Source: a virus. From it: DNA of 64,000 bases. The notes under the pieces were generated by a model. The model was not told where the DNA came from. It was given only the letters and a program-made list of their open reading frames with translations, and made no database searches. The stretch is taken from positions 16,278 to 80,277 of the IMG/VR virus record IMGVR_UViG_3300021185_002646. One strand, 5' to 3'. The position numbers and the translations under genes are program-made. How positions within the stretch are numbered: the first letter of the stretch is position 1; each line of letters opens with the position of its first letter. Below are positions 1-64,000 of the stretch, piece after piece.

Positions 1-1
1 T

Positions 2-955
2 GGCCTAACTTATGGTTGGGCAAAAAATGCCAGAATTTATTCAGTTAAAGTAGGTGGACTAGAAGGAAGCGGTGATAGTGGTACAGGAATAAGTATATCA
101 AATTGTTTTGATGTAATTAAAGAATGGCATAATAATAAACCAATTGATCCAAATACAGGATTTAAAAGACCAACTATAGTTAATATGAGTTGGGGATATA
201 GTGGTGGAGTATCAGGGATTACAAGTATTGTTTACAGAGGTACAACTTATAGTTCTGGTAATGATTCTAATTTTTCTAGCTCACCTAATACACATATGGC
301 TAGTACATATGGATTGTATCCATATTTTGCCGGAGTTGGTTACAGATATCCAGTAAGAGTATCAAGTGTAGATTCAGACGTAGAAGAACTTATTGCAGCC
401 GGTGTACATGTTTGTATTGCCGCTGGTAACAATCGTTTTAAAGCAGATGTTGTTGGTGGACTTGATTACGATAATCGTTGGAATAGTACACGTTACTATC
501 ACAGAGGCAGTTCGCCTTATAGCGATAATGCAATGATGGTAGGTAGTATTGATTCAACAACTTCTTCTGGAACTGATCAAATTAGTAGTTTTACTACAAA
601 AGGTCCTGGTGTTACATTATTTGCTCCAGGAAGTAATATTAGAAGTTCATTTAGCAATACCAATAGACATAATGATTCTACTTATTATCTAAATTCATCA
701 TTTAAGCAAGGAAGTATATCAGGTACTAGCATGGCTAGTCCACAAGTATGTGGATTAGGAGCAACTGTTTTACAACTAAATCCATACCTAACACCAGCAC
801 AATTACAGTTAAAATTAACGAATTTAGCGTCAAATAACGTGTTATACACTACTAATTCGGGTATTGACTATGCTGACAACAGATCGTTGCTAAATGCCCC
901 TAATAAACTGCTATACACCCCCTTTAATAGCAGTAATGTCTTATCAGCATCATAA
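2..955 (+). CDS. Subtilisin-like (S8) serine peptidase, 5'-truncated by the window edge
   Basis: Frame open from base 2 (GLTYGWAKNARIY...VNMSWG); AAGN oxyanion motif; catalytic GTSMASP. Confidence 0.9.
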   Translation, partial: GLTYGWAKNARIYSVKVGGLEGSGDSGTGISISNCFDVIKEWHNNKPIDPNTGFKRPTIVNMSWGYSGGVSGITSIVYRGTTYSSGNDSNFSSSPNTHMASTYGLYPYFAGVGYRYPVRVSSVDSDVEELIAAGVHVCIAAGNNRFKADVVGGLDYDNRWNSTRYYHRGSSPYSDNAMMVGSIDSTTSSGTDQISSFTTKGPGVTLFAPGSNIRSSFSNTNRHNDSTYYLNSSFKQGSISGTSMASPQVCGLGATVLQLNPYLTPAQLQLKLTNLASNNVLYTTNSGIDYADNRSLLNAPNKLLYTPFNSSNVLSAS

Positions 956-979
956 ATTGCAAAAAATAAGACATTTCGG

Positions 980-1008
980 TTGACAAAACCGCATCTTACT
1001 AGTATATT
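980..1008 (+). promoter_or_regulatory. sigma70-type promoter
   Basis: TTGACA-17-TATATT; spacer shares CATCTTACT with the repeated early cassettes. Confidence 0.6.
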
Positions 1009-1069
1009 AGTACTTAATAAGCGTAAAACCTTATTATAAAACAATTAAACACATTAATATGGTAAAAAA

Positions 1070-1351
1070 ATGAGAGCAACAGAATATAAGGATGGGATAA
1101 AGCGAATTAAAGCCAAGATTGAAGTTCCAATGAGTGAACTTGATGTTGGTAATTATGTATTAAGTGCTCTTACGCATAATGCAGTTAATTTGACACAGAT
1201 ACAAAAACTTAATAAACGCGAATTGTTACAATTAGCAAAAAATGAAGTTAAAGAAAAAGGTATTAGATCAGTTTCTATTGAATCAGTTGATAATGACACT
1301 AAAGTTATCGTAAGAAATTACATAAAACAAATGTTCCCCGAACTACAGTAA
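1070..1351 (+). CDS. Hypothetical protein
   Basis: 93 aa ORF downstream of a promoter. Confidence 0.7.
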   Translation: MRATEYKDGIKRIKAKIEVPMSELDVGNYVLSALTHNAVNLTQIQKLNKRELLQLAKNEVKEKGIRSVSIESVDNDTKVIVRNYIKQMFPELQ

Positions 1352-1524
1352 TGGGTCACGATTATTATGATAAAGATGCAGTCTTTAATTCATATATAAA
1401 AGACTTGGCTACTGAAGAAGGTTGGGAAGAGCCGTTTACTACTATGACTGTAAATGAAGATTCACTTGGTCCAGATGTACTAAAAAATGTTGAAAAAGTA
1501 CACGAACAAATAGTATCTGCATAA
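1351..1524 (+). CDS. Small hypothetical protein (57 aa, MGHDYYDKD...), not in ORF track
   Basis: TAATG stop/start overlap with the previous gene. Confidence 0.6.
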   Translation: MGHDYYDKDAVFNSYIKDLATEEGWEEPFTTMTVNEDSLGPDVLKNVEKVHEQIVSA

Positions 1525-1546
1525 ATAACATAGTAGTTAATAATAT

Positions 1547-1622
1547 GCCGGTATAGCTCAGTTGGTAGAGCATCTGATTTGTAATCAGGAGGTCGAGTGT
1601 TCAAATCATTCTGCCGGCACCA
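1547..1622 (+). tRNA. tRNA-Thr(TGT)
   Basis: Cloverleaf, anticodon loop TTTGTAA, encoded CCA. Confidence 0.95.
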
Positions 1623-1809
1623 TTAACAAGAATAGTTTGCTAACTTTACAGCACGAATACGCCCTAGGTTAGGTAATCAAAGGACAAAGTACAGGACACA
1701 TAAAATATAATAAATAAAAAGACAAACGAGAGAGAGGCACAGGACGCCCAACTGTAACAAGTTGTAATCGGAAATACAAATAGACAGAATAAAAAAGAAA
1801 GATATATAA

Positions 1810-2025
1810 ATGAAACTTAGAAATGAGATGTTAAAAACAGCTATACAACACGCAGACGGTGAAATTCAATTACATAAAATGAATGTTGAAGTATATTTAA
1901 CTAATCCTGCAGGTATAGGCGAACACAGTGATGTAATGGAAGCTATTCAAGTTGAACTTGATAAGATGTCTACTGCACACGATCGCAAAGAAATGCTGAC
2001 TAAGTATTTTAAATTGGGGGATTAG
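1810..2025 (+). CDS. Hypothetical phage protein; stop codon lies inside tRNA-Ala
   Basis: 71 aa ORF with NPAGIGEHSD motif. Confidence 0.75.
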   Translation: MKLRNEMLKTAIQHADGEIQLHKMNVEVYLTNPAGIGEHSDVMEAIQVELDKMSTAHDRKEMLTKYFKLGD

Positions 2026-2091
2026 CTCAGCTGGGAGAGCGTCTGGTTTGCATCCAGAAGGTCAGCAGTTCGATCCTGCTATCCTCCACCA
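2016..2091 (+). tRNA. tRNA-Ala(TGC)
   Basis: Cloverleaf, G3:U70 pair, loop TTTGCAT, CCA. Confidence 0.95.
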
Positions 2092-2097
2092 AAATTT

Positions 2098-2121
2098 AAC
2101 CCAGCCTTAGTGCTGGGTTTT
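2098..2121 (+). terminator. Rho-independent terminator
   Basis: AACCCAGC-loop-GCTGGGTT followed by T. Confidence 0.7.
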
Positions 2122-2141
2122 CACTAACTAGGAAACAATTC

Positions 2142-3008
2142 ATGGACATAGCAATTTACCAAAATGACACAGGAAGTGCACCAGCAATACATTGGTGGCT
2201 TTCACAAGAAACTAATATAGGACCAGAAGTATATGATTTTAATACAGGTTACTGTACGCCAAGTGGGCATCACGTAGGTGCTATTGTCATTGAGAATGAA
2301 CAATCAAAACATCATAATTTACATACACAATCGATTCAATTATTAGATAACTCAACAAACGGTATTATTGATGTTATGTCTCCGTTTGATGATATAAGAA
2401 AAGATTATGAGCATCTTGTATGGAGTAATTATAGTAGCAACCTAAGTAATCCAGATAATATTATTAAAGCAGATAAGACTATTTTAGTTGATAATAGTCC
2501 CGAAGAACAATTATTTTTTTATATTAGCCAATATGCATTTTCTTGGTTGGAATCTATAGAAGATATAGCACAACAAACAAATAATTGGGCAAATGAACAT
2601 AATATTGAAAACTGGAAAGAAGTATGGGATAAAAAGTATGCTAAAAACTTTGAACAATCATTTGTTGATGGAAAACTAAAATATATGTGGCAACTTAATT
2701 TTGCACATCATGATTTAATGGATCAACTTGCAAAAGGTAATGATGATATAACTTTAGTTGACGCAGATGACCATGCTAGATTATTTGATAAACAAAAAGA
2801 AGATTTCACAGATACATTATTTGCATATGCTAACTCAGAAGCAGATCATTTAATTGTAGGTGACGATTGGTTTGAAAATTATGAAAGTATAATTGATTAT
2901 TTAGAAATAGAAAGTTCTTTTAGATTAAAAAAGTTTAGAATTGATTATATGAAATTGTATAAACGCAAAAAGCAATTATACATAGATACATTTTCAAAAT
3001 ACCTATGA
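2142..3008 (+). CDS. Hypothetical protein, paralog of the next gene
   Basis: Shares IAIYQ, APAIHWWL, VWSNY and GKL.YMWQLNFAH with 3005..3922. Confidence 0.8.
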   Translation: MDIAIYQNDTGSAPAIHWWLSQETNIGPEVYDFNTGYCTPSGHHVGAIVIENEQSKHHNLHTQSIQLLDNSTNGIIDVMSPFDDIRKDYEHLVWSNYSSNLSNPDNIIKADKTILVDNSPEEQLFFYISQYAFSWLESIEDIAQQTNNWANEHNIENWKEVWDKKYAKNFEQSFVDGKLKYMWQLNFAHHDLMDQLAKGNDDITLVDADDHARLFDKQKEDFTDTLFAYANSEADHLIVGDDWFENYESIIDYLEIESSFRLKKFRIDYMKLYKRKKQLYIDTFSKYL

Positions 3009-3922
3009 ACATAGCAATATATCAAACTGTAAATGCACACGCACCAGCAATACATTGGTGGCTTGCACAAGATAAACGTTTTGGACCACAGTTGTACAAC
3101 GGATTAGAGCCACTTTGTAATGGTGATCAAATAGGAAGTATTGTACAAGAAATACGAGATGAAGATATTGATGCTGATTTATATAACATTCATCAAGAAA
3201 GTCTTAGAGAAATGGAAAATAAAGAAGCTGTAAATGGAATAGTTGATTGTACTTCTTCTTATTTTAATAGTATAAACAATTATGAATATCCAGTATGGAG
3301 TAATTATTTTGGTTGCACAAAATATCCTAATTCAGTACCTTTAAGTGATAAACTTTTATTTGCTAAGTCAACTATAAAAGATGATGCTATGTTTTATATA
3401 ACACAGTACGCATTTATTAAACTATCTATTGATGAAATCAACGATCATAGTAAAATATGGTGGGAAGATCATAAACTAATGGATGGCAAGGTGTTAGATA
3501 GTTGGAAGGAAATATGGTACAGAGATTATCATGATCAATGTATAGCAGACTTTCATAATGGTAAATTGCAATACATGTGGCAATTAAATTTTGCACATTG
3601 GGATTTGCATAATATGTTAGTAGAAAATAAAAGTAAATTTACGTTAGATTATTCAATAGAAAGATTGTTTAAGGAAAAACATAAAACTGATGATTTTAAT
3701 GCAGAGCAAAATGCAATAAAATTAATGACTGATAATACTATAGATCATTTGTTAGTTGATGTAGAATGGTTTAACAATACTGATGTTATACTTGATTATT
3801 TAGGTATTAAAAATAGCAAAGCATTAGATGATGCGGCATTACTATACAATGAGCGTTATAAAATTGTTTGTAAAGCCTACGAAGAATTATCTAATAAATA
3901 CTACAAAGGAATTATATTATGA
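3005..3922 (+). CDS. Hypothetical protein, paralog of the previous gene
   Basis: Same shared motifs; ATGA overlap. Confidence 0.8.
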   Translation: MNIAIYQTVNAHAPAIHWWLAQDKRFGPQLYNGLEPLCNGDQIGSIVQEIRDEDIDADLYNIHQESLREMENKEAVNGIVDCTSSYFNSINNYEYPVWSNYFGCTKYPNSVPLSDKLLFAKSTIKDDAMFYITQYAFIKLSIDEINDHSKIWWEDHKLMDGKVLDSWKEIWYRDYHDQCIADFHNGKLQYMWQLNFAHWDLHNMLVENKSKFTLDYSIERLFKEKHKTDDFNAEQNAIKLMTDNTIDHLLVDVEWFNNTDVILDYLGIKNSKALDDAALLYNERYKIVCKAYEELSNKYYKGIIL

Positions 3923-4401
3923 ATAGAAATATAGGTAGAGGTTTAATAGTATTAGGAATGTTAATGTTAGGCGTTCTTTTTGCAAATACAAGTTTGTCTG
4001 CAGAAAGAAAATCTACAGGAAAAGAAGTTGAAATGGTTGTTTACGACTATGAGGTAACTAGAGTAATTGACGGAGATACTGTAGCCTTTAGAGCAGACTT
4101 TTTGCCAGAGCCACTTAAACAAGAACTAAGCATTCGTGTTTATGGAGTTGACACACCCGAAAAGAGTTGGAGAGCAGAATGCGACTCTGAAGCAGCTTGG
4201 GGTGAACAAGCAAGTCAGTTTACAAAAGACCAATTAAATGGTGCAACAGTTATACAAGTAGCCATTTACAAGTGGGATAAGTTTGGTGGGCGAGTATTGG
4301 GTGATATTATTATTGATGGAAATAGCCTAAGACATATGCTTATTGAGAACGGATTCGCACGTGAGTATTATGGTGATAAAAAAGAATCTTGGTGTTCTTG
4401 A
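3919..4401 (+). CDS. Thermonuclease (SNase) family protein with signal peptide
   Basis: RVIDGDT, IRVYGVDTPE, DKFGGRVLG motifs; hydrophobic N-terminus. Confidence 0.85.
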   Translation: MNRNIGRGLIVLGMLMLGVLFANTSLSAERKSTGKEVEMVVYDYEVTRVIDGDTVAFRADFLPEPLKQELSIRVYGVDTPEKSWRAECDSEAAWGEQASQFTKDQLNGATVIQVAIYKWDKFGGRVLGDIIIDGNSLRHMLIENGFAREYYGDKKESWCS

Positions 4402-4426
4402 CAATTATCAAAAGTTAATATATAAT
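4398..4426 (+). promoter_or_regulatory. Consensus sigma70 promoter for the tRNA pair
   Basis: TTGACA-17-TATAAT. Confidence 0.85.
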
Positions 4427-4439
4427 AAGAACTAATTTA

Positions 4440-4516
4440 GGGGGTGTAGCTCAGTTGGTTAGAGCACCTGCCTGTCACGCAGGGGGCCGAGGGTTCGAGT
4501 CCCTTCACTCCCGCCA
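4440..4516 (+). tRNA. tRNA-Asp(GTC)
   Basis: Cloverleaf, loop CTGTCAC, GCCA end. Confidence 0.95.
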
Positions 4517-4519
4517 AAT

Positions 4520-4594
4520 GCACCGTTCGTCTATCGGTTAGGACACCGGGTTTTCATCCCGGCAAGAGGGGTTCGATTCCCCTACGGTGTACCA
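4520..4594 (+). tRNA. tRNA-Glu(TTC)
   Basis: Cloverleaf, loop TTTTCAT, CCA. Confidence 0.95.
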
Positions 4595-4609
4595 ACAGAA
4601 AGGAAGTAT

Positions 4610-4852
4610 ATGAAGATTAGATACTATAAAGACATCGACGGAATGCGTTGGTTGGGCTTTGTATTAGCAATGTTAAGTGCGTACCTACTAAGTGGCGGAG
4701 AAGTTGAATATCAATACATAGGTTGGGGAGTAGCCTGTTTTAGTTGTAGTATATGGCTATACATGGGTTACAAAGATAAAGACATTCCAAGAGCATTAAT
4801 GGAATTAATGTATCTAGCATTAGCAATACGAGGCGTTATTAATTGGTTATAG
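4610..4852 (+). CDS. Small 3-TM membrane protein (resembles a PnuC/SemiSWEET half-transporter)
   Basis: Three hydrophobic helices. Confidence 0.55.
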   Translation: MKIRYYKDIDGMRWLGFVLAMLSAYLLSGGEVEYQYIGWGVACFSCSIWLYMGYKDKDIPRALMELMYLALAIRGVINWL

Positions 4853-4901
4853 TTTCTCCGGTTTCTAATAAATAATTGTATCATACTAGGAAATAATAAA
4901 C

Positions 4902-5684
4902 ATGGCGGCACACAAAGAAACAGTTTTATCAGTAACACATTACACAGATACATTATTCCACATAACAACAACACGTGACAGTGGAGTTCGTTTTAGAGAT
5001 GGAGAATTTATGATGATTGGACTAGACAACTGGTCTGAAAAACTACAAAAGAATAAACCTATAATGAGAGCTTATTCAGTAGCAAGTCCTAACCATCAAG
5101 AAACACTAGAATTTTATAGTATCAAAGTACAAGACGGTCCACTTACAAGTAAATTGCAACATGTAAAAGTAGGTGATGAGATACTAGTTAATCCTAAAGC
5201 AGTAGGCACCCTAGTACACGCAAATTTAAAGCCTGGACGCAATCTGTACTTACTGGCTACCGGAACAGGAATCGCCCCTTTTATGAGTATTGTACGCGGC
5301 GTAGACACGTATGAACACTATGATAATGTTATTGTAGTATGGGGTACTAGAATAGCCAAGGAACTAGCGTTTAAAGAGCTCATAGACGGGTTAAACGGCG
5401 ATGAAATATACAGTCAAGTAACTGAAGGAAAACTTAAAACATACTTTACATGTACACGTGAAGATTACGAAAATACAGGTCGTGTAACAACGGCAATGTA
5501 TAATGGAGACGTACAAAGCAAACTAGGACTAGAAGATTTATCACCTATACATGATAGAGTAATGATATGTGGTTCAATGCCTATGAACGCAGAACTTATA
5601 GAATATTTAGAAGGTCAGGGATTTACAGAAGGCGATAGTAAAACACCAGGTGAGTATGTAGTAGAGAAAGCATTTGTAGGATGA
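4902..5684 (+). CDS. fpr: Ferredoxin--NADP+ reductase
   Basis: RAYSVAS, DGPLTS, ATGTGIAPF, MICGS motifs, C-terminal VEKAFV. Confidence 0.93.
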   Translation: MAAHKETVLSVTHYTDTLFHITTTRDSGVRFRDGEFMMIGLDNWSEKLQKNKPIMRAYSVASPNHQETLEFYSIKVQDGPLTSKLQHVKVGDEILVNPKAVGTLVHANLKPGRNLYLLATGTGIAPFMSIVRGVDTYEHYDNVIVVWGTRIAKELAFKELIDGLNGDEIYSQVTEGKLKTYFTCTREDYENTGRVTTAMYNGDVQSKLGLEDLSPIHDRVMICGSMPMNAELIEYLEGQGFTEGDSKTPGEYVVEKAFVG

Positions 5685-6376
5685 GAACAGAAGCACAAAA
5701 GAAAGCAATAACTGATAGGTACGAAAGTGCAACATTACATAAAAATATTGTAAGTCAAGGTTTCATTGATTATTTGCTTAACCAATTTCAAAAATCAGAT
5801 AAAATTGATAAAAAAACTGGACCAGTTGTAATGAATTATAGTCCAGATAGGGATGGATATAAAGAATGGTTTGAACCTGTACAAAAATTTGTTGATAACT
5901 TAATTGGTGAAAGTTTAGTGTGGGGCAGTAATATATTTAGAGCTGAGTATCCACATATTGTACACAACGATGATTATCACGAAAAGGTTTATGACATATT
6001 TAAGACTGTGGTTATTCCTCTAGAAATATCTAAGCCAACTAACTTTATTGTATTTGATCAATATTATTTAGATGGCCCTGTTAAATGTTTCAAAGGATGG
6101 AAAGATGTACCAGACAGTTACTATAATAAGAGCTTAACAGATTATAGTGATATTTTCAATATCACAGACAAGCCATTCGACAAGCAAATATATAATGAAT
6201 ATTTGACCCATGTACCGTATGAATCACTGCATGGATTAACAGTAGAATCAATTATAAGATGGCAACCAGGTGATGCAATTACATTTGATATGGGAAAATT
6301 ACACTCTGCTACTAATTTTGCAGAGAATGGAATAGATTATAAAATAGGTTATAGTATTTTTACTGCTAAATACTAG
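5681..6376 (+). CDS. Hypothetical protein, possible 2OG-Fe(II)/cupin oxygenase fold
   Basis: HND plus distal H (GDAITFD...LHS). Confidence 0.5.
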   Translation: MRTEAQKKAITDRYESATLHKNIVSQGFIDYLLNQFQKSDKIDKKTGPVVMNYSPDRDGYKEWFEPVQKFVDNLIGESLVWGSNIFRAEYPHIVHNDDYHEKVYDIFKTVVIPLEISKPTNFIVFDQYYLDGPVKCFKGWKDVPDSYYNKSLTDYSDIFNITDKPFDKQIYNEYLTHVPYESLHGLTVESIIRWQPGDAITFDMGKLHSATNFAENGIDYKIGYSIFTAKY

Positions 6377-6474
6377 TAAGTAAAAAATACTTTGGCCCAG
6401 TAAATGTTCAGAGTTTACTATAGGACAGTGCCAGCGGACATATTTTTTATTTAATACTAAAAGGAGTTTTGAAT

Positions 6475-6732
6475 ATGTCAGACTTATTTGGTCACAATAG
6501 TGGAAATAAAAAATTTATTATTAACATTAGCGATCTTTACGATGAAAAAGAACGCAAACAAAAAGAACTTGAGTTCTACACACAAGAACTTGATAAGTTA
6601 ATGCTTAGACTAGGAATGTTACAACACGAAATAGGCGTTACTGAAACTATCATAAATATGATAGAAGGTGAATATTTAGTAGACCTCAAACAAGCTATTG
6701 AACAAAGGAAGAGAATAAAAGGAATAAAATGA
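6475..6732 (+). CDS. Hypothetical coiled-coil protein
   Basis: ORF with AAGGAG SD. Confidence 0.7.
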   Translation: MSDLFGHNSGNKKFIINISDLYDEKERKQKELEFYTQELDKLMLRLGMLQHEIGVTETIINMIEGEYLVDLKQAIEQRKRIKGIK

Positions 6733-7499
6733 ACACATTATATTTAATATGTAGTCACAGTTGTTTAAGTCAAATGGAAGTTCCATACTTGCTTAATAAC
6801 AGCCCTATGCTACACGGTGAAAGCCAAGCAGGAGAACATTGGGCATCATATGAACTAGATGGAAAAGAAGTAGATCACGAACCAGGTCCGTTGGGAAAGA
6901 TTCGTGTACATGATGATTATTGGAATATTTCAGATGAAGATAGAGAATGGTATAACTATGATGTTAGAAATACTATGGAAATATCTACAGAGCAATTAGA
7001 TGGATTATTAAATTTAGTTAAAGATAAAAGTATAGCAGTTTTGCTACATGCACAAAATTATGAAGATATTTGGAAGTGGAGTAGAAACTTACCTGTAATG
7101 ATGATTAGAACATCAGTTGATAGTTGGGATGGAGATATTGTTAGTTGGGCAGCACGTGAATATAATTACTTAATGGAAGATGACAGAAATGCAAATTATA
7201 GTGATGATGATCATAGTTGGCCAGGTGTAGAAACAATTGTTGATAATTTTATATCTAAAAAGAAATTTAATAATGGAATATACGATGAAAATTCACCACA
7301 CGATCATGGCGATATTTTATTACATCAAAGTCAATGGTCAACAATGTCAGGATTAAATACATTATGGAATTGTGTAGGAATTGAATCACCTGATCAAAAT
7401 TGGATACATCAATACTATGAAGATTTCCAACAACATCAAGAAATTAACGAAGAACTAGCCAAGGAACTAACTGATGCCTACAATAAAAGACAGCAATAA
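6729..7499 (+). CDS. Hypothetical protein
   Basis: 256 aa ORF, ATGA overlap. Confidence 0.75.
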   Translation: MNTLYLICSHSCLSQMEVPYLLNNSPMLHGESQAGEHWASYELDGKEVDHEPGPLGKIRVHDDYWNISDEDREWYNYDVRNTMEISTEQLDGLLNLVKDKSIAVLLHAQNYEDIWKWSRNLPVMMIRTSVDSWDGDIVSWAAREYNYLMEDDRNANYSDDDHSWPGVETIVDNFISKKKFNNGIYDENSPHDHGDILLHQSQWSTMSGLNTLWNCVGIESPDQNWIHQYYEDFQQHQEINEELAKELTDAYNKRQQ

Positions 7500-7857
7500 C
7501 GTAGTACTATTTTCAGATCCTTTTAAAGTATATCTTTTTAAAGATAAAAAAAGAGTAAAACTTTCATTTAAAATAACTGACTATGTAGTTGTTAACAGAG
7601 AATTTAGTCAGGAAGACTTTGAATACATACTAGATCATTGGAAAGAAGAAGATGGTGTAGAAGGAAATATAAGAGATATAGATAATAATAAAATATGGTG
7701 GTACCATAGCAAGTTTGGTCCTAGACCCGAATGCGAACCTGCAGATTTTGTAGGTATTAACTTCAATAGATATAGTTTTAGATTCTCAGTAAAAGATATG
7801 GAATCCTTAGAAAATGCGTATTTTCACCAAAAAAACAACAAAATGCATTGGGATTAA
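7474..7857 (+). CDS. Hypothetical protein
   Basis: 127 aa ORF. Confidence 0.7.
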   Translation: MPTIKDSNNVVLFSDPFKVYLFKDKKRVKLSFKITDYVVVNREFSQEDFEYILDHWKEEDGVEGNIRDIDNNKIWWYHSKFGPRPECEPADFVGINFNRYSFRFSVKDMESLENAYFHQKNNKMHWD

Positions 7858-7882
7858 TTAAAAAAATAATTAAAAAACTTAT

Positions 7883-7996
7883 AAACCCTTGTTTTACAAG
7901 GGTTTTTTTATGGCTTTTTTATGCTCTAAAGGTTGACAAGTAAGACATCTTACTGTATACTGTAAGTATAGTTAATAAAAAAAGGAGTTAATAAAG
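7883..7996 (+). repeat. Early-promoter cassette copy 1: hairpin terminator + TTGACA-17-TATACT promoter + SD
   Basis: AAACCCTTG..CAAGGGTTT hairpin, then ~55 bp identical to 9182-9236. Confidence 0.9.
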
Positions 7997-8413
7997 ATGG
8001 CATATATTAGAACAAACGAAGTAGCAGAAATTAGAAAAGCACTAAAAGAGAAGTTTGGTAAATCACTAAAATTTAGTGTAAGACGTCAGCATTATTCAAG
8101 TGTTGATGTTTCTATTGTATCCGGTGATGTTGACTTCTATGATGGAAGTATGGATAGCACAGACAAATATAATGGACAAGTTCATAAGTTTGATGGACAT
8201 GCACAAATTAACGAATACCATACTCATTTTTATGGAAAACACGAACAACTATTTACAGACATTGTTAAAATTATGAAGACTGCTCCTGCTTTAGCAGAAG
8301 GTGGTAGAGCTTGGTATGATAATTCAGATGCAATGACTGACTATTTTGATACTGCTTATTACACTCATGTTAGTGTTGGTAAGTGGAATAAACCATACGA
8401 ACATAAATCTTAA
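7997..8413 (+). CDS. LPD29-like early protein
   Basis: IRKALK..F...KFSVR and DNSDAMTDYFD motifs. Confidence 0.6.
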   Translation: MAYIRTNEVAEIRKALKEKFGKSLKFSVRRQHYSSVDVSIVSGDVDFYDGSMDSTDKYNGQVHKFDGHAQINEYHTHFYGKHEQLFTDIVKIMKTAPALAEGGRAWYDNSDAMTDYFDTAYYTHVSVGKWNKPYEHKS

Positions 8414-8424
8414 GAAAGGAAACA

Positions 8425-8778
8425 ATGATAGAATACAAAAAAGACAATCCACACCAAGATATAGGAAAGCAGAAATTTAGAGTTAAAAAATACTTTTCTG
8501 CGTGGGTTGAATATGATGTAATTGCTGATTCAAAAGATGAAGCCGAAGATAAAGTTATTGAACACGGTGGAATTGATAGAATTGAATGGCAAGATGGTTG
8601 TTTAGGTGATGCAGAAGTTTATGCATGTGATCATAATTTTGAAGACTCAGGTGATACAGTAAAAGTAGAAGAATGTGTACCATATGAAGATACAGATATT
8701 GACACAGGCGAAGACATGCTAAATTATGAAGATCCAGATTGGACTTCAGATGAATATAGATGGAAAAAGGAAATATAA
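8425..8778 (+). CDS. Hypothetical acidic early protein
   Basis: ORF with SD. Confidence 0.7.
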   Translation: MIEYKKDNPHQDIGKQKFRVKKYFSAWVEYDVIADSKDEAEDKVIEHGGIDRIEWQDGCLGDAEVYACDHNFEDSGDTVKVEECVPYEDTDIDTGEDMLNYEDPDWTSDEYRWKKEI

Positions 8779-8779
8779 T

Positions 8780-8959
8780 ATGAAAACATTCACATTTGAA
8801 AATCATTTAGGTGACACGTTTATAGCTAAAGCAGAAAACGGTCTTGATCTAATGGAAGATGCAAATCGCAAAATATTGTGGCCAAACTGGAAAGATGGAA
8901 TGTGGCAACAAGTAAGCGAAACAAAGTTTGTTTGGGTTTTAGGTAATTTTTTTGATTAA
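8780..8959 (+). CDS. Hypothetical early protein (start moved to MKTFTFEN)
   Basis: AAGGA SD before ATG 8780. Confidence 0.65.
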   Translation: MKTFTFENHLGDTFIAKAENGLDLMEDANRKILWPNWKDGMWQQVSETKFVWVLGNFFD

Positions 8960-8969
8960 GGAGAATAAT

Positions 8970-9179
8970 ATGAAAACAGTAATAAAATTTAATGAAGTAA
9001 CAAACATAGAACTAGGTGGCGTTGATATGAACGACTACCCAGATTTCTGTGATGCATATGTAGAAAGTGCAGAAAAGTTAGATGGTACTCCACTAACTGA
9101 TGTTGAACTAGAAGCGTTTAGCGAACTAGAAGAAACTGCATCTTATATTAATGAAAATGCATACGAAAGTTTATTTTAA
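8970..9179 (+). CDS. Hypothetical phage protein (DYPDFCDAYVESA motif)
   Basis: AAGGAG SD before ATG 8970. Confidence 0.7.
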   Translation: MKTVIKFNEVTNIELGGVDMNDYPDFCDAYVESAEKLDGTPLTDVELEAFSELEETASYINENAYESLF

Positions 9180-9181
9180 AA

Positions 9182-9249
9182 AAAGGTTGACAAGTAAGAC
9201 ATCTTACTGTATACTGTAAGTATAGTTAATAAAAAAGAAGGAGAAAAAT
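9182..9249 (+). repeat. Early-promoter cassette copy 2
   Basis: AAAGGTTGACAAGTAAGACATCTTACTGTATACTGTAAGTATAGTTAATAAAAAA identical to copy 1. Confidence 0.9.
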
Positions 9250-9591
9250 ATGGAATACACGGTAAATGAAATTAAAAACATTCTTAATAAGGCAAAAACA
9301 GCAGCCTATGAAGCAGGTGGCGATTATTTTGTTGAGAAGTTAGATAGTAAAGATAATTATCCTTGTGGGTTTGCATGGGTTAACATTCATGGAATTAAAG
9401 GTAATACCAAATTGGGTAGGGCTATGAAAGCCGCTGGTATTGAAAAAGACTACAGTGGTTCATATAAGATTTGGAATCCATCAGGTATTAACGTGCAAAA
9501 CGTAGATGTAAAAGAAGTTGGCGCCGAAGCAGCGGCAGACGTATTTACAAGTTACGGTTTTAAAGCATATGCTGGTTCGAGGTTAGACTAA
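9250..9591 (+). CDS. Conserved phage early protein (CGFAWV motif)
   Basis: 113 aa ORF directly behind the cassette. Confidence 0.75.
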   Translation: MEYTVNEIKNILNKAKTAAYEAGGDYFVEKLDSKDNYPCGFAWVNIHGIKGNTKLGRAMKAAGIEKDYSGSYKIWNPSGINVQNVDVKEVGAEAAADVFTSYGFKAYAGSRLD

Positions 9592-9592
9592 A

Positions 9593-9754
9593 TTGGATCA
9601 AGCAACAATAAAATTATACGAACGCAGAATTGATAACTGCGTTCGTACTGCTAATCAAAATCCCAAAGACAGTTGGGCATATAATTTTTGGATGACAACT
9701 GCTGGAACACTTTTACGAAAACTAACAAGGAGTACAAATGCAAAATATAACTAA
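9593..9754 (+). CDS. Small hypothetical protein (53 aa, TTG start), not in ORF track
   Basis: Fills the gap: MDQATIKLYERRIDNC... Confidence 0.55.
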   Translation: MDQATIKLYERRIDNCVRTANQNPKDSWAYNFWMTTAGTLLRKLTRSTNAKYN

Positions 9755-10862
9755 ACTACCAACTCTTTTCAAACGTGATACAACTGGTAAAATCCGTCAA
9801 TGGGAAGTTGAATACGGCGAAGAAAATGGTTCTGCAGGTACAAGAACTATTAGTGGATTAACTGATGGACAAAAAGTCATTAGTGAATGGAATCTAAGTA
9901 CTCCAAAAAATGTTGGTAAAGTAAATGAAACTACAAGTTTAAGTCAAGCACAGGCCGAAGCCCAAGCATTATGGGACAAGCGTTCTGAAAAAGAGTATTT
10001 TGAAAACGTAGGGGACGTTGACTCTTATGAACAATTTAAGCCAATGCTTGCACATGATTATACTAAGCGTCCACAAAGTGAAGGTTGGAGTCAACCTAAA
10101 CTAGATGGAATTCGTTGTGTAGTTGATAGTAGAGGTATGTGGACACGTGCTGGTAAACCTATTACAAGTTGTCCTCATATTTGGGAATCACTAAAAGGTT
10201 ATATGGAACAAAATCCACATCACATTTTAGATGGAGAACTTTACAATCATGAACTAAAAGCAAACTTCAATAAAATTACAAGTTTAGTTCGTAAGTTAAA
10301 AAGCACACCAGAAGATATGGCTGAAGCAAAAACACTAGTTGAATATCATGTTTATGATATGTATGATAAATCAGCACCAGATATGAAGTTTACTAATCGT
10401 GTTAAACAAGCATATTGGACAAATAACGATTATGTAAAAATTGTAAAAACTGATTACTGTGAATCACAAGATCAACTAGATGCATTGTATAGTGAATACA
10501 TGGAACAAGGCTATGAAGGTCAAATGGTGCGTAATGATGCAACATATGACAACAAGCGTAGCAAAAATCTTCTAAAGCGTAAAGAGTTTAAAACTGAAGA
10601 ATATGAAGTTATCCAAGTACTAGAAGGTCAAGGTAATTGGAGTGGATATGCTAAACGTTTTATTTTACGTGACAAAGCAGGTAAAGAATTTGGTAGTGGT
10701 GTTAGAGGGCAACAAGCACAATTAAAAGAATTGTGGAATATGCGTGATACTGCTAAAGGAATGCCAAATTGGGCAACATGTAGATTCTTTGATTTAACAC
10801 CAGATGGAGTTCCACGTTTTCCAGTAATTATTGATTATGGGCATGGAATTAGGCAAGATTAA
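9738..10862 (+). CDS. ATP-dependent DNA ligase
   Basis: Motif I KLDGIR, LDGELY, YHVYD, EGQMVR, LLKRK, OB domain ending PRFP. Confidence 0.93.
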   Translation: MQNITKLPTLFKRDTTGKIRQWEVEYGEENGSAGTRTISGLTDGQKVISEWNLSTPKNVGKVNETTSLSQAQAEAQALWDKRSEKEYFENVGDVDSYEQFKPMLAHDYTKRPQSEGWSQPKLDGIRCVVDSRGMWTRAGKPITSCPHIWESLKGYMEQNPHHILDGELYNHELKANFNKITSLVRKLKSTPEDMAEAKTLVEYHVYDMYDKSAPDMKFTNRVKQAYWTNNDYVKIVKTDYCESQDQLDALYSEYMEQGYEGQMVRNDATYDNKRSKNLLKRKEFKTEEYEVIQVLEGQGNWSGYAKRFILRDKAGKEFGSGVRGQQAQLKELWNMRDTAKGMPNWATCRFFDLTPDGVPRFPVIIDYGHGIRQD

Positions 10863-10876
10863 TTCAAATTAATTTA

Positions 10877-10979
10877 AAAACCCTTGAAATACAAGGGTTT
10901 TTTTATGGCTATAAAGGTTGACAACCAAGACATCTTATCGTATACTATATGTATAGTTAATAAAAAACAGGAGTTAAAA
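10877..10979 (+). repeat. Early-promoter cassette copy 3 with upstream hairpin
   Basis: AAAACCCTTG-AAATA-CAAGGGTTTT; TTGACA-17-TATACT; GTATAGTTAATAAAAAA; AGGAG. Confidence 0.85.
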
Positions 10980-11330
10980 ATGCAAACACAAATAGAAACA
11001 TTAAAAAGTAAAATTAAAGCAGACTACATTAGATGGACTACTAAAGGTGGTACAGAAGAACTGTCAGGTTACTTTAAAGAAACTGTTGATAAGTTTGATG
11101 ATAGTATAACTGTTAAAGCTGGTAAAAAATATACAAAGATCATTAGAGATAATGGTGTTTGGGGTTTTATTGCTAATGATGATTTTGTAACGTCAAATGG
11201 TAAAGCATTTAAGAAAGGCGATATTCTTAAAGCGGCTGGTTGGCAAGCACCTGCACTAAACAGTGCAAGAGGAAACATTTTTGATGATGATTATTCCATT
11301 GCATGGACTGGTCCTCATTACTTAAAATAG
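10980..11330 (+). CDS. Conserved phage early protein (GDILKAAGW.APA.N.ARGNIF)
   Basis: Start at MQTQIE after the cassette SD. Confidence 0.75.
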   Translation: MQTQIETLKSKIKADYIRWTTKGGTEELSGYFKETVDKFDDSITVKAGKKYTKIIRDNGVWGFIANDDFVTSNGKAFKKGDILKAAGWQAPALNSARGNIFDDDYSIAWTGPHYLK

Positions 11331-11339
11331 GAAATAAAA

Positions 11340-11852
11340 ATGGACGTTATTCAAAAAGCAGATTTGTTCGCTAGTGTGGCTCATGCCGCAATTGGACAAA
11401 AACGCAAATACAGTGGAGTGGACTATATAGTTCACCCACGCAGAGTATCTAAAATGGTTGCTGATTACGAAGGCACAAAAGAAATGATAGCGGCCGCATT
11501 GTTGCATGATGTGTTGGAAGATACATATGTAACCAGTGAAATGATTGCCGAAGAGTTTGGTTGGAAGATCCACAAGTTAGTTGTTGAGCTTACTGATGTC
11601 AGCAAGCCAGAAGATGGAAACCGTGCAAAGCGTAAGGCAATTGATGCAGAGCGTTTGAGTCATGCAAGTTACGAAGCACAAATTGTTAAACTTGCAGATC
11701 TCATAGACAACAGTGATGACATTGAAGCAAACGATCCAAGTTTTGCTAAAGTGTTCTTAAAAGAAAAAGCACACCTTATTGAAGTTATGGATAAAGTACA
11801 TTTGCATCCTTTATATCCCATAGCACTTGGTGTAGTCAACGGAGGTAAATAG
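11340..11852 (+). CDS. HD-domain (p)ppGpp hydrolase-like protein (SpoT-HD/Mesh1 family)
   Basis: AHAAIGQKRK, YIVHP, ALLHDVLED, VKLADLIDN. Confidence 0.85.
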   Translation: MDVIQKADLFASVAHAAIGQKRKYSGVDYIVHPRRVSKMVADYEGTKEMIAAALLHDVLEDTYVTSEMIAEEFGWKIHKLVVELTDVSKPEDGNRAKRKAIDAERLSHASYEAQIVKLADLIDNSDDIEANDPSFAKVFLKEKAHLIEVMDKVHLHPLYPIALGVVNGGK

Positions 11853-11856
11853 TAGT

Positions 11857-12072
11857 ATGGTAGGACTAGATTTAATGATTATATTGGGCGTGTTTACAGT
11901 AGCATGTGCATATTTCAGTCAACGAACTGGATATAAACAAGGTGTAAATGAAGGTATGGAATCAACCCTAAAACTTTTGGAAGCAGGTGGTTATATTAAA
12001 GTTGTTGAAGATGAATCAACAGGCCTACAAGAGATACAAAGGGTACCAAATGGAAACAACACCAACACATAA
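11857..12072 (+). CDS. Small membrane-anchored hypothetical protein
   Basis: N-terminal TM helix. Confidence 0.65.
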   Translation: MVGLDLMIILGVFTVACAYFSQRTGYKQGVNEGMESTLKLLEAGGYIKVVEDESTGLQEIQRVPNGNNTNT

Positions 12073-12895
12073 ATTATTCACCTTAGAACAATTACAAGAT
12101 TATCAGCAAGCAGGTAAATGGCCACTTGCTGATTCTACATTGTTGTCTACAAAATATGCAGACCGATGGGAAATGTCTAAGAGACTACATGATACAGTAG
12201 ATTTAGATTTTTTTAAAAAACATAATACTAGGAAAGAAATTGATTCCTGGCATGATGATATTATTCCTAATAAAATTTATTCTAATCTACATTCAGGAAA
12301 TGTTTTTGGATGGGATGAAGATTTTATGGCAGGACCAACTGCATGGGCAAACAATGATATTCATTCAGATGAAGTTGTAATGAGAAGTAAAGTATATTTT
12401 TATCCATGGTCAGAAGAAGAAATTAATTCGTCTGTGCCAGAAGAGTTTAGTTATTTTATAGAAATGCACAAAGATTTTAAACCTGTGCTAGAACATTATT
12501 TGTATGAAAACTATTCAGACCAATCTGAATTATGGGAAGATTTAGTTCTTTACAAATTGATGATTATCAAGTATAATACTCCTAGTGCTACAGAAAAAAA
12601 TCGTACAGAACATAGAAAACATAATTCTATACGATTTGGAGATGAGCATTGCGACGAAACTCTAGCAGGTTTGCACTTAGGTGAAAATTATTCAGAGTTT
12701 TGGGCAAAGAATACTAAAACAAACGAACGAGATATGATTACAGAACTAGCAGATAATAAAATGTTAATTATGCATGGACAACATTCAGAGCAAAGTGGGT
12801 GGATTCCAACATATCATGGAATGCAACATAATCCACAAGAAGACCTCGGAGATAGGTATAGTATAATTATGGATTTACAAGTAAGATATAAATAG
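12050..12895 (+). CDS. Hypothetical protein, likely 2OG-Fe(II) oxygenase fold
   Basis: HCD...H(GM)...RYS pattern. Confidence 0.55.
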
Positions 12896-12903
12896 GAGAT
12901 AAT

Positions 12904-13491
12904 ATGTTAATACCAACAGTAATTGAGACAACAGGCAGAGGCGAACGTGCATACGACATTTATAGTCGTTTGTTAAAAGATCGTATTGTAATGCTTAACG
13001 GAGAAGTTAACGACCATACAGCAAATTTAGTAGTTGCACAAATGCTATTTTTGGAATCACAAAATAGTGCAGAAGATATTAATTTTTACATTAATAGTCC
13101 AGGCGGTGCAGTAACTTCGGGACTAGGTATATATGATACAATGCAATTTATTAAATCTCCAGTAAGCACAATTGTAATGGGTCAAGCATGTAGTATGGGT
13201 AGTTTCCTTGCTATGGCAGGTGAGCCGGGCAAACGTTTGGTGTTGCCAAATTCACGTACAATGATTCACCAACCTAGTGGTGGTGCAGGCGGACAAGCAA
13301 CTGATATGCAAATTCAAGTTGAAGAGATTCTTAAAATGAAAAAGAACCTAACAGAAATTTATGTCAAACATAATAGTGTAGGTAAAACATATGAAGAATT
13401 GGCATCAGCTATGGAACGTGATAATTTTATGTCAGCACAAGAAGCCGTAGATTTTGGTCTTGCTGATAAAGTTGTTGTTAGAAAAACATAA
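12904..13491 (+). CDS. clpP: ATP-dependent Clp protease proteolytic subunit
   Basis: [35 protein letters not shown]. Confidence 0.97.
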
Positions 13492-13526
13492 TATATTTGT
13501 AATACTATATTTGTATAAATAATAGT

Positions 13527-14216
13527 ATGAAGATACATGATATATTAGAAGAACAACAAGTACTAGAAGGTCCAAACGATCCTCATATATTTAAAGCAGT
13601 ATTCTTGGCAGGCGGACCAGGTGCTGGTAAAAGCTATGTGGCAGGAAGGTTATTGTCTGGACAAGGATTGAGGCCTTTAAATAGTGATGACGTATACGAG
13701 TATCTTGCTAAAAAACATAATATGGATTTAGGGGACCCTGATGTTGTTGGAAGCGACAAGGGACAAGAAATCCGTAACCGTGCTAAAGAAATTACTAAGA
13801 CACGAGAAGATTTATATCTAGATGGTCGTTTAGGATTAATTATTGATGGCACTGGTAAAGACATTACTAAAGTATCACAAGCTAAAAATCAGTTAAATGA
13901 ATTAGGTTATGATACAATGATGTTATTTGTTAACACAAGTGAAGAGGTAGCTCAAGAGCGTAATCTTCAAAGACCACGAACTATACCAGCAGAAATGGTA
14001 ACAAAGATGTGGCAACGTGTACAACAAAATATAATGAAATTCCAACAAGTCTTTGGAGCCGCAAGGTTTCATGTAGTAGACAACAGTGGTGGACTGGAAG
14101 ATCCAGATCGTAAAGAAAACTTTGATGCTGTTTACAGAGAAGTAAGAAAGTTTTTAGGTGAACCACCTTCCAAAAGAGCCGCTAAAGCCTGGTTAGACAA
14201 GAATACTAAAACATAG
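13527..14216 (+). CDS. Zeta-toxin-like P-loop kinase with capsid-targeting-like N-terminus
   Basis: LAGGPGAGKS, IIDGTG, ERN..R.R; begins MKIHDILEE; TAAATA-5nt-ATG. Confidence 0.75.
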   Translation: MKIHDILEEQQVLEGPNDPHIFKAVFLAGGPGAGKSYVAGRLLSGQGLRPLNSDDVYEYLAKKHNMDLGDPDVVGSDKGQEIRNRAKEITKTREDLYLDGRLGLIIDGTGKDITKVSQAKNQLNELGYDTMMLFVNTSEEVAQERNLQRPRTIPAEMVTKMWQRVQQNIMKFQQVFGAARFHVVDNSGGLEDPDRKENFDAVYREVRKFLGEPPSKRAAKAWLDKNTKT

Positions 14217-14290
14217 TATATAAGTGTCGCCAAAATCAGCATAAATATTAAGCAGTTCAAATATAACTGTTTTATATAAAAAGGAATTTT

Positions 14291-14644
14291 ATGTATACAT
14301 ACAACGCAAAATTAGTAAGAGTCATAAACGGTGATACTTTGGACATTGAGATCGATCTAGGTTTTGATATTATAATCAAACAACGATTAAAACTATTTGG
14401 AATTGATACTCCTGATAGTAGATCAACAAACACAGAAATTAAACAAAAAGGTCTTGATGTAAAGCAACGACTTATGGATTTATTAACAAAAGAATTTAAA
14501 GTAGAAACTATGCTTAACAAACGTGGAAAGTATGGTCGTATACTTGGCAATATATATGTTACTGATAACAAAGGTAACGAGATTTGTATAAACGAATTGT
14601 TAGTCTCAGAAGGACTAGCAGTGCGTTATAACATCGGGAAATAA
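14291..14644 (+). CDS. Thermonuclease family protein (second copy)
   Basis: RVINGDT, LFGIDTP, GKYGRILG. Confidence 0.8.
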   Translation: MYTYNAKLVRVINGDTLDIEIDLGFDIIIKQRLKLFGIDTPDSRSTNTEIKQKGLDVKQRLMDLLTKEFKVETMLNKRGKYGRILGNIYVTDNKGNEICINELLVSEGLAVRYNIGK

Positions 14645-14645
14645 T

Positions 14646-16142
14646 ATGAAGTTATTTGGTATTTGGACAATATTTGTAGCCTTATCTATCAGTGCAGTGG
14701 CGGCCTACTACAGCATTGTTGGACTTGTGGCTATTTTTGCCAGTGCCGTAATACCGATTATTATCATGGGGTCTGTGCTAGAAGTAGGCAAGCTAACATC
14801 AGCTGTTTGGTTGCACATGAACTGGAAATCAGCTCCATTTTTAATTAGAACGTATCTCACTATAGCCGTCATAATGCTTATGTTTATTACAAGCATGGGT
14901 ATCTTTGGATTTTTATCTAAAGCACATATTGAACAAACTAGTGCGGCTAGTGAGAACGTTGCCCAAATTGAACGAATTGAAGAAAACATTGTACGAAATA
15001 AACTAATTATTACAAAATCAGAAGATAAAATTATTAAACTAGAAGAAGTTGATATTTCTTTAGATGATGGAATACAAGAAAAAATACGCATTGAAGAAGA
15101 AAGAATTGCAAATGCATACACAGGTGTGCAACCATCAATTGATGAACAAAATGCAATTATAGAAGCAGAACAAAATGCCAAAGCAAATGCTATAGCACCA
15201 TTTGAAACACAAATTGCAAACATTGATAGAAAAATAGCATTAATGGACGAATACTCAATGAATAATGAAGTTGAGAAAATGCAAGGATTATTAGGTGTTA
15301 GACAAGATGGTATACTTGGATGGAATACTAGAGAAGCATTAAAAAAGTTTAAAGAAGATAATACCAAGGCTAGACAAATGGCACTTTTCCAACTAAATAA
15401 AGTAAGAGAAGAATTTGATAGTTCAGTTATCACTAGTGCTAGAGCTGAGATTAAACGAATTCGAATGTTAGCAGAGCAACAGATTGCCGACTCTAACTCA
15501 TTAGTAACTAGACTTAGATCACAACTTGGTCAAGGTCAACAAGAAGATAATACTGCATTAATTGATGCACAACGTATCTTAATTGAAACATCAGAAAATA
15601 AACTAAATGAATTATACACTACAAAATATGAACTTGAAGGCGAAAGCAGAAAACTAGAAGCAGAAGTTGGACCAGTTAAATATATTGCAGAGTTAGTTTA
15701 TGGACAAGATCCAAGCAGAAATATCTTGGAAGAAACAGTAAGATATGTTATACTAATACTTGTGTTTGTATTTGATCCATTAGCGGTTGTACTTGTTCTT
15801 GCAGGTATATCTGGATTAGGATTACGCAAACCAATAAAGGAAATATATGAACCCAAAAAAGAACCCAAAAAAGATGAAGTTAGTGCAAATACCAAAGATG
15901 TCGCCAGCACTAAGAAAAATGATTTGGGTAATAAAAAGAACAGCAAAACTACCAAAAAACCTGTTGTTCAAAATGAAGTATATGAAGATTACGAAGTAAA
16001 AAACGATGAAGTAATCCATGTTGATTCAAAAGGTAAAGAATATACAATTGATGTACATGGAAATAGAAAATATCTCATTGAACAACTACAATACGACCTC
16101 AACGATAAATCAAAAAAATTACAACAAAAAAAGAAAAATTAA
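14646..16142 (+). CDS. Membrane-anchored coiled-coil protein with a possible peptidoglycan-binding insert
   Basis: Three N-terminal TMs, long coiled coil, GVRQDGILGWNT, C-terminal TM (VFDPLAV). Confidence 0.7.
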   Translation: MKLFGIWTIFVALSISAVAAYYSIVGLVAIFASAVIPIIIMGSVLEVGKLTSAVWLHMNWKSAPFLIRTYLTIAVIMLMFITSMGIFGFLSKAHIEQTSAASENVAQIERIEENIVRNKLIITKSEDKIIKLEEVDISLDDGIQEKIRIEEERIANAYTGVQPSIDEQNAIIEAEQNAKANAIAPFETQIANIDRKIALMDEYSMNNEVEKMQGLLGVRQDGILGWNTREALKKFKEDNTKARQMALFQLNKVREEFDSSVITSARAEIKRIRMLAEQQIADSNSLVTRLRSQLGQGQQEDNTALIDAQRILIETSENKLNELYTTKYELEGESRKLEAEVGPVKYIAELVYGQDPSRNILEETVRYVILILVFVFDPLAVVLVLAGISGLGLRKPIKEIYEPKKEPKKDEVSANTKDVASTKKNDLGNKKNSKTTKKPVVQNEVYEDYEVKNDEVIHVDSKGKEYTIDVHGNRKYLIEQLQYDLNDKSKKLQQKKKN

Positions 16143-16592
16143 ATGAAAATTGATAATAGTAGTTATACAGTAACGCCCCCAGACCTTTATATGACAGAAC
16201 ATGGAATAAGTATTTTTATTTCAAGTACTAATAATGATTTAATTAATCCAGTAAAAGAATTATTTGAAAAGTTTATTGCAACAAGTGTTGTTTTTCTTGT
16301 TCAAAACAATAAAACAAATTCAGAGACATTACCATGGATGTGGAATGTATCTAAAACATGCGACTTTATGGTCATCGATGTTGATACGTGTGCATGGGAA
16401 GATATCATGGCAGGACTTTTAAAGTCAAGAGAAGAAGAAAATACAGTGCTATTTTACAGCGATAAATACAAGCGAAGAGAAACTGTAAAATTAATAAATG
16501 CTACAGGCACTAATCTAGTTGTTAGATCAATAGCTGATATTAACAATTATGTGAAGTTACAAATGAGTCCAGAATATTTTAATGACATCTAG
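16143..16592 (+). CDS. Hypothetical protein
   Basis: 149 aa ORF. Confidence 0.7.
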   Translation: MKIDNSSYTVTPPDLYMTEHGISIFISSTNNDLINPVKELFEKFIATSVVFLVQNNKTNSETLPWMWNVSKTCDFMVIDVDTCAWEDIMAGLLKSREEENTVLFYSDKYKRRETVKLINATGTNLVVRSIADINNYVKLQMSPEYFNDI

Positions 16593-17790
16593 TATCACGA
16601 TATGTAATTTTTGTTCCAAAGACACAACACAAGTAAAGAAACTACTAGCAGGTGAAGGTGGTGTTCATATTTGTATTGATTGTGTTGAGCTTTGTCACGG
16701 CATTGTTACCAAAGAAACAGAACGTTCTATAAAAAAGAATAATATATTTAATGTACCTACTCCTAGAAAAATACACGATAATTTAAATGAACATGTAATT
16801 AGTCAAGAGCGTGCAAAAAAGACTTTAAGTGTAGCAATATATAATCATTATAAAAGAGTTACATCTAAAACAAAAACAAAATTACAAAAGAGCAATGTGT
16901 TATTAGCAGGTCCTACAGGAACAGGTAAAACATTATTAGCTCAAACACTTTCAAACTTTTTAGGTGTGCCTATGGTTATTACTGATGCAACAGTTATTAC
17001 AGAAAGTGGATATGCTGGAGACGATGCAGAAGTATTAATACATAAACTATTTCAAGCGGCAGACTATAATAAAGAAAAAGCAGAGCAAGGTATTATATAT
17101 GTTGATGAAATTGATAAGAAAGCAAAACGTAATGACTATGTAAGTCTTAGCAGAGACGTATCTGGAGAAGGTGTGCAACAGAGCCTTTTAAAGCTCATGG
17201 AAGGTACTACAGTACCGGTTCCGAACAAACCGCAACATAACCCGGAGAAGGTGGATATTGACACCAGTAACATACTATTTGTAGTAGGTGGAGCCTTTGT
17301 TGGCCTACAAGATGTTGTGGTCAATCGCCTTGGTAAAGCAAAGATAGGATTTAACGACGATTTAGACGCCGATGTAGAACAGTGGGAAACACACTTACAA
17401 ACACGTGATTTAGTGAAATATGGACTTATACCCGAATTTGTGGGTAGATTACCGTCTGTAAACGTCTTAAAGCCGTTAAATAAGAACGATCTACTTAGAA
17501 TACTAACAGAACCAAAAGACAGTATAATAGATCAAATAAAAGAGCTTTTTCTACTTGACAAAATACAAATAGAGTTTACAATAACAGCATTGGAAGAAAT
17601 TACAGATATTGCCATAAAAGAAGAATTGGGTGCTAGAGGGTTACGTAAGATTTTAGACGAAAAACTACTTGAAACGCAATATCATTTACCAGAATTGTAT
17701 AAAAAAGGAATAAGAAAAATTATAATAAATGAACAAGTTATTTCTAGAAACGCAAAACCGCAACTCATCAAAGGTGAAGATGCAGAATAG
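16582..17790 (+). CDS. clpX: ClpX ATPase
   Basis: CNFC..ICIDC zinc domain, GPTGTGKT, VDEIDK, RDVSGEGVQQ, IGF loop, GARGLR. Confidence 0.95.
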   Translation: MTSSITICNFCSKDTTQVKKLLAGEGGVHICIDCVELCHGIVTKETERSIKKNNIFNVPTPRKIHDNLNEHVISQERAKKTLSVAIYNHYKRVTSKTKTKLQKSNVLLAGPTGTGKTLLAQTLSNFLGVPMVITDATVITESGYAGDDAEVLIHKLFQAADYNKEKAEQGIIYVDEIDKKAKRNDYVSLSRDVSGEGVQQSLLKLMEGTTVPVPNKPQHNPEKVDIDTSNILFVVGGAFVGLQDVVVNRLGKAKIGFNDDLDADVEQWETHLQTRDLVKYGLIPEFVGRLPSVNVLKPLNKNDLLRILTEPKDSIIDQIKELFLLDKIQIEFTITALEEITDIAIKEELGARGLRKILDEKLLETQYHLPELYKKGIRKIIINEQVISRNAKPQLIKGEDAE

Positions 17791-18328
17791 AAATAAAGGA
17801 TATAAAAAGCGTAATACAGGACCGTTTGTAATCTCAAACGAACGTATAAGAGCAAAAGAAGTTAGAGTAAACTTTCCAGACGGTGAGAGCCAAGTGCTGT
17901 CTTTAAAGGATGCTTTGAATGAAGCAAAGTCGTTATATTTAGATTTAGTGTTGATCGCCGAAAAGGCAGATCCACCGGTATGTAAAATTATCGATCTAAA
18001 TAAACATTTGTATTCATTAAAGCAAAAAGAAAAACTGGCTAAGAAGAAGCAACGCGAAAGTGTTGTAGAGAACAAAGAAATACGTATGGGACTAAATATT
18101 GATTCGCATGATTTAGAAACTAAGGCCAAAGCGGCTCGTAAATTTTTGGATAAAAATAACAAAGTAACAGTTACAGTTGTTTTGAGAGGTAGAGAACGTG
18201 GAAGACGAGACAGTGCAAAGGAATTGCTAAATACTTTTGCTTACTTATTAGAAGTAGAGTACGAACAAATCTCAACACAGAACAATCGTGTATCTGGAAA
18301 AATAGAAGGAAAAAATGGGAAACTATAA
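17780..18328 (+). CDS. infC: Translation initiation factor IF-3
   Basis: NERIRAKEVR, LDLVLIAEKADPPVCKI, KEIR, RGRE. Confidence 0.9.
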   Translation: MQNRNKGYKKRNTGPFVISNERIRAKEVRVNFPDGESQVLSLKDALNEAKSLYLDLVLIAEKADPPVCKIIDLNKHLYSLKQKEKLAKKKQRESVVENKEIRMGLNIDSHDLETKAKAARKFLDKNNKVTVTVVLRGRERGRRDSAKELLNTFAYLLEVEYEQISTQNNRVSGKIEGKNGKL

Positions 18329-18587
18329 CAATAATAGAAATAATAGACGTGACGATAAACAAGGTTTTGGTAATGGACTTTCTGTAGAAGTTAGAAATGG
18401 CAATGTAGAACAAGCCATTAGAAAACTTAAAAAGTTAGTTATGAAAACTGGACTTCTGAACGAAATACGTGAACGTAGATATTTTATCAGTAATACTGAA
18501 AAAAGACTTAAAGCACAGGCGGCAGGCCGAGCTAGAAGACGTAGAGAAATAGCTAAAGATTCTGTAGAGAAGAAAAGACTATATTAA
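18315..18587 (+). CDS. rpsU: 30S ribosomal protein bS21
   Basis: VEVRNGNVEQAIRKLKK...GLLNEIRERRYF. Confidence 0.9.
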   Translation: MGNYNNNRNNRRDDKQGFGNGLSVEVRNGNVEQAIRKLKKLVMKTGLLNEIRERRYFISNTEKRLKAQAAGRARRRREIAKDSVEKKRLY

Positions 18588-18663
18588 TACGTTATAACTG
18601 AATTTGTTCACATATGTGGATAAATAACAATGTATACAACAGGACTGATTCCTACTGTATACA

Positions 18664-18717
18664 TAGAACGCCGAAAGGGTTCTAAATAATCTTGCTTAAT
18701 AAAGGAGAAAAGATATG
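18664..18717 (+). promoter_or_regulatory. ROSE-like RNA thermometer in the hsp20 leader
   Basis: TCTTGCTT can pair with the SD AAGGAGA leaving a bulged G; upstream hairpin TAGAAC.CC-GAAA-GGGTTCTA. Confidence 0.65.
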
Positions 18718-19137
18718 ACTAGATTAACAACACTAAATCTTCCGGATTTTTATAAAACTACAATAGGATTTGATAGTATGTTTGATGAGATGTTGAATAA
18801 CTTCGCAACAAACACAGGCGGTTACCCACCTTACAACATTGTAAAGGAAAGTGACAGTAGCTATACAATTAGCCTAGCAGTAGCTGGTTTCGATAAAGAC
18901 GAAATTAAAATCCAACAAGACGGTAATGCACTTTCAATCAACGCTGAAAAGAAAACAAGCGAAGAAGAGATTGAATATTTACACAAAGGCATTGGAACTA
19001 GAAACTTTACAAAAGAATTTAGTTTAGCTGATTATGTAGAAGTGACATCATCGAAGTTAGATAACGGAATCTTAGTAGTTACATTGGAACAAAATATTCC
19101 AGACGAAAAGAAACCACGTACTATTAACATCGACTAA
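18715..19137 (+). CDS. Small heat-shock protein Hsp20 (IbpA-like)
   Basis: IGFD, YPPYNI, LAVAGF, YLHKGI, LDNGIL. Confidence 0.95.
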   Translation: MTRLTTLNLPDFYKTTIGFDSMFDEMLNNFATNTGGYPPYNIVKESDSSYTISLAVAGFDKDEIKIQQDGNALSINAEKKTSEEEIEYLHKGIGTRNFTKEFSLADYVEVTSSKLDNGILVVTLEQNIPDEKKPRTINID

Positions 19138-19150
19138 TATAAGGTAAAAA

Positions 19151-19453
19151 ATGACTCAAGCATCAACAGGTAGCGTAGCAGATATTGTTAAATTAAAAAC
19201 ACCATCACGATACAATGTAGTATTGTTAAATGATGATTCTACTCCGCAGGAGTTTGTAGTAAATATCTTACAGACGATTTTTAATAGATCGACAGAACAG
19301 GCAAACTCTGTGATGCTTGAGGTACACGAAAAAGGCCGAGGCATAGCAGGCACATACAGTTACGAAGTAGCTGAACAAAAATGTGTAGAAACAATAACTA
19401 ACGCAAGACAAAGTTCTTATCCGTTAGATGTTACAATAGAAAAAGCAGAATAA
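19151..19453 (+). CDS. clpS: ClpS adaptor
   Basis: YNVVLLNDDSTPQEFV, MLEVHEKG, EVAEQK. Confidence 0.93.
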   Translation: MTQASTGSVADIVKLKTPSRYNVVLLNDDSTPQEFVVNILQTIFNRSTEQANSVMLEVHEKGRGIAGTYSYEVAEQKCVETITNARQSSYPLDVTIEKAE

Positions 19454-19461
19454 ACAATTAA

Positions 19462-20031
19462 ATGAAAATAGCAATCACGCAACGTGTGATTGAATTTCGA
19501 AACGGACCTTACGATAGCATAGATCATGGATTCTATGAAATGTTTTCAGGTCATACATTGTTGCCAATACCAAACCATTTAGAACATTACCAAACAGATA
19601 CTATAGTCAATAGTGACGTAGTAGTATTTACAGGTGGTAATAGCATGATGCCGGGCAATTGGCAATACAGTGAAAATCGTTTACGAGTTGAGAAACACAC
19701 GTTAGATTTAGCAAAACTATATAATAAACCAATATTAGGAATTAGCAGAGGCTGTCAGTTTCTGACAGTTGCTCATGGCGGAAGTTTAGAAAAAAACGGT
19801 AGACATCACATTAATCATAGTGTAAACTATAAGGGTAGTAATGTAGAAGTATGCAGTAGGCATGAAGAAATTTTAAAAACTATACCTACTGGTGCAACAT
19901 GTTTAGCTACAGACGAATATGGATCGTGTGAGAGTTGGAAGTTAGATAATATAATCACTGTATTATGGAATCCAGAAAGAATGAAAACACACTGGCTACC
20001 ATATGAAGCATATGGAATATTAGGTTTATGA
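19462..20031 (+). CDS. Class I glutamine amidotransferase (PuuD/C26-like) with substituted catalytic residues
   Basis: FTGG, KPILGISRGCQ, WNPE. Confidence 0.8.
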   Translation: MKIAITQRVIEFRNGPYDSIDHGFYEMFSGHTLLPIPNHLEHYQTDTIVNSDVVVFTGGNSMMPGNWQYSENRLRVEKHTLDLAKLYNKPILGISRGCQFLTVAHGGSLEKNGRHHINHSVNYKGSNVEVCSRHEEILKTIPTGATCLATDEYGSCESWKLDNIITVLWNPERMKTHWLPYEAYGILGL

Positions 20032-20435
20032 TGCAAGAAGAAATAAAAGACGCAATACAAGAAGAAGTTAAAGAACAGTACAAAGACAGTCAAATGACCA
20101 AAGCTGGAAAGCTGGCTATGGAACTTGGTGCTGAGCGTAAGCGTCTTAAAAAAGAATTATCAGAATTACAAACAGAAGTAGAAGACCTTACTCCTACAAC
20201 ACCAGTTGGTACAACAGACTGGTATATTAAATGGGCGGCAATGGGACTTGCAGTTGCAGGCGTATTTTTAATGAGTGCAGGACTAACAACATATGGACAA
20301 ATTGCATATATTATTAGTAGTGTTGGTTGGGTAGCAGTTGGAATGGCTTGGGGAGATAGAGCTATTATGATAGGAAGTGCTATAACTGGAACCGCAGTTG
20401 CAATGAATTTTGTAGAAAGGTTACTGTCATTATGA
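20028..20435 (+). CDS. Coiled-coil plus 3-TM membrane protein
   Basis: DWYIKW followed by hydrophobic helices. Confidence 0.7.
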   Translation: MMQEEIKDAIQEEVKEQYKDSQMTKAGKLAMELGAERKRLKKELSELQTEVEDLTPTTPVGTTDWYIKWAAMGLAVAGVFLMSAGLTTYGQIAYIISSVGWVAVGMAWGDRAIMIGSAITGTAVAMNFVERLLSL

Positions 20436-20827
20436 AAATAAATGAATGGGCAGACAACTTAAACATGTTTGATGATGGCACAGAAAGACTTGCTTATCTA
20501 GTTGAACTAGCAAAAAAGTCTACAACACTACCTAAAGAACTACGTACTGATGATAGACTTGTAGGTGGGTGTATGTCAAAGATTTGGATTGATGTAGGAG
20601 TTGTAGAAGATAAAGTAAAAGTATACTATGACAGTGATGCAATGATTACTAAAGGTATTACTAGTATTGTTGCAGATTGTTTTACAGATATTCCCCTTGC
20701 AGAAGCAAAGAAAATTACACATGATGATTTTCAAAGTTTAAACATTGCACAATTACTTACACAACAACGTAGAAACGGATTAGGAAACTTAATTGAAACT
20801 ATTAGACAAAAGGTATATGTATTATGA
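20432..20827 (+). CDS. sufE: SufE-family sulfur acceptor
   Basis: VGGCMSKIW, DSDAMITKG, RRNGL. Confidence 0.9.
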   Translation: MKINEWADNLNMFDDGTERLAYLVELAKKSTTLPKELRTDDRLVGGCMSKIWIDVGVVEDKVKVYYDSDAMITKGITSIVADCFTDIPLAEAKKITHDDFQSLNIAQLLTQQRRNGLGNLIETIRQKVYVL

Positions 20828-21234
20828 AGATAGGATTTACATGCAGTACATTTGATTTATTACATGCAGGACATGTACAAATGTTAAGAGAAGCAAAAGA
20901 ACAATGTGATTATTTAATATGTGGATTACAAATGGACCCAAGTATTGATAGAGATACTAAAAATCCACCAATACAATCAGTTGTAGAACGTTATACACAA
21001 CTTAATGCAGTACAGTATGTAGACGAAATTATTCCATACGCATTAGAAAAAGATTTAGAAGATATCCTAGAAATGTATCACATTGATGTACGCATACTAG
21101 GTGATGAATACAGAGAAAAAGATTTTACAGGAAAAGACATTTGTAAAAGACTAGATATTGATCTACACTTTAATAAAAGAGATCACAGATTTAGTACAAC
21201 AGATTTAAGAAAAAGGGTATGCAACACTGACTGA
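20824..21234 (+). CDS. Cytidylyltransferase (TagD-like)
   Basis: TFDLLHAGH, YVDEI, RFSTT. Confidence 0.9.
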   Translation: MKIGFTCSTFDLLHAGHVQMLREAKEQCDYLICGLQMDPSIDRDTKNPPIQSVVERYTQLNAVQYVDEIIPYALEKDLEDILEMYHIDVRILGDEYREKDFTGKDICKRLDIDLHFNKRDHRFSTTDLRKRVCNTD

Positions 21235-21379
21235 GAATCAAGTAAGAAACGAATATAGAGAACATAGAAAAGACCCAGTATTTGCTGAGCTTTGGCCAGA
21301 CACAAACAGAGCTTTTTATGAATGGTGTTCGCAATATTTAGATTATATGCACATAAAGGATAAAAGAGATGAGAATTGA
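21227..21379 (+). CDS. Small hypothetical protein (50 aa, probable CTG start)
   Basis: Open frame [25 protein letters not shown]... bridging tagD-like gene and guaC. Confidence 0.45.
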
Positions 21380-22478
21380 TCAAGACATTAAACTAGACTA
21401 CAGTGACGTTTTAATTCGTCCAAAGCGTAGTACATTAAGTTCACGCAAACAAGTAAGACTTGAACGCAAGTTTAAATTTAGAAACAGCAGACATGAGTAC
21501 GAAGGTATTCCTATTATGGCTGCTAACATGGATGGTGTTGGAACATTTGAAATGGCAGATGAACTTGCACAACAAAATATATTTACATGTTTAGTAAAAA
21601 CATATTCAGTGGAAGAACTTGTAGATTTTTTTAACAATGATTATCCAGATAATAGAAGAACACAAAACATTGCTATGAGCATTGGTACCGGAACAATAGA
21701 CTTTGATAAGTTAGAAGCCGTGTATAATAAAGTAAGCAATAAACTAAAATATGTATGTATGGATATTGCAAATGGTTACAGTGATCACTTTGCACAACAT
21801 GTTAAAAAAGTTCGTAATGCATTTCCTAATTTAGTAATTATAGCAGGTAATGTAGTAACTGGAGAGATGACAGAGGAGTTAATTTTAAATGGAGCAGACA
21901 TCGTTAAAGTCGGAATTGGACCAGGAAGCGTGTGTACAACACGAATCCAAACAGGAGTCGGGTATCCGCAACTTAGTGCAGTCATTGAATGTGCAGATGC
22001 GGCACATGGACTTGGTGGACATATTATTGCTGATGGGGGCTGTAACTCTAGTGGTGATGTGGCTAAAGCATTTGCTGGCGGTGCCGATTATGTAATGCTA
22101 GGCGGTATGCTTGCAGGACACGATCAAGGTGGCGGCGAAGTTATTAGTAAGATGTATGCAACTAATGAATGGCTCACAGCAGAAAAACCTTTACTTGAAC
22201 AAAAACAGTTTGTGGCTTTTTACGGAATGAGTAGTGATGCAGCAAATACAAAACACTTTGGAGGACTAAAAGACTATCGTGCAAGCGAAGGACGAGAAGT
22301 ACTAGTTCCATACAGAGGTGCAGTACAGCACACCATACAAGCAATCTTAGGTGGGTTGCGTAGTACTTGTACATATGCAGGTGCAATGAAATTAAAACAA
22401 TTGAGCAAGTGTACAACATTCGTTCGTGTTAATAATCAATTTAATCGTACATACGAAAGTACAACAACAAAAATTTAA
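21369..22478 (+). CDS. guaC: GMP reductase
   Basis: [46 protein letters not shown]. Confidence 0.95.
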
Positions 22479-22599
22479 GCTATGTTTGTAATGCAGATCG
22501 GAATTGCATAAATAAAACGGCTAAAAACATTTATCTTAGATAAATAAAAGTGTATTAAGAATAGCACAACGTTGTGTTATTATTTTCATATACAAAGTA

Positions 22600-22770
22600 G
22601 TATAGAGCGACCTCGGCTCAGAAAAAAAGAGCGGCAGTTAGTGCCACGCTAACTGACTCTGGGAAAGACCAGGGCATAACCCATGCCTTACAAGCGATAC
22701 ATTATGAGGTATCGTGGTAGCAGCCAGGAGAGACTGGCAAAACGGATGCTTTCCCAAAAACATCCACATA
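22600..22770 (+). ncRNA. Candidate structured RNA (about seven hairpins, three long-range pairings) leading a small-protein operon
   Basis: GC-rich non-coding island with stems CAGTTAG/CTAACTG, CTCTGG/CCAGGG, GGCAT/ATGCC, CGATAC/GTATCG, GCCAG/CTGGC, GGATG/CATCC. Confidence 0.65.
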
Positions 22771-22790
22771 AAATATAAACGGAGAATAAA

Positions 22791-22985
22791 ATGACTACGA
22801 CATTTTTTAATGCATGGTCAAGGTTGTTCAACGGGCACCGTCGAAGTGTGGCCTATAGCAAAAACCTTATGACATATGCAAAAACTGAATATGGTAATGA
22901 TTGGCTATATGCCTACACCTATATGTTAGAACATGATGGCCAAGCACCAAAGTCTTGGCATACAAAGAAGGTAACAATAAAATGA
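22791..22985 (+). CDS. Small protein (YAKTEYGNDW motif)
   Basis: GGAG SD, 64 aa. Confidence 0.75.
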   Translation: MTTTFFNAWSRLFNGHRRSVAYSKNLMTYAKTEYGNDWLYAYTYMLEHDGQAPKSWHTKKVTIK

Positions 22986-23173
22986 CAACAACATTAATAT
23001 ATAAACAAACATGCGAAGTTTGTGAAAAGATTAAAAACGCAACTCTAACAGTGCTATTGGCACTTTGGGCATTTGGTGAATCATGTGGACGTGCAAGAGC
23101 GGCTGCACAGTTACATCGTGATGGGTTTCATGAAGAAGCAAAAAGTTTATACATGGATAATAAAAATGATTAA
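22982..23173 (+). CDS. Small protein (GRARAAAQL motif)
   Basis: Overlapping start; 63 aa. Confidence 0.7.
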   Translation: MTTTLIYKQTCEVCEKIKNATLTVLLALWAFGESCGRARAAAQLHRDGFHEEAKSLYMDNKND

Positions 23174-23351
23174 TACTATAACAAACAAATTAGGCTGGTT
23201 AAAACGTGCATATAGTCGCACTCAAAGTAGAAAACAAACTGAAAAGGCATTATCAGATTTAACTGATTTTGAATTGAATGATATTGGATTATGCAGAGGC
23301 GATATTAGATCAGTAGCACGTGGCGAAAAAGTTTATAGAAAGACATACTAA
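23166..23351 (+). CDS. DUF1127 (YjiS-like) small protein
   Basis: RKQTEKALSDLTDFELNDIGLCRGDI matches the DUF1127 consensus L..L.D..L.DIGL.R.DI. Confidence 0.85.
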   Translation: MINTITNKLGWLKRAYSRTQSRKQTEKALSDLTDFELNDIGLCRGDIRSVARGEKVYRKTY

Positions 23352-23420
23352 ATGTGGCCTTATACTGAAGAAGAATTAGACTTTATTAATAAGTAGAGTT
23401 TTAATCGTATAAATAGCTGT

Positions 23421-24398
23421 ATGAGTAAAGTACATCTATTATCAGAATTAATAACACGTTTGCAGAGTTTTGACACACAAGTTGATAAACTAGAACTCTT
23501 GCAGACGTATCGAAAAGAACCTATATTTAAACGAATAATTACTATTGCATATAATCCATGGATAGATTTTGAAATGCAAGATTTCACTCCAAGACGCATG
23601 GGTAAGCAGTTTGGTATGGGACTAACTAAGTTCTTACATATTTTAACAGATATTATTGATGAAAAATATGATGAAAGAGAAAAGAACTTTTCTTGTCAAA
23701 TGGCAATGAATCATATAGACGAACGTGATGCTGCACTATTTGTTAGTTTGTTAAGACAAGATTTAGATCTAGGACTAGAGCCTGAAACAATTAACAAAGT
23801 ATGGCCTGGATTAATTATGGTGTATCCACTAAGTACACCAACAGTAGCAGATTATAAAACATTTCACAAATATCCAGCAGCAGTACAACCAATCAGTAGA
23901 GGTCTACGAGTTAATGTAATTGTTCATAAAGGATTAGTTAGTTACAAAGATAAAGAAGGTAACAATATTGAAGGTTGGAATATGTACGATGAGCAGTTTA
24001 TTAATTTAGCACAAAACAATAGCACAGTATTTGATGGCCATGCAGTTGTGGCAAATGGAATAACTATTGTAGAAACTGACAATCAAAAAGTATTAGAAGC
24101 AGACCCAGAAAATGTTAAGTTTGTATTTTGGGATATTATACGTTATGATGGATTTGTAAAAGGTGAAGATTCACGTATAGGTTATAACTGGCGACATAAT
24201 GGACTTGAGCATATGATTATGCTTGCATTTGATAAAAACAAAACACCTTGTTATGATATTGTAAAAGCTGACCTTGTTGGAAGTGATGAACAGTTAGAAT
24301 TAACTGTTAAAAAGTTTGCAAATAAATGTGTTATAAAACGTTTAGATGGAACATGGATACGTGGAAACGATCCAACGCAAGTTATTTACGAGTCTTAA
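23421..24398 (+). CDS. Degenerate T4-type DNA ligase paralog (no catalytic Lys, no OB domain)
   Basis: Ligase-like N-terminal domain (AYNP, DL.LG...TINKVWPGLI); motif I reads QPISRGLR; VFDGH, FWDII. Confidence 0.65.
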   Translation: MSKVHLLSELITRLQSFDTQVDKLELLQTYRKEPIFKRIITIAYNPWIDFEMQDFTPRRMGKQFGMGLTKFLHILTDIIDEKYDEREKNFSCQMAMNHIDERDAALFVSLLRQDLDLGLEPETINKVWPGLIMVYPLSTPTVADYKTFHKYPAAVQPISRGLRVNVIVHKGLVSYKDKEGNNIEGWNMYDEQFINLAQNNSTVFDGHAVVANGITIVETDNQKVLEADPENVKFVFWDIIRYDGFVKGEDSRIGYNWRHNGLEHMIMLAFDKNKTPCYDIVKADLVGSDEQLELTVKKFANKCVIKRLDGTWIRGNDPTQVIYES

Positions 24399-25134
24399 TT
24401 TTCTTAATATATTGATTTCCAAAGTGGTCATATAATCCATCAAAGAACTGAAACTTACTAAATGCTTTACCAGTTCCTTTCATTCTATCTTTAAATCGTT
24501 GCCACCATGTTACTTTGGTTTTAATATGTACATCATATGTAATATATTGTATTTGCCCTACATGTTTGTAATATCCAAAGAATGGAACTCTAGTAACAAG
24601 ATCATTATTGTTAACAAAACGATATGCCGCAATATCTTTAAACTGTTCGCCCCATGTTCTATCACCTACTTTTGGTGATCCATATGTATATAATTCTAAA
24701 TCTGCACCCAATTGGTGAAATCTAGTAGCACATATAGTTGCCATTGCAGCTCCCAAACTATGTCCAGTAATTACTATTTTTTTAGTAGTTAGTTTTTTAC
24801 CCAACCACTTAATAATTTCAGGATATAGTTTATCTAGTTCATGCTTAAACCCAGAATGTACTGTACCTGTTGTATCAGCACCTGCTGGCCAAGCCTTAAT
24901 ATCTGCTATTAAGTCGCCTATTTGAGCGCCTTCAGTGCCCCTAAAAGCAACGATCACATAGTCATGCATAACAATGCCATAACCTTGTGCGTTTTCTTTT
25001 TCAAAGAATTTAACACTTGAATGTTTTATTTTATTATCTTTTAGGAATTTAACTACCTCTGGTTTTTCGCCATATACTACTTTTGATATATCAATACATA
25101 GTTCTGCTAATTTCCAGTTTATTTGTTTGTTCAT
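24382..25134 (-). CDS. Class 3 lipase
   Basis: VAFRGTE, VHSGF, ITGHSLGAA, TYGSPKVG, NNDLVTRVP. Confidence 0.9.
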   Translation of the reverse strand: MNKQINWKLAELCIDISKVVYGEKPEVVKFLKDNKIKHSSVKFFEKENAQGYGIVMHDYVIVAFRGTEGAQIGDLIADIKAWPAGADTTGTVHSGFKHELDKLYPEIIKWLGKKLTTKKIVITGHSLGAAMATICATRFHQLGADLELYTYGSPKVGDRTWGEQFKDIAAYRFVNNNDLVTRVPFFGYYKHVGQIQYITYDVHIKTKVTWWQRFKDRMKGTGKAFSKFQFFDGLYDHFGNQYIKKIKTRK

Positions 25135-25457
25135 TATTTTTTAACCTTTGGATCGTTAACTAGTTTTTCTAGTCTATGTGTAGGTATGCGTGTATTGTAA
25201 ATGTATCTCCATACTTTACCTCTGCCGTTATCAATTTCAAATATAGTTTCTCGCATGCCTATATTAATAATAGTAGCTCTTTCACCGTCAAGATATACTT
25301 CGTCACCCGGCTCAAACCCAGGTTTCATTTTCCAACGTATACTTGCTACAAAATCACCTACTAGTTCTTTAAACCATAGAACTATGATCGCGGTAACACC
25401 TAACCCAATTAATGGCTCTAAAAGCTGTGAAATTTCTAATGCTTGTTGTTCTAACAT
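25134..25457 (-). CDS. Short MscS-like membrane protein
   Basis: TM helix plus FEPGDEVYLDG...IGMRET beta domain. Confidence 0.6.
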   Translation of the reverse strand: MLEQQALEISQLLEPLIGLGVTAIIVLWFKELVGDFVASIRWKMKPGFEPGDEVYLDGERATIINIGMRETIFEIDNGRGKVWRYIYNTRIPTHRLEKLVNDPKVKK

Positions 25458-25491
25458 ACTATAACTATTTATTTAAAATTGACAAAAATTG

Positions 25492-25520
25492 TTGACAAAC
25501 AGACAATAATATACTATAAT
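25492..25520 (+). promoter_or_regulatory. Consensus sigma70 promoter
   Basis: TTGACA-17-TATAAT. Confidence 0.8.
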
Positions 25521-25548
25521 TACACTATTGAAATGAAAGGAGTTACCA

Positions 25549-26091
25549 ATGAGTAATGAAAACAGTAATGTACCAGCAGTAACATTTATGGTACGAGTAC
25601 CAGATCCTACAGCAGAAGGAAATGCTTGTGAAATTGTACCATCAACGTGGGCAGAGTTAACAACTGGTGAAATTTTTAATAACAAGAAAGTTATTGTGTT
25701 TAGTTTGCCAGGTGCGTTTACACCAACATGTAGCACGTTCCAATTGCCAGGATTTGAACAAGATGCACAAAAGTTTTATGATAAGGGTGTAGATGATATT
25801 TATTGTATTAGTGTTAACGATGCATTTGTAATGAATGCATGGCGTGACTCACAAAACTTAAAAAATGTTAAAATTATTCCAGATGGCAACGGCGATTTTA
25901 CTAAAGGCATGGACATGGATGTCACATTTAATAATCGCGGCTTTGGTATTCGTAGTTGGCGTTATGCAATGATTGTTGATAACGGAACTATTACAAAAAT
26001 GTTTGTAGAGCCAGGAAAAGCAATAGATTCAGATCCAGATCCATATGGTGAAACTTCACCTGATAATGTGTTTGCATCTCTACAGGAGTAA
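25549..26091 (+). CDS. Peroxiredoxin (Prx5 type)
   Basis: PGAFTPTCS, SVNDAFVMNAW, RSWRYAM. Confidence 0.95.
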   Translation: MSNENSNVPAVTFMVRVPDPTAEGNACEIVPSTWAELTTGEIFNNKKVIVFSLPGAFTPTCSTFQLPGFEQDAQKFYDKGVDDIYCISVNDAFVMNAWRDSQNLKNVKIIPDGNGDFTKGMDMDVTFNNRGFGIRSWRYAMIVDNGTITKMFVEPGKAIDSDPDPYGETSPDNVFASLQE

Positions 26092-26586
26092 TTGTTGAAA
26101 GTATTTAAATCGTCTATTGATAATTTTTTTAGATGGGTTAACTCTAGCGAATTAGTAGAGTTAACTGACATTGATGTAAATGAAGATCCAGTAAGACCTG
26201 AACTAGATGTAGAGTTTAGAACAAGTTATGGTAGAAAAATCTTTGGACTAAAATACAAAAATGATATAGAAGGTATTATATGTGTAGCATTTTGTAATGA
26301 CTTACCACAAAGTGAACGAGAACTTGATTTAATTAGTCAAAACGCATATTTGCGTGACAATGCCAATATTGCAGTTGCGTACACAGTATGGTCACGTAAA
26401 CGTGGCGCTGGTAAAGAAATTGTAGCAAAACTAAAAGAGCATATAAAAGAAAAAACAAACATTGAACGAATAGTTACATTATCTCCATTAACACCAATGG
26501 CAACACATTTTCATATAAGCAACGGTGCTAAATTAATACAACATAATGCAACTACTCAGAATTTTGAGTATAAGTTAGATAAATAG
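26092..26586 (+). CDS. Conserved hypothetical protein (GNAT-like fold)
   Basis: DPVRPEL, YTVWSRKRGAG, TLSPLT.MA..FH..NGA. Confidence 0.65.
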   Translation: MLKVFKSSIDNFFRWVNSSELVELTDIDVNEDPVRPELDVEFRTSYGRKIFGLKYKNDIEGIICVAFCNDLPQSERELDLISQNAYLRDNANIAVAYTVWSRKRGAGKEIVAKLKEHIKEKTNIERIVTLSPLTPMATHFHISNGAKLIQHNATTQNFEYKLDK

Positions 26587-26607
26587 TATTTCATATAGGA
26601 AGAAACT

Positions 26608-27018
26608 ATGGCATATAGCGAAAAAGTGCTAGACCATTACAATAATCCAAGAAATGTAGGTAAATTTGACCCCAATGAAGAGAATATCGGAACTGGTATG
26701 GTAGGTGCACCTGCATGTGGAGATGTAATGCGTTTACAAATAAAAGTAGATGACAATGGCATCATAGAAGATGCAAAGTTTAAAACATATGGTTGTGGAA
26801 GTGCAATTGCTAGTTCAAGTATGGTAACAACTATGCTTAAAGGTATGACACTAGACGAAGCACAAGAAATTAAAAATACAACAATTGTTGAAGAACTAGC
26901 ATTACCACCAGTAAAAATTCACTGTAGCGTATTGGCAGAAGATGCCATTAAAGCCGCAGTAAGAGATTACGGCGATAAAAAACAAAAAATAAACGCAAAA
27001 CCGGTTGACATAACTTAG
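26608..27018 (+). CDS. iscU: Fe-S cluster scaffold IscU
   Basis: YSEKVLDHY.NPRNVG, APACGDVM, GCGSAIAS, LPPVKIHCS. Confidence 0.97.
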   Translation: MAYSEKVLDHYNNPRNVGKFDPNEENIGTGMVGAPACGDVMRLQIKVDDNGIIEDAKFKTYGCGSAIASSSMVTTMLKGMTLDEAQEIKNTTIVEELALPPVKIHCSVLAEDAIKAAVRDYGDKKQKINAKPVDIT

Positions 27019-27039
27019 TTTTGTGTTATCATAAATAAC

Positions 27040-27339
27040 ATGTAACGTTGAAACTTGACTCAACGCATTTCAGGACCTCGGGGCAGTACCGAGCAGCTCC
27101 ACCATAAACACATCTAGATGAGATATTGAATCACTGCTTGGGTGTGCTTATGATGGGGCTGAAACAGGTTCGACTGGAAGGTTAGTAGGTAAGCGGAGTT
27201 ATCGGGATCTAAGCACCGTTATCGCGAAGAAAATTTATAATTGCAAACGCAAATTATGAGCCAGAAATGGCATTAGCGGCTTAGTTTTAAGCACGTAGGG
27301 GTTTTGTAAGTTGAGCCTGGCAACAGAATCAACTTACAA
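27040..27339 (+). ncRNA. ssrA: Circularly permuted two-piece tmRNA; tag ANANYEPEMALAA (27243-27284)
   Basis: Acceptor piece ...CAGCTCCACCA ends 27104; intervening segment; coding piece starts GGGGCTGAAACAGGTTCGAC at 27155 (G3:U70); tag ORF ending LAA; terminal hairpin containing CCTGGCAACAG. 5' boundary approximate. Confidence 0.92.
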
Positions 27340-27392
27340 CTAGATTATAATTAATATATTTTAGTATAAAAATAAAAATAATAGGAAAAACT

Positions 27393-27977
27393 ATGAAGAA
27401 GACTATAATTACAGCGGCATTAGTTGTCGCTTTAACTGGCGCGGCACAGGCCGACGACTATGACAACACATCAATATCAATGGCGGCTGAATCGGCAACT
27501 ATGGGTATTTCATTGTCAACAAACGATACATCTAGATCAATTGATGTTTATACAATGGGCAGAAGTCTAGATCTTGGAGCAGGAGTAAGTGATAACGGAA
27601 CTAACCGTGATTATAGCCTATCTGCTGGAAGAACTATGGACATCATAAACGTAGGTCCTGTAGGAACATACGTTGATGGCGAAGTTGAATACAATTGGGG
27701 TGATACGTTTACTAAATCAGAAATGCACTTTACTCCAACATTAGGTGGTAAAATGGACCTAGGTATCATTAGCCCATATGCTGAAGTAAATTACTTATTA
27801 AAGTCAGTTGAAGGTGACTTCACAAGCATTGATAAAGTAAATCCAACAATGACTTTTGGTACAAAAGTTGCGTTGACTACTTCTACTTCATTGAACGCTA
27901 AATTAACTAATTCACTTAACAGTGATTGGAAATCTACGGACAAAGAAGTTAGTGTAGGACTTACAGTTAAGTTTTAA
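27393..27977 (+). CDS. Outer-membrane beta-barrel protein
   Basis: Signal peptide ending AQA, alternating beta strands, C-terminal VGLTVKF. Confidence 0.75.
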   Translation: MKKTIITAALVVALTGAAQADDYDNTSISMAAESATMGISLSTNDTSRSIDVYTMGRSLDLGAGVSDNGTNRDYSLSAGRTMDIINVGPVGTYVDGEVEYNWGDTFTKSEMHFTPTLGGKMDLGIISPYAEVNYLLKSVEGDFTSIDKVNPTMTFGTKVALTTSTSLNAKLTNSLNSDWKSTDKEVSVGLTVKF

Positions 27978-27995
27978 ATTTAACAAAAGTAGGTT

Positions 27996-28024
27996 AAAAA
28001 GGTCGCTTAATGCGGCCTTTTTTT
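27996..28024 (+). terminator. Rho-independent terminator (bidirectional)
   Basis: AAAAAGGTCGC-TTAAT-GCGGCCTTTTTTT. Confidence 0.85.
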
Positions 28025-28066
28025 ATGGTCGACAAATCATAATAAATGTTATAATATAGATAATAC

Positions 28067-28143
28067 GGACCCGTAGCTCAGTTGGATAGAGCGTTGGTTT
28101 GCGGAACCAAAGGCCAGGAGTTCGAATCTCTTCGGGTCCGCCA
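28067..28143 (+). tRNA. tRNA-Arg(GCG)
   Basis: Cloverleaf, TTGGT-TTGCGGA-ACCAA anticodon arm, GCCA end. Confidence 0.9.
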
Positions 28144-28353
28144 AAATAATTTTACAATTCTGTAAAAAAGGTATTGACTTAGATATCCGTTTATCGTATA
28201 ATGTATGCATTGTTGTTGGAAATAGTCAATTTCATAAACATAGTATATTACGATTTAGCATAACAACTAAACAGTATATATAAGATAAAAAATAGTTGAC
28301 AGTAATGTGACTATTGTGTTATACTAATAACACTAAAACAAGGAAGAGCGGAT

Positions 28354-28584
28354 ATGATTAGTAGTAGACAAATTGTGGAAATCATCAAAGATGAAATGAA
28401 CAGAGAAGAAAACAGCCAAGAGATCCGTATGGCACTGAAAAAAGTTAAGGAACGTATTGAAATTTTGGAAGAAATTGATTATGTGAATACTGTTAAATCG
28501 CCTATGTATAATGAAGAACAGGTGAAGCAACAAAGTAAAGCAAAAGCAAAAGCAACTGAAGAATTTGAGAAATTTTTTAAATAA
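28354..28584 (+). CDS. Hypothetical protein
   Basis: 76 aa ORF after a sigma70 promoter at 28296. Confidence 0.7.
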   Translation: MISSRQIVEIIKDEMNREENSQEIRMALKKVKERIEILEEIDYVNTVKSPMYNEEQVKQQSKAKAKATEEFEKFFK

Positions 28585-28754
28585 TGACAGAGTTTAGCGA
28601 GATAACTAATAAAATTGAAGTATCACAAGAATTAATAGAGGTGTTCAAAAGCCGTATCAAGCCAAGTGCTACTGGACACCTTTATACTACAATTAGTACG
28701 CTCGAACAATATATAACAGAACTTGAAAAACAACTAGACGCAATAGAGAAGTAA
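28584..28754 (+). CDS. Small hypothetical protein (56 aa), not in ORF track
   Basis: TAATG overlap; ...PSATGHLYTTISTLE... Confidence 0.6.
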   Translation: MTEFSEITNKIEVSQELIEVFKSRIKPSATGHLYTTISTLEQYITELEKQLDAIEK

Positions 28755-28755
28755 A

Positions 28756-29061
28756 ATGCGATTCAAAGACATAAAAATGTTAGACCAAGGTAAGCCTCAC
28801 GTAAATGGTAAGCAGGCAATTATTGACTTTGGCAAATATAAACTAAGCATAATCTGTAATGACATGTCATATGGTGGCAAATCAGGCATGTACGAAGTAG
28901 GTGTGTTTAAAGACTGGGGAACAGAAGAAGAAAAACTATGTGAACTCCCAGGTATCACAACAGAAGGCGACACAGTCGCTGGATATCTAACTGCATCAAA
29001 TCTAGATGCAATACTCCAAAAAATGTATTTAATTACAGCAGAGGAACCAATACAAATTTAA
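28756..29061 (+). CDS. Conserved phage hypothetical protein
   Basis: SYGGKSGMYEVGVF, DTVAGYL. Confidence 0.7.
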   Translation: MRFKDIKMLDQGKPHVNGKQAIIDFGKYKLSIICNDMSYGGKSGMYEVGVFKDWGTEEEKLCELPGITTEGDTVAGYLTASNLDAILQKMYLITAEEPIQI

Positions 29062-29070
29062 ACAGTTTTG

Positions 29071-29147
29071 GTCTCCTTAGCTCAGCTGGATAGAGCAACG
29101 GCCTTCTAAGCCGTAGGTCGAGGGTTCGAATCCTTCAGGGGACGCCA
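29071..29147 (+). tRNA. tRNA-Arg(TCT)
   Basis: Loop CTTCTAA, CCA. Confidence 0.95.
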
Positions 29148-29149
29148 AT

Positions 29150-29234
29150 GCTCGCATGATGGAATTGGTAGACATAACAGACTTAAAATCTGTGGCCATA
29201 TGGCGTCCCGGTTCGAGTCCGGGTGCGAGTACCA
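29150..29234 (+). tRNA. tRNA-Leu(TAA)
   Basis: Loop CTTAAAA, long variable arm, CCA. Confidence 0.95.
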
Positions 29235-29239
29235 AATAT

Positions 29240-29314
29240 ATAGGTGTAGTGTTAATGGTAGCACGTTGGATTCCAAATCCAAAAGTCAGGGTTCAAATCC
29301 TTGCACCTATGCCA
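29240..29314 (+). tRNA. tRNA-Trp(CCA)
   Basis: Loop TTCCAAA, GCCA end. Confidence 0.93.
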
Positions 29315-29319
29315 AATAT

Positions 29320-29396
29320 ACTCTTGTAGCATAGCGGTCTAATGCCACCCGCTCATAACGGGTCGATCACAGGTTCGAATCCTGTCGGGAGTACCA
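29320..29396 (+). tRNA. tRNA with CAT anticodon (Ile2 or elongator Met, not initiator)
   Basis: ACCCG-CTCATAA-CGGGT; paired 1:72; lacks the initiator GGG/CCC stem. Confidence 0.88.
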
Positions 29397-29411
29397 AGAA
29401 AGAAAAAGGAA

Positions 29412-29486
29412 TGGAAAGTAGCATAACGGTAATGCAGTTGTTTTTGGTACAAAAGATTATAGGTTCGAATCCTATCTTTCCAGCCA
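29412..29486 (+). tRNA. tRNA-Gln(TTG)
   Basis: U1:A72, loop TTTTGGT, GCCA end. Confidence 0.88.
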
Positions 29487-29501
29487 ATAAAAGGATAGTC
29501 A

Positions 29502-29930
29502 ATGTATAAAGTAACAGCATGGTTTAAAGATAAAAAAATATCACAAGAATTTCACAATGTACTTGATGCTATTGAATATAGAGATGATGTGGACGCACAT
29601 TATCCAACAAAGGTAATATTTAGAAAGGTAATATCAATGAGAGAATTTATTTACAACAGTTGGAACGTAGTTATGGATCATGAAAAGAATCCACTATGTA
29701 ACATTCCAGATTTCAGCACACGGCACATGATTATGCAAGTATTAGCATGGATGTGGTGTATTGTATTTGCTATTATTGTAGGTAGCATGTGGGCAGGAGT
29801 GTTTAGTATGATGCTACACACACTATTGCTTGGTGCAATTGCAATTACAGTAGCAACATTTGAAACTGCCAAACGTAAGCCACAATATTTTGGTGGATAT
29901 GGTCGCGGTAACGGTGGCGAACATGAATGA
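29502..29930 (+). CDS. Membrane protein (possible internal start at 29637)
   Basis: NPL.NIPD..RHMIMQVLAWMWC with TM helices. Confidence 0.7.
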   Translation: MYKVTAWFKDKKISQEFHNVLDAIEYRDDVDAHYPTKVIFRKVISMREFIYNSWNVVMDHEKNPLCNIPDFSTRHMIMQVLAWMWCIVFAIIVGSMWAGVFSMMLHTLLLGAIAITVATFETAKRKPQYFGGYGRGNGGEHE

Positions 29931-29980
29931 TAAATAACTATCAAAAAAGATTACATTAGTAATATCAACGATGGAGGGTT

Positions 29981-30124
29981 ATGAAATTATACAAAAATTT
30001 TATAGCACACGAATCACAACCAAAAAAGACAAGTATAGGAAACACACATTCACGAACAAAATTCAGTTCTATGAACAAAAGCAAAAAACGTTCTTATAAA
30101 AAATATAAAGGACAAGGTAAGTAA
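29981..30124 (+). CDS. Small basic protein (47 aa, KKTSIG...MNKSKKRSYKKYKGQGK), not in ORF track
   Basis: GGAGG SD, ATG start. Confidence 0.7.
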   Translation: MKLYKNFIAHESQPKKTSIGNTHSRTKFSSMNKSKKRSYKKYKGQGK

Positions 30125-30126
30125 TT

Positions 30127-30327
30127 ATGGGATTTAAACCAGCAACAAAGGTACAAAAGCCATTAAACCTTAAACGTTCTTTAAATGGAATTGAAATAAA
30201 GCCAACACTATTCATATCAAAAAATGGTAAAAAGAAGATGGCTGGAAGTATAGATGGTGAAATAATTGTGGATAAAGATGGTAAAGTACTATCTTTACAA
30301 CATATAAAGCACAACGGAATACTTTGA
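30127..30327 (+). CDS. Hypothetical protein
   Basis: 66 aa ORF. Confidence 0.65.
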   Translation: MGFKPATKVQKPLNLKRSLNGIEIKPTLFISKNGKKKMAGSIDGEIIVDKDGKVLSLQHIKHNGIL

Positions 30328-30467
30328 TAAATACTTGACACAAGTATAATTCCAGTGTAAACTAATAAATAATATAGTAATATCACTAGGAGATTCCTAT
30401 GAATCTGCTATATTACAATGTGAGAAGATTCTCACAATAGACTATATAATATAAAAAGGAGATCAAT

Positions 30468-30635
30468 ATGATTGAATGGATTAAAGATAGACTAAGCGAA
30501 CGTACATCTTGGGATGGCGGCGCTCTAATTGCCGTAGGAGTTATTACACTTTTCTTTAGTGCAATTATTCCAGTAAACTTATTAGCCTGGGCAGCCATTG
30601 TATATGGTGCTTGGACATTGTTGAAAAGCGAATAA
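30468..30635 (+). CDS. Small 2-TM protein, holin candidate (55 aa, MIEWIKDRLSERTSWDG...), not in ORF track
   Basis: AAGGAG SD; immediately upstream of the endolysin. Confidence 0.6.
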   Translation: MIEWIKDRLSERTSWDGGALIAVGVITLFFSAIIPVNLLAWAAIVYGAWTLLKSE

Positions 30636-30640
30636 GTTAA

Positions 30641-31468
30641 ATGCAATTTGATTTTAAAGTAGAGCAAGTCGCAGAACTATTGCCACGTGTTAATGGCCTT
30701 TTATGGCATGATGCAATGCAGAGAGTTTTGCCCAAATGGAATATCAATACTGTTGAAAGAGTTGCAGGGTTTATAGCCCAAACGGCTCACGAATCAGGTG
30801 GATATACCGTTCTAACTGAGAATCTAAATTACAGTGCCGAAGCACTGGATAAGATTTTTCCAAAGTATTTTAAACGAGCAGGACGAAATGCAAAAGATTA
30901 TCATAGGCAACCTGAGAAGATTGCAAATGTAATTTATGCAGGTCGTATGGATAATGGTGATACAGATAGTGGAGATGGCTGGCGCTTTCGAGGTGGCGGC
31001 ATTCTTCAGTTAACTGGTCGCTATAATTATACACAATTTGGTAAAGCAGAAGATATGAGTGCAGAAGAGGCCACAGAGTTTGTTCGCAGTCCTATTGGAG
31101 CGTTAGCAAGTGCATGCTGGTTTTGGAATACAAATAACATTAATAAGTACTGTGATGCCCAAGATATTGTTGGGATGACAAAACGTATTAATGGGGGAAC
31201 TATTGGACTAGAAGATCGCAAAAAACATTACGCACATGCGTTAGAAGTGTTAGGTGGACATTATACTCCACGTGAAACTTATGAAACTGTGCGTGTTGGA
31301 TCTCGAGGTTCAACAGTTGCAAAATTACAAGAAGCACTAGGAATTGGTGCAGACGGTATTTTTGGTAAAGGTACAGAAGCATCACTTAAAGAGTGGCAAA
31401 GCTCAAAAGGCCTAGTTGCTGACGGTGTTGCTGGTCCTAACACATTAGGAATCTTATTTAAAGAGTAA
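30641..31468 (+). CDS. GH19 endolysin with C-terminal peptidoglycan-binding domain
   Basis: FIAQTAHESGG, ENLNYS, DGWRFRGGG..QLTGRYNY, TKRINGG; DGIFG.GT/DGVAGPNT repeats. Confidence 0.92.
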   Translation: MQFDFKVEQVAELLPRVNGLLWHDAMQRVLPKWNINTVERVAGFIAQTAHESGGYTVLTENLNYSAEALDKIFPKYFKRAGRNAKDYHRQPEKIANVIYAGRMDNGDTDSGDGWRFRGGGILQLTGRYNYTQFGKAEDMSAEEATEFVRSPIGALASACWFWNTNNINKYCDAQDIVGMTKRINGGTIGLEDRKKHYAHALEVLGGHYTPRETYETVRVGSRGSTVAKLQEALGIGADGIFGKGTEASLKEWQSSKGLVADGVAGPNTLGILFKE

Positions 31469-32703
31469 TGGAAAAGAACACTACGCCTATTAATAAACAT
31501 AGTGATACATGGTGTCCAATTCCATTTAATGCTATTAGCTTTCATCCTACAGGAAGATTAACTCGTTGCATGATGAGTGAAACTGCAATGGGTGAAAGCT
31601 ATGATAGTGAAGAATTACAAGCCTTACGTCAAGATATGCTTGACGGCAAGTGGGATAAAGAAGGTTGTGAAACTTGTTACAAGAAAGAACAACATGGAAA
31701 TATTAGCCAAAGACAGAAATGGCTATTAAAAGATCCAAATAAATTTAAAAACCAAGACGGATATAACAATCCACAAGTAACAGGTAATCCTGTAAATCAC
31801 ATGTTCATTAATTACAGTAATATCTGTAATTTTAAATGCAGAATGTGTAGTCCTTTATACAGTAACGGTCTTATACCAGAATTTAAGCGTCTAGCATCAT
31901 TAAATATAGTTCCTAACAAATATGATCAAAATCCTGGTGTTAAGAATATAAATTCTACCAACAGTTATTTAAAAAACAATCCAAGTAAATTAGATAGTGT
32001 AACAAGTATCTGGATTACAGGCGGAGAGCCGTTTATGGATAATAGTGTTTATGACCTCATGGATATATTAGATGAAAATGATAGATCACGAGAAGTAGAC
32101 ATGTGTGTTACTACAAATGGTTCAAAGGTTGATCTTAATAAATTACAAAGATGTGAAACATTAGATAATTTTATACTTGATTTAAGTCTTGATGCTCCTA
32201 ATCATATGTTTGAATATATGCGTAGTGCAGGTGCATTTACTTGGACTGAAATGGAAAGATTATTAGACGAGTTAAAATATTTTAGAGAGTTAAATAGTAG
32301 TTGGTTTAAATTGCATTTAAATTCTAGCATACAAGCATATAACTTTGATACTATATTAGATTTTGATAAATTATGTAACGAACACAACACTAGTAACAAT
32401 TCAAGACAACTAGTAAACCCAAGAGAATTTAGAACTGATGTATTACCAATGGAAATGCGACAGGCAGAAGTAGAAAAATTAGAAAAATACAATGTGAATA
32501 ATGATGTAAATTCTGCAAGATTAAAAAGAACATTAGAAGATGCACGTTTAAATTTATTAAAGCCACAGGCAGATATAGAACAGATTAAAAAGTTTGTAAG
32601 AAGAACAGTAGAAACAGACAAGTATAGAAATATGCATTTGTATGATTATCATAAAGAATTAGGTGACTGGGTTTATAGCACTTATAACAAATACTTTTCT
32701 TGA
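31468..32703 (+). CDS. Radical SAM protein with N-terminal twitch/SPASM-like domain
   Basis: CNFKCRMC, TGGEPF, TTNGS. Confidence 0.9.
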   Translation: MEKNTTPINKHSDTWCPIPFNAISFHPTGRLTRCMMSETAMGESYDSEELQALRQDMLDGKWDKEGCETCYKKEQHGNISQRQKWLLKDPNKFKNQDGYNNPQVTGNPVNHMFINYSNICNFKCRMCSPLYSNGLIPEFKRLASLNIVPNKYDQNPGVKNINSTNSYLKNNPSKLDSVTSIWITGGEPFMDNSVYDLMDILDENDRSREVDMCVTTNGSKVDLNKLQRCETLDNFILDLSLDAPNHMFEYMRSAGAFTWTEMERLLDELKYFRELNSSWFKLHLNSSIQAYNFDTILDFDKLCNEHNTSNNSRQLVNPREFRTDVLPMEMRQAEVEKLEKYNVNNDVNSARLKRTLEDARLNLLKPQADIEQIKKFVRRTVETDKYRNMHLYDYHKELGDWVYSTYNKYFS

Positions 32704-32760
32704 CAAATAGCATAATTTACGCTATAATATAAAAACAATAGATTTACTTTGGAGCGTAAA

Positions 32761-33201
32761 ATGTCAATGCATCTTCTAGGACCAGAAATGTCCACTACTC
32801 AATACAGTCGTAAGAAAAACAAAAAACCAATGACTGTAGCCAAACTAGAAAAACTAAAAGTACAATGGCGACAACATAACAAAGAATGTCGTAGAAAACA
32901 TATTCATGCCGCACAGTTTGAGAAGTTTGAAGACTATGTTGCATATGTAAGTGGAACATACAAAGCACCAAAACGAGATTACAAGCCTGCTCCATATCAA
33001 CCCCCACAACTTAATAGAGAAACACCAGATTATCCTAGCCTTAGTAATAATATTGGCGGGTCAACTGCAAAGAAAGAATCTATGAAATATACAGGTGAGC
33101 GTAAACTTGTAGGTATTGCTACAATGCACAAAAGTAACATGGTTCCTATTTTTGAAGATAATAAAGAAGAAGCAATTGAGATTGCACGTATGAGACGTTA
33201 A
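32761..33201 (+). CDS. Conserved T4-like phage hypothetical protein
   Basis: GIATMHKSNMVPIF...IARMRR; sigma70 promoter 32700-32728. Confidence 0.75.
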   Translation: MSMHLLGPEMSTTQYSRKKNKKPMTVAKLEKLKVQWRQHNKECRRKHIHAAQFEKFEDYVAYVSGTYKAPKRDYKPAPYQPPQLNRETPDYPSLSNNIGGSTAKKESMKYTGERKLVGIATMHKSNMVPIFEDNKEEAIEIARMRR

Positions 33202-33500
33202 TGACAAAAGTTTGGAGTGTAACTATCAAAGGAAAAAATGATACAGTTGTAATGACTGATGAACAAGCAATGATAGTTAAAATGAAGTTTATGCCAGACA
33301 TTGATATACACGATTTAACTACACTACATGGACTAACACCAGAATACTTACACAAAATAGAACGAAATAAATCTTTTGAAGGCGAAGATAAAAGTCTACT
33401 TTGGATGAAAAACAGTTTAGAAATGGGCGTATATGGCGGCTGGCCAGGCGAATTTGAGAAAGCAGTTTGGGAATATCAAGACCTAATTGACATGAAATAG
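33201..33500 (+). CDS. Hypothetical protein
   Basis: 99 aa ORF, TAATG overlap. Confidence 0.65.
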   Translation: MTKVWSVTIKGKNDTVVMTDEQAMIVKMKFMPDIDIHDLTTLHGLTPEYLHKIERNKSFEGEDKSLLWMKNSLEMGVYGGWPGEFEKAVWEYQDLIDMK

Positions 33501-33501
33501 G

Positions 33502-33530
33502 TTGACAAAAGCAAGAACTCTTGCTATAAT
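33502..33530 (+). promoter_or_regulatory. sigma70 promoter with palindromic spacer
   Basis: TTGACA-17-TATAAT containing AGCAAGA-AC-TCTTGCT. Confidence 0.8.
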
Positions 33531-33539
33531 ATACACATA

Positions 33540-34145
33540 ATGTTAGAAAAAAGAGGAATAAAGTTGGAAGATAAAATCATACTTACAGATTGCGATGGTG
33601 TACTACTTGATTGGGAAAGTGCGTTTCATAAATGGATGGAATCACATGGACATGTTAAAGTAGCACATGGAATGTACGATATAAGTCAGCAGTATGGGTT
33701 TGAGAAAGCTCAAGGTAAACAACTAATTAAAATATTTAATGAAAGTGCTTGGATGGGCTATTTAAAAGCGTTCCGTGATGCACGAAGTGGTGTTGCTAAA
33801 CTATATGAACACGGATATCGTTTTCATTGTATTACTAGTTTAAGTTTGGATAAGAAAGCAATACGTTTGCGAAAGTACAACTTAGAGAATGTATTTGGTA
33901 AAGGTACATTTAAAGAAGTACTATGTTTGGATACTGGTGCAGACAAAGACGAAGCATTGGCACCATATGTTGGAAGTGATGCATTTTGGATCGAGGACAA
34001 ACTCGAAAATGCAGAGTGTGGGGCTAAGTTAGGATTAAAAAGTATTCTACTAAAACACGATCATAACAAAGATGAAGTCTTAATGGACGGAATAAAAATG
34101 GCAGGCAATTGGGCCGATATAGTTGACATGATTGTCAACAGTTAA
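33540..34145 (+). CDS. HAD-family phosphatase (T4 gp30.2-like)
   Basis: LTDCDGVLLDW, WIEDK. Confidence 0.8.
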   Translation: MLEKRGIKLEDKIILTDCDGVLLDWESAFHKWMESHGHVKVAHGMYDISQQYGFEKAQGKQLIKIFNESAWMGYLKAFRDARSGVAKLYEHGYRFHCITSLSLDKKAIRLRKYNLENVFGKGTFKEVLCLDTGADKDEALAPYVGSDAFWIEDKLENAECGAKLGLKSILLKHDHNKDEVLMDGIKMAGNWADIVDMIVNS

Positions 34146-34146
34146 T

Positions 34147-34881
34147 TTATTCTTCGTCTCCGTAAATAGTTAGAACTTCAGTAACAGCGACATGTCGTTC
34201 AACATCACCTTTGGTAAAGCTGACAACTCCAATTATATCACTACCTCTTTGTTCTAGTAGTTTTACGAAATTTTTAAGACCGTTGTCTTCGAATCCACGG
34301 TCGTGTTGTGCTAAGTCTCCTGTTACAATAATTTTAGAATTCTCGCCAATGCGTGTTAATAACATCTTCATTTGAGATGGTGTCGCATTTTGCATTTCGT
34401 CTGCTATAATCCAAGAATTCTTAAAAGTTCTACCACGCATGTATGCCAGTGGTGCAATCTCAATAATGTTCTCATTAATCATATGTTCGATTGTGCTTGG
34501 TGACCAATATTCTTCCATTACGTCAAATATAGGTCTTGTCCATGGTGCCATTTTTTCTACTAGTGTTCCTGGTAGAAATCCATGTTGTTCATCAACACTG
34601 ACAGCAGGTCGTGTAATTACAATTTTACTACATAAGTTTGAATTGTATGCGTCGATAGCCGCTAACACGCCTAGCAATGTTTTACCTGTACCAGCAGGTC
34701 CCATTGCAAACACAATGTTACGTTTTTCATCGTCAAGAAGCTCTACATAATCTTCTTGTGCGAGATTACGTGGAACAATTTGTACATGTCTTTTTCTGTG
34801 TGCGTTGAGTTGGACTATCTTATCCTGTGAATGTTCTTGTTGATATTGTTGTTTTTTTGTTTTTCGAGCTCGTTTAGCCAT
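34147..34881 (-). CDS. phoH: PhoH-like ATPase
   Basis: GPAGTGKT, GFLPG, LAYMRGRTF, DEMQN, TRIGE, GDLAQHD. Confidence 0.95.
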   Translation of the reverse strand: MAKRARKTKKQQYQQEHSQDKIVQLNAHRKRHVQIVPRNLAQEDYVELLDDEKRNIVFAMGPAGTGKTLLGVLAAIDAYNSNLCSKIVITRPAVSVDEQHGFLPGTLVEKMAPWTRPIFDVMEEYWSPSTIEHMINENIIEIAPLAYMRGRTFKNSWIIADEMQNATPSQMKMLLTRIGENSKIIVTGDLAQHDRGFEDNGLKNFVKLLEQRGSDIIGVVSFTKGDVERHVAVTEVLTIYGDEE

Positions 34882-35031
34882 GTGTTCTCCTATTTGGATG
34901 CTTGGGCCCTTTACTGCCTGCTCATAAGTATTTAATAATATATGGTATAAGTTAACTTAGTACTAAAAGAATAAAATAGTTGACACTACGAACCAACTGT
35001 CATAAATAAGTATATATTAAAGGAATTCACA

Positions 35032-35562
35032 ATGGATCAAAATTATATTTTAAACAACCTAAGAGCAAACACTAGTAGAGATAGTGCATTAGAAACACTA
35101 ATGGACTTTGAACGTGTAATGGATACTGCTAACATTTATGCATACAAAAACTGGATGGAAGGCGAAATTGTCGAAGGTCCACATATTGATAGATATTGGG
35201 TAACAGTAACATTAATGTATCATCAAGCACAAATGCCAGATCCAGAAGGTGCAATGCGTTTAACAAAAAATGGTTGTAAAGTATATTTTGCAGAAGAAGA
35301 ATACATTACGGCAGCTAAATTAAAAAGTCCAGACGACAGTGAAGGACAAGACAATGCGGACGGTAAAAGACCAGGTCAATCACGTGCTAAAAGAGTTATT
35401 AAGCCTGTTTGGCTAGTAACAATAGTAATGCCTAGAAAATACATGGACGATGTAGAGTCTAGCAAATTACGTGTAGATGACCAAGACATAAACAGCGGTG
35501 CAGTAGAACAAGCATACACAGATGAAATATCAGCAGACAAAGAACCAGGATTAGACTTATGA
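35032..35562 (+). CDS. Conserved hypothetical phage protein
   Basis: DFERV.D...YAYKNW..GE, MPDP.GA.RL; late promoter upstream. Confidence 0.75.
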   Translation: MDQNYILNNLRANTSRDSALETLMDFERVMDTANIYAYKNWMEGEIVEGPHIDRYWVTVTLMYHQAQMPDPEGAMRLTKNGCKVYFAEEEYITAAKLKSPDDSEGQDNADGKRPGQSRAKRVIKPVWLVTIVMPRKYMDDVESSKLRVDDQDINSGAVEQAYTDEISADKEPGLDL

Positions 35563-36026
35563 GCATACAACAAAACGACTTAATTGACTTAATACAATCA
35601 ACATTTAGTGTTGATCAATACAAAAGCAAAGTAGGTGATGATAAAAATGTTGTTGTAGTTGCATTTGATATTAAAGACGGTGATCCTGCTAAAGATTTAA
35701 GTCAATTTATTGAATCAGGACATGACACTATTGATGTAGATGTGTCACCAGGTCCAGACAAAGAAGGAAACTATAAAGTATTTGTTGAGTTAGAAAGAAA
35801 TAGTAAATTGTTTGAAACAATTGATGCTATACTAAAAGATATAACTCGTGTAGATGAATCAGCAAATAGTTTTATGTTTAATGCATATAAAAGTGACATG
35901 CCAGCAAAATGGAGTAAAGAAAACTTTGAAGAAAGTGTTTACACAAGCAGTTACGATTACACAATTGCTACTGATCCAGAAGCACATGCTATAACAGAAC
36001 GCATTAAATTCTTAAACAAGTATTAA
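35559..36026 (+). CDS. Conserved hypothetical phage protein
   Basis: [14 protein letters not shown]....YKVFVE. Confidence 0.75.
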
Positions 36027-36244
36027 TGGCGAAACAAGAAGCAGTTAAATTACAAGGAACAGTTTTAGATTCGCTACCAGGTGCTTTTTTCAAAATAGAA
36101 CTAGAAAACGGGCACATTGTCACTGGTATTATCAGTGGGAAGATAAGAAAAAACAGAATCAGGGTTTTACCCGGAGATAAAGTTGACGTAGAAATGTCAC
36201 CATACGATTTAGAAAAAGGTCGTATAACATTTAGGTACAAATAA
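36026..36244 (+). CDS. infA: Translation initiation factor IF-1
   Basis: LENGH...[33 protein letters not shown]. Confidence 0.96.
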
Positions 36245-36245
36245 A

Positions 36246-36722
36246 ATGTTTATATTAGGAAAACTTAAGACATATTTAATCCTTGCAGCCGTATTGGGTG
36301 CAGTAGGATTTGGTGCGTGGAAATATTATACATACACACAAGAACAAATTCGTGTATATGCCACAAACGCCGCAACTGCCGAACAGGCAGTAGAGTCAAC
36401 ACAAGCCGCACTTGACTCAGTACAAAAAGATTTAGAACAAGTGCAGAAACAATTTAATGAGGTGACAGAAGAGTTCGGTAATGCTCAAAAACGTGTCGAT
36501 ACACTAGAAGAAAAATTGAGCGAACACGACTTAGGTCAACTTGCACAAGCCAGACCTGGATTAGTTGAAAAAATAATCAACAGTGCCAGCAACGAAGTAG
36601 GCAGGTGTATGGAGATACTAAGTGGATCACCATTAACGGAGAAGGAAATAAATGCAACAAAGCCATCAAAAATCAACAGTGAGTGTCCTGATATTGCTAA
36701 CCCTAACTATGTTCCTAGGTAG
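36246..36722 (+). CDS. Inner-membrane spanin (Rz-like)
   Basis: N-terminal TM, coiled coil, C-terminal Cys residues; overlaps a lipoprotein gene. Confidence 0.7.
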   Translation: MFILGKLKTYLILAAVLGAVGFGAWKYYTYTQEQIRVYATNAATAEQAVESTQAALDSVQKDLEQVQKQFNEVTEEFGNAQKRVDTLEEKLSEHDLGQLAQARPGLVEKIINSASNEVGRCMEILSGSPLTEKEINATKPSKINSECPDIANPNYVPR

Positions 36723-37101
36723 TTGTTCTACTTTAACACCAAACGTAGTTTCATACAAATCAGAACCAATTGAAAAACCAGCATTAGTACTACCTGACAC
36801 ATCTGTGTTGGAATTAAGAAATTCAGACTGGAATATCATTACACCAGAAGAACTCAATGGTATATTTGATAAACTAAAAAAAGACGGTGAACCTGTAGTT
36901 ATATATGCATTAACTACTGAAGGGTATTCACAACTTTCTTTGAATTTTGCTGATATACTTAAATTAGTATCACAACAAAAAGCAATAATCGAAGCATACA
37001 AAGAATATTACGAACAAACAGAAAAAAATATCAATGAACACAACAGTAAAGCAAATACTCCTGTCGAAAGTTCAGAATCACTTCTCGACAAAATCTTTTA
37101 A
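36652..37101 (+). CDS. Outer-membrane lipoprotein spanin (Rz1-like)
   Basis: Lipobox LGSC; overlaps the i-spanin in another frame. Confidence 0.7.
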   Translation: MQQSHQKSTVSVLILLTLTMFLGSCSTLTPNVVSYKSEPIEKPALVLPDTSVLELRNSDWNIITPEELNGIFDKLKKDGEPVVIYALTTEGYSQLSLNFADILKLVSQQKAIIEAYKEYYEQTEKNINEHNSKANTPVESSESLLDKIF

Positions 37102-37146
37102 AAACACTAGCGTTTAAGGCTCTTCGTTATGTCAATAAATACTACG

Positions 37147-37818
37147 ATGAAGAAGTTTAAAAACCCTTGGTTTATTCTTGGCCTAGAACCAGGTGCTACT
37201 TTAAAAGAGGTCAAACTAGCATATAAAAGATTAGCTCTTAAAAATCATCCTGATAAGGGCGGTACTATTGCTGACTGGCTTTCTATAAGTGATGCATATG
37301 AATCTATAACAGAAAAGAAACATATACCTATAGTAAAGTCAACAGATACACAAATGATAGATTTGCCACTTACTATTGAACAACAGATTAATGGAGTTAA
37401 CGATTATGTTGAAATTGACGATTTATACTTAAAAGTAAATATTCCACCCGGTGTTTTAGCAGGTGATAAGTTTAAAATAACTGATAAGCGAAAAAAATAT
37501 ATAATAAATGTGAAAGAAAAGGCAAATAAAGTCTTTACAAGATCAGGAAATAATATTATAATGTATAAGACTTTAGACGTTATTGATGTAATGAAACTGA
37601 ATTCGTTTATGATTATTACACCAACAGGAGAACGAGCTGAAATACAAATACCACCAGATACAGTAACAGGTAGTATTATTGTATTAAAGGGACACGGTCT
37701 TTTGAATAGAAAGAGTAAAAGAAAGGGAAATTTAAGGATACATATTAAGGTATCCATACCATACTTAAATAGTACTAACATGGAAGAATTTATAACGAGG
37801 TTAAGGACAAATGACTGA
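37147..37818 (+). CDS. DnaJ-class co-chaperone (CbpA-like)
   Basis: J-domain HPDKGG, C-terminal LKGHGL...GNL; start placed at ATG 37147 behind TAAATA. Confidence 0.88.
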   Translation: MKKFKNPWFILGLEPGATLKEVKLAYKRLALKNHPDKGGTIADWLSISDAYESITEKKHIPIVKSTDTQMIDLPLTIEQQINGVNDYVEIDDLYLKVNIPPGVLAGDKFKITDKRKKYIINVKEKANKVFTRSGNNIIMYKTLDVIDVMKLNSFMIITPTGERAEIQIPPDTVTGSIIVLKGHGLLNRKSKRKGNLRIHIKVSIPYLNSTNMEEFITRLRTND

Positions 37819-40063
37819 TATAGAAAAAATTGTAATCACTGCTATTAATTTAGCAAAAAAATTAAAACACGAATATGTAACAATAGAACATATTGCGGCA
37901 GTTCTCTTAGATGATCCACATATTCAAGCAATGTGTTACGAAGTAAATGCAGACTTTGAACAATTACAAATTGCACTAGTAGAATACTTAGAAAAAGAAT
38001 GTGCAGAATTAGTTAAAAATGGAACTGAAGAACCTAATCCATATAAAACACAAATGTTAGAACGTGTGTTTAACAGAGCATTAACACAAGCATTATTTCA
38101 AGGTAAAAAACATCTTAACCAATTAGATCTAGTATTAAGTATACTAGGTGAAGAAAACAGTATAGCAGCTCAATACTCTGAACAATTAGGACTTAATAAA
38201 AACAAAGTTATTAAATGGATGCAAGACGCAAATCAGCAAGAGCATGAACAAATATTTGGACCTGCTGATGGATTGAATGATCCACGCCGAGCAACTGGAA
38301 TGACACCAAGAGATGTATTGGCACAGTTTTGTACTAACATGAACGAGGCATATGATGAATATGATGACTTAATTGGACGTAGAAGTGAATTAAAAGATTT
38401 AGTACAAACAGTAGCACGTAAGAAAAAGTCTAATGCTATTTTAACAGGTGGCAGTGGTGTTGGTAAAACAGCAGTTGTACAAGGACTAGCAAAACTTATT
38501 GTAGAAGGACATGTTCCTGATATTATTAAAGACAAAGTTGTATGGGAATTAGATATGACTAAGTTAGTAGCTGGTACAAAGTATAGAGGTGATTTTGAAG
38601 AACGCATGAAACAGTTAGGCGAAGCATTAATACAAGAACCTAACATTATTTTATTTGTAGATGAGATACATACAATCATTGGTGCAGGTAGTACAAATGG
38701 TACTATGGATGCAGGTAACATGTTAAAGCCAGCGTTAAGCAATGGTAAACTAAAAGTAATTGGTGCTACAACAGATGAAGAATATAGAAAAGTATTTGAA
38801 AAAGAAACAGCACTAGCACGTAGATTTACAAAAGTTGTAGTAGATGAACCTAATACAAAAGACGCAAAAGAAGTTGTATACAATTCTTTAGTATCATATG
38901 AAGCATTTCACGATGTTACTATTAGACCAGAAGCAGCAGATCTTTCAGTTGAATTAAGTAATCAATATATCTTTAACAAAAAACTTCCAGATAAAGCATT
39001 TGATATTATTGACAGAGCATGTGCATTTAATAGAATATTACCACCAGAAGAACGATTAGACATATTAGGTGAAGATGAAATTAAAGCAGAGGTGGCAAGA
39101 TTAACTGGTATTCCAAAAGAACATTTAGGAAAAACAGATGATAAAGAAACTGCAAACAAGCACAGTGAAGTAAGAGAATTTTTAGAAAGTACTGTATTTG
39201 GTCAACAAGTGGCAATTGATTGCGTAGTTGATAGTATTACAGTTAGCATGGCAGGTCTTAAAGATCCTATTAAACCTATTGCAAGTTATTTGCTTACAGG
39301 ACCAACTGGTGTTGGTAAAACAGAACTTGCTAAACGTTTAGCACAATCAATGAGTATGAAACTATGTAGATACGATATGGCAGAATATCAAGAACGTCAT
39401 ACAGTGTCAAAACTAATTGGTTCACCTCCAGGTTATGTAGGACACGCAGATGGTAAAGCAGGAGATGGATTACTTATTAATCAATTAGAAGATAATCCAA
39501 ATTGTGTACTGTTACTTGACGAAGTAGAAAAAGCACACCCAGATTTAATGAGTGTATTGTTAAGTTTATTAGACGAAGGTACAATTACAAGTAGCACAGG
39601 TAAAGTAGTAAGTGCCAAGAACGCTATTATTATTATGACAAGTAACCTTGGAGCCAGAGATGCTGCAATTAAGAGCATTGGCTTTAATGAAGAAACATAT
39701 AATGCAAAAGCAGTAGATGACGCAGTAAACAATTATTTTGCACCAGAGTTCCGTAACAGACTAGACGGTGTTGTTAAGTTTAATTCTTTAACAAGAAACG
39801 ACATGAAGCGTATTGTTATTAAGTTCTTAGGTGAACTTGAAACATATGTAGAAGGTAGACATATTGTAATTAATTGGGGTCCTGAACTAGTAGCAATGCT
39901 AGAAGATAAAGGATACGATCCGGCAATGGGTGCAAGACCGTTAGCAAGACTAATCAATGAAACTGTAAAACTTCCGTTAGCAAAATATTTACTTGATAAT
40001 AACAAAGATTATACATTGGACATTGATTGGAAAAAAGATAAGTTAACAATTAATGCAAAATAA
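37811..40063 (+). CDS. clpA: ClpA ATPase
   Basis: HEYVTIEH N-domain; two AAA+ modules (GGSGVGKT, GPTGVGKT); KYRGDFE; GYVG; IGF loop; no ClpB middle domain. Confidence 0.93.
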   Translation: MTDIEKIVITAINLAKKLKHEYVTIEHIAAVLLDDPHIQAMCYEVNADFEQLQIALVEYLEKECAELVKNGTEEPNPYKTQMLERVFNRALTQALFQGKKHLNQLDLVLSILGEENSIAAQYSEQLGLNKNKVIKWMQDANQQEHEQIFGPADGLNDPRRATGMTPRDVLAQFCTNMNEAYDEYDDLIGRRSELKDLVQTVARKKKSNAILTGGSGVGKTAVVQGLAKLIVEGHVPDIIKDKVVWELDMTKLVAGTKYRGDFEERMKQLGEALIQEPNIILFVDEIHTIIGAGSTNGTMDAGNMLKPALSNGKLKVIGATTDEEYRKVFEKETALARRFTKVVVDEPNTKDAKEVVYNSLVSYEAFHDVTIRPEAADLSVELSNQYIFNKKLPDKAFDIIDRACAFNRILPPEERLDILGEDEIKAEVARLTGIPKEHLGKTDDKETANKHSEVREFLESTVFGQQVAIDCVVDSITVSMAGLKDPIKPIASYLLTGPTGVGKTELAKRLAQSMSMKLCRYDMAEYQERHTVSKLIGSPPGYVGHADGKAGDGLLINQLEDNPNCVLLLDEVEKAHPDLMSVLLSLLDEGTITSSTGKVVSAKNAIIIMTSNLGARDAAIKSIGFNEETYNAKAVDDAVNNYFAPEFRNRLDGVVKFNSLTRNDMKRIVIKFLGELETYVEGRHIVINWGPELVAMLEDKGYDPAMGARPLARLINETVKLPLAKYLLDNNKDYTLDIDWKKDKLTINAK

Positions 40064-40673
40064 CGAAATAACAATTTTACCTACAGAAACTGTATTTTAC
40101 AGAGAATTTGATACACGTATCAAACTGATAAAATTGCCTCGTAAATTTCATTTCAATTATGGTAGATTTGATGATAAAGGCAATTCTAGATTTAGGGTAG
40201 TAAAAATATATAGAAGTAGACATGAATATGATTGTAATCTTTACACATCTAGTCTTGATATTATACAAAACATACTAACTGATCCCGAACTGCAAGTAAC
40301 AGAAATAACACAACCTTTAAACGACACTCACAGAGAATTGTTACATAAACGTGACAGAAAAGTAGTTATCCGCAACAAGTTATGGTTTAACAGATACAAG
40401 CATAAAATATCAGCATGGCATAATTGGGACAAACCAACAACCCGTGATGAAAGTTTAACTATGATTAAATGGGTATACGAACATTTTCCCAAAGGTGAAA
40501 ATAGAGTTGTATCAACCTCATATGGTTCATATTTTGGTAGTACTAGAGTAGTACAACCACCAACAATCTTTACAAATAGCGAAGATACTATGATGTTATT
40601 CAAATTAGCATATGGCGACATGCTTCGTATGACTATGGAAACCTGTATCACGCTTCAAGAACTCGATAATTGA
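40053..40673 (+). CDS. Hypothetical protein
   Basis: 206 aa ORF. Confidence 0.7.
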   Translation: MQNNEITILPTETVFYREFDTRIKLIKLPRKFHFNYGRFDDKGNSRFRVVKIYRSRHEYDCNLYTSSLDIIQNILTDPELQVTEITQPLNDTHRELLHKRDRKVVIRNKLWFNRYKHKISAWHNWDKPTTRDESLTMIKWVYEHFPKGENRVVSTSYGSYFGSTRVVQPPTIFTNSEDTMMLFKLAYGDMLRMTMETCITLQELDN

Positions 40674-40704
40674 TAAATACTTGTAAGATTAAAGGAGATT
40701 ATTA

Positions 40705-41076
40705 ATGTCTAGTTCTAATATAGTTCTAACAAATAAAAACGAACTTTCATATACAAGTGACCCTGTTAAGGGCGACGGTTACTATGGATTTGCTGATGGT
40801 TTACATACTATGAGTTTTCATGTAAGTAACTTTACTGGGAGAATTCACCTAGAAGCAACAATTGTAGAACAACCAGCAGAATCTGATTGGTTTCCTATTG
40901 ATTTAGATAGTATTACACCTTATTTACAATTTACTGCACAAACTACTACCAAAGGTACAAGTTTTGAAGGTAATTTTGTTTACTTACGTGTTAAGGTTGA
41001 CAGATCATATTTAGGTGCAGGATCATATGATGCTGCATTACACGGCGCACTTGATAAAGTAGTCGTACTAATATAA
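40705..41076 (+). CDS. Probable virion structural protein
   Basis: Late promoter GATAAATA at 40672; GDGYYG..DGLHT, GNFVYLR. Confidence 0.6.
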   Translation: MSSSNIVLTNKNELSYTSDPVKGDGYYGFADGLHTMSFHVSNFTGRIHLEATIVEQPAESDWFPIDLDSITPYLQFTAQTTTKGTSFEGNFVYLRVKVDRSYLGAGSYDAALHGALDKVVVLI

Positions 41077-41089
41077 AGGAGAAATACAC

Positions 41090-42967
41090 TTGGCAATTAA
41101 AGCATTCAGTGGCGGTATACAACAGTTCCCTATACCAGATTTCGTTTTAACGGAAAGCATTGCTGATGGCGATATTTTAGTTTATAGAGATATAGACAAA
41201 GCCTTTCACAATGAAACAGGTAATTTTACAACATTAGCAGAAGTTAATGCCTTAATAGCAAACATTAACAGCGGTGGTAGTATTGATTTAAGCGATTATG
41301 TCACAACCACAGCATTAGCAACACAGGTAGCAACACTTAACACATCAATTGGAACTAAAGCAGATACTACATATGTAGATGCTCAAATAGCCGCTATACC
41401 TGGCACAGATTTAAGTAATTATGTAACCAATGCATCATTGGCAGGTACAATAGCAAATTACGACTTGTCTTCAGAAGTAACAAGCAAGATTAATACTGCA
41501 ATTGCAAACGCTTCATTTTTTGATGGTGATTATAATAATCTTACTAATACTCCAGTAATTCCAGATTTAACAGGATATGCAACACAGACTTGGGTACAAA
41601 ATCAAATAGCAAACACAACACTTGGTTCATTGTCTGATGTAAGCAGTACTGCACCAAGCACAGGTCAAGTACTTAAATGGAACGGTACAACATGGGCACC
41701 TGCAGCAGATGTTACATCTGGCGGAGGCGGAACTGATGCAGACACATTAGATAGTCAAGATGGCACTTACTATTTAGATTATAATAATTTTACTAACACA
41801 CCAACATTATTTGATGGAGCATATGGCTCTTTAACTGGTGCACCAACTATACCAGCAGACATAAGTGATTTAACTGATACAACAAATTTATTAACTGGTG
41901 CAGCTTATACTGATGCTAGTGTTGATACACATCTTAACAGAAGTTCAGCAACAACGAATCAAGTATTAAGTTGGAGTGGAACAGATTATGCCTGGGTTGC
42001 TCAAACAGGTGGCAGTGGTGGAGCAACTACATTAGGTGGATTATCAGACGTAAGTAGTACATCTCCAACAAATGGTCAAGTACTTAAATGGAATAGTACA
42101 AATTCAGAATGGGAACCAGCAGTAGATGCCACTTCGGGTGTTGGCGGAAGTAGTTATGCCACAGAAGCATATGTAGATCAAAAATTATTAGAACGTGGTG
42201 AACACTTTAGTGGTGACTATAATGATTTAACTAATGCACCAACATTGTTTAGTGGAAACTTTGTAGACTTAAATGGTAAGCCAACTACAATTGCAGGTTA
42301 TGGAATTACAGATTCACCAGATAGCCTTTTAGATTTAAATATAGTAGATGGTACAAATGGACAAGTATTAACAACAGACGGTTCAGGAAACTTTACATTT
42401 ACAAATGCAGGATCATTTAACGGTGATTATAATTCATTAATTAACTTACCTAATTTGTTTAGTGGTAACTATAATGACCTAGCAAATCAACCTTACATTC
42501 CAAGTATAGCAGGATTGGCTTCAACAACATATGTTGATAATAAAGTACAAGAACCTAATGTAAGCAAATATGTAAAAGTATCTAATGTAGTATTAGCACA
42601 ACATGATAATTTTGTTATGTCAATAGAAACAACAGATGCAACTCCAACAGAAGCATTATTAACTACTGGAAGCAGAATAGTAGTTGACGATGATAGTACA
42701 GTTATGTATAAAGTACACATAATTGGTGCAGATGGAACTGATAATTATGGTATTAAATTACAAGGTATTATTGATAGAACTAGTGGAACATTAGCATTAA
42801 TTGGTACTCCAAGTAAAGAAACCCTAGCAGATACCACAAGTGATACGTGGTCAGGTAGCGTTTCTGCTGATACTACAAACAATAGTTTAAAGATTTTAGT
42901 CACAGGCGAAGCATCAAAAACAGTAAATTGGACTATTTTTGTTGAACAAAACGTGGTAAAAAGATAG
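41090..42967 (+). CDS. Tail-fibre-like protein with internal repeats
   Basis: Repeated F.GDYN.L.N.P and TLG.LSDVSST.P..GQVLKWN motifs; Thr/Gly-rich; TTG start. Confidence 0.75.
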   Translation: MAIKAFSGGIQQFPIPDFVLTESIADGDILVYRDIDKAFHNETGNFTTLAEVNALIANINSGGSIDLSDYVTTTALATQVATLNTSIGTKADTTYVDAQIAAIPGTDLSNYVTNASLAGTIANYDLSSEVTSKINTAIANASFFDGDYNNLTNTPVIPDLTGYATQTWVQNQIANTTLGSLSDVSSTAPSTGQVLKWNGTTWAPAADVTSGGGGTDADTLDSQDGTYYLDYNNFTNTPTLFDGAYGSLTGAPTIPADISDLTDTTNLLTGAAYTDASVDTHLNRSSATTNQVLSWSGTDYAWVAQTGGSGGATTLGGLSDVSSTSPTNGQVLKWNSTNSEWEPAVDATSGVGGSSYATEAYVDQKLLERGEHFSGDYNDLTNAPTLFSGNFVDLNGKPTTIAGYGITDSPDSLLDLNIVDGTNGQVLTTDGSGNFTFTNAGSFNGDYNSLINLPNLFSGNYNDLANQPYIPSIAGLASTTYVDNKVQEPNVSKYVKVSNVVLAQHDNFVMSIETTDATPTEALLTTGSRIVVDDDSTVMYKVHIIGADGTDNYGIKLQGIIDRTSGTLALIGTPSKETLADTTSDTWSGSVSADTTNNSLKILVTGEASKTVNWTIFVEQNVVKR

Positions 42968-43036
42968 AATTTAGATAAATAAAAGTAGTGCAACAGCACA
43001 GAACTTTAAAAATAAACATTATTAGGAGAATATATA

Positions 43037-43342
43037 ATGGCAACAAGAAATCCAGCAAACGAAATTGAATTCGGTAAATTCAACTACGGTGCAACAATTA
43101 CTTCATGGACTATCACAGCAGCAGCAGACGTTTCTGCAGAAGTTAATCCAGGTGAAGAAATGGAAGCAATTCTAGAGTGTGTAGCTCAAAAAGGTACAGT
43201 AATTGGTCTTTCTGATCACGCAACAGGTGGTACTGTATTTACAGTAGCAGTTGAAAACAGCTCATGGGCTGACGCTTCAGAACTACAAACGGCTCTACAA
43301 GCATTATCACTAGCAACTGCCGGTGCAATGACAGTAGCGTAA
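43037..43342 (+). CDS. Probable small structural protein
   Basis: Own late promoter (42975), strong SD and terminator. Confidence 0.6.
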   Translation: MATRNPANEIEFGKFNYGATITSWTITAAADVSAEVNPGEEMEAILECVAQKGTVIGLSDHATGGTVFTVAVENSSWADASELQTALQALSLATAGAMTVA

Positions 43343-43367
43343 GTTACTTAGTTAATACAATTTAAAG

Positions 43368-43402
43368 AAAACCCAGTTTTAGAAATAGAACTGGGTTTTT
43401 TT
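43368..43402 (+). terminator. Rho-independent terminator
   Basis: AAAACCCAGTT...AACTGGGTTTTTTT. Confidence 0.85.
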
Positions 43403-43454
43403 ATGACCAATATTATAAATTGGATAAATACAATTATACAAGGAGATACAGATA

Positions 43455-43811
43455 ATGGCAAACACAGATTTAAACAATGACGGTAAAATATCATGGATGG
43501 AAGCATTTCCATATTGGTTTGATAGATTACGTTTATTCCCTCGTGCATTTATTAGTATGTACATTTATTTACTATACAGAGTAACAGAATGGTTTATGGC
43601 ACTGCCAGACCCAAGTATGCCACAAGCAGGATTAGTTAGTGTTGTAGTTGGAGCAGGTGCGGCATGGTTTGGTCTCTATGTAAACAGTACTAGTGAAAAC
43701 GATCAAAAGATCGTAGTGCAAACTGATACTTCCACTTCAGGAACCCGTGCTAGTTATAGCGGTTCAGCAAGTGCAGAAGCAGATTATTCTACTAAAAAGA
43801 GCAAATACTAA
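43455..43811 (+). CDS. 2-TM membrane protein (possible holin-like)
   Basis: D.LRLFPR, WFM.LPDP...QAGLVSVVVGAGAAWFGLY. Confidence 0.6.
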   Translation: MANTDLNNDGKISWMEAFPYWFDRLRLFPRAFISMYIYLLYRVTEWFMALPDPSMPQAGLVSVVVGAGAAWFGLYVNSTSENDQKIVVQTDTSTSGTRASYSGSASAEADYSTKKSKY

Positions 43812-44375
43812 ATGTATCAACATCATATATTATTAAAAACAGCAGAACCTTTAGACAGTGAAACTGCAATGGACTGGTTGGGAATTTGCAAACGTTTCGC
43901 ACCAGAGGGAGTTGTTTTCTCATATAATAAAGTAGTAAATGATCACGTAGAAGTTGCTATGGAATACGGCACAGATGATAACTGTCCTGAATTCCCACAC
44001 ACATACATAGTTCCACTAACAAGAGATTTAACCCAAGAAGAAACTGCAATAGTTGTTGCGGCTTGGGATTATAAATTTATTCCTGATTTTAATATTGAAA
44101 TATCAAACATGTACGATGAAATGCAAGACGTAGAACTTGATATAGATCCTGAAATAGTAGAAAGTGCTACAATAGATTTAAACAAGTGGCATCACAATAG
44201 ATGGCGTGATGAAATGCTTAGAGAAGGATGGCACTATGGATTGTATTTTAGCGAAAGTAAAAAATCACACCCAGCTCTTAGAGATTGGGATTCATTACCA
44301 GAAAGTCATAGACGCAGCCCGCAATTTGATAACAAAGAAATATACGAATGGCTTCGTAAAAACGGCGTCAAATAA
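43812..44375 (+). CDS. RyR-domain-containing protein
   Basis: HNRW......GW.YG......KSHP.L..WD.LPE. Confidence 0.7.
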   Translation: MYQHHILLKTAEPLDSETAMDWLGICKRFAPEGVVFSYNKVVNDHVEVAMEYGTDDNCPEFPHTYIVPLTRDLTQEETAIVVAAWDYKFIPDFNIEISNMYDEMQDVELDIDPEIVESATIDLNKWHHNRWRDEMLREGWHYGLYFSESKKSHPALRDWDSLPESHRRSPQFDNKEIYEWLRKNGVK

Positions 44376-44438
44376 CAGGTTGACATAGCACACTAACCTT
44401 GCTATAATATATACATAATTTTACAATTAGAGGTATAT

Positions 44439-45455
44439 ATGGTAGGCAAAGTAGGTTTCGCGTGTAAGTATTTGCACCCCGATCAAACACAAAAGAAAAA
44501 GATACTTGAAGAAATTCAAAGACCTCTAACAGAAAAAAGCACAACTATTCGTTGGCTTAATGAACAACATAAAGATGTAGCAGAACAGCGTTTGTGGGAT
44601 ATTATGGTACATAATACACAAGCAGTTTACAATCTTGTAGAGTATGTAGGTAATCTTCCAGAGAATCAACGCATGGTACGTTTAGGCAGTAATCAATTAC
44701 CAGCCGCAACACACCCAGACTGGAGTTGGTATTGGAAACGAGCAGATGTAGTAGATTACGCATCTAAGCATTATGCAAGAGCAGGTGAGCTTGCACGACA
44801 ATTAGGTGTGCGTCTTAGTATGCACCCAGGTCAGTTTGTTGTACTAGCAAGCGATACACCAGAAATAGTAGAACGCAGTATAGAGGAGTTTGAATATCAT
44901 GCGGATATCATCAGGTACATGGGTTACGGTAAGGAGTGGCAAGACTTCAAGTGTAACGTCCACATCTCCGGTAGACAAGGTCCAGCCGGTATCAAAGCCG
45001 CACTTCAACGATTGTCTCCAGAAGCACGAAACTGTATTACTATCGAAAATGACGAAAACGCATGGGGCCTTGATGCCTCACTCGAACTTGAAAAGGAGGT
45101 AGCACTAGTTGTCGACATACACCACCACTGGGTTCATAGCGCCGGAGAATATATTACTCCAAGCGACGACCGTATTAAACGTGTCATTGATAGTTGGCGG
45201 GGCGTTCGTCCTGCTTGTCATTATAGCGTTAGCCGTCAAGCTCTTTTGGAAGGACACCCAATAGATGTCAAGCCAGATTACAAAGCACTAATTGAACAAG
45301 GTTACAAAAAAGCAAAACTAAGAGCACACAGTGATCTTATGTGGAATACTGCCGTAAACGAATGGGCTGGTACTTTCCGTAAAGACTTTGACATTATGGT
45401 AGAAGCAAAAAGCAAAAACTTAGCAAGTATACCATTTGAGGAATCCACAAATTGA
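44439..45455 (+). CDS. uvsE: UV-damage endonuclease
   Basis: RLSMHPGQF, IENDE, DIHHHW, HYS, AHSD, DIMVEAK.K; sigma70 promoter 44380-44408. Confidence 0.93.
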   Translation: MVGKVGFACKYLHPDQTQKKKILEEIQRPLTEKSTTIRWLNEQHKDVAEQRLWDIMVHNTQAVYNLVEYVGNLPENQRMVRLGSNQLPAATHPDWSWYWKRADVVDYASKHYARAGELARQLGVRLSMHPGQFVVLASDTPEIVERSIEEFEYHADIIRYMGYGKEWQDFKCNVHISGRQGPAGIKAALQRLSPEARNCITIENDENAWGLDASLELEKEVALVVDIHHHWVHSAGEYITPSDDRIKRVIDSWRGVRPACHYSVSRQALLEGHPIDVKPDYKALIEQGYKKAKLRAHSDLMWNTAVNEWAGTFRKDFDIMVEAKSKNLASIPFEESTN

Positions 45456-45727
45456 ATAAAATAATTAATTTTTTTAAACAAAGCTATGCAAACGATCGCA
45501 TGGCTTTTTACGCAGAAATAGTAGAAACAACAGTTCTTATTATAGCAAGTGCAGTATTAAGTTTTACAATACTTGATCCTGCTACAACAATATTCGTTCC
45601 ACTGTACCTAGTAGGAAGTATACTAGCAGTATTCAGTACATATAGACGTGGAAGTAGTGCTATTGTGTTATGCACATGGTTTACTATTATGAATTCTTGG
45701 GCATTCGTACAACTTTTTATATTGTAA
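45452..45727 (+). CDS. Small membrane protein
   Basis: Three TM helices. Confidence 0.65.
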   Translation: MNKIINFFKQSYANDRMAFYAEIVETTVLIIASAVLSFTILDPATTIFVPLYLVGSILAVFSTYRRGSSAIVLCTWFTIMNSWAFVQLFIL

Positions 45728-45773
45728 ACATAATTTAACATTTTGATAAATACTACAATAGGAGTTTATCATT

Positions 45774-47108
45774 ATGAGATTAGACAGTTTTACACATAAA
45801 GAAGTACCAGCAGATACAATTTTAAAAGAAATAGGCGTACCTAAAGACGAGCGAGAAGTTATATTAGAATTCTTGCCACTAATACCTGTTGCTTTATGGG
45901 CCGGTGGTGCGGCATGGACTGCCTATGATACATATCAAGCTAAAAAACAATTAGATGCAGGTAAAATAACACAAGCTCAATTTGCCGCTAGAGTAGGTAC
46001 AGATGTAGCAATTGGTGTTGCAGGCGGTGTACTAGGTAAAATAGCTGGTAAAGGCTTTAAAGTAGGTAAAGAAATCTACAAAAGTAAAAAAGCAGCCAGG
46101 GCAGCTCAAAAGAAAACTGCTGATATTCCAACTCCCAAAGATGCAGCAATCCCCCCAACAGGTATCAATGTAGTAGCAAATGCAGCCACAGATACTGCAA
46201 CAGCTTCATCTAAAAAAGTTGTACAAACTGCAAATCCAGGTGATACTATAAAAACTGCCAAAGGCGAATTCCTTGCAGGTGTAGATGGTAAAGCAACTAC
46301 AACTAGAGTAAGTGCTCCTAACGCCTCAGCAGTCAAAGATCAAATATTAAAAATTGCTAATCCAGATTCATCTACTGCGGTAGCAGTAGTAAAACAAACA
46401 GATGATGCAGCCGAGATTGCGGCTAAAAGATCAGCTGCAACTACAGGTGGTGATGATTATGCACGTAACTATGTTAGAAATACTGCATTAGATAGAATGA
46501 AAGATTTACCAGCTGCAGGCCAAAAATCATTTATTAAATCTCTTGAAAAAGCACATCCTGGCATTGCAAAAGAATTAGGTGTTGATAATTTATTAGCACC
46601 AGCGGCTTCAGTGGCAACTAAGACTGCTACTAAAACTACTACACAAGGAATAACTAGAGCACAACGTAACGCTATATCAAACATGGATAACGTACCAACT
46701 TCAAGTGCAACAAGAAACTCTGCATCAGGAACAGGAGCTTCAGTGGTAGCGAAAACAGGTGATGATGTAGCATCAGCAGGTGCAAAGAAAGTTGATAATG
46801 TTACTCCAACTGGTACAGCACTAGCAAAAACAGGTGATGATGTAGCATCAGCAGGTGCAAAGAAAGTTGATAATGCTACTCCAACTGGTACAGCACTAGC
46901 AAAAACAGGTGATGATGTAGCAGCCGCGGCAGCAAAGAAAGCCGACGATGTTAAAGTTAAAGGTAAGGGCAAAGGCGACAAACCTGATAAACCTAATGCT
47001 AAACAAAAAGCTAAAGCAAGAATGCGTGGATACTTTAGTAACTTAAACAAAGGCAACTATTGGGACACAGATTTAACAGGTGTTGCACAAAAATATGGAT
47101 CTTTCTAA
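45774..47108 (+). CDS. Putative virion-internal protein: targeting-like N-terminus, hydrophobic segment, Ala/Thr repeats, C-terminal YWDTDL motif
   Basis: Late promoter ~45746; ILE/FLPLIPVALWAGG; KTGDDVA repeats. Confidence 0.65.
   Translation: MRLDSFTHKEVPADTILKEIGVPKDEREVILEFLPLIPVALWAGGAAWTAYDTYQAKKQLDAGKITQAQFAARVGTDVAIGVAGGVLGKIAGKGFKVGKEIYKSKKAARAAQKKTADIPTPKDAAIPPTGINVVANAATDTATASSKKVVQTANPGDTIKTAKGEFLAGVDGKATTTRVSAPNASAVKDQILKIANPDSSTAVAVVKQTDDAAEIAAKRSAATTGGDDYARNYVRNTALDRMKDLPAAGQKSFIKSLEKAHPGIAKELGVDNLLAPAASVATKTATKTTTQGITRAQRNAISNMDNVPTSSATRNSASGTGASVVAKTGDDVASAGAKKVDNVTPTGTALAKTGDDVASAGAKKVDNATPTGTALAKTGDDVAAAAAKKADDVKVKGKGKGDKPDKPNAKQKAKARMRGYFSNLNKGNYWDTDLTGVAQKYGSF
46752..46950 (+). 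repeat. In-frame 75-bp tandem repeat (~2.5 copies; AKTGDDVASAGAKKVDN.TPTGTAL)
   Basis: Direct repeats visible in DNA and protein. Confidence 0.9.
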
Positions 47109-49364
47109 ATGCTTATTAATGAAGTACTTATATATGAAGAACGATTAAATGCAAAGCCTATCATTAGTCCTGCTATAACAACTCTCGACAAAGTATTCAA
47201 AGACAACAATCACGAAATGCGTATAGTAGGTGGTGCAGTAAGAGATATTGCATTAGGTAAATCACCCAAAGACATTGACTTTGCCACAGACGCTACTCCA
47301 GACGAAATGATGGCTATACTTGATAAAGCAGGTATTAGACACAAACCTACAGGATTAGAACACGGTACTATTACTGCAATCCTAAACAACGAACCATTTG
47401 AAATCACAACACTAAGAGCAGATACAGAAACTGATGGCAGACATGCCAAAGTAGAGTTTGTTAAAAGTTGGGAAGAAGATGCTAAACGCAGAGACTTAAC
47501 ATACAATGCTATGAGCATGGACATTGAAGGTAATGTTTATGACTACTTTGGCGGTATGGATGACTTACAAGATAAAGTAAGTAAGTTTGTTGGCGATGCA
47601 GAAGAAAGAATTACAGAAGATTATTTACGCATATTGCGTTACTTCCGTTTCCAAGGTAGACTATCAAAACCTACCTGGGATGGTGATACACTAGAAGCAA
47701 TTACAAAACACGCCAAAGGACTATCCGGCATTAGTGCCGAGAGAATATGGGCAGAAATGGGCAAAGTACTTTCAGGACAGAATGTTGCAAGTGTAGTATC
47801 AATGATAGAAAAAACAGGTGTAAGCAAAGTTATTGGGTTATCCACTAACAATGTAAACAGTGTTAAAGACAAGAGTAACCCCGTCTTAGCGTTAGCACAA
47901 TTGGATAATAGCGTAGATCTTGCTAAACGTTGGAAGTTTAGTAACAACGAAACAGAATTATTAAACTTTTTAGTTAAAAACAAAAACAATCCACTTGATC
48001 AAAAGAAAGTGGAAGATATGATTGCTGATGGAGTTGATAAAGACTTAATATCAGCACTAGCAACAATGCAAGGCAAAAAAGTAAACACTGATGCAGAAGT
48101 TCCAAACTTTCCTGTAACAGGAGCAGACTTAATTGCTAAAGGTATGAAGCCAGGACCAGAAATGGGTGCAACACTAAACAAATTAAAACAACAATGGAAA
48201 GCAAGTAACTTTACTGCTACAAAAAATGATTTATTAAAAGAAGATGCAGATTTATCCACTGAACGAGGTAGATTAGAATATTATCTAAAAAGGCCTATCC
48301 CAGAAGGAATGTTGGTTCGTTTATATAAATTAGGAAAATTCCATCAAGGAGCAGATCCATTAGCAGAGATAATTCCAGAACGTAATGGAGGATTTGCATT
48401 ACATCCTGATAAATGGGAAAGCACATTTTACAGTTTAACAAACAAAGATTTTAAAAAGATAGGCTATTACAAACCTATTATAATAGAAGCACCAGCAAAC
48501 ATGATTGTTGCTGATATGGCCATTGCAAATCAATTTTATAGAACAGATGATCCTAACGAACGCAATAGACTTGCAAACGCATACAAAGACAGTATGGGTA
48601 AAGATGTTTCTAGTATGAAAATGCCAGAAGTTATTTTACCAAGTGTAACAATGGAAAGTTTATTTGAAGATTTAGATCCCAAATCAGAACTATATGTAGA
48701 CATGGATGGAGTACTAGCAGACTTCTTTGGTGTATGGAATAAAATGATGGGTGTTAAACACTGGAAGGATATTCCAGACATAGATAAAGCATTACAAAAG
48801 ATCAAAGACACAGATGACTTTTGGATTAACTTGCCAATGACACCTAATGGAAAAAGTTTGCTAAACGCAATTAAAAAATTTAAAGGAAAGTATAATATAT
48901 TAAGTGCACCGCTTCCAGGTGATCCTAATTCAGAACCACAAAAACGTGCATGGATTAAAAAGCATTTAGGTATGTTCCCACCAGCAAAAATTATTATTGA
49001 TCACAACAAAGCCGCATATGCCAAGCAAGCAGATGGAACTCCAAACGCATTAATTGATGACTTTGGAGAAAACATTAGTAAATGGCGCAGTGCAGGTGGT
49101 GTTGGAATACAACACAAAGATATAGAAGTAGGAGATACTATTTCTAAGTTAGCAAAAGAATTAGAAGATGGACAAGAACCAGTAGAAGAAAACTTTGCTG
49201 ACGGTAAGAAAAAAGGCAAAAGCAGACCAGGGCGTGTAAAACGTAGTGGTGCTAGTTGTAACGGTAGCGTAACAGAACTTAGAGCAAAAGCAAAAAAGGC
49301 AAGCGGTGAGAAAGCAAAAATGTATCACTGGTGTGCTAACATGAAAGGTGGCAAAAAGAAATGA
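47109..49364 (+). CDS. cca: Polyprotein: CCA-adding tRNA nucleotidyltransferase + unknown domain + HAD 5'(3')-nucleotidase + small basic domain
   Basis: VGGAVRD, DIDFAT, EITTLR, RRDLTYNAM, EDYLRILRYFRF; YVDMDGVLADF...LIDD...W...GG.GI. Confidence 0.88.
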   Translation: MLINEVLIYEERLNAKPIISPAITTLDKVFKDNNHEMRIVGGAVRDIALGKSPKDIDFATDATPDEMMAILDKAGIRHKPTGLEHGTITAILNNEPFEITTLRADTETDGRHAKVEFVKSWEEDAKRRDLTYNAMSMDIEGNVYDYFGGMDDLQDKVSKFVGDAEERITEDYLRILRYFRFQGRLSKPTWDGDTLEAITKHAKGLSGISAERIWAEMGKVLSGQNVASVVSMIEKTGVSKVIGLSTNNVNSVKDKSNPVLALAQLDNSVDLAKRWKFSNNETELLNFLVKNKNNPLDQKKVEDMIADGVDKDLISALATMQGKKVNTDAEVPNFPVTGADLIAKGMKPGPEMGATLNKLKQQWKASNFTATKNDLLKEDADLSTERGRLEYYLKRPIPEGMLVRLYKLGKFHQGADPLAEIIPERNGGFALHPDKWESTFYSLTNKDFKKIGYYKPIIIEAPANMIVADMAIANQFYRTDDPNERNRLANAYKDSMGKDVSSMKMPEVILPSVTMESLFEDLDPKSELYVDMDGVLADFFGVWNKMMGVKHWKDIPDIDKALQKIKDTDDFWINLPMTPNGKSLLNAIKKFKGKYNILSAPLPGDPNSEPQKRAWIKKHLGMFPPAKIIIDHNKAAYAKQADGTPNALIDDFGENISKWRSAGGVGIQHKDIEVGDTISKLAKELEDGQEPVEENFADGKKKGKSRPGRVKRSGASCNGSVTELRAKAKKASGEKAKMYHWCANMKGGKKK

Positions 49365-49522
49365 GCAAACAAAATTTAACAAAAGAAGAACTTAAACATT
49401 ATATTAAAAAACACAAAGAACACGAAGCAAACAAAACAAGTACAAACAAAAGAAATAAATACTGGAAAGAATACTTTATACCTACTAGAACAGAAACTAG
49501 TTTTAATATGAATAACTTTTGA
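49361..49522 (+). CDS. Small basic hypothetical protein (53 aa), not in ORF track
   Basis: ATGA overlap. Confidence 0.5.
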   Translation: MSKQNLTKEELKHYIKKHKEHEANKTSTNKRNKYWKEYFIPTRTETSFNMNNF

Positions 49523-49543
49523 TATAAAATTAGGAAATAAAAA

Positions 49544-50458
49544 ATGAAAATAGATGATATCATAAATGAAAGAATAACAAGACCAGAAGAGCTTAAAGAT
49601 AACGATCCGTCTTTATGGAAAATACTTAAAAAAATGTTCACATCAAATAATTTAGGTACTGATGATAGAAAATCTAGACGAAATAAACTAGATGATATTG
49701 AAACACGCAGAGCTCAAAGAATTAGACAACGTGATAAGGTTGATAAAAGAATTAGAAGAGACAATGCAGAAAAACAAGATCGAGTAGACAGAGAATTAAA
49801 CAAAAGAGAAAAAGCGAGATGGGATGGTGAAGACGAAATTGCTGATAAGATAGCACAAGAGTTGTTTGGAAAAAATGCTCACGAGCTTGGTGATTTAGAT
49901 CGTGCAAATGTTATTAGAACTTCCAGGCATGTTGTAGACCATGTAAGAAGATTTGGTACAAAGGTCTTCGATGATCCAAATTATGTAGCTGACTTTAAGA
50001 AAAAGTATCCACAAGGTTTAATCCCAGCGATTGGAAAAAACTTAGATGGCACTGATGCAGAACCAGATTATAGTTATTTGAATCCAAAAAAGAGAGGGCA
50101 AAAATACAGCCATCCAGCATTTAGTTTTAGATTTGACCAACCAGCGCCTGATGGAACAGGGCTTGCAACCTATCAAGGGTATGCATCTGCAACAGGTGAC
50201 GGCTATGCAACACCTAACCATGTTAAACATGATCTAGGTATAGAATTTGAACCAAGATCAACAATTTATAGATCAAATACTAATTATGCAAATAGTGAAA
50301 GAGATGAAAGAATTGCCACTGGAAAAGCCAATATTAAAAATATAGAAATACAAAATAGAATTAATAAAGCAACAACAGATACTCCTACTGATAACACTCA
50401 GAAGAAATTTGCAAAGGATATTATGCAGAATAATACAGGTGATAATCAAAAGAAATGA
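49544..50458 (+). CDS. Hypothetical protein with targeting-like N-terminus (MKIDDIINE)
   Basis: 304 aa, highly charged. Confidence 0.7.
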   Translation: MKIDDIINERITRPEELKDNDPSLWKILKKMFTSNNLGTDDRKSRRNKLDDIETRRAQRIRQRDKVDKRIRRDNAEKQDRVDRELNKREKARWDGEDEIADKIAQELFGKNAHELGDLDRANVIRTSRHVVDHVRRFGTKVFDDPNYVADFKKKYPQGLIPAIGKNLDGTDAEPDYSYLNPKKRGQKYSHPAFSFRFDQPAPDGTGLATYQGYASATGDGYATPNHVKHDLGIEFEPRSTIYRSNTNYANSERDERIATGKANIKNIEIQNRINKATTDTPTDNTQKKFAKDIMQNNTGDNQKK

Positions 50459-50718
50459 ATGTAAGCAAAGAAAACATTTGGCATTTTACTTGTGATTACT
50501 GTCAAGGTTTTTGGAGTGTTGCAACAATGGATGATTGGAAACCAAAAGAGTTATACTGTACACATTGTGGAAAGCTAAATAAATATGACAATGGAAAATT
50601 TAGTGCCGCAAAGTTTAAAAAAGAAGAATGGTGTTCATGTGGACACAGAATTATAGATTGCGATTGCAAGCCAGGATGCGAATGTGGATGCAATAAACAA
50701 TACTTAGGATCATACTAA
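50455..50718 (+). CDS. Cys-rich protein (zinc ribbon plus metallothionein-like tail)
   Basis: CDYC...CTHC; CSC...CDC...CECGC. Confidence 0.65.
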   Translation: MNVSKENIWHFTCDYCQGFWSVATMDDWKPKELYCTHCGKLNKYDNGKFSAAKFKKEEWCSCGHRIIDCDCKPGCECGCNKQYLGSY

Positions 50719-51227
50719 TGAAAGCAAATGAATTTATAAAATTATTAAAAGAAGAATATGATATAGGTCAAGATGAATTCCAAGAAGCATATTCTGATGA
50801 GATAGTTACAGTGGTAACCAATGTCTGGAAAAGAAAATACCCAGATGTTGAATTACATAACCCAGAAGATGAGTTTGGGGCTGGCCATACATTTGAAACA
50901 AAAACACCGTCACCTGAAAAGGGTGGGTTTACATTAAGTTTTGGTTCTCAATTATATCACACCGAAGATGTACATGAATCACCTGAGAACCTGTTTTATA
51001 TAGTTGTCTCAAATGCGTATTCAGGCAACTTCAAAGGTGTTGTACTAGACATGTTAGAGAGTGTATATAAACTTATGGAAAGCAAACTACAAGAGTATGC
51101 ACCTGGATCTAATAGATCTGAATTTAAAAGAATGATTGGCATTCATCATAATAGAAATCTAGAAGCATGGTCACATATTGCAACAAAACTAGGTGCAGTT
51201 GAAGAACCAAGGGGACGCGACGAATGA
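50718..51227 (+). CDS. Hypothetical protein with targeting-like N-terminus (MKANEFIKLLKEE)
   Basis: 169 aa ORF. Confidence 0.7.
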   Translation: MKANEFIKLLKEEYDIGQDEFQEAYSDEIVTVVTNVWKRKYPDVELHNPEDEFGAGHTFETKTPSPEKGGFTLSFGSQLYHTEDVHESPENLFYIVVSNAYSGNFKGVVLDMLESVYKLMESKLQEYAPGSNRSEFKRMIGIHHNRNLEAWSHIATKLGAVEEPRGRDE

Positions 51228-51448
51228 AAATGGACGACATATACAAATTAAAATATCTAGCAGGTATAACTGATAAACAAGGAAATACACTAGGTGAGAA
51301 AGCACCAGAAGGAAGTAATATTAGTATTACTGGATCTGAAAAAGCACGAATTCAACGTGAAAAGAAAATACAGCCCGGAACAGATGCATGGTTTAAACTT
51401 TGGTTTGCCAAGCCTAGGTTAACAGGCGAAAAACCAACAGGAAAATAA
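51224..51448 (+). CDS. Conserved small phage protein (IQPGTDAWFKLWF)
   Basis: 74 aa ORF. Confidence 0.7.
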   Translation: MKMDDIYKLKYLAGITDKQGNTLGEKAPEGSNISITGSEKARIQREKKIQPGTDAWFKLWFAKPRLTGEKPTGK

Positions 51449-51449
51449 C

Positions 51450-51812
51450 ATGGGAACAGAATTAATTATATTGTTTGCTTTAATGTGCAAACACGCAGTA
51501 GCCGATCTAGCCGTACAGTCATTTAGAGTACCATCTAAAAAGAGGCTTTGGTTAAACAAAGGATTACATTTACATGCAATGGATCATGCAGTATTAACAT
51601 TTTTAGTATTGTTATTCTGGGTTAATCCTTGGTTAGCATTGGGTTATGCACTAATTGATTATGTTGCACACTGGCACATAGACTGGGCTAAATCAAATAT
51701 ATTATGGATATTTGGAATATCCAGAGAAGGCAAGGGGTTTTGGCGTCTACAGACAGTAGACCAAATACTACATTATGCTACATATATGTTTATAGTATCA
51801 TTAATGGTGTAA
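51450..51812 (+). CDS. DUF3307-like membrane protein
   Basis: KHAVAD...Q, LHLHA..H, HWHID..K, DQILH. Confidence 0.75.
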   Translation: MGTELIILFALMCKHAVADLAVQSFRVPSKKRLWLNKGLHLHAMDHAVLTFLVLLFWVNPWLALGYALIDYVAHWHIDWAKSNILWIFGISREGKGFWRLQTVDQILHYATYMFIVSLMV

Positions 51813-51829
51813 GAAGGATAAATAGTTGT

Positions 51830-52291
51830 ATGAGAATAAATGAAATAGATTGTTGGGATGGTTACAAAAAAGATGGAACTAAACCCGGCACAGGAAAAAA
51901 CAAAGGTAAGCGTGTAAACAATTGCGTCAAAGAAGACGAAGTTACACTAGATGAATCACAAGATTTCCATGAAGAGTTTGGATATCTAGGATACAGTATT
52001 GACGAAAGTGATCTTTTTGAAGCGGAATATCAAGGACGAAAAGTTAAACTAAACAAACCAATGCGTGGTGATGTTAAAAAGTTTAAAGTATATGTCAAGG
52101 ACCCTAAGACTGGAAACGTTAAGAAAGTAAACTTTGGACATGGTGGAACAAGTGCTAAATCAAAAGGTGAAAAGACTATGAAAATTCGTAAGTCTAATCC
52201 TAAAGCTCGCAAGAGTTTCCGTGCAAGACATAACTGTGATAATCCTGGACCTAAAACAAAAGCTCGTTACTGGTCATGCAGGAAGTGGTGA
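51830..52291 (+). CDS. Conserved basic phage protein (start moved to MRINEIDCW)
   Basis: CWDGYK; AEYQGRKV.LNKP; ARKSFRARHNC...ARYWSC..W; TAAATA-5nt-ATG. Confidence 0.75.
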   Translation: MRINEIDCWDGYKKDGTKPGTGKNKGKRVNNCVKEDEVTLDESQDFHEEFGYLGYSIDESDLFEAEYQGRKVKLNKPMRGDVKKFKVYVKDPKTGNVKKVNFGHGGTSAKSKGEKTMKIRKSNPKARKSFRARHNCDNPGPKTKARYWSCRKW

Positions 52292-52297
52292 TTCTAG

Positions 52298-55200
52298 ATG
52301 AGAATAACTGAAGTAGACAAAGGTTTAACACAAAGTGAACTGGATCAATTAGAAGTTTTTGCAGATAGATTATTTGCGAAAGTAGGTATTGATGTAGAGT
52401 TTACCCGTCACTTCTTAGATCGTGTAAATGACGAACGCAATGTAAAACAAATCACAGCAAGCGAACTCACGAGATTATTTAAACAAGAATACAAACGTTG
52501 GGGCAAACCTATTGCACAAATGGGCCCAGACGCAGAAGCAGTACTAAAAGACTTAGCAACAGACGTAAACATACCATTTGCTTTACGTTGGGATAAAGAA
52601 AACAACGAATTAGATCTTATCGCTAAAACAGTAATGCGTAAGAAAAATTTTAAAACATCTAACAAAGAGTTTGAAATACAATCAGCTGATTACTCGTTAG
52701 ATAATATACAACACAAAAAAGTATTTGAATCAATAAAACAACTTAACGAAGCAGGCCCGGCAGCATTGGCAGTACCAGTTGGTATTGCGGCATGGAATGC
52801 CTATGTATATTCCAGATATGCTCAAGCAGCCTGGTTTACCGCAAAATTTACTGCAACAACAGCCGCAGCATATATTGTTGCTAATAAATCTGATTTTGGC
52901 TGGCTTGAACGAAAGATGGCTTCATCGGCTATTCTTGCATATCAACTATGGGACAAAGTTAGAGGCGTACAAGATATGAGCAGTGTTCAGTGGAGAGACA
53001 CTAATGCATCAGCAATGGCAGCCGGACAACAAGGAGCTGAAAATCCATTAGGTCCTAGGCCAACTGCAGATATGAACGGTGATCCATATGGTATTATAAA
53101 TGCTAGACAACAAGTAGCCGCAGGACAGTTAGGTGCACAAGCACGTTTAGATTTAGCGTTAGCAGATTTGGCTGCTGATCAAAAAGCATGGGATATTGAA
53201 TCTAATAAAAATCAAGACAAGGACGCAAGCAACGGCGCAATGGCATCAGGTCAAACAGGTGCTACTTTAACACAATTAACATTAGATGCTAGTGAACAAT
53301 TAAATGGAGAGCTAGCCGCAGGTGTAAATGAATTAACTGCAAATGCAAATATAGAAACTGAAATAGATAACGAAGAATTAGATAAAATAGCAATAGCAAC
53401 TGCTGATGCTCAAAATTTAGTAAGTGATAATAATCTTATAAAACTAGCAACTACAATAACACAAGCAAAACAAAACGATGATAGTGATGCACAACTTATT
53501 TCATTAGCAACTAACATTGCAACAGCCCAACAGGCAGCAGACAAAGTAACTGCACAAAATACAGCCAGTGATGCTAAACTAATTGCACTTGGACAACAAG
53601 TAGCACAACAACAAGCAGATAAGTTAGCAACAGAATTAAGTGATGCAAAATTAATTGCACTTGGACAACAAGTAGCACAACAACAGTCAGATGCTAGAGC
53701 AACAGAATTAAGTGATGCAAAATTAATTGCACTTGGACAACAAGTAGCACAACAAAAAGCAAATGCGGCTGCAAATGCAGTCAGTGATGCTAAACTAATT
53801 GCACTTGGACAACAAGTAGCACAACAACAAGCAGATGCTAAAGCAACTGCACAAAATACAGCCAGTGATGCTAAACTAATTGCACTTGGACAACAAGTAG
53901 CACAACAAAAAATAGATACACAGAATGCAACCAGTGATGCTAAACTAATTGCACTTGGACAACAAGTAGCACAACAACAAGCAGATGCTAAAGCAACTGC
54001 ACAAAATACAGCCAGTGATGCTAAACTAATTGCACTTGGACAAGCATATGCAGATGCTAAATCAGATGCTAAAGCAACTGCACAAAACCAGGCAAGTGAT
54101 GCCAAACTAATTGCGTTAGCAAAAGCAGTAAGTGATGTAAATGATGTTGAACTTAATGTTCCAGCAGATGATGGCATAGGAAAAGACATAGATATTACAA
54201 TACCAGACACAGGCACTATTACAAGACCTGATGCACTTGATTTACCAGGTGCAGGAACAACAACTGGTGGCATAGATACAACTGGTGCTACAGCACAAGG
54301 AAATGCAGCGGCGGCGGCAGCGGCGGCACTAGCAACGGCAAAAGAAAAAGCAATTGCAACTGCTAAAGCAAATACTAAAAATAATAACACCGGTAAAAAG
54401 AAAACTAAGAAATTTGATTGGGGATTCGGAGATGGTGATTATTGGGATACAGATCTATATAGATGGCAACAAAAATATGGAACATTTGAAAATCAAAACC
54501 TAATTAAAAAATATTTTATGATTAATGAAGGTGGAGCAATGCCAGGCGTTGGTGCTATTCATATTGATGAGATTACTCCAACATTACAAGCATTAGAAAA
54601 GTCAATAGGTGTTGACTTAATGAACAACACATTGGGTAGTGTAGGTAAAAGACAATTCAGTGGAGACATTGATGTAGCACTACAAATACAACCAGAAGAA
54701 TTACCAGCATTTATAGAAGAACTTAAAAAGAATCCACTAGTACTAGACATTGCTAAAAGCAGTGTTATTATGACAAAAGTTAAAATTATGGACTTTGATC
54801 AATCTAAGTCAGACGGGAGACCTCGTACAGGATTTGTACAAGTAGACTTTATGCCAGGCGACCCAGGTTGGATGAAAACTTATTATCACTCACCAAGTGA
54901 AACAGAATCAAAATACAAAGGCGTATATCGTAACATTATGATTGCTACATTGGCAGCAGTACACAACAGAGATCAAAGTGATGCTAAATTAGATGACGGT
55001 AGAGCTATGGAAGAAAGACGCTTTATGTGGAGTCCAACTGAAGGATTGTTGCGTGTACAACGTACACCTGTTCCTAAGAAAAGTGGCGAAGGTTACACTA
55101 AAAAGAATAAAAATGAAACAATAGACGGTCCTTGGAAACAACCAGATGAGATTGCAACACAACTAGGTCTAGACAGTGGAAAAGATTTAAACAGTTTTGA

Positions 55201-55327
55201 ATCATTACTAGCCGCAGTTAAAAAGAATTGGACCAAAGAAAAATTACAATATGTTATAGATGGATTCAAGCAAAACAATGTTGTACAAGACATTGGCGTG
55301 CCTGAGGAATTAGACGATGTTAATTAA
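52298..55327 (+). CDS. Polyprotein: HFLDR domain + hydrophobic/repeat region + YWDTDL motif + Pol-beta-type nucleotidyltransferase
   Basis: C-terminal LGSVGK...SGDIDV...VQVDFM; SDAKLIALGQQ repeats; begins MRITE. Confidence 0.75.
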   Translation: MRITEVDKGLTQSELDQLEVFADRLFAKVGIDVEFTRHFLDRVNDERNVKQITASELTRLFKQEYKRWGKPIAQMGPDAEAVLKDLATDVNIPFALRWDKENNELDLIAKTVMRKKNFKTSNKEFEIQSADYSLDNIQHKKVFESIKQLNEAGPAALAVPVGIAAWNAYVYSRYAQAAWFTAKFTATTAAAYIVANKSDFGWLERKMASSAILAYQLWDKVRGVQDMSSVQWRDTNASAMAAGQQGAENPLGPRPTADMNGDPYGIINARQQVAAGQLGAQARLDLALADLAADQKAWDIESNKNQDKDASNGAMASGQTGATLTQLTLDASEQLNGELAAGVNELTANANIETEIDNEELDKIAIATADAQNLVSDNNLIKLATTITQAKQNDDSDAQLISLATNIATAQQAADKVTAQNTASDAKLIALGQQVAQQQADKLATELSDAKLIALGQQVAQQQSDARATELSDAKLIALGQQVAQQKANAAANAVSDAKLIALGQQVAQQQADAKATAQNTASDAKLIALGQQVAQQKIDTQNATSDAKLIALGQQVAQQQADAKATAQNTASDAKLIALGQAYADAKSDAKATAQNQASDAKLIALAKAVSDVNDVELNVPADDGIGKDIDITIPDTGTITRPDALDLPGAGTTTGGIDTTGATAQGNAAAAAAAALATAKEKAIATAKANTKNNNTGKKKTKKFDWGFGDGDYWDTDLYRWQQKYGTFENQNLIKKYFMINEGGAMPGVGAIHIDEITPTLQALEKSIGVDLMNNTLGSVGKRQFSGDIDVALQIQPEELPAFIEELKKNPLVLDIAKSSVIMTKVKIMDFDQSKSDGRPRTGFVQVDFMPGDPGWMKTYYHSPSETESKYKGVYRNIMIATLAAVHNRDQSDAKLDDGRAMEERRFMWSPTEGLLRVQRTPVPKKSGEGYTKKNKNETIDGPWKQPDEIATQLGLDSGKDLNSFESLLAAVKKNWTKEKLQYVIDGFKQNNVVQDIGVPEELDDVN
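53567..54120 (+). repeat. In-frame tandem repeat SDAKLIALGQQVAQQ (8 copies, last two partial) with variable linkers
   Basis: AGTGATGC.AAA.TAATTGCACTTGGACAACAAGTAGCACAACAA repeated. Confidence 0.92.
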
Positions 55328-56045
55328 CGAAATAACAAAAGCGAATCTAAATGAAAGTAATGTTATTAGAGATGTTGCTAAAGAACTTAATATACCATTT
55401 GCAATAGCTATGGAACTTTCTAATAAAGAAAGTTCTCAAGGTCAGTTTGATAAAGATGGTAATACTATTGTAGGTGATAAAAACTTAAAAAATAAAGCAT
55501 ATGGAATGTCTCAGGTTAGATTGCCTGCATTAAAAGATGTCAATAGGTTATATGGAACAAACTATTCATTAGATGATATAAAAAATGATGCAAATATAAA
55601 TGCTAAGGTAGGATTATTGTATTTTAAAGCACAAGGTGATTTTTATGGTGCAACAGATTATATAGAACAACTTAGAGGATATAACGGCGGTCCTAACGCA
55701 ATTAAAGGTGATGTAGCATCAGCAAATAGTTATGCAAATGATATTTTTGATAAAGCAGTGATGAATTACAATGGCGCAGATGCGTTAGAAAACTTTGGGC
55801 TAAACGAAGCTAGTCCTTGGGAATTACTTAAAAGAAAAGTAACACCAGTAGTACAAAAAGACAAATACCAACGTGTTGCAGAAAAGCTACATGCAATGTT
55901 ATTACGCAAACAAAAAGAAAACGGCGGTGTATTTAGACATGCACTAGGCTGGTACACATATAACATTGGTACTTCATATATAGGCATTGATCATAAAGTT
56001 CTTCATCAATATTACTTAGATAATTTTGATGCAGTTGTTGATTAA
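55317..56045 (+). CDS. Lytic transglycosylase (SLT) domain protein with targeting-like N-terminus
   Basis: ESS, AYGMSQV, YNGGP motifs; begins MLINE...LNE. Confidence 0.8.
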   Translation: MLINEITKANLNESNVIRDVAKELNIPFAIAMELSNKESSQGQFDKDGNTIVGDKNLKNKAYGMSQVRLPALKDVNRLYGTNYSLDDIKNDANINAKVGLLYFKAQGDFYGATDYIEQLRGYNGGPNAIKGDVASANSYANDIFDKAVMNYNGADALENFGLNEASPWELLKRKVTPVVQKDKYQRVAEKLHAMLLRKQKENGGVFRHALGWYTYNIGTSYIGIDHKVLHQYYLDNFDAVVD

Positions 56046-56098
56046 TACACTTGACAATCACTCCCTTTATAATGTATAATGTAGGCTAAGAGGAACCT

Positions 56099-57277
56099 AT
56101 GACAGACAAATATTGCGTATATACAAACAATTTTACATTCGTTGACAATGACGGATATGTAGCATTGTGTTGTAAAAATCTAAAGAACAAACTTTCACAA
56201 TATCATATCAAAGACTACAAATTAAGTGAAATTTGGAACAGTCCAGAAATGCATAGTGTTAGGGCAGAAATTGCCTCAGGTGGAGAACCCAATGGTTGTT
56301 TTAAATGCTATGATCCTGAAAGAGATGGAGTGCGTAGTTTCAGACAAAAAGCACTAGGCATGATTAACAATGGTGTTCCATTTCAAGATGAAAAAATACA
56401 CGCACTTGATCTTAGATTAGGTAATGTGTGTAATTTATCTTGTGTAATGTGTTTTGCTGGTAACAGTAATAAAATATTACATCAACACAAATCAATGGCA
56501 AAGCATTTTAATTGGAAAGAAGGTCGCTTAGAAAAAGAAGCAGAAAAATATCACAAAAGCAATTACGATTGGAGTGATGATCCACAAGCATGGGATAATA
56601 TTATTTCAAGTGTAGATAAGAATTTAAAACATGTATACTTAGCAGGCGGTGAGCCTTTTTATCTTAAAAACTTTCCTACTACAGTAGAACGATTAGGCAG
56701 TTTGGCTCCGGGTGCTAATTTTGTTATTAATACAAATGGCACAAGACTACTAAGAGAAAAAGACTTAAAACAATTAAAAACAGTAGAAAATGTATTCCTA
56801 AGATTTAGTGTAGATGGTTGGGGTGCCGCTGATGAGTGGACTAGGCAAGATACAGTATGGGAAGAAAAACTACAAGTAATGGATCAATACTATAATCATT
56901 TTAAATTAGCTGTATGGGATATTACTGCTAACAGTTTAAGTGTAAGACACATACCTAAACTTATTACACATTTATGGAATAATTATCCAAATGCAAAAGT
57001 ACAAATACGACCAGTTGTTAATAAGACAGAAGTACTGATGGAAAACATTCCTGATAGATTTAAAAAAGAAAGTTTAGCATTTTTTGAAAAACATAAAAAT
57101 AAACTAGAAGGTGTTGATCATGTTATAAATGAAATGCGTAAACCATTTAACAACGATATGAAACGTAAACACACAGTAAGACATTTTGTAAACTATTACG
57201 ATACGCATGGTGTAGTTACATTAGAAAGTTTTGATCCTGAACTAGCAGAATGGATTAATAGTGATGCAGAAGAATAG
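56099..57277 (+). CDS. Radical SAM/twitch-SPASM protein
   Basis: CNLSCVMC, AGGEPF, NTNGT; sigma70 promoter at 56051. Confidence 0.9.
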   Translation: MTDKYCVYTNNFTFVDNDGYVALCCKNLKNKLSQYHIKDYKLSEIWNSPEMHSVRAEIASGGEPNGCFKCYDPERDGVRSFRQKALGMINNGVPFQDEKIHALDLRLGNVCNLSCVMCFAGNSNKILHQHKSMAKHFNWKEGRLEKEAEKYHKSNYDWSDDPQAWDNIISSVDKNLKHVYLAGGEPFYLKNFPTTVERLGSLAPGANFVINTNGTRLLREKDLKQLKTVENVFLRFSVDGWGAADEWTRQDTVWEEKLQVMDQYYNHFKLAVWDITANSLSVRHIPKLITHLWNNYPNAKVQIRPVVNKTEVLMENIPDRFKKESLAFFEKHKNKLEGVDHVINEMRKPFNNDMKRKHTVRHFVNYYDTHGVVTLESFDPELAEWINSDAEE

Positions 57278-58481
57278 TTTTTGTACAATTCCTTGGATAC
57301 ATGCCGCTACTAAAACAAATGGATCTAGCAGAGTATGTTGTTTAATGAGTAATAGCTCTGGCGGAGAAACAGGGCATAACTTTAAACAACACAGTGTAGA
57401 AGAAATTCACAATAGCGAGTTTTCACGTAAAATACGTAAGCAATTTTTAGCAGGCGAGAAACCAACAGAGTGTAATACATGTTGGGTTAAAGAAGATAAT
57501 GGTGGTTACAGTAGGCGTACATTTACAAATAAGATTTATAAACACTTTGACTACGATAAAGCAGTACAAGTAACAAAATCAGATGGTAGCACAACACAGA
57601 TGCCAGTATATTGGGATTTAAGGTTTGGTAACTTATGCAATTTAAAATGTGTAATGTGCGGACCTCAAAGTAGTAGTATGTGGTACAAAGACTGGGCGAA
57701 AGTTCACTCCACTGATCATTTTTACGACAGCGGTACAAAAATTGACATTTCGGACGGAAACAAACAAAATAGGAAAGATCGTGAATCGGATTATGATTGG
57801 TGGGAAAGTGAACACTTTTGGGAACAGTTAGATAAGCACAAGGAACAACTACAACATGTTTACTTAGTAGGTGGTGAGCCTATGTTAGTAGAGCCTCATT
57901 ACAAATTTTTGCAAAAGCTAATAGACAGTGATATAAGTAAAAATGTAGTGTTAGAGTACGATACGAATATCACAAATGTACATCAACGTGCAATTGATCA
58001 ATGGAAGCATTTTAAAAAACTAATGCTTAGATGTAGTATAGATGATTTTGGTGAGCAAAATGATTATATACGTTTTCCTAGTAAATGGTATAAACTAAAT
58101 GAAAATATAGAACAAATTAATGCATTACTACCTGATACAGAAATAGAAATAAGTATCACATGGCAAATGCTTAATGCATTTACAGTATTAAACTTATTAG
58201 ATCATTTTAAACAGTATCATATTAATATAAGAATATTATCTATTCCTGATCATTTAGATGCAAAGCATTTACCAAAGCAGGCAAAATTAGATATTATAAA
58301 TATGTATACTAATTCAGTACATAAAGATAAGCTATCCCATTTAATAAACTATCTGAACAATACGTTAGATTATGATAGCAATCCATATGATTGTATAGTT
58401 TTCTTAGAAAAATTAGATGAAATACGAGGTACAGACTGGAAAAAAACGTTTATTGAATTACATAAATCGATAAATACTTAA
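57261..58481 (+). CDS. Radical SAM/twitch-SPASM protein
   Basis: CNLKCVMC, VGGEPM, YIRFPS.W. Confidence 0.9.
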   Translation: MMQKNSFCTIPWIHAATKTNGSSRVCCLMSNSSGGETGHNFKQHSVEEIHNSEFSRKIRKQFLAGEKPTECNTCWVKEDNGGYSRRTFTNKIYKHFDYDKAVQVTKSDGSTTQMPVYWDLRFGNLCNLKCVMCGPQSSSMWYKDWAKVHSTDHFYDSGTKIDISDGNKQNRKDRESDYDWWESEHFWEQLDKHKEQLQHVYLVGGEPMLVEPHYKFLQKLIDSDISKNVVLEYDTNITNVHQRAIDQWKHFKKLMLRCSIDDFGEQNDYIRFPSKWYKLNENIEQINALLPDTEIEISITWQMLNAFTVLNLLDHFKQYHINIRILSIPDHLDAKHLPKQAKLDIINMYTNSVHKDKLSHLINYLNNTLDYDSNPYDCIVFLEKLDEIRGTDWKKTFIELHKSINT

Positions 58482-58495
58482 AACAGAGGTATACT

Positions 58496-59392
58496 ATGAA
58501 AATAAATGATATAACAAATGAAAACAGTGGTGTCAAGAGAGTCAATACAGGCATTGATATGAAAGCTGAACTGGCTAAACGAGCTGCACAAATATCTTCG
58601 CCAGGAACTAATCCAACCTTAAACACTAGAACAAATGTTACTAGAAATAGCAATTCAGGTACAGGTACCACACATAAAACATTTAGTAAGTATATATCTA
58701 AAACAGGCGACTTAGGTGGAACATCATTAAGTAAAGTAAACAATATAAAAAAATCAGCAACTGGAGCCACAGGCACTAGCACAAAACGATTTGTTAGACC
58801 AGGTGGAGCAGGAACACAAAGCGTAACAGATGTTGCTACTGGACAAACAACTAATACCAAGTTTCAACTAAAAGGACCACAAAGTTGGGCATATGATAAA
58901 CCAAAACTAAATGCTTCTAAGAAAATAAAAGAAGATGGCGTTATAGTTCCAGGTGTTAATACTACAGTAGATGTTAAGCCAGGGCAAACTGAAAAAGAAG
59001 CAGCCAAGTTTTTTGGAAAAGGCAAACCAGCAGAATTACACAAAAAAGCACGTAAGAACAGTAATGCACATAACTTATATAATTTAGGATTAGTATCTGA
59101 AAATAAGAAAAAAGATGATAAGCCAAGTGACATTGAAGGCTTTGATCCGCAAACTGCAATGGATATTAAAAAACTAAAAGCAAAATATCCACACGCTGAT
59201 AATATAATGTCAGCACTAATGGCTCAAACAAGTCAAACTTTACAAAACCAATACAAGGGTGATCAACGCAGAGACGAACAAGACAAAAAACAAGTTGAGC
59301 AAGATAAAAAGCATAATACAAGATTCCGAGAGCTTGAACAGAGAATATGGAATATAGTTATGAAAAACGATCTCAAAGAGGGTAAAAAATAA
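58496..59392 (+). CDS. Hypothetical protein with targeting-like N-terminus (MKINDITNE) and internal IKE/VSE junctions
   Basis: Late promoter ~58470; EDGVIVPGVNTTVDV module. Confidence 0.7.
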   Translation: MKINDITNENSGVKRVNTGIDMKAELAKRAAQISSPGTNPTLNTRTNVTRNSNSGTGTTHKTFSKYISKTGDLGGTSLSKVNNIKKSATGATGTSTKRFVRPGGAGTQSVTDVATGQTTNTKFQLKGPQSWAYDKPKLNASKKIKEDGVIVPGVNTTVDVKPGQTEKEAAKFFGKGKPAELHKKARKNSNAHNLYNLGLVSENKKKDDKPSDIEGFDPQTAMDIKKLKAKYPHADNIMSALMAQTSQTLQNQYKGDQRRDEQDKKQVEQDKKHNTRFRELEQRIWNIVMKNDLKEGKK

Positions 59393-59395
59393 ACT

Positions 59396-59701
59396 ATGAT
59401 AGTCTATATTGTACAAATGGAAAAGTCAAAAACAGCTGATCCTGATGCAGTAGATTATAAAGACGTTGATGAACCTCATAGATATGTAGCAGGAGTTTTT
59501 AGCGATTATAAGCAGGCTCACAAAGCAGGTAAGGCAGAAGTAAAATGGCGTCATGGTAGATATGACTATTGTGTACATGATCATGTATTAGATCATATCA
59601 ATAAGACTAAAATAAAATATAAAATATGTGAAACAAACCCATATGGAGAACTTTCACCAGATTATAAAATAATTAATATCAAAGAACATATAAACAAATG
59701 A
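59396..59701 (+). CDS. Hypothetical protein
   Basis: 101 aa ORF. Confidence 0.65.
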   Translation: MIVYIVQMEKSKTADPDAVDYKDVDEPHRYVAGVFSDYKQAHKAGKAEVKWRHGRYDYCVHDHVLDHINKTKIKYKICETNPYGELSPDYKIINIKEHINK

Positions 59702-59886
59702 AAAGAGATTACGATAAGTTAATGGATTCAAGAATGGATTCTACCGAAGACCAATTTAAGCAATTAAATCTACTATTACACAAAATTAATGTAATGGGAA
59801 ATTGGCATCAGCGTCATGACATAGTTGACATGTCATTCAAAGCAAAAAAACTAGTCGAAAGCCTAGAAGAGAAATTTAACCTATAA
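59698..59886 (+). CDS. Hypothetical protein
   Basis: 62 aa ORF, overlapping start. Confidence 0.6.
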   Translation: MKRDYDKLMDSRMDSTEDQFKQLNLLLHKINVMGNWHQRHDIVDMSFKAKKLVESLEEKFNL

Positions 59887-60077
59887 TGAAAATAAAAGAT
59901 ATATTAAAGTTACCTAAAATAGAAATAGGCGATGAAATACTTGTAGGAAAATTTAAAAATCGTAAAGCAGTAGTTACTGGCTTTACAACAGATGAAAACA
60001 ACCAGCCAGTGTTAAAAACAACCAAAGGCGATCAGAAATTATTCAAACCAAGAATAGTTAAATTAATGGATAAGTAA
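59886..60077 (+). CDS. Small conserved phage protein (IEIGDEILVGKFKN)
   Basis: 63 aa; begins MKIKDIL. Confidence 0.7.
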   Translation: MKIKDILKLPKIEIGDEILVGKFKNRKAVVTGFTTDENNQPVLKTTKGDQKLFKPRIVKLMDK

Positions 60078-60078
60078 T

Positions 60079-60459
60079 ATGAAGATAGAGCTGAAACGCT
60101 TTCGTCCGTCTCAGATCTTCCAGTTAAGAAGTATACTAACAAAAGAAACTGCTGAACTATGTTATTTAGAATGGCCTTTTACAAAAGAGGTTGCAGAATC
60201 TTTCATTTCCAACTATAATACATGGGGTATATGGATTAACGGAGGAATACTGGTAGGTGCAGTAGAAGTTAAAGAAGATTTTGAAACAGCATACTTTGTA
60301 AATGAGAAGTATAGAAATATGGGTATAGCAACAAAGGCTGTAACAATGTGTAAGGAAGCACTTGCAGACAAACAACTTTGGTGTGTTATTAACCCTAATA
60401 ATAAAGCAAGTTTAAAGGTAGCTAATAATGTAAATTTAAGAGTAAGTTTTATTAGTTAA
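60079..60459 (+). CDS. GNAT acetyltransferase (RimJ-like)
   Basis: YRNMGIATKA, N.ASLKV. Confidence 0.8.
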   Translation: MKIELKRFRPSQIFQLRSILTKETAELCYLEWPFTKEVAESFISNYNTWGIWINGGILVGAVEVKEDFETAYFVNEKYRNMGIATKAVTMCKEALADKQLWCVINPNNKASLKVANNVNLRVSFIS

Positions 60460-60467
60460 ATACAGTT

Positions 60468-60701
60468 ATGTCAAGTAAGAAATTTAATAAAGAAGAACTA
60501 AAAGATACACATGGTCCTATGAACAGTGTAGCAAAAGATGATGCATTAGTTTGGGCAGGAGCACCAGATGTAAAACATTTAAGTAAATTAGAACCACACA
60601 AACGCAGAGAAGTTATTGCTAAAAAACAAAAAGCAAAAACTAGTAGTAAAAAACATGATAGAAATTTAGGTAAGCAAATACTTAAAAACCTAGAGGAGTA
60701 A
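60468..60701 (+). CDS. Hypothetical basic protein
   Basis: 77 aa; TAAATA-5nt-ATG. Confidence 0.65.
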   Translation: MSSKKFNKEELKDTHGPMNSVAKDDALVWAGAPDVKHLSKLEPHKRREVIAKKQKAKTSSKKHDRNLGKQILKNLEE

Positions 60702-60704
60702 AAT

Positions 60705-61466
60705 ATGGACTATTCAAAAGTAGACAAAGACGGAAAAAAATTAACATCAATAGTAGAACCTGCTAATCAAAAGTACCAGGCAGGATATTATGATTACTGG
60801 TTAGAAGATCCTTCAAAATACGAACCAACAGAAGAAGATATTAAATGTGAATTGCAATTATCAGCATTAAGTACTGTTGAGCCTTTAAAGTGGGAAATTG
60901 ACTTAGGATGGTTTAGAAAAGAAATAAAAGCATATGATGATAAATGGGTTCCATATTTACGCAGAGAAGGTGTAGTAAACAACAGAGAAGGCCTATGTTT
61001 AGTAGGACTACCAGGAGATAATCCTTGGGATAGTTTAAGTATGCCAGAAGCAATAAAAAGATCTGGACGAATGCTTACTGAATTAGATTTTAATGAACCT
61101 ACACAGTTATACAAAGACTGTAAAAGTTTGCATCCACTATTAGACTATTGGAAGCCACTAGGGCGTACAATTATTGTTAACAGCGGTGCAGGCGGCTGGT
61201 TCCCACCACACAAAGATCAGCCTATGCTGACAAGAAATACATTTAGAGTATGTGCATTTGTGTCAAAAAATGTAGGACATGATGCATACGAATGGGTATC
61301 AGACGGGCATACTTGGCCTGTTAAATCGGGCGGTGTATACTACATAGACACACGTAAAACACATAGAACACACAGTTGGAAGCCAGATAGCATGCATTTA
61401 GTAATGAATATACCCAAAACATGGGAAAATGTCATGAAGCTAATGAGTGCCACACTCAATTACTAA
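60705..61466 (+). CDS. 2OG-Fe(II) oxygenase (Asp/Asn beta-hydroxylase-like)
   Basis: GGWFPPHKD, YYIDTRKTH, HLVMN. Confidence 0.75.
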   Translation: MDYSKVDKDGKKLTSIVEPANQKYQAGYYDYWLEDPSKYEPTEEDIKCELQLSALSTVEPLKWEIDLGWFRKEIKAYDDKWVPYLRREGVVNNREGLCLVGLPGDNPWDSLSMPEAIKRSGRMLTELDFNEPTQLYKDCKSLHPLLDYWKPLGRTIIVNSGAGGWFPPHKDQPMLTRNTFRVCAFVSKNVGHDAYEWVSDGHTWPVKSGGVYYIDTRKTHRTHSWKPDSMHLVMNIPKTWENVMKLMSATLNY

Positions 61467-61497
61467 AGGTTTCTAATCGAATTAGATAAATACTTGT

Positions 61498-61704
61498 ATG
61501 AAGATTACGGACATAATAACCGAAGATGCAGACGCAGGAAGTACAATGGCAGGTAATATTGCTAGTGTTTCTTTTCCTATGACGCCCGGAACTAAGAAAA
61601 AAGACGCTCGTAAGGCAGTTGATCCTAACGGATACTTAGGTAATGGTAAACGTAAAAAGCAAAGCGTAGGTTATAATGAAGAAGTAAAGGTTATAAGAAG
61701 ATGA
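61498..61704 (+). CDS. Small protein with targeting-like N-terminus (MKITDIITE/DADAGST.AGNIAS)
   Basis: TAAATA-5nt-ATG. Confidence 0.7.
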   Translation: MKITDIITEDADAGSTMAGNIASVSFPMTPGTKKKDARKAVDPNGYLGNGKRKKQSVGYNEEVKVIRR

Positions 61705-61997
61705 GAGCAGACCAATTAGAAAGCATTTATGCAAAAAACAGAGACGAGCCTATGAATCCTGAAGTATTAGTACAAGGATGGGGTAGACTTGATCTTAAGT
61801 CTTTAGAAACTAAAGTAGTAAGAATGTTTCATGAGATTGCAGAAATGGGCGAAAAAGGTAATTGGGAAAATGTTGAATACAATCTAAACAAGGGTTTAGT
61901 ACAATCATTTATAAAAGCCATCAATGAAACCTATGAAGAATTAGAAACAATTAGAAAACGCGGCGGTACGAACAGTCGTGGCATTGAAAAAAGGTAA
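61701..61997 (+). CDS. Hypothetical protein
   Basis: 98 aa; MRADQLE. Confidence 0.7.
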   Translation: MRADQLESIYAKNRDEPMNPEVLVQGWGRLDLKSLETKVVRMFHEIAEMGEKGNWENVEYNLNKGLVQSFIKAINETYEELETIRKRGGTNSRGIEKR

Positions 61998-62002
61998 CGA
62001 CT

Positions 62003-63052
62003 ATGGATACAAAGCACCCAACATATATAAAAATTAATAATACTTTTGATCGTGTTATGGACGAAATTAGCAAATTTGAAAAAGTATTTCAACCAGGAGG
62101 CAAGCTAGAGCAAGCCATCCTAGAAATTGATGGAGACCCATCATATTTAAAAGACTTAGCAACAGCACTTGAAGAAACATACGAGGTTTTACAAGAAGCA
62201 CACTACGGTACATTAGGTCACGTAGTAGATGAGCAACTAAGCAAAAAGAAAAAAATTACACCAAGCACACCAGTTGATATGGTAGCAGAAGGCGTACTAG
62301 ATGGCGCAGACGAAGATGGATTTATGGCTCGTAGCCAATTATACTTCCTAGCCAGAGATGCAATTAAATTACACGGTATTGTAAAAGACCAAGATGATTT
62401 AGCACCATGGGTTTCAAGTAAAATTGCACAAGCTTCAAAGGATATGGATTCAGTTCGTCGTTACACTGAATACAATGCCATGAAAGCTGAAATCGAACCA
62501 GAAGCACATACACACGAAATGCCACAAGAGATGCCACAAGAGATGCCACAAGAGATGAATGAAGGTACTATGATTGGCGGACTAATGAAATATGATGGTC
62601 AACCAGAAGGCGAATATGCAGACGCAGTAGCAAGATATAAAGAGTTTATGTCTCAACCTCGTCCACCAAGTGAAGCAACAACTGATATGGTACAAGGCTT
62701 TATATTTGACGATGAGTTATTAGATAGCCTAGGCGAAGCCGAAGATGGTAATGATGTACTTGACGTTAGATACATTGTTCAAAGCAGACTAGAAGATTTC
62801 TTTGGTCCAGACTTTGAACTAGGCGAAAGTGTTTATGAAGCAAAAGCAGAAATGTGCCCAGAAGCATGTTGTGGAAAGCCTATAACAGAATGCAAATGTG
62901 GACCAGATTGCGAACACTGTGATTGCCATTCAAAGAACTCAGCAATGAACGAAGGTATGGAATTTGATGAAAAACGCAATGATGATTTACAAGTTATAGC
63001 AAAAGACATGTTTAAGCATGCATTAGCAAACGCTAAGAAAAAGGTGAAATAA
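62003..63052 (+). CDS. Acidic multi-module protein with EMPQ repeats and a Cys-rich module
   Basis: MARSQLY...L.PWV.SKI module; CPEACCGKPITECKCGPDCEHCDC. Confidence 0.7.
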   Translation: MDTKHPTYIKINNTFDRVMDEISKFEKVFQPGGKLEQAILEIDGDPSYLKDLATALEETYEVLQEAHYGTLGHVVDEQLSKKKKITPSTPVDMVAEGVLDGADEDGFMARSQLYFLARDAIKLHGIVKDQDDLAPWVSSKIAQASKDMDSVRRYTEYNAMKAEIEPEAHTHEMPQEMPQEMPQEMNEGTMIGGLMKYDGQPEGEYADAVARYKEFMSQPRPPSEATTDMVQGFIFDDELLDSLGEAEDGNDVLDVRYIVQSRLEDFFGPDFELGESVYEAKAEMCPEACCGKPITECKCGPDCEHCDCHSKNSAMNEGMEFDEKRNDDLQVIAKDMFKHALANAKKKVK

Positions 63053-63054
63053 TT

Positions 63055-63633
63055 ATGTTTACTAAAGCCGATTTTGAAAAGAACGAAGATAATAATTATC
63101 ATACAGAAAATGGTATTGAAATGGCAAAACATTTTGGTACTGAAGATGAACAAAAATTAATGTTACAAATTCAAAAAGATCATTATGCTCGTGGGCATAT
63201 TAATCCAGATGAAATTGAAGCACGTTCAGGTATCGTTAAAAAATATTGGCATATGTTAGAAAGTATTAGTGAAGGTGTTAGCGATGATGAAATTGCAAAA
63301 CATTACAGAATGTTAAAACTTCCAAGCATGAAGTCATGGGAAAAACTAGTTAAAATGGGCCTTCCTAAACAAAAGGCTAATGAAGACGAAGGCTCAGGAC
63401 ATGATAGACAATATTATAGAGATCTAGACAAAGGCCAACTTAATCATACTAAATCAATGTTAATGAAAACTGCAGCTCAATTAGAAGTAGCAATTAATCA
63501 AAGATCAAAATTCAGTAGAGAATTAATGGGAAATGGCGATAAAGCCGGTACAGGCGATCTGTATAATATGTTAGACAAACTCAACAAATTAATTGAAGAG
63601 TGGGATAACGAAACAGAATTATACGGAATGTAG
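63055..63633 (+). CDS. Hypothetical protein
   Basis: 192 aa; FEKNEDNNYHTEN. Confidence 0.7.
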   Translation: MFTKADFEKNEDNNYHTENGIEMAKHFGTEDEQKLMLQIQKDHYARGHINPDEIEARSGIVKKYWHMLESISEGVSDDEIAKHYRMLKLPSMKSWEKLVKMGLPKQKANEDEGSGHDRQYYRDLDKGQLNHTKSMLMKTAAQLEVAINQRSKFSRELMGNGDKAGTGDLYNMLDKLNKLIEEWDNETELYGM

Positions 63634-63643
63634 GAGAGCTATT

Positions 63644-64000
63644 ATGAGATTAAGCAATTTAGAAGAAGGATCATACAACAATGCTCCAGAGCCAAAGAAA
63701 ATGCAAGTAACAGTTGCTGATAAAAAAGCTAACACTGAAGCATGGAAACGTTATCAAGCAGGCGACTCAAGATACGAATTTAAAAATCCAACAACCGAAG
63801 CTGAACAAGAAAAAGCATTTTTAAGAAGAATGCAACCAGGACAACCAGACATTATAGAAGATGCTAAAGGCAGAGATGAAAGTGTAAAAAACATTGACGA
63901 GATTTTAGTAAAAATGGGTGCTGATGCTCCAAGCGATATCATTGCTGATATTATGCATTGGATTGATGCACACCCAGGTGAAAACTTAGAAGACTTAATA
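63644..64000 (+). CDS. Hypothetical protein, 3'-truncated (MRLSNLEEG...)
   Basis: AGGAG SD; frame open to the window end. Confidence 0.7.
   Translation, partial: MRLSNLEEGSYNNAPEPKKMQVTVADKKANTEAWKRYQAGDSRYEFKNPTTEAEQEKAFLRRMQPGQPDIIEDAKGRDESVKNIDEILVKMGADAPSDIIADIMHWIDAHPGENLEDLI

Follow-up and report, generated by a model that had tools for sequence, protein, structure and literature searches.

A modular RNA leader precedes a DUF1127 microprotein operon in uncultured marine T4-type phages

Introduction

What is the role of a GC-rich, non-coding stretch of about 240 nt that separates a T4-type late promoter from a series of tiny genes, among them one for a DUF1127 protein? This arrangement is found on the + strand at 22550-22790 of the window, the whole 64-kb stretch of viral DNA that was analysed here. 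To our knowledge, few structured RNAs show conservation over hundreds of phage genomes, and the DUF1127 and DUF3563 microprotein families, with tens of thousands of members, have almost no known mechanism. An earlier note, made from the sequence alone, had flagged the stretch as an undescribed structured RNA, either a riboswitch-like leader or an sRNA-protein module. We find that it is a genuine conserved folded RNA leader that is absent from RNA catalogues, and that it belongs to a large, modular and uncatalogued RNA family of uncultured marine T4-type phages.

Results

A folded, non-coding leader behind a late promoter

The coordinates in the earlier note were all re-checked and all are correct. 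The TAAATA late promoter that it named is GATAAATA at 22539-22546 (ATAAATA from 22540), which agrees at 7 of 8 positions with the T4-type box TATAAATA that stands just upstream of the start, the start here being placed from the sequence. Comparison of related loci extends the element to 22539-22552 (+ strand): 115 of 116 loci have an NTAAATA box upstream of the RNA, which reads ATAAATA in 107 of them, and a GTG (22550-22552 in the window) is conserved 4 nt downstream of the box. This GTG is probably the transcript start region.

The GC content is 0.50-0.51 at 22600-22750 vs 0.24-0.30 in the flanks. On the + strand, the stretch 22590-22795 has a folding energy of -58.9 kcal/mol (z = -5.07), which is equalled by none of 200 shuffles, whereas the - strand of the same stretch gives z = -2.0. 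This strand-asymmetric folding and the retention of G-U pairs among the relatives (one helix-3 pair has 50 G-U, for instance) both suggest an element of RNA rather than of DNA. It is also non-coding, since relatives carry 1- and 2-nt indels that disrupt the sole internal ORF. The leader is 93-97% identical in close relatives, vs only 70-91% for the first gene downstream, ORF1.

The stretch is present in six metatranscriptome runs, and contigs of four of these span the 3' half of the RNA through ORF1-3; being assembled contigs, they say nothing of 5' ends, strand or abundance, and some may derive from DNA. The k-mer depth of these contigs is much higher in the conserved core than in the flanks and is almost nil upstream of the promoter. 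We discarded it as a sign of abundance or of a 5' end, since core unitigs are common to many strains and contigs cannot give levels.

The earlier note recognised no riboswitch class here and called for an Infernal/Rfam check. That check agrees with it, as no Rfam 15 family matches the leader: a scan of the window at the gathering score and one of eight diverse family loci at E <= 1 gave nothing relevant, and 22400-23400 gave zero matches at E <= 10. ARAGORN found nothing at the leader. The family is thus new to Rfam 15 and is ready for submission.

A large RNA family with a modular plan

Members of the family were found on hundreds of uncultured marine giant-phage fragments, several of them on records of 170-335 kb, and were seen on uncultured marine phage contigs only. 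The RNA (blastn) and ORF1 (tblastn) are absent from 50,697 GenBank phage records. Searches of cellular genomes turned up neither, apart from three contigs in metagenome bins, so the suggestion that the module was acquired by the phage finds no support.

The members share one plan. Behind a late promoter lies a 5' module of one of two kinds, an H-type pseudoknot whose third loop is A-rich or a plain hairpin with a CA-rich linker. Then come one to four short hairpins with G-[NANAGA]-C hexaloops and a final hairpin whose loop is pyrimidine-rich and anti-Shine-Dalgarno-like. A short unstructured spacer leads on to the first small gene, with its Shine-Dalgarno sequence and start codon. All of these parts, with the DUF1127 cassette starting within ~30 nt, are present at 22539-23351.

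The homologues bear out the proposal of an undescribed structured RNA, with strong covariation. In the alignment of the main class, 93.3% of cells pair and double changes occur at 19 of 30 pairs (361 cells); 0 of 500 shuffles reach 19 of 30, and slid controls are 30-43% paired. The covariance model of the main class, R1, recovers 83 of 97 sources. It gives no match to the window at E <= 0.01, because the module set of the window differs from that of the main class. Membership of the window therefore rests on a pseudoknot-H1-H2 profile, on the shared module order and on the shared operon. This profile, built from 21 other pseudoknot-class members with the window clade left out, matches only 22605-22701 in the window, with E = 2.7e-12.

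A predicted pseudoknot in the 5' part

Two variable hairpins open the leader (22561-22603, + strand). One is the palindrome ATAGCACAAC/GTTGTGTTAT at 22561-22580, which had been noted before and which holds one G-U pair; the other is ATAC-AAAGTA-GTAT at 22590-22603, in whose stem an A-U pair becomes G-C in relatives (GC 7, AU 3). Other family members have 5' hairpins of unrelated sequence at the same place.

The 5' module of the window (22605-22634, + strand) appears to be an H-type pseudoknot, with modest covariation support. In this fold, S1 pairs GAGC (22605-08) with GCUC (22616-19), S2 pairs the loop CCUC (22611-14) with GAG-CG (22629-33), and the A-rich loop 3 is AGAAAAAAA (22620-28). Among 25 distinct sequences, 96.9% of cells pair. 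Compensatory changes are seen at 3 of 9 pairs, namely G-C/A-U in S1, C-G/U-A/A-U in S2, and U-A/C-G. In most of the family the pseudoknot is replaced by the unrelated hairpin and CA-rich linker. We considered a pairing of the 3' strand of the pseudoknot with the terminal loop and rejected it, since this strand covaries with the pseudoknot loop instead.

Hexaloop hairpins are the signature of the family

Downstream lies the insert hairpin CAGUUAG-UGCCACG-CUAACUG (22635-22655, + strand). By comparison with relatives it is specific to the window clade, and it is precisely missing from L002 and from all other members. It is followed by H1 (22657-22674, + strand), the signature hairpin of the family, with the stem CUGG/CCAG and the hexaloop GAAAGA closed by G-C. 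Both of the purine-loop hairpins described earlier, CTGG-GAAAGA-CCAG at 22659-22672 and CCAG-GAGAGA-CTGG at 22724-22737, are real features. Between them, H2 (GGCAU-AACCC-AUGCC, 22673-87) and the conserved linker UUACAAG (22688-94) occupy 22673-22694 on the + strand. All five pairs of H2 covary and 96.9% of cells are paired among 79 distinct sequences; the minimal, 90-nt forms of the family are without it.

A second insert hairpin, GCGAUAC-AUUAUGAG-GUAUCGU followed by GGUAGCAG (22694-22722, + strand), belongs to a small sub-lineage and is missing from most of the family. Its stem covaries, from GAUAC/GUAUC to GACAC/GUGUC (L008, L002) and to GGUAC/GUACC (L105, L143, L253). The last NANAGA hairpin of the window is GCCAG-GAGAGA-CUGGC (22723-22738, + strand). 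In its family equivalent, helix 4, all four pairs covary and 99.7% of cells are paired; L002 has a CCGG/CCGG stem here.

Across the family, 182 NANAGA-hexaloop hairpins were found in 118 RNAs vs 5 in shuffles, and they use 27 different 4-bp stems. Each member has one to four of them, often with UGAC directly 5', and some relatives carry tandem 19-nt hexaloop-hairpin units (2.9 copies in L025); the leader of the window has no tandem repeat. Two ideas about these hairpins were rejected. A scheme of one binding site per protein fails because hairpin number shows no correlation with how many DUF1127-type genes a locus has (rho = -0.10, p = 0.36). Nor is there a sign of a wider regulon of NANAGA hairpins in the 64-kb window, where only the two leader hairpins and a weak 4-bp case at 52989 were found, with 1.4 expected by chance.

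The terminal hairpin and the ribosome-binding site

The terminal hairpin, GGAUG-CUUUCCCAAAAA-CAUCC (22744-22765, + strand), has a pyrimidine-rich, anti-Shine-Dalgarno-like loop. Its commonest form in the family is the 22-mer GGUAUUGCUUUCCUCAAGCAUCC, which is present in most members and in more than 120 IMG/VR contigs. The loop is CUUUCCUC or CUUCCCUC family-wide and is always C/U-rich. The Shine-Dalgarno sequence GGAGAA (22781-86) and the ATG of ORF1 (22791) follow at 22781-22793 on the + strand; in the family, the first small gene starts 8-31 nt 3' of the terminal hairpin.

No covariation-backed pairing that masks the Shine-Dalgarno sequence was found. The terminal loop UUUCC can pair with GGAGA (5 bp, one G-U), as it can with any AGGA-type site, and in the genes of this phage the most frequent ribosome-site words are AGGAA and AAGGA. 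A private ribosome-binding tag for the loop was rejected, because GGGAAAG or GGAAAG lies upstream of 0 of 78 genes and the complementarity to AGGAA is merely generic. We also dropped a pairing of the linker AAGYGAU with the 5' half of the terminal hairpin, which is complementary in the main class and not with other terminal stems.

Long-range pairings and competing folds

The earlier note had proposed three long-range complementarities, some of them competing with local stems. All three are present in the window, and none is supported as a family feature or as part of a conserved fold. Within the sequence of the window all are at or near chance: TGGGAAAG (22660-67) with CTTTCCCA (22749-56) is a perfect 8-mer with P of about 0.07, TGCCACG (22642-48) with CGTGGTA (22713-19) is a 7-mer with one G-U and P of about 0.25, and ACCTC (22610-14) with GAGGT (22706-10) is a 5-mer with P of about 0.68.

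Their distribution among relatives argues in the same direction. TGCCACG is the loop of the hairpin that only the window clade has, CGTGGTA falls at the insert hairpin of the small sub-lineage, and CGTGG is also present in relatives without TGCCACG. GAGGT falls at the same sub-lineage insert, the GAGG loop is missing outside the window clade, and ACCTC has a different, covariation-backed partner at 22629-33 in the pseudoknot. The remaining pairing, GGGAAAG/CUUUCCC, is possible in the window clade but is invariant there and never covaries. About half of the family is unable to form it, and GAUAGA loops show no compensation for it.

On the window clade, RNAalifold favours GGGAAAG/CUUUCCC over the two local hairpins, and thus the two folds compete energetically, but covariation does not support the competition. 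Further alternative pairings, read by eye, are not kept in members with a different terminal hairpin.

The leader is tied to a cassette of small genes

The three overlapping small ORFs that had been described, the last a DUF1127, are confirmed on the + strand at 22791-22985, 22982-23173 and 23166-23351. ORF1 (64 aa, 'AKTEYGNDW' family) has no Pfam or PHROG match. Its relatives come from metagenomes only, in 428 clusters that are all unnamed, and the search for a function also gave no ESM Atlas match. The AlphaFold2 model of ORF1 has two helices, with a pLDDT of 68.6. ORF2 (63 aa, 'GRARAAxxL..G(F/Y)HxEAK' type) has no Pfam match; its start overlaps the ORF1 stop (ATGA) and its type recurs at related loci. 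ORF3 (61 aa), which overlaps the end of ORF2 by 8 nt and for which there are 25 related loci, is a DUF1127 protein (Pfam PF06568, E = 1.5e-9).

The RNA therefore leads a small-protein operon ending in DUF1127, as had been proposed, and the link is family-wide, with a DUF1127/ORF2-type gene after ORF1 in 110 of 118 family loci. Of 88 unique RNAs located by their terminal hairpin, 86 have an ORF1 homolog downstream. In a sample of 31 pseudoknot-class loci, which were picked by RNA pattern with genes not used, the first gene is ORF1-like in 17, DUF1127 in 10 and DUF3563 in 4, and thus DUF1127 is the direct neighbour of the RNA in 10 of the 31.

Discussion

This study demonstrates an RNA family that exists in marine phages, keeps its helices by compensatory changes, is tied to a microprotein cassette and is present in RNA libraries. 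We suggest, with a probability of roughly 0.6, that it is the structured 5' leader of a late-transcribed ORF1-ORF2-DUF1127 operon, and that the hexaloop hairpins are protein-binding sites that set expression of the operon. The iterated hairpins would be bound by an RNA-binding protein. One of the small basic proteins of the cassette would be the most economical candidate, as RNA binding is known for a DUF1127 protein, CcaF1 of Rhodobacter (PMC8034643). The RNA-protein complex would then control how well the operon mRNA is translated or how long it lasts, and might further release a stable leader RNA able to pair, through its pyrimidine-rich loop, with AGGA-type ribosome-binding sites.

Cuckoo RNAs sit in the 5' or 3' UTR of DUF1127 genes, with which they are co-transcribed in the alphaproteobacterial CIN1 loci, such as ccaF1-CcsR1-4 of Rhodobacter sphaeroides and NfeR-SMc02051/52 of Sinorhizobium (PMC8034643). 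The phage leader parallels these loci but is not a member. As in the cuckoo/CcsR/NfeR RNAs (ar14, RSs0680), a multi-hairpin RNA lies in the UTR of a neighbouring DUF1127 gene on the same strand, RNA and protein travel as a module, and pyrimidine-rich, anti-Shine-Dalgarno-like loops are exposed on hairpins; the arrangement in Sinorhizobium, a 5' UTR and then small ORFs, is also that of the phage. Unlike them, the leader has no sequence or covariance-model similarity (no ar14-type match at 22400-23400 with E <= 10 or at the eight family loci with E <= 1). Cuckoo RNAs have at least two hairpin loops with the CCUCCUCCC motif, whereas the loops here are GACCUCG (paired), GAAAGA, GAGAGA and CUUUCCCAAAAA; the family has a single CUUUCC(C/U) loop, and purine-rich NANAGA loops dominate. 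The pseudoknot or other 5' module, the T4-type late promoter, the phage setting and the usually non-DUF1127 first gene (ORF1) are further differences. Tentatively, the module could be a phage-borne ribonucleoprotein that is the counterpart of CcsR-CcaF1, in which DUF1127 or ORF1 reads the G-[NANAGA]-C hairpins and either the complex or a processed leader, by its anti-Shine-Dalgarno-like loop, reprogrammes host RNA decay or translation initiation late in infection.

Another possibility is that a trans-acting small RNA, analogous in function to cuckoo/CcsR/NfeR, is cut from the mRNA, with the leader as its precursor. The CCUC loop of the pseudoknot and the terminal CUUUCC loop would pair with AGGA-type sites of host or phage, and DUF1127 would aid maturation. 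Sinorhizobium cuckoo RNAs do derive from a DUF1127 5' UTR, and CcaF1 promotes RNase E processing (PMC8034643). The constant C/U-richness of the terminal loop, its match to the phage's commonest ribosome-site words and the constancy of the RNA, while the first gene varies among three protein families, are consistent with this proposal. We consider it rather unlikely, given the missing CCUCCUCCC loops and ar14 match, the failure to find a terminator or processing site or a private target tag among the 78 genes, and the pseudoknot loop, which is not free since it is paired with covariation support. The riboswitch-like reading of the earlier note, put here in the form of a 30-nt pseudoknot that would sense a small molecule and a competing GGGAAAG/CUUUCCC helix that would act as the switch, is improbable. 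It draws on the conserved pseudoknot with its partial covariation and on the RNAalifold preference for the long-range helix. The pseudoknot also resembles preQ1-I and SAM-II/SAM-V in its 4-bp stem, in its loop pairing with a 3' segment across an 8-9-nt A-rich linker, and in size. The riboswitch reading fits poorly because hairpin number varies from one to four and the 5' modules are interchangeable, with H2 optional, so that no single aptamer architecture is common to all members. Moreover, most of the family dispenses with the pseudoknot, mutually exclusive pairings kept by covariation were not found, the switch helix is invariant in the clade and closed to about half of the family, and there is no supported expression platform. 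No preQ1, SAM or other riboswitch model matches, and the genes downstream are not metabolic.

Iterated hairpins with a conserved loop, in variable number and with tandem 19-nt units in some members, are also what a decoy would look like, one that titrates a host RNA-binding protein late in infection in the style of CsrB/RsmZ or CrcZ. We give this little credence, since many of the loops (AAAAGA, CAAAGA, CAAAG) are without GGA and thus are not CsrA sites, and since the RNA is always fused to the microprotein operon and does not form a terminator-bounded transcription unit by itself; no + strand terminator was found between the RNA and ORF1. The repeated units recall ToxI too, but they measure 19-20 nt and not about 36 nt (34-36 nt in type III toxin-antitoxin systems). 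No ToxN-like endoribonuclease of ~170 aa follows them: the genes downstream encode proteins of 50-90 aa (DUF1127, DUF3563 and unknown families), those in the window being 61-64 aa with no nuclease family match. Inverted repeats, and nothing more, would speak for an element that acts as DNA (protein-binding repeats, an origin or a recombination site) or for a chance GC-rich spacer. This is hardly credible, since compensatory changes including G-U pairs make sense in RNA only, the folding signal is strand-asymmetric, the place between promoter and start codon is fixed, and the stretch is present in RNA libraries.

We found no paper that connects DUF1127 with an RNA motif of phages. Should the phage module act as the bacterial cuckoo-RNA/DUF1127 pair does, giant marine phages would carry their own RNA-protein regulator, and it would be a simple system for learning DUF1127 recognition. 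If the ribonucleoprotein reading is true, this would be the first defined RNA operator for DUF1127 proteins, with a new protein-RNA recognition code, and a widespread regulatory ribonucleoprotein of marine giant phages. The G-NANAGA-C hexaloop hairpin, with its many natural stem variants, is a candidate RNA operator that can be tested in vitro with easily made proteins of 60 aa.

The proposed operon control resembles a system of phage T4. The gene 32 leader has a 5' pseudoknot and is an autoregulatory translational operator, like those of ribosomal-protein operons. There is no homology between the two, and the leader described here has iterated hexaloop hairpins, not an unstructured tract for cooperative binding. 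In both, an H-type pseudoknot stands at the 5' end of a structured leader and precedes the site where ribosomes bind to a phage gene, and a product of the operon is the proposed binder.

A conserved structured RNA ahead of the small-gene operon

The RNA, on the + strand at 22550-22790, is strongly conserved. In loci retrieved through ORF1 or DUF1127 the non-coding stretch is 93-97% identical, while ORF1 there reaches only 70-91%, and the same RNA modules are common to distant loci too. In the window it occupies most of the 312 nt, free of any credible ORF, between the end of the GMP-reductase gene (22478) and three overlapping small ORFs, and GC is 0.50 within 22600-22750 against 0.24-0.30 outside. 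ORF1 (22791-22985) overlaps ORF2 (22982-23173), which in turn overlaps ORF3 (23166-23351). The first two have no Pfam or PHROGs match; the third is a DUF1127 gene (Pfam E = 1.5e-9), as the earlier note had said. The note's coordinates were all correct on re-check. It had recognised no riboswitch class in this RNA, and Rfam 15 gives no match to any family even at E <= 10.

The structured RNA that had been proposed is supported by its homologs. In the main class, whose 5' module is a hairpin and a CA-rich linker, 93.3% of alignment cells are paired and both sides have changed in 19 of 30 pairs (361 cells); none of 500 shuffles reaches the observed pairing and double-change values. Sliding the partners by 1-3 columns lowers pairing to 30-43%. 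Most of the covariation signal comes from helices 2, 3 and 4, and G-U pairs are kept, which makes sense only as RNA. Folding is much stronger than in shuffles for the + strand (z = -5.07) but not for the - strand (z = -2.0). The covariance model behind this alignment, built from 31 main-class sequences, recovered 83 of 97 sources; it does not match the window.

The window's RNA belongs instead to the class in which an H-type pseudoknot replaces that 5' module, and a profile of 21 members of this class, with the window clade left out, matches 22605-22701 (E = 2.7e-12). After the promoter come two variable hairpins (22561-80 and 22590-603), then the pseudoknot. Its stem S1 pairs GAGC (22605-08) with GCUC (22616-19), and S2 pairs the hairpin-loop CCUC (22611-14) with GAG-CG (22629-33) across the A-rich loop AGAAAAAAA. 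Among 25 distinct sequences, 96.9% of pseudoknot cells are paired and compensatory changes occur in 3 of 9 pairs; the S2 sample was drawn by a pattern that placed no constraint on either S2 strand. A clade-specific insert hairpin follows (22635-55), which the profile reads as an insertion. Downstream are H1 (CUGG-GAAAGA-CCAG, 22659-72), H2 (22673-87) with the linker UUACAAG, a second insert hairpin (22694-715), the last hexaloop hairpin (CCAG-GAGAGA-CUGG, 22723-38) and the terminal hairpin (GGAUG-CUUUCCCAAAAA-CAUCC, 22744-65). The Shine-Dalgarno sequence GGAGAA then precedes the ATG at 22791.

What marks the family is a short hairpin whose hexaloop has the form G-[NANAGA]-C; the loops observed are GAUAGA, AAAAGA, GAAAGA, CAAAGA and GAGAGA. 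The 118 RNAs contain 182 of these hairpins, where shuffled sequences give 5, and the loop is carried by 27 distinct 4-bp stems. Some relatives repeat the unit in tandem, with a length of 19 nt. At 90 nt, the shortest members contain only the 5' module, a single GAAAGA hairpin, a second hairpin of the NANAGA type and the terminal hairpin. Beyond the leader, a third hairpin of this form (AGTG-GAGAGA-CACT, 4-bp stem) lies at 52989-53002 within a 1009-aa ORF (52298-55327); with 1.4 expected across the window, it may well be accidental.

The three long-range pairings of the earlier note do not belong to the conserved fold, being at chance or borderline, insert-borne or non-covarying. For this sequence taken alone, the 8-mer gives a borderline P of about 0.07, and the 7-mer and 5-mer are at chance. 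TGCCACG is the loop of a hairpin exclusive to the window clade and precisely missing in the related locus L002. Its supposed partner CGTGGTA lies inside a sub-lineage insert, and the core CGTGG also occurs in L102, L105, L143 and L253, all without TGCCACG. ACCTC is the 5' strand of S2, with its covariation-backed partner at 22629-33, and GAGGT sits in the loop of an insert, where every other lineage has a different loop. Only GGGAAAG/CUUUCCC merits serious consideration. RNAalifold on the window clade even favours it over the two local hairpins, but the helix is invariant there. About half of the family combines GAUAGA-type loops with an unchanged CUUUCCUC, which makes this helix impossible, and a family-wide search found no compensating change. 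Thus, we do not count it in the conserved structure; it is possibly a clade-specific alternative fold.

The RNA is the constant part of a microprotein cassette

Among RNAs collected by their terminal hairpin, 86 of the 88 unique ones have an ORF1 homolog starting 8-31 nt downstream, and at 110 of 118 unique loci a DUF1127/ORF2-type gene lies further along the same strand. DUF3563 microproteins recur downstream at 36 of the 118 (Pfam E as low as 2e-9). When loci were picked by RNA pattern alone, the first gene was ORF1-like in 17, DUF1127 in 10 and DUF3563 in 4. These counts identify the RNA as the constant part of a shuffling cassette, and it is often fused directly to DUF1127.

DUF3563 examples among the genes after ORF1 are found in L024 (3069-3246), L058, L236 and L251, and a 44-aa family (MFKRFMKLMEYR...) occurs in 35 loci. 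We found no paper linking DUF3563 with DUF1127. Otherwise unrelated cassette proteins have C-terminal tails in common: '...NL(K/R)GWV' closes both ORF1-type and DUF1127-type proteins of different loci, and many ORF1s end in '...KEVA' (tails were noted in L021, L051, L111, L119, L125, L212, L216, L218 and L238). Some DUF3563-type proteins (L247, L251) begin with the ORF1-like N-terminal helix 'LVSMFG'. The protein sequences suggest that N- and C-terminal modules are shuffled among the cassette microproteins.

Of 116 loci, 115 have a late-type promoter box upstream of the RNA, and GTG is kept just downstream of it; in the window it is at 22539-46 and reads GATAAATA. The window holds only 4 copies of TATAAATA against 12 +/- 3.6 expected, all on the + strand (12887, 13514, 23408 and 58295). 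The copy at 23408 is just upstream of a 325-aa ORF directly after the cassette (23421-24398), which matches a PHROG ATP-dependent DNA ligase family (E = 1.2e-20) and has no Pfam ligase domain above threshold.

Function of the leader

Hairpins repeated in series, with a tightly conserved loop on stems that are free to vary, usually point to an RNA that binds protein. In biology the nearest precedent is the CIN1 arrangement of Alphaproteobacteria: DUF1127 genes there have cuckoo/CcsR/NfeR RNAs in their 5' or 3' UTR, and CcaF1, a DUF1127 protein that binds RNA, promotes maturation by RNase E (PMC8034643). Together, the iterated conserved-loop hairpins and this precedent favour a protein-binding leader of the operon mRNA, which is probably what the RNA is. 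A cassette protein would be the most economical candidate binder, and the bound leader would set how well the operon mRNA is translated or how stable it is. The number of hairpins shows no correlation with DUF1127 copy number. Membership of the window RNA in the cuckoo family itself was rejected, as the CCUCCUCCC loops are absent and no model matches.

The main rival is a leader that is processed and acts in trans through its anti-SD-like loop, but no private target tag was found for that terminal loop, and its complementarity to the phage's AGGAA-type ribosome sites is of a generic kind only. The riboswitch-like leader suggested in the earlier note is unlikely, because 5' modules can be exchanged, H2 may be missing, the number of hairpins varies and no alternative pairing covaries.

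Presence in RNA libraries and distribution

Six metatranscriptome runs contain 49-85% of the sampled words, and in four of them contigs span 22692 through ORF1-3, reaching into the next gene in two of the runs; as assembled contigs, these data give presence in RNA libraries and contiguity, not ends, strand or level.

Neither the RNA nor ORF1 was found in GenBank phage records, and the 428 ORF1 relatives (90% clustering) are all unnamed and metagenomic. As a 22-mer, the terminal hairpin in its commonest form is present in more than 120 IMG/VR contigs, a lower bound; among 185,579 species genomes it is in only three contigs, all from metagenome bins (L210, L211 and L212). The source record is an IMG/VR virus of 80,277 bp with 23% completeness (CheckV), which would put the full genome at roughly 350 kb. 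The same phage fragment carries an alpha-type permuted two-piece tmRNA with the tag ANANYEPEMALAA (26984-27338) and ten tRNA genes (1547-4594 and 28067-29486). L212 (PBPT01000016.1; 335,231 bp), from a bin labelled Candidatus Neomarinimicrobiota, is near the size implied for this phage and may be a whole giant-phage genome binned with a bacterium.

Follow-up and report, generated by a model that had tools for sequence, protein, structure and literature searches.

In T4-like phages a capsid-targeting sequence has been described as a means of bringing diverse proteins into the head; the protease gp21 cleaves after L/I-X-E, and in T4 IPIII targeting requires residues 4 and 7 and processing requires residues 8 and 10 (PMC9026906). 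Propeptides are also thought to direct proteins to the prohead in phiKZ, 201phi2-1 and SPN3US (PMC5694885, PMC9026906), and polyvalent proteins, according to prediction, travel with the DNA as packaged cargo and may be cut to active pieces (Iyer et al. 2017, PMC5512222). Here we compare with these systems a window of 64,000 nucleotides, i.e. the whole stretch of DNA that was analysed, which is part of an uncultured, distantly T4-like marine jumbo myovirus of about 340 kb, with the Atu_ph07, Phosso, 121Q and PA5oct groups as its relatives. The 80-kb contig that holds the window represents about 23% of the genome. About ten to thirteen unrelated proteins are predicted to carry an N-terminal propeptide of the T4 type (Table 1); as the loading of varied proteins by such a sequence is already known from T4, the kind of system is not new.

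The resemblance to T4 (IPI, IPII, IPIII, Alt, gp24/gp21) lies in a short propeptide that stands on unrelated proteins and consists of a hydrophobic pair followed by (L/I)-x-Glu. T4 ipII and ipIII read MKTYQEFIAE/A and gp24 reads MAKINELLRE/S (the slash follows the Glu of the site, here and below), and the equivalent positions in the present leaders are 3 and 6 for targeting and 7 and 9 for processing. Leaders of this phage are one residue shorter than those of T4, some having as few as 4-5 residues, and the cargo consists mostly of recognisable enzymes. In T4 each internal protein is small, basic and stands alone, whereas here the modules are strung together to a length of up to 1009 aa, every joint has the site, and relatives differ in which modules are fused or split. 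The phiKZ, 201phi2-1 and SPN3US phages are likewise jumbo phages in which many head-internal proteins are cut after Glu by a gp21-related protease, but their site is S/A-x-E and their propeptides are mostly long (over 100 residues), while here P3 is L, I or V in 48 out of 48 contexts and leaders of 5-14 residues are of the T4 type. Polyvalent proteins also combine several unrelated effector-type domains in one polypeptide, and an own peptidase (MPTase) or a MuF/portal fusion is typical of them. No peptidase domain was found in the modular leader-bearing proteins here, the processing of which would, unlike that of polyvalent proteins, rely on the prohead protease at short joint motifs.

Table 1. 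Genes with predicted leaders and the modules of their products (residue numbers refer to the protein; a slash follows the Glu of a site)
Feature	Position	Strand	Leader, joint or match
Zeta-toxin/AAA_33-type P-loop kinase	13527..14216	+	leader MKIHDILEEQQVLE/G, residues 1-14; N-terminus MKIHDILEE
444-aa protein, hydrophobic segment and repeats	45774..47108	+	N-terminus MRLDSFTHKEVPADTILKE/IGVPKDEREVILE/F; C-terminus ...YWDTDLTGVAQKYGSF
751-aa four-module protein	47109..49364	+	leader MLINEVLIYEE
CCA-adding enzyme (47109 protein)	to residue 378	+	ends ...LLKE; Pfam PolyA_pol E 1e-35
Unassigned domain (47109 protein)	residues 379-502	+	four internal (L/I/V)xE sites
Internal leader-like segment (47109 protein)	residues 503-520		MKMPEVILPSVTMESLFE
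NT5C/HAD nucleotidase (47109 protein)	residues 521-694		ends ...PVEE; Pfam NT5C E 1e-6, phrog_2643 E 1e-25
Basic tail (47109 protein)	residues 695-751		NFADGK...
304-aa protein, function unassigned	49544..50458	+	leader MKIDDIINE/R
Two small leader-type genes, 169 aa and 74 aa	50718-51227; 51224-51448	+	MKANEFIKLLKEE; MKMDDIY
153-aa protein, widespread C-terminal 'HVA1-like' domain	51830..52291	+	MRINE/IDCWDGY...; phrog_7595 E 4e-14
1009-aa three-module protein	52298..55327	+	N-terminus MRITEV
N-terminal domain (52298 protein)	residues 1-151		ends ...QLNE; phrog_23027 for residues 12-123
Hydrophobic and SDAKLIALGQQVAQQ-repeat module (52298 protein)	residues 152-744		ends YWDTDL..QKYGTFENQNLIKKYFMINE
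Putative Pol-beta-like nucleotidyltransferase (52298 protein)	residues 745-1009		
242-aa protein, SLT-like and ASPW modules	55317..56045	+	leader MLINEITKANLNE; SLT-like 14-164 (...FGLNE), ASPW module 165-242
298-aa protein	58496..59392	+	leader MKINDITNE/N; N-terminal module to ...KKIKE (146); DGVIVPGVNTT... (147-298)
63-aa protein, doubtful member	59886..60077	+	MKIKDILKLP...
68-aa protein	61498..61704	+	leader MKITDIITE/DADAG
98-aa protein, looser candidate	61701	+	MRADQLE/S, weak match
Looser candidate, extends past window end	63644	+	MRLSNLEE/GSYNN

A common leader on unrelated proteins

The typical leader, M-K/R/L-I-x-D/E-I/V-I-x-E, is 5-14 residues long (some have only 4-5); two of its positions, at a distance of three residues from each other, are hydrophobic, and an (L/I/V)-x-Glu site comes after them. 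The N-termini listed in an earlier note on this DNA were all found at the coordinates it gave, the looser ones at 45774, 61701 and 63644 also being as it described them, and the start at 51224 adds a further leader-type case. The note had likened them to the capsid-targeting propeptides of T4, and they do resemble these in how long they are, in how their hydrophobic residues are spaced and in ending with (L/I/V)-x-E. The enrichment test that it suggested shows the leader to be more frequent than expected: on the plus strand of the 80-kb contig the pattern ^M[KRL][ILA].[DE][ILVMFWY] matches 11 out of 111 ORFs, as compared to 1.05 expected from the contig's own position-specific N-terminal frequencies (binomial p 1e-8), and none of 5000 column shuffles attained 11 matches (maximum 6). 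At internal Met residues the strict pattern was detected in 2 out of 565 cases, one being the probable true start at 51830. Matches are concentrated between 45774 and 64000 (8/23 ORFs vs 3/88 elsewhere, Fisher p 1.2e-4). This region is not purely cargo, leaderless Radical-SAM, GNAT, zinc-finger and membrane-protein genes being interspersed in it, and the 13527 kinase gene sits outside it.

The 49544 protein has a single (L/I/V)xE, the leader INE at residue 9, as compared to about 4.9 expected, and its 57% identical homologue in L002 has an identical leader; the sole site of the 61498 protein is also at residue 9 (MKISEIISE/NFAG in the G004 homologue), and the 45774 protein has just two sites, at residues 19 and 32 of 444. 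In the presumed mature modules (L/I/V)xE is mildly depleted (0.0124 vs 0.0161 per residue), the background frequency of [LIV]xE being 1.5-1.7% per residue. Leader tails can vary on the same domain, as in the L092 homologue of the 50718..51448 entry (MRANEFITENN). In leaders with TNE (58496; L091/L092) P3 is T, i.e. outside L/I/V. The 4-5-residue leaders MINE/GG and MILNE/GG are below the length of any tested T4 targeting sequence, so the motif there may be a cut site only.

The 51830 start is an internal ATG within a longer ORF that starts at 51704, and the sequence GATAAATA is found 5 nt upstream of it, at 51817. The same sequence is present at 45745, 58469 and 61485, near the starts of the 45774, 58496 and 61498 genes, and TATAAATA at 13514 is near the kinase start. 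L036 has MKIDEFVTE/AEQRLDPSCWKGY. In G004 the C-terminal 'HVA1-like' domain follows a HIGH-motif nucleotidyltransferase in one fused protein, and the joint holds an entire internal leader (...SEGTE-MKISDIVNE/AKGPCWKGY). Two candidates are doubtful members: the 61701 protein, a weak match, and the 59886 protein, which has the start motif and no (L/I/V)xE site throughout, its N-terminus being conserved in relatives as part of a small domain. The 63644 start belongs to an MRL..L.E/G type resembling MRLRHLFE/G, MRLYNLFE.. and MRLHDLFE.. on homologues of the kinase and other proteins; the 62003 and 63055 genes, between 61701 and 63644, are leaderless.

Modules exchanged at the joints

The long proteins had been proposed to have their domain boundaries at (L/I/V)xE. 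The coordinates of all seven junctions (48243, 48669, 49191, 52751, 54530, 55809 and 58934) are correct, and five of the boundaries were confirmed by comparison with related contigs, one of them within four residues. At LNE/AGPA only the upstream domain end was confirmed; IKE/DGVI has an equivalent VKE/DGVI joint with a different upstream module (...PTPVKE/DGVIVPG in L091); a related GVGRIVKGVNTT module follows ...NNLNE/ in one CCA locus. A further check, whether domains are shuffled at the same junctions in related phages, gave a positive answer: the CCA enzyme, the 379-502 domain, NT5C, the basic tail, SLT and the nucleotidyltransferase occur alone or fused in varying orders in metagenomic relatives, recombined exactly at (L/I/V)-x-E, and all joints in the related contigs are (L/I/V)-x-Glu. 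A vestigial whole leader including Met is found at three joints (MKMPEV..LFE/DLDP, MINE/GG and, in G004, MKISDIVNE/AKGP). The joint motifs could in part be historical remnants of fused leaders.

The CCA module illustrates how the site depends on its neighbour. Among 53 related loci it is followed by a 379-502-type domain, NT5C, the tail, other modules or a stop, and it joins NT5C directly as LLKE/NIKSLFE/DLDP and the tail directly as LLGE/NFADGK. All 43 fused forms have an (L/I/V)-x-E joint, which reads LL[KG]E in 42 of them and, a little further downstream, LNE in the other, and the Glu is absent at that position in 7 out of 7 unfused forms, in which the ORF stops there. In L092 a leader, MRLHDLFENN, is followed by LSTERG... 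and the CCA domain is missing. The 47109 protein, which also matches phrog_2244, lacks the 13-17 aa leader in its Atu_ph07 and Kabachok homologues; as the CCA and NT5C homologues of more distant phages are leaderless, the leader appears to be an add-on. The stop codon of the 45774 gene adjoins the ATG of 47109 (MLINE...), and this abutment is the split counterpart of what the 52298 protein has as a fused joint, ...QKYGTFENQNLIKKYFMINE/GG.

Conservation of the site is equally pronounced in front of the nucleotidyltransferase (more than 1200 homologues), where 48 distinct upstream contexts all have E at P1 and L (30), I (17) or V (1) at P3, and vary freely at P2 (10 residues) and P4 (14 residues). 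In P0017 a 52298-type N-terminal domain is joined straight to it (..ESLIME/GG); Melnitz gp31 is 68% identical to residues 7-128 of the 52298 protein, and in Melnitz, a cultured relative, the sites MKKFSEIIE/A and ..SINEE/ are predicted. The kinase occurs in 79 related loci with about 20 distinct upstream contexts, all with (L/I/V)-x-E/(G/A) before the conserved domain, both after a short leader and within longer proteins. As for the 55317 protein, an 88-aa gene in L091 and L092 (MLVNEVTTNE/ASPWELL...) encodes a leader and the C-terminal module only, and in L087-L090 the SLT module has another C-terminus (MKIFDIINE/NSNRSDIIR).

The activities suggested for the cargo mostly stand. CCA, NT5C and the kinase (Zeta_toxin E 6e-13, AAA_33 E 3.5e-12) are supported by Pfam; the SLT-like lytic transglycosylase is a weak match below the Pfam cut-off (E 0.0015), with virion lysozyme-like proteins found by tblastn (E 2e-4). 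The nucleotidyltransferase is predicted to be Pol-beta-like by fold alone (AlphaFold2 pLDDT 86; best PDB matches Pol beta/lambda, E ~1e-4, TM 0.33-0.37).

The prohead protease and virion proteins of relatives

A gp21-like protease had been expected elsewhere in the genome. Our search of the 80-kb contig found no S77 prohead protease, capsid or scaffold gene, and a Peptidase_S77 (gp21-family) gene was found in the related contigs G004 (342 kb), G005, G006 and G007. Since the contig is only a part of the genome and lacks the protease, the link to it depends on these relatives (68-77% identity). The G004 protease shares 35% identity with T4 gp21, and on the G007 contig the protease is accompanied by a CCA enzyme that has a leader (MRINEVILHEE). 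As in T4, the capsid propeptide and the scaffold proteins abound in this site: in G004 and G007 [LIV]xE is confined to the first 42 residues of the major capsid protein, and in the scaffold protein it reaches 7.0-7.3% of residues (7.4% in T4 gp22). The phage also encodes ClpP, ClpX, ClpA and ClpS (ORFs at 12904, 16582, 37811 and 19151).

The only experimental link to virions comes from the PA5oct cluster EST35_0226-0238. Its gp231, a homologue of the nucleotidyltransferase module, is annotated as structural on the basis of ESI-MS/MS of virions; it is distant (about 27% identity) and has no clear leader. PA5oct gp234, gp237 and gp238, annotated in the same way, match G004 genes, gp237 also matches a gene in the first 6 kb of the contig, upstream of the window, and one protein of the cluster begins MRLDEI....

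Probable loading into the head and its alternatives

As unrelated proteins share the same address tag and have a cut site at their joints, they are most likely loaded into the head and cut there; loading by a T4-like propeptide, with cleavage by the prohead protease, is the best overall explanation and one we consider probable. Proteins that enter the prohead and are cut there might, however, be assembly, core or head-resident components rather than injected takeover or anti-defence effectors, just as the T4 scaffold and core proteins gp22, gp67 and gp68 bear the same motif and are degraded; the 45774 protein, residues 152-744 of the 52298 protein, the basic tails and the four-site domain do look structural or DNA-associated and less enzyme-like. 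We find this rather unlikely for a set that includes recognisable enzymes (CCA, NT5C, kinase, nucleotidyltransferase, SLT), of which the CCA, NT5C and SLT modules are almost free of internal sites. T4 Alt, IPI and the T7 internal core protein, which has a transglycosylase domain, are precedents for ejected proteins of this sort.

It is still less likely, and in our view improbable, that the motifs are no prohead-protease sites at all, being fusion relics, an N-terminal recognition tag for ClpXP/ClpAP or a signal for a non-head structure. A degron cannot account for P3 and P1 being conserved and P2 and P4 free at internal joints, nor for a Glu that is present only with a module downstream, and the motif is the published gp21 specificity, concentrated in relatives in capsid propeptides and scaffold proteins. 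These points have to be set against the Clp proteins of the phage, the Met kept at some joints, as recent fusion predicts, and a contig without protease or head gene. Least credible of all is a by-product of translation initiation or codon usage that has no function in the protein. AT-rich phages often have MK and MKI starts, and about 34% of N-termini fit at position 2 taken singly and about 32% at position 3, but the observed count is tenfold over the genome's own expectation and the motif is limited to a subset of genes (where G001 does not overlap the window, about 95 ORFs gave 1 match). The leader codons differ synonymously (AAA/AAG, ATA/ATT/ATC, GAT/GAC), which indicates conservation at the protein level, and the motif recurs at internal joints and is retained across more than 1000 homologues. 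Context conservation, enrichment and the Glu that tracks the downstream module thus contradict this reading.

Returning to loading by a propeptide, the earlier note had described modular polyproteins that are packaged, cut and injected. Modularity is supported in silico; loading, cleavage and injection are inferred, in a system already known in kind. If it acts like those of T4 IPI-III, Alt and gp24, the leader would dock the protein on the scaffolding core of the assembling prohead, a gp21-family (Peptidase S77) prohead protease would then cut after Glu, and a fused product would be cut back to single modules inside the prohead. The cargo would probably comprise a CCA-adding enzyme, an NT5C nucleotidase, a zeta-like kinase, a Pol-beta-like nucleotidyltransferase and an SLT-like muralytic domain, together with two proteins that combine repeats and hydrophobic segments, and several unassigned ones. 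These might be retained in the head, ejected into the host and employed in takeover or anti-defence. With the same site at every joint, neighbouring leader-bearing genes would be free to fuse or split.

Leaders and the proteins that carry them

The leader, a short N-terminal sequence of the form M-[KRL]-[ILA]-x-[DE]-hydrophobic that typically ends in (L/I/V)-x-Glu (below, a slash marks the predicted cut after this Glu, P1; the L/I/V is P3), is present in 11 of the 111 plus-strand ORFs, as opposed to 1.05 expected from the contig's own position-specific N-terminal composition (binomial p 1e-8), and 0 out of 5000 column shuffles reach 11 matches. At internal methionines the strict pattern is found in 2 out of 565 cases only, one of which is the probable true start at 51830. 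The N-termini and junction coordinates listed in the earlier note were all correct on re-check, and the leaders cluster, with 8 of 23 ORFs at 45774-64000 against 3 of 88 outside (Fisher p 1.2e-4). Outside its overlap with the window, the sister contig G001 has a leader on just 1 of ~95 ORFs, which rules out a genome-wide start-codon context effect. Leaderless genes (radical SAM at 56099 and 57261, GNAT, and others) are interspersed in the region, so the region is not given over to cargo alone. The leader-bearing proteins have unrelated Pfam and PHROG content. Some leaders are just 4-5 aa long, as compared to the about 7-20 aa taken as the criterion for T4-type propeptides; V also occurs at P3, and T in two leaders.

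Features of the window and their positions (window coordinates)
Position	Feature	Remarks
12904-40063	ClpP, ClpX, ClpA, ClpS and Hsp20 homologues	From ORF N-termini and synteny with the 342-kb relative G004
13514	TATAAATA	Just upstream of the 13527 gene
13527	Kinase	Leader
16461-61492	GATAAATA	Range of the 13 copies
18715	hsp20	GATAAATA before start
40705, 43037, 43455	Virion genes	GATAAATA before start
45774-47108	Repeat protein, separate gene	Leader; GATAAATA before start
47109	751-aa protein	CCA enzyme, unknown domain (residues 379-502), NT5C, basic tail
51830-52291	Protein with C-terminal HVA1-like domain (~90 aa)	Leader; GATAAATA before start
52298	1009-aa protein	N-terminal domain, repeat module, nucleotidyltransferase
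52751-54529	Repeat cassette	Inserted between two modules of the 1009-aa protein
55317	242-aa protein	Leader, SLT-like domain, LNE/ASPW module
56099-58481	Two adjacent radical-SAM/SPASM-like paralogues, ~400 aa	Cys-rich N-termini, no leader; >10 further paralogues at 43-70 kb of G001, none with leader
58496	Protein ending in the DGVI module	Leader; GATAAATA before start
60079	GNAT	No leader
61498	Leader gene	GATAAATA before start
62003	349-aa protein
62849-62938	Cys-rich ~30-aa piece	Residues 283-312 of the 62003 protein

The parent contig is 80,277 bp long, of which the window covers bases 16278-80277, and its CheckV completeness of ~23% points to a genome of roughly 340 kb. The GC content is 30-39% and nearly every gene lies on the plus strand. 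The closely syntenic G001 encodes a DNA polymerase that shares 44-48% identity with its counterparts in the jumbo phages Phosso, Atu_ph07 and 121Q, and single modules also match Melnitz (Kyanoviridae) and PA5oct; judged by these matches, the window is a piece of an uncultured marine jumbo myovirus from the wider T4 superfamily. A 342-kb relative, G004, is 92% complete and has 53/121 proteins in common with the window's contig.

Among the activities that the earlier note had ascribed to the cargo, tRNA repair, nucleotidase and kinase are supported by profiles, i.e. a CCA-adding enzyme (Pfam PolyA_pol, E 1e-35; phrog_2244, E 5e-64), an NT5C/HAD nucleotidase (Pfam, E 1e-6; phrog_2643, E 1e-25) and a Zeta-toxin/AAA_33 kinase (E 6e-13). 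The muralytic SLT-like domain lies under the Pfam cut-off (E 0.0015; tblastn to virion lysozyme-like proteins, E 2e-4), and the nucleotidyltransferase is assigned by predicted fold only: its AlphaFold2 model has a pLDDT of 86, the best PDB matches, Pol beta and lambda, have a TM of only 0.33-0.37, and a Pol beta/lambda-like fold class is plausible because a GS...DxD motif is present. Pfam returned nothing usable for the unknown domain of the 47109 protein, the N-terminal domain of the 52298 protein, the ASPW module, the C-terminal module of the 58496 protein, or the 62003 and 63055 proteins.

The CCA homologues of Atu_ph07 and Kabachok are without the 13-17 aa leader, and NT5C homologues in more distant marine viral contigs begin leaderless at the domain itself (MYIIYCDMDG), which means that the leader is an acquired tag. 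The HVA1-like domain (annotated 'HVA1 family') is widespread in podo- and siphoviruses of the pelagiphage and roseophage type and extends even to spindle-shaped viruses of Nitrosopumilaceae. It is thus no hallmark of T4-like heads, and what is lineage-specific is the leader alone.

Shuffled modules and their joints

The decisive step in the evidence is, at the sequence level, the comparison of modules and joints across related IMG/VR contigs, where the same modules are found in differing arrangements. Shuffling at the same junctions in relatives, which had been suggested as a check, is seen for the CCA, NT5C, tail, SLT, ASPW and nucleotidyltransferase modules. Of the seven predicted joints, five are verified module boundaries (LKE/DADL being placed only to within four residues), LNE/AGPA is verified only as the end of its upstream domain, and IKE/DGVI has an equivalent, VKE/DGVI, with a different upstream module. 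A simple case is the 55317 protein: in two related loci (L091 and L092) the gene at the equivalent position encodes 88 aa, MLVNEVTTNE/ASPWELL..., i.e. a leader fused straight to the last module, and in L087-L090 the SLT module has the leader MKIFDIINE/ and another C-terminus. The Cys-rich piece of the 62003 protein recurs in the C-terminal part of this SLT protein (6535-6624 of L087-L090) and, from its sequence, is another shuffled module.

What comes after the CCA domain varies among 53 related loci: the unknown domain (LLKE/[ND]xDL[SG]T[EQ]RGRLEYY), NT5C directly (LLKE/NIKSLFE/DLDP), the basic tail directly (LLGE/NFADGK), other modules (LLGE/SKVINE/AVHKF... and ..NNLNE/GVGRIVKGVNTT), or a stop. 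An (L/I/V)-x-E joint ends the CCA domain in 43/43 fused forms (LL[KG]E in 42, LNE slightly further on in one), and Glu is there in 0/7 unfused forms. L092 also has a form without the CCA domain, MRLHDLFENN/LSTERG..., in which the remainder of the 47109 protein stands behind its own leader, and the basic tail follows a different domain in G001 (AVNE/NFADGK).

The nucleotidyltransferase module has more than 1200 metagenomic homologues, one of which (P0006, 82% identical) is encoded on a 322-kb ENA contig. Most are standalone proteins with tiny leaders (MILNE/GG, MINE/GG, MTNKLFE/GG, MKRLSE/GG) and others are fused behind repeat proteins, the 52298 N-terminal domain (P0017, ..ESLIME/GG) or unrelated sequences. 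Across 48 distinct contexts upstream of the module, Glu stands at P1 in 48/48 and L/I/V at P3 in 48/48, with 10 residues occurring at P2 and 14 at P4; [LIV]xE has a background frequency of 1.5-1.7% per residue. The kinase has ~20 upstream contexts, all [LIV]xE/[GA]. Three joints keep a whole leader including its Met, namely MKMPEVILPSVTMESLFE/DLDP at residue 503 of the 47109 protein, MINE/GG in the 52298 protein and MKISDIVNE/AKGP in G004. The 45774 gene ends in ..QKYGSF and a stop, followed by the ATG of MLINE of the 47109 protein, an arrangement that corresponds to the fused ..QKYGTFENQNLIKKYFMINE/GG joint in split form. The two repeat proteins are built alike, each with a hydrophobic segment rich in Ala and Gly, long tandem repeats and the conserved ending YWDTDL...QKYG(S/T)F. 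Inside the presumed mature modules, depletion of (L/I/V)xE sites is only modest overall and lends weak support to processing. We rejected the leader as a DNA-level or translational feature, since its codons differ synonymously between genes and the motif recurs at internal joints.

T4 likeness, the prohead protease and cultured relatives

The capsid-targeting sequence of T4 has been known for decades, chiefly on a few small internal proteins and Alt. In the T4 record, ipII and ipIII begin with MKTYQEFIAE/A, ipI with MKTFKEF...ITE/A and gp24 with MAKINELLRE/S. Residues 4 and 7 of IPIII serve targeting and residues 8 and 10 processing (PMC9026906), and gp21 cleaves after L/I-X-E (PMC9026906; PMC5694885). 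In the leaders MKIDDIINE, MKITDIITE and MKIHDILEE, positions 3 and 6 are hydrophobic, P3 is residue 7 and P1 residue 9; the spacing is that of MKTYQEFIAE, with one residue fewer. The T4 likeness claimed in the earlier note is borne out in sequence terms, as the short propeptide on unrelated proteins, the (L/I/V)-x-E end and the hydrophobic spacing all match.

A gp21-like protease had been expected elsewhere in the genome. The gp21-family domain Peptidase_S77 (PF03420) was not found in the 80-kb contig (23% complete), nor in G001 (79 kb), G002, G003 and G008-G011, all of them fragments, and the window's contig has no head genes; an S77 gene is present in the relatives G004, G005, G006 and G007. 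In G004 the protease is 35% identical to T4 gp21 and the capsid protein 35% identical to gp23, and a single 99-kb contig, G007, encodes the protease together with a CCA enzyme that has a leader (MRINEVILHEE) and is 77% identical to the one in the window. The capsid proteins have [LIV]xE sites at 6, 19, 34 and 42 (G004) or 6, 34 and 42 (G007) and none in the other ~345 residues, and in the scaffold proteins such sites make up 7.0-7.3% of residues as compared to 7.4% in T4 gp22. Sites confined to the first 42 capsid residues, together with the T4-like scaffold density, indicate that the protease specificity in this lineage is very probably (L/I/V)-x-E.

The sequence GATAAATA, a candidate T4-late-like promoter, has all of its 13 copies on the coding strand (13/13; ~7 expected over both strands), most of them 5-30 nt before start codons. 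Late expression of the leader genes is suggested only by GATAAATA or TATAAATA lying just upstream of several of them.

In the PA5oct annotation gp231, the nucleotidyltransferase homologue, and the proteins next to it are called structural on the basis of ESI-MS/MS, which is the only indirect support that the cargo may be present in the prohead or virion. Another PA5oct protein so annotated, gp237, has a match among the genes in the first 6 kb of the contig, which precede the window, and G004 has genes that match gp234, gp237 and gp238. Melnitz (EXVC044M, MZ577097.1), a cultured marine T4-like myophage of OM43, has a cluster of leader proteins at 8910-16496, in which the leaders MKKFSEIIE/A, MKKFSELTSELIE/, MKSIVEVTSINEE/ and MLTLINFSKYITE/ precede modules homologous to the nucleotidyltransferase, NT5C and others. 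Its gp18, a HIGH-motif nucleotidyltransferase, starts with MKKFSEIIE/A; its NT5C-like gp22 starts with MKSIVEVTSINEE/ and shares 37% identity with residues 513-683 of the 47109 protein, the alignment spanning the internal leader.

Probable mechanism, alternatives and significance

Most likely, leader-bearing proteins would dock on the prohead core, where the S77 protease would strip the leader and cut the joints, and the freed modules would remain in the head and exit with the DNA. Docking, cleavage, retention and ejection are what we infer by analogy with T4; what is directly established does not go beyond the grammar of the sequences and the presence of a protease gene in relatives. The proteins might also be processed and yet be structural, not injected, which we regard as unlikely. 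It is more improbable still that the motifs are relics of fusion or another signal such as a Clp tag: the ClpP, ClpX, ClpA and ClpS homologues of the phage are a possible alternative reader of an N-terminal tag, but such a role is hard to square with P1 and P3 contexts that hold in 48/48 cases and with Glu in 43/43 fused as opposed to 0/7 unfused CCA forms. The same two observations weigh against a mere compositional artefact, to which we give hardly any credence.

Among known systems, phiKZ-like processing uses the motif S/A-x-E, whereas P3 here is L/I/V in all 48 contexts. Multi-domain 'polyvalent' proteins delivered from the head have already been described and depend on embedded peptidases (PMC5512222). 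The 47109 and 52298 proteins, with four and three parts respectively, resemble them (Iyer et al. 2017) in carrying multiple domains per polypeptide; however, polyvalent proteins rely on an embedded peptidase (e.g. MPTase) or on MuF/portal association, and Pfam and PHROGs detect none in the cargo proteins. The principle of the targeting sequence and gp21, and its use by T4-like phages to load varied proteins, are already published. What is new is the lineage, how many proteins carry the tag and their enzymatic nature, and the protease site as a universal joint that permits fusion and fission of cargo genes. A full-text literature search found no paper that ties capsid-targeting sequences to phages of this group, whether marine, pelagic or jumbo, and none that describes such a system in marine or PA5oct/Atu_ph07-type phages; the Melnitz paper does not mention these sequences.

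We put forward, as a serious possibility if somewhat short of an even one, that the T4 grammar of leader and cut site has become a plug-and-play cassette system, used by a widespread group of uncultured marine jumbo phages and in simpler form by cultured marine T4-like ones such as Melnitz, in which a leader of 5-14 aa leads to head loading and neighbouring cargo genes are free to fuse or split, as their products are separated again by the protease. The findings suggest that this grammar operates at a far larger scale in abundant uncultured marine jumbo phages, where it would mark enzymes that act on nucleic acids and nucleotides and work at the junctions within shuffled multi-domain proteins. 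Melnitz could be used as an experimental system, and the leaders would be natural short tags for packing foreign proteins into large capsids. If confirmed, (L/I/V)-x-E joints and a short leader would provide a simple rule for capsid-travelling proteins that are otherwise invisible in metagenomes, so that virion-delivered effectors could be predicted straight from such data, and would account for the fusion of unrelated enzymes in variable order in these genomes. The DNA would then arrive together with a large and rapidly evolving stock of ready-made enzymes (CCA-adding, nucleotidyltransferase, nucleotidase, kinase, muralytic), which offer candidates for early host takeover or counter-defence, e.g. 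a pre-made CCA-adding enzyme that could mend damaged tRNA 3' ends.
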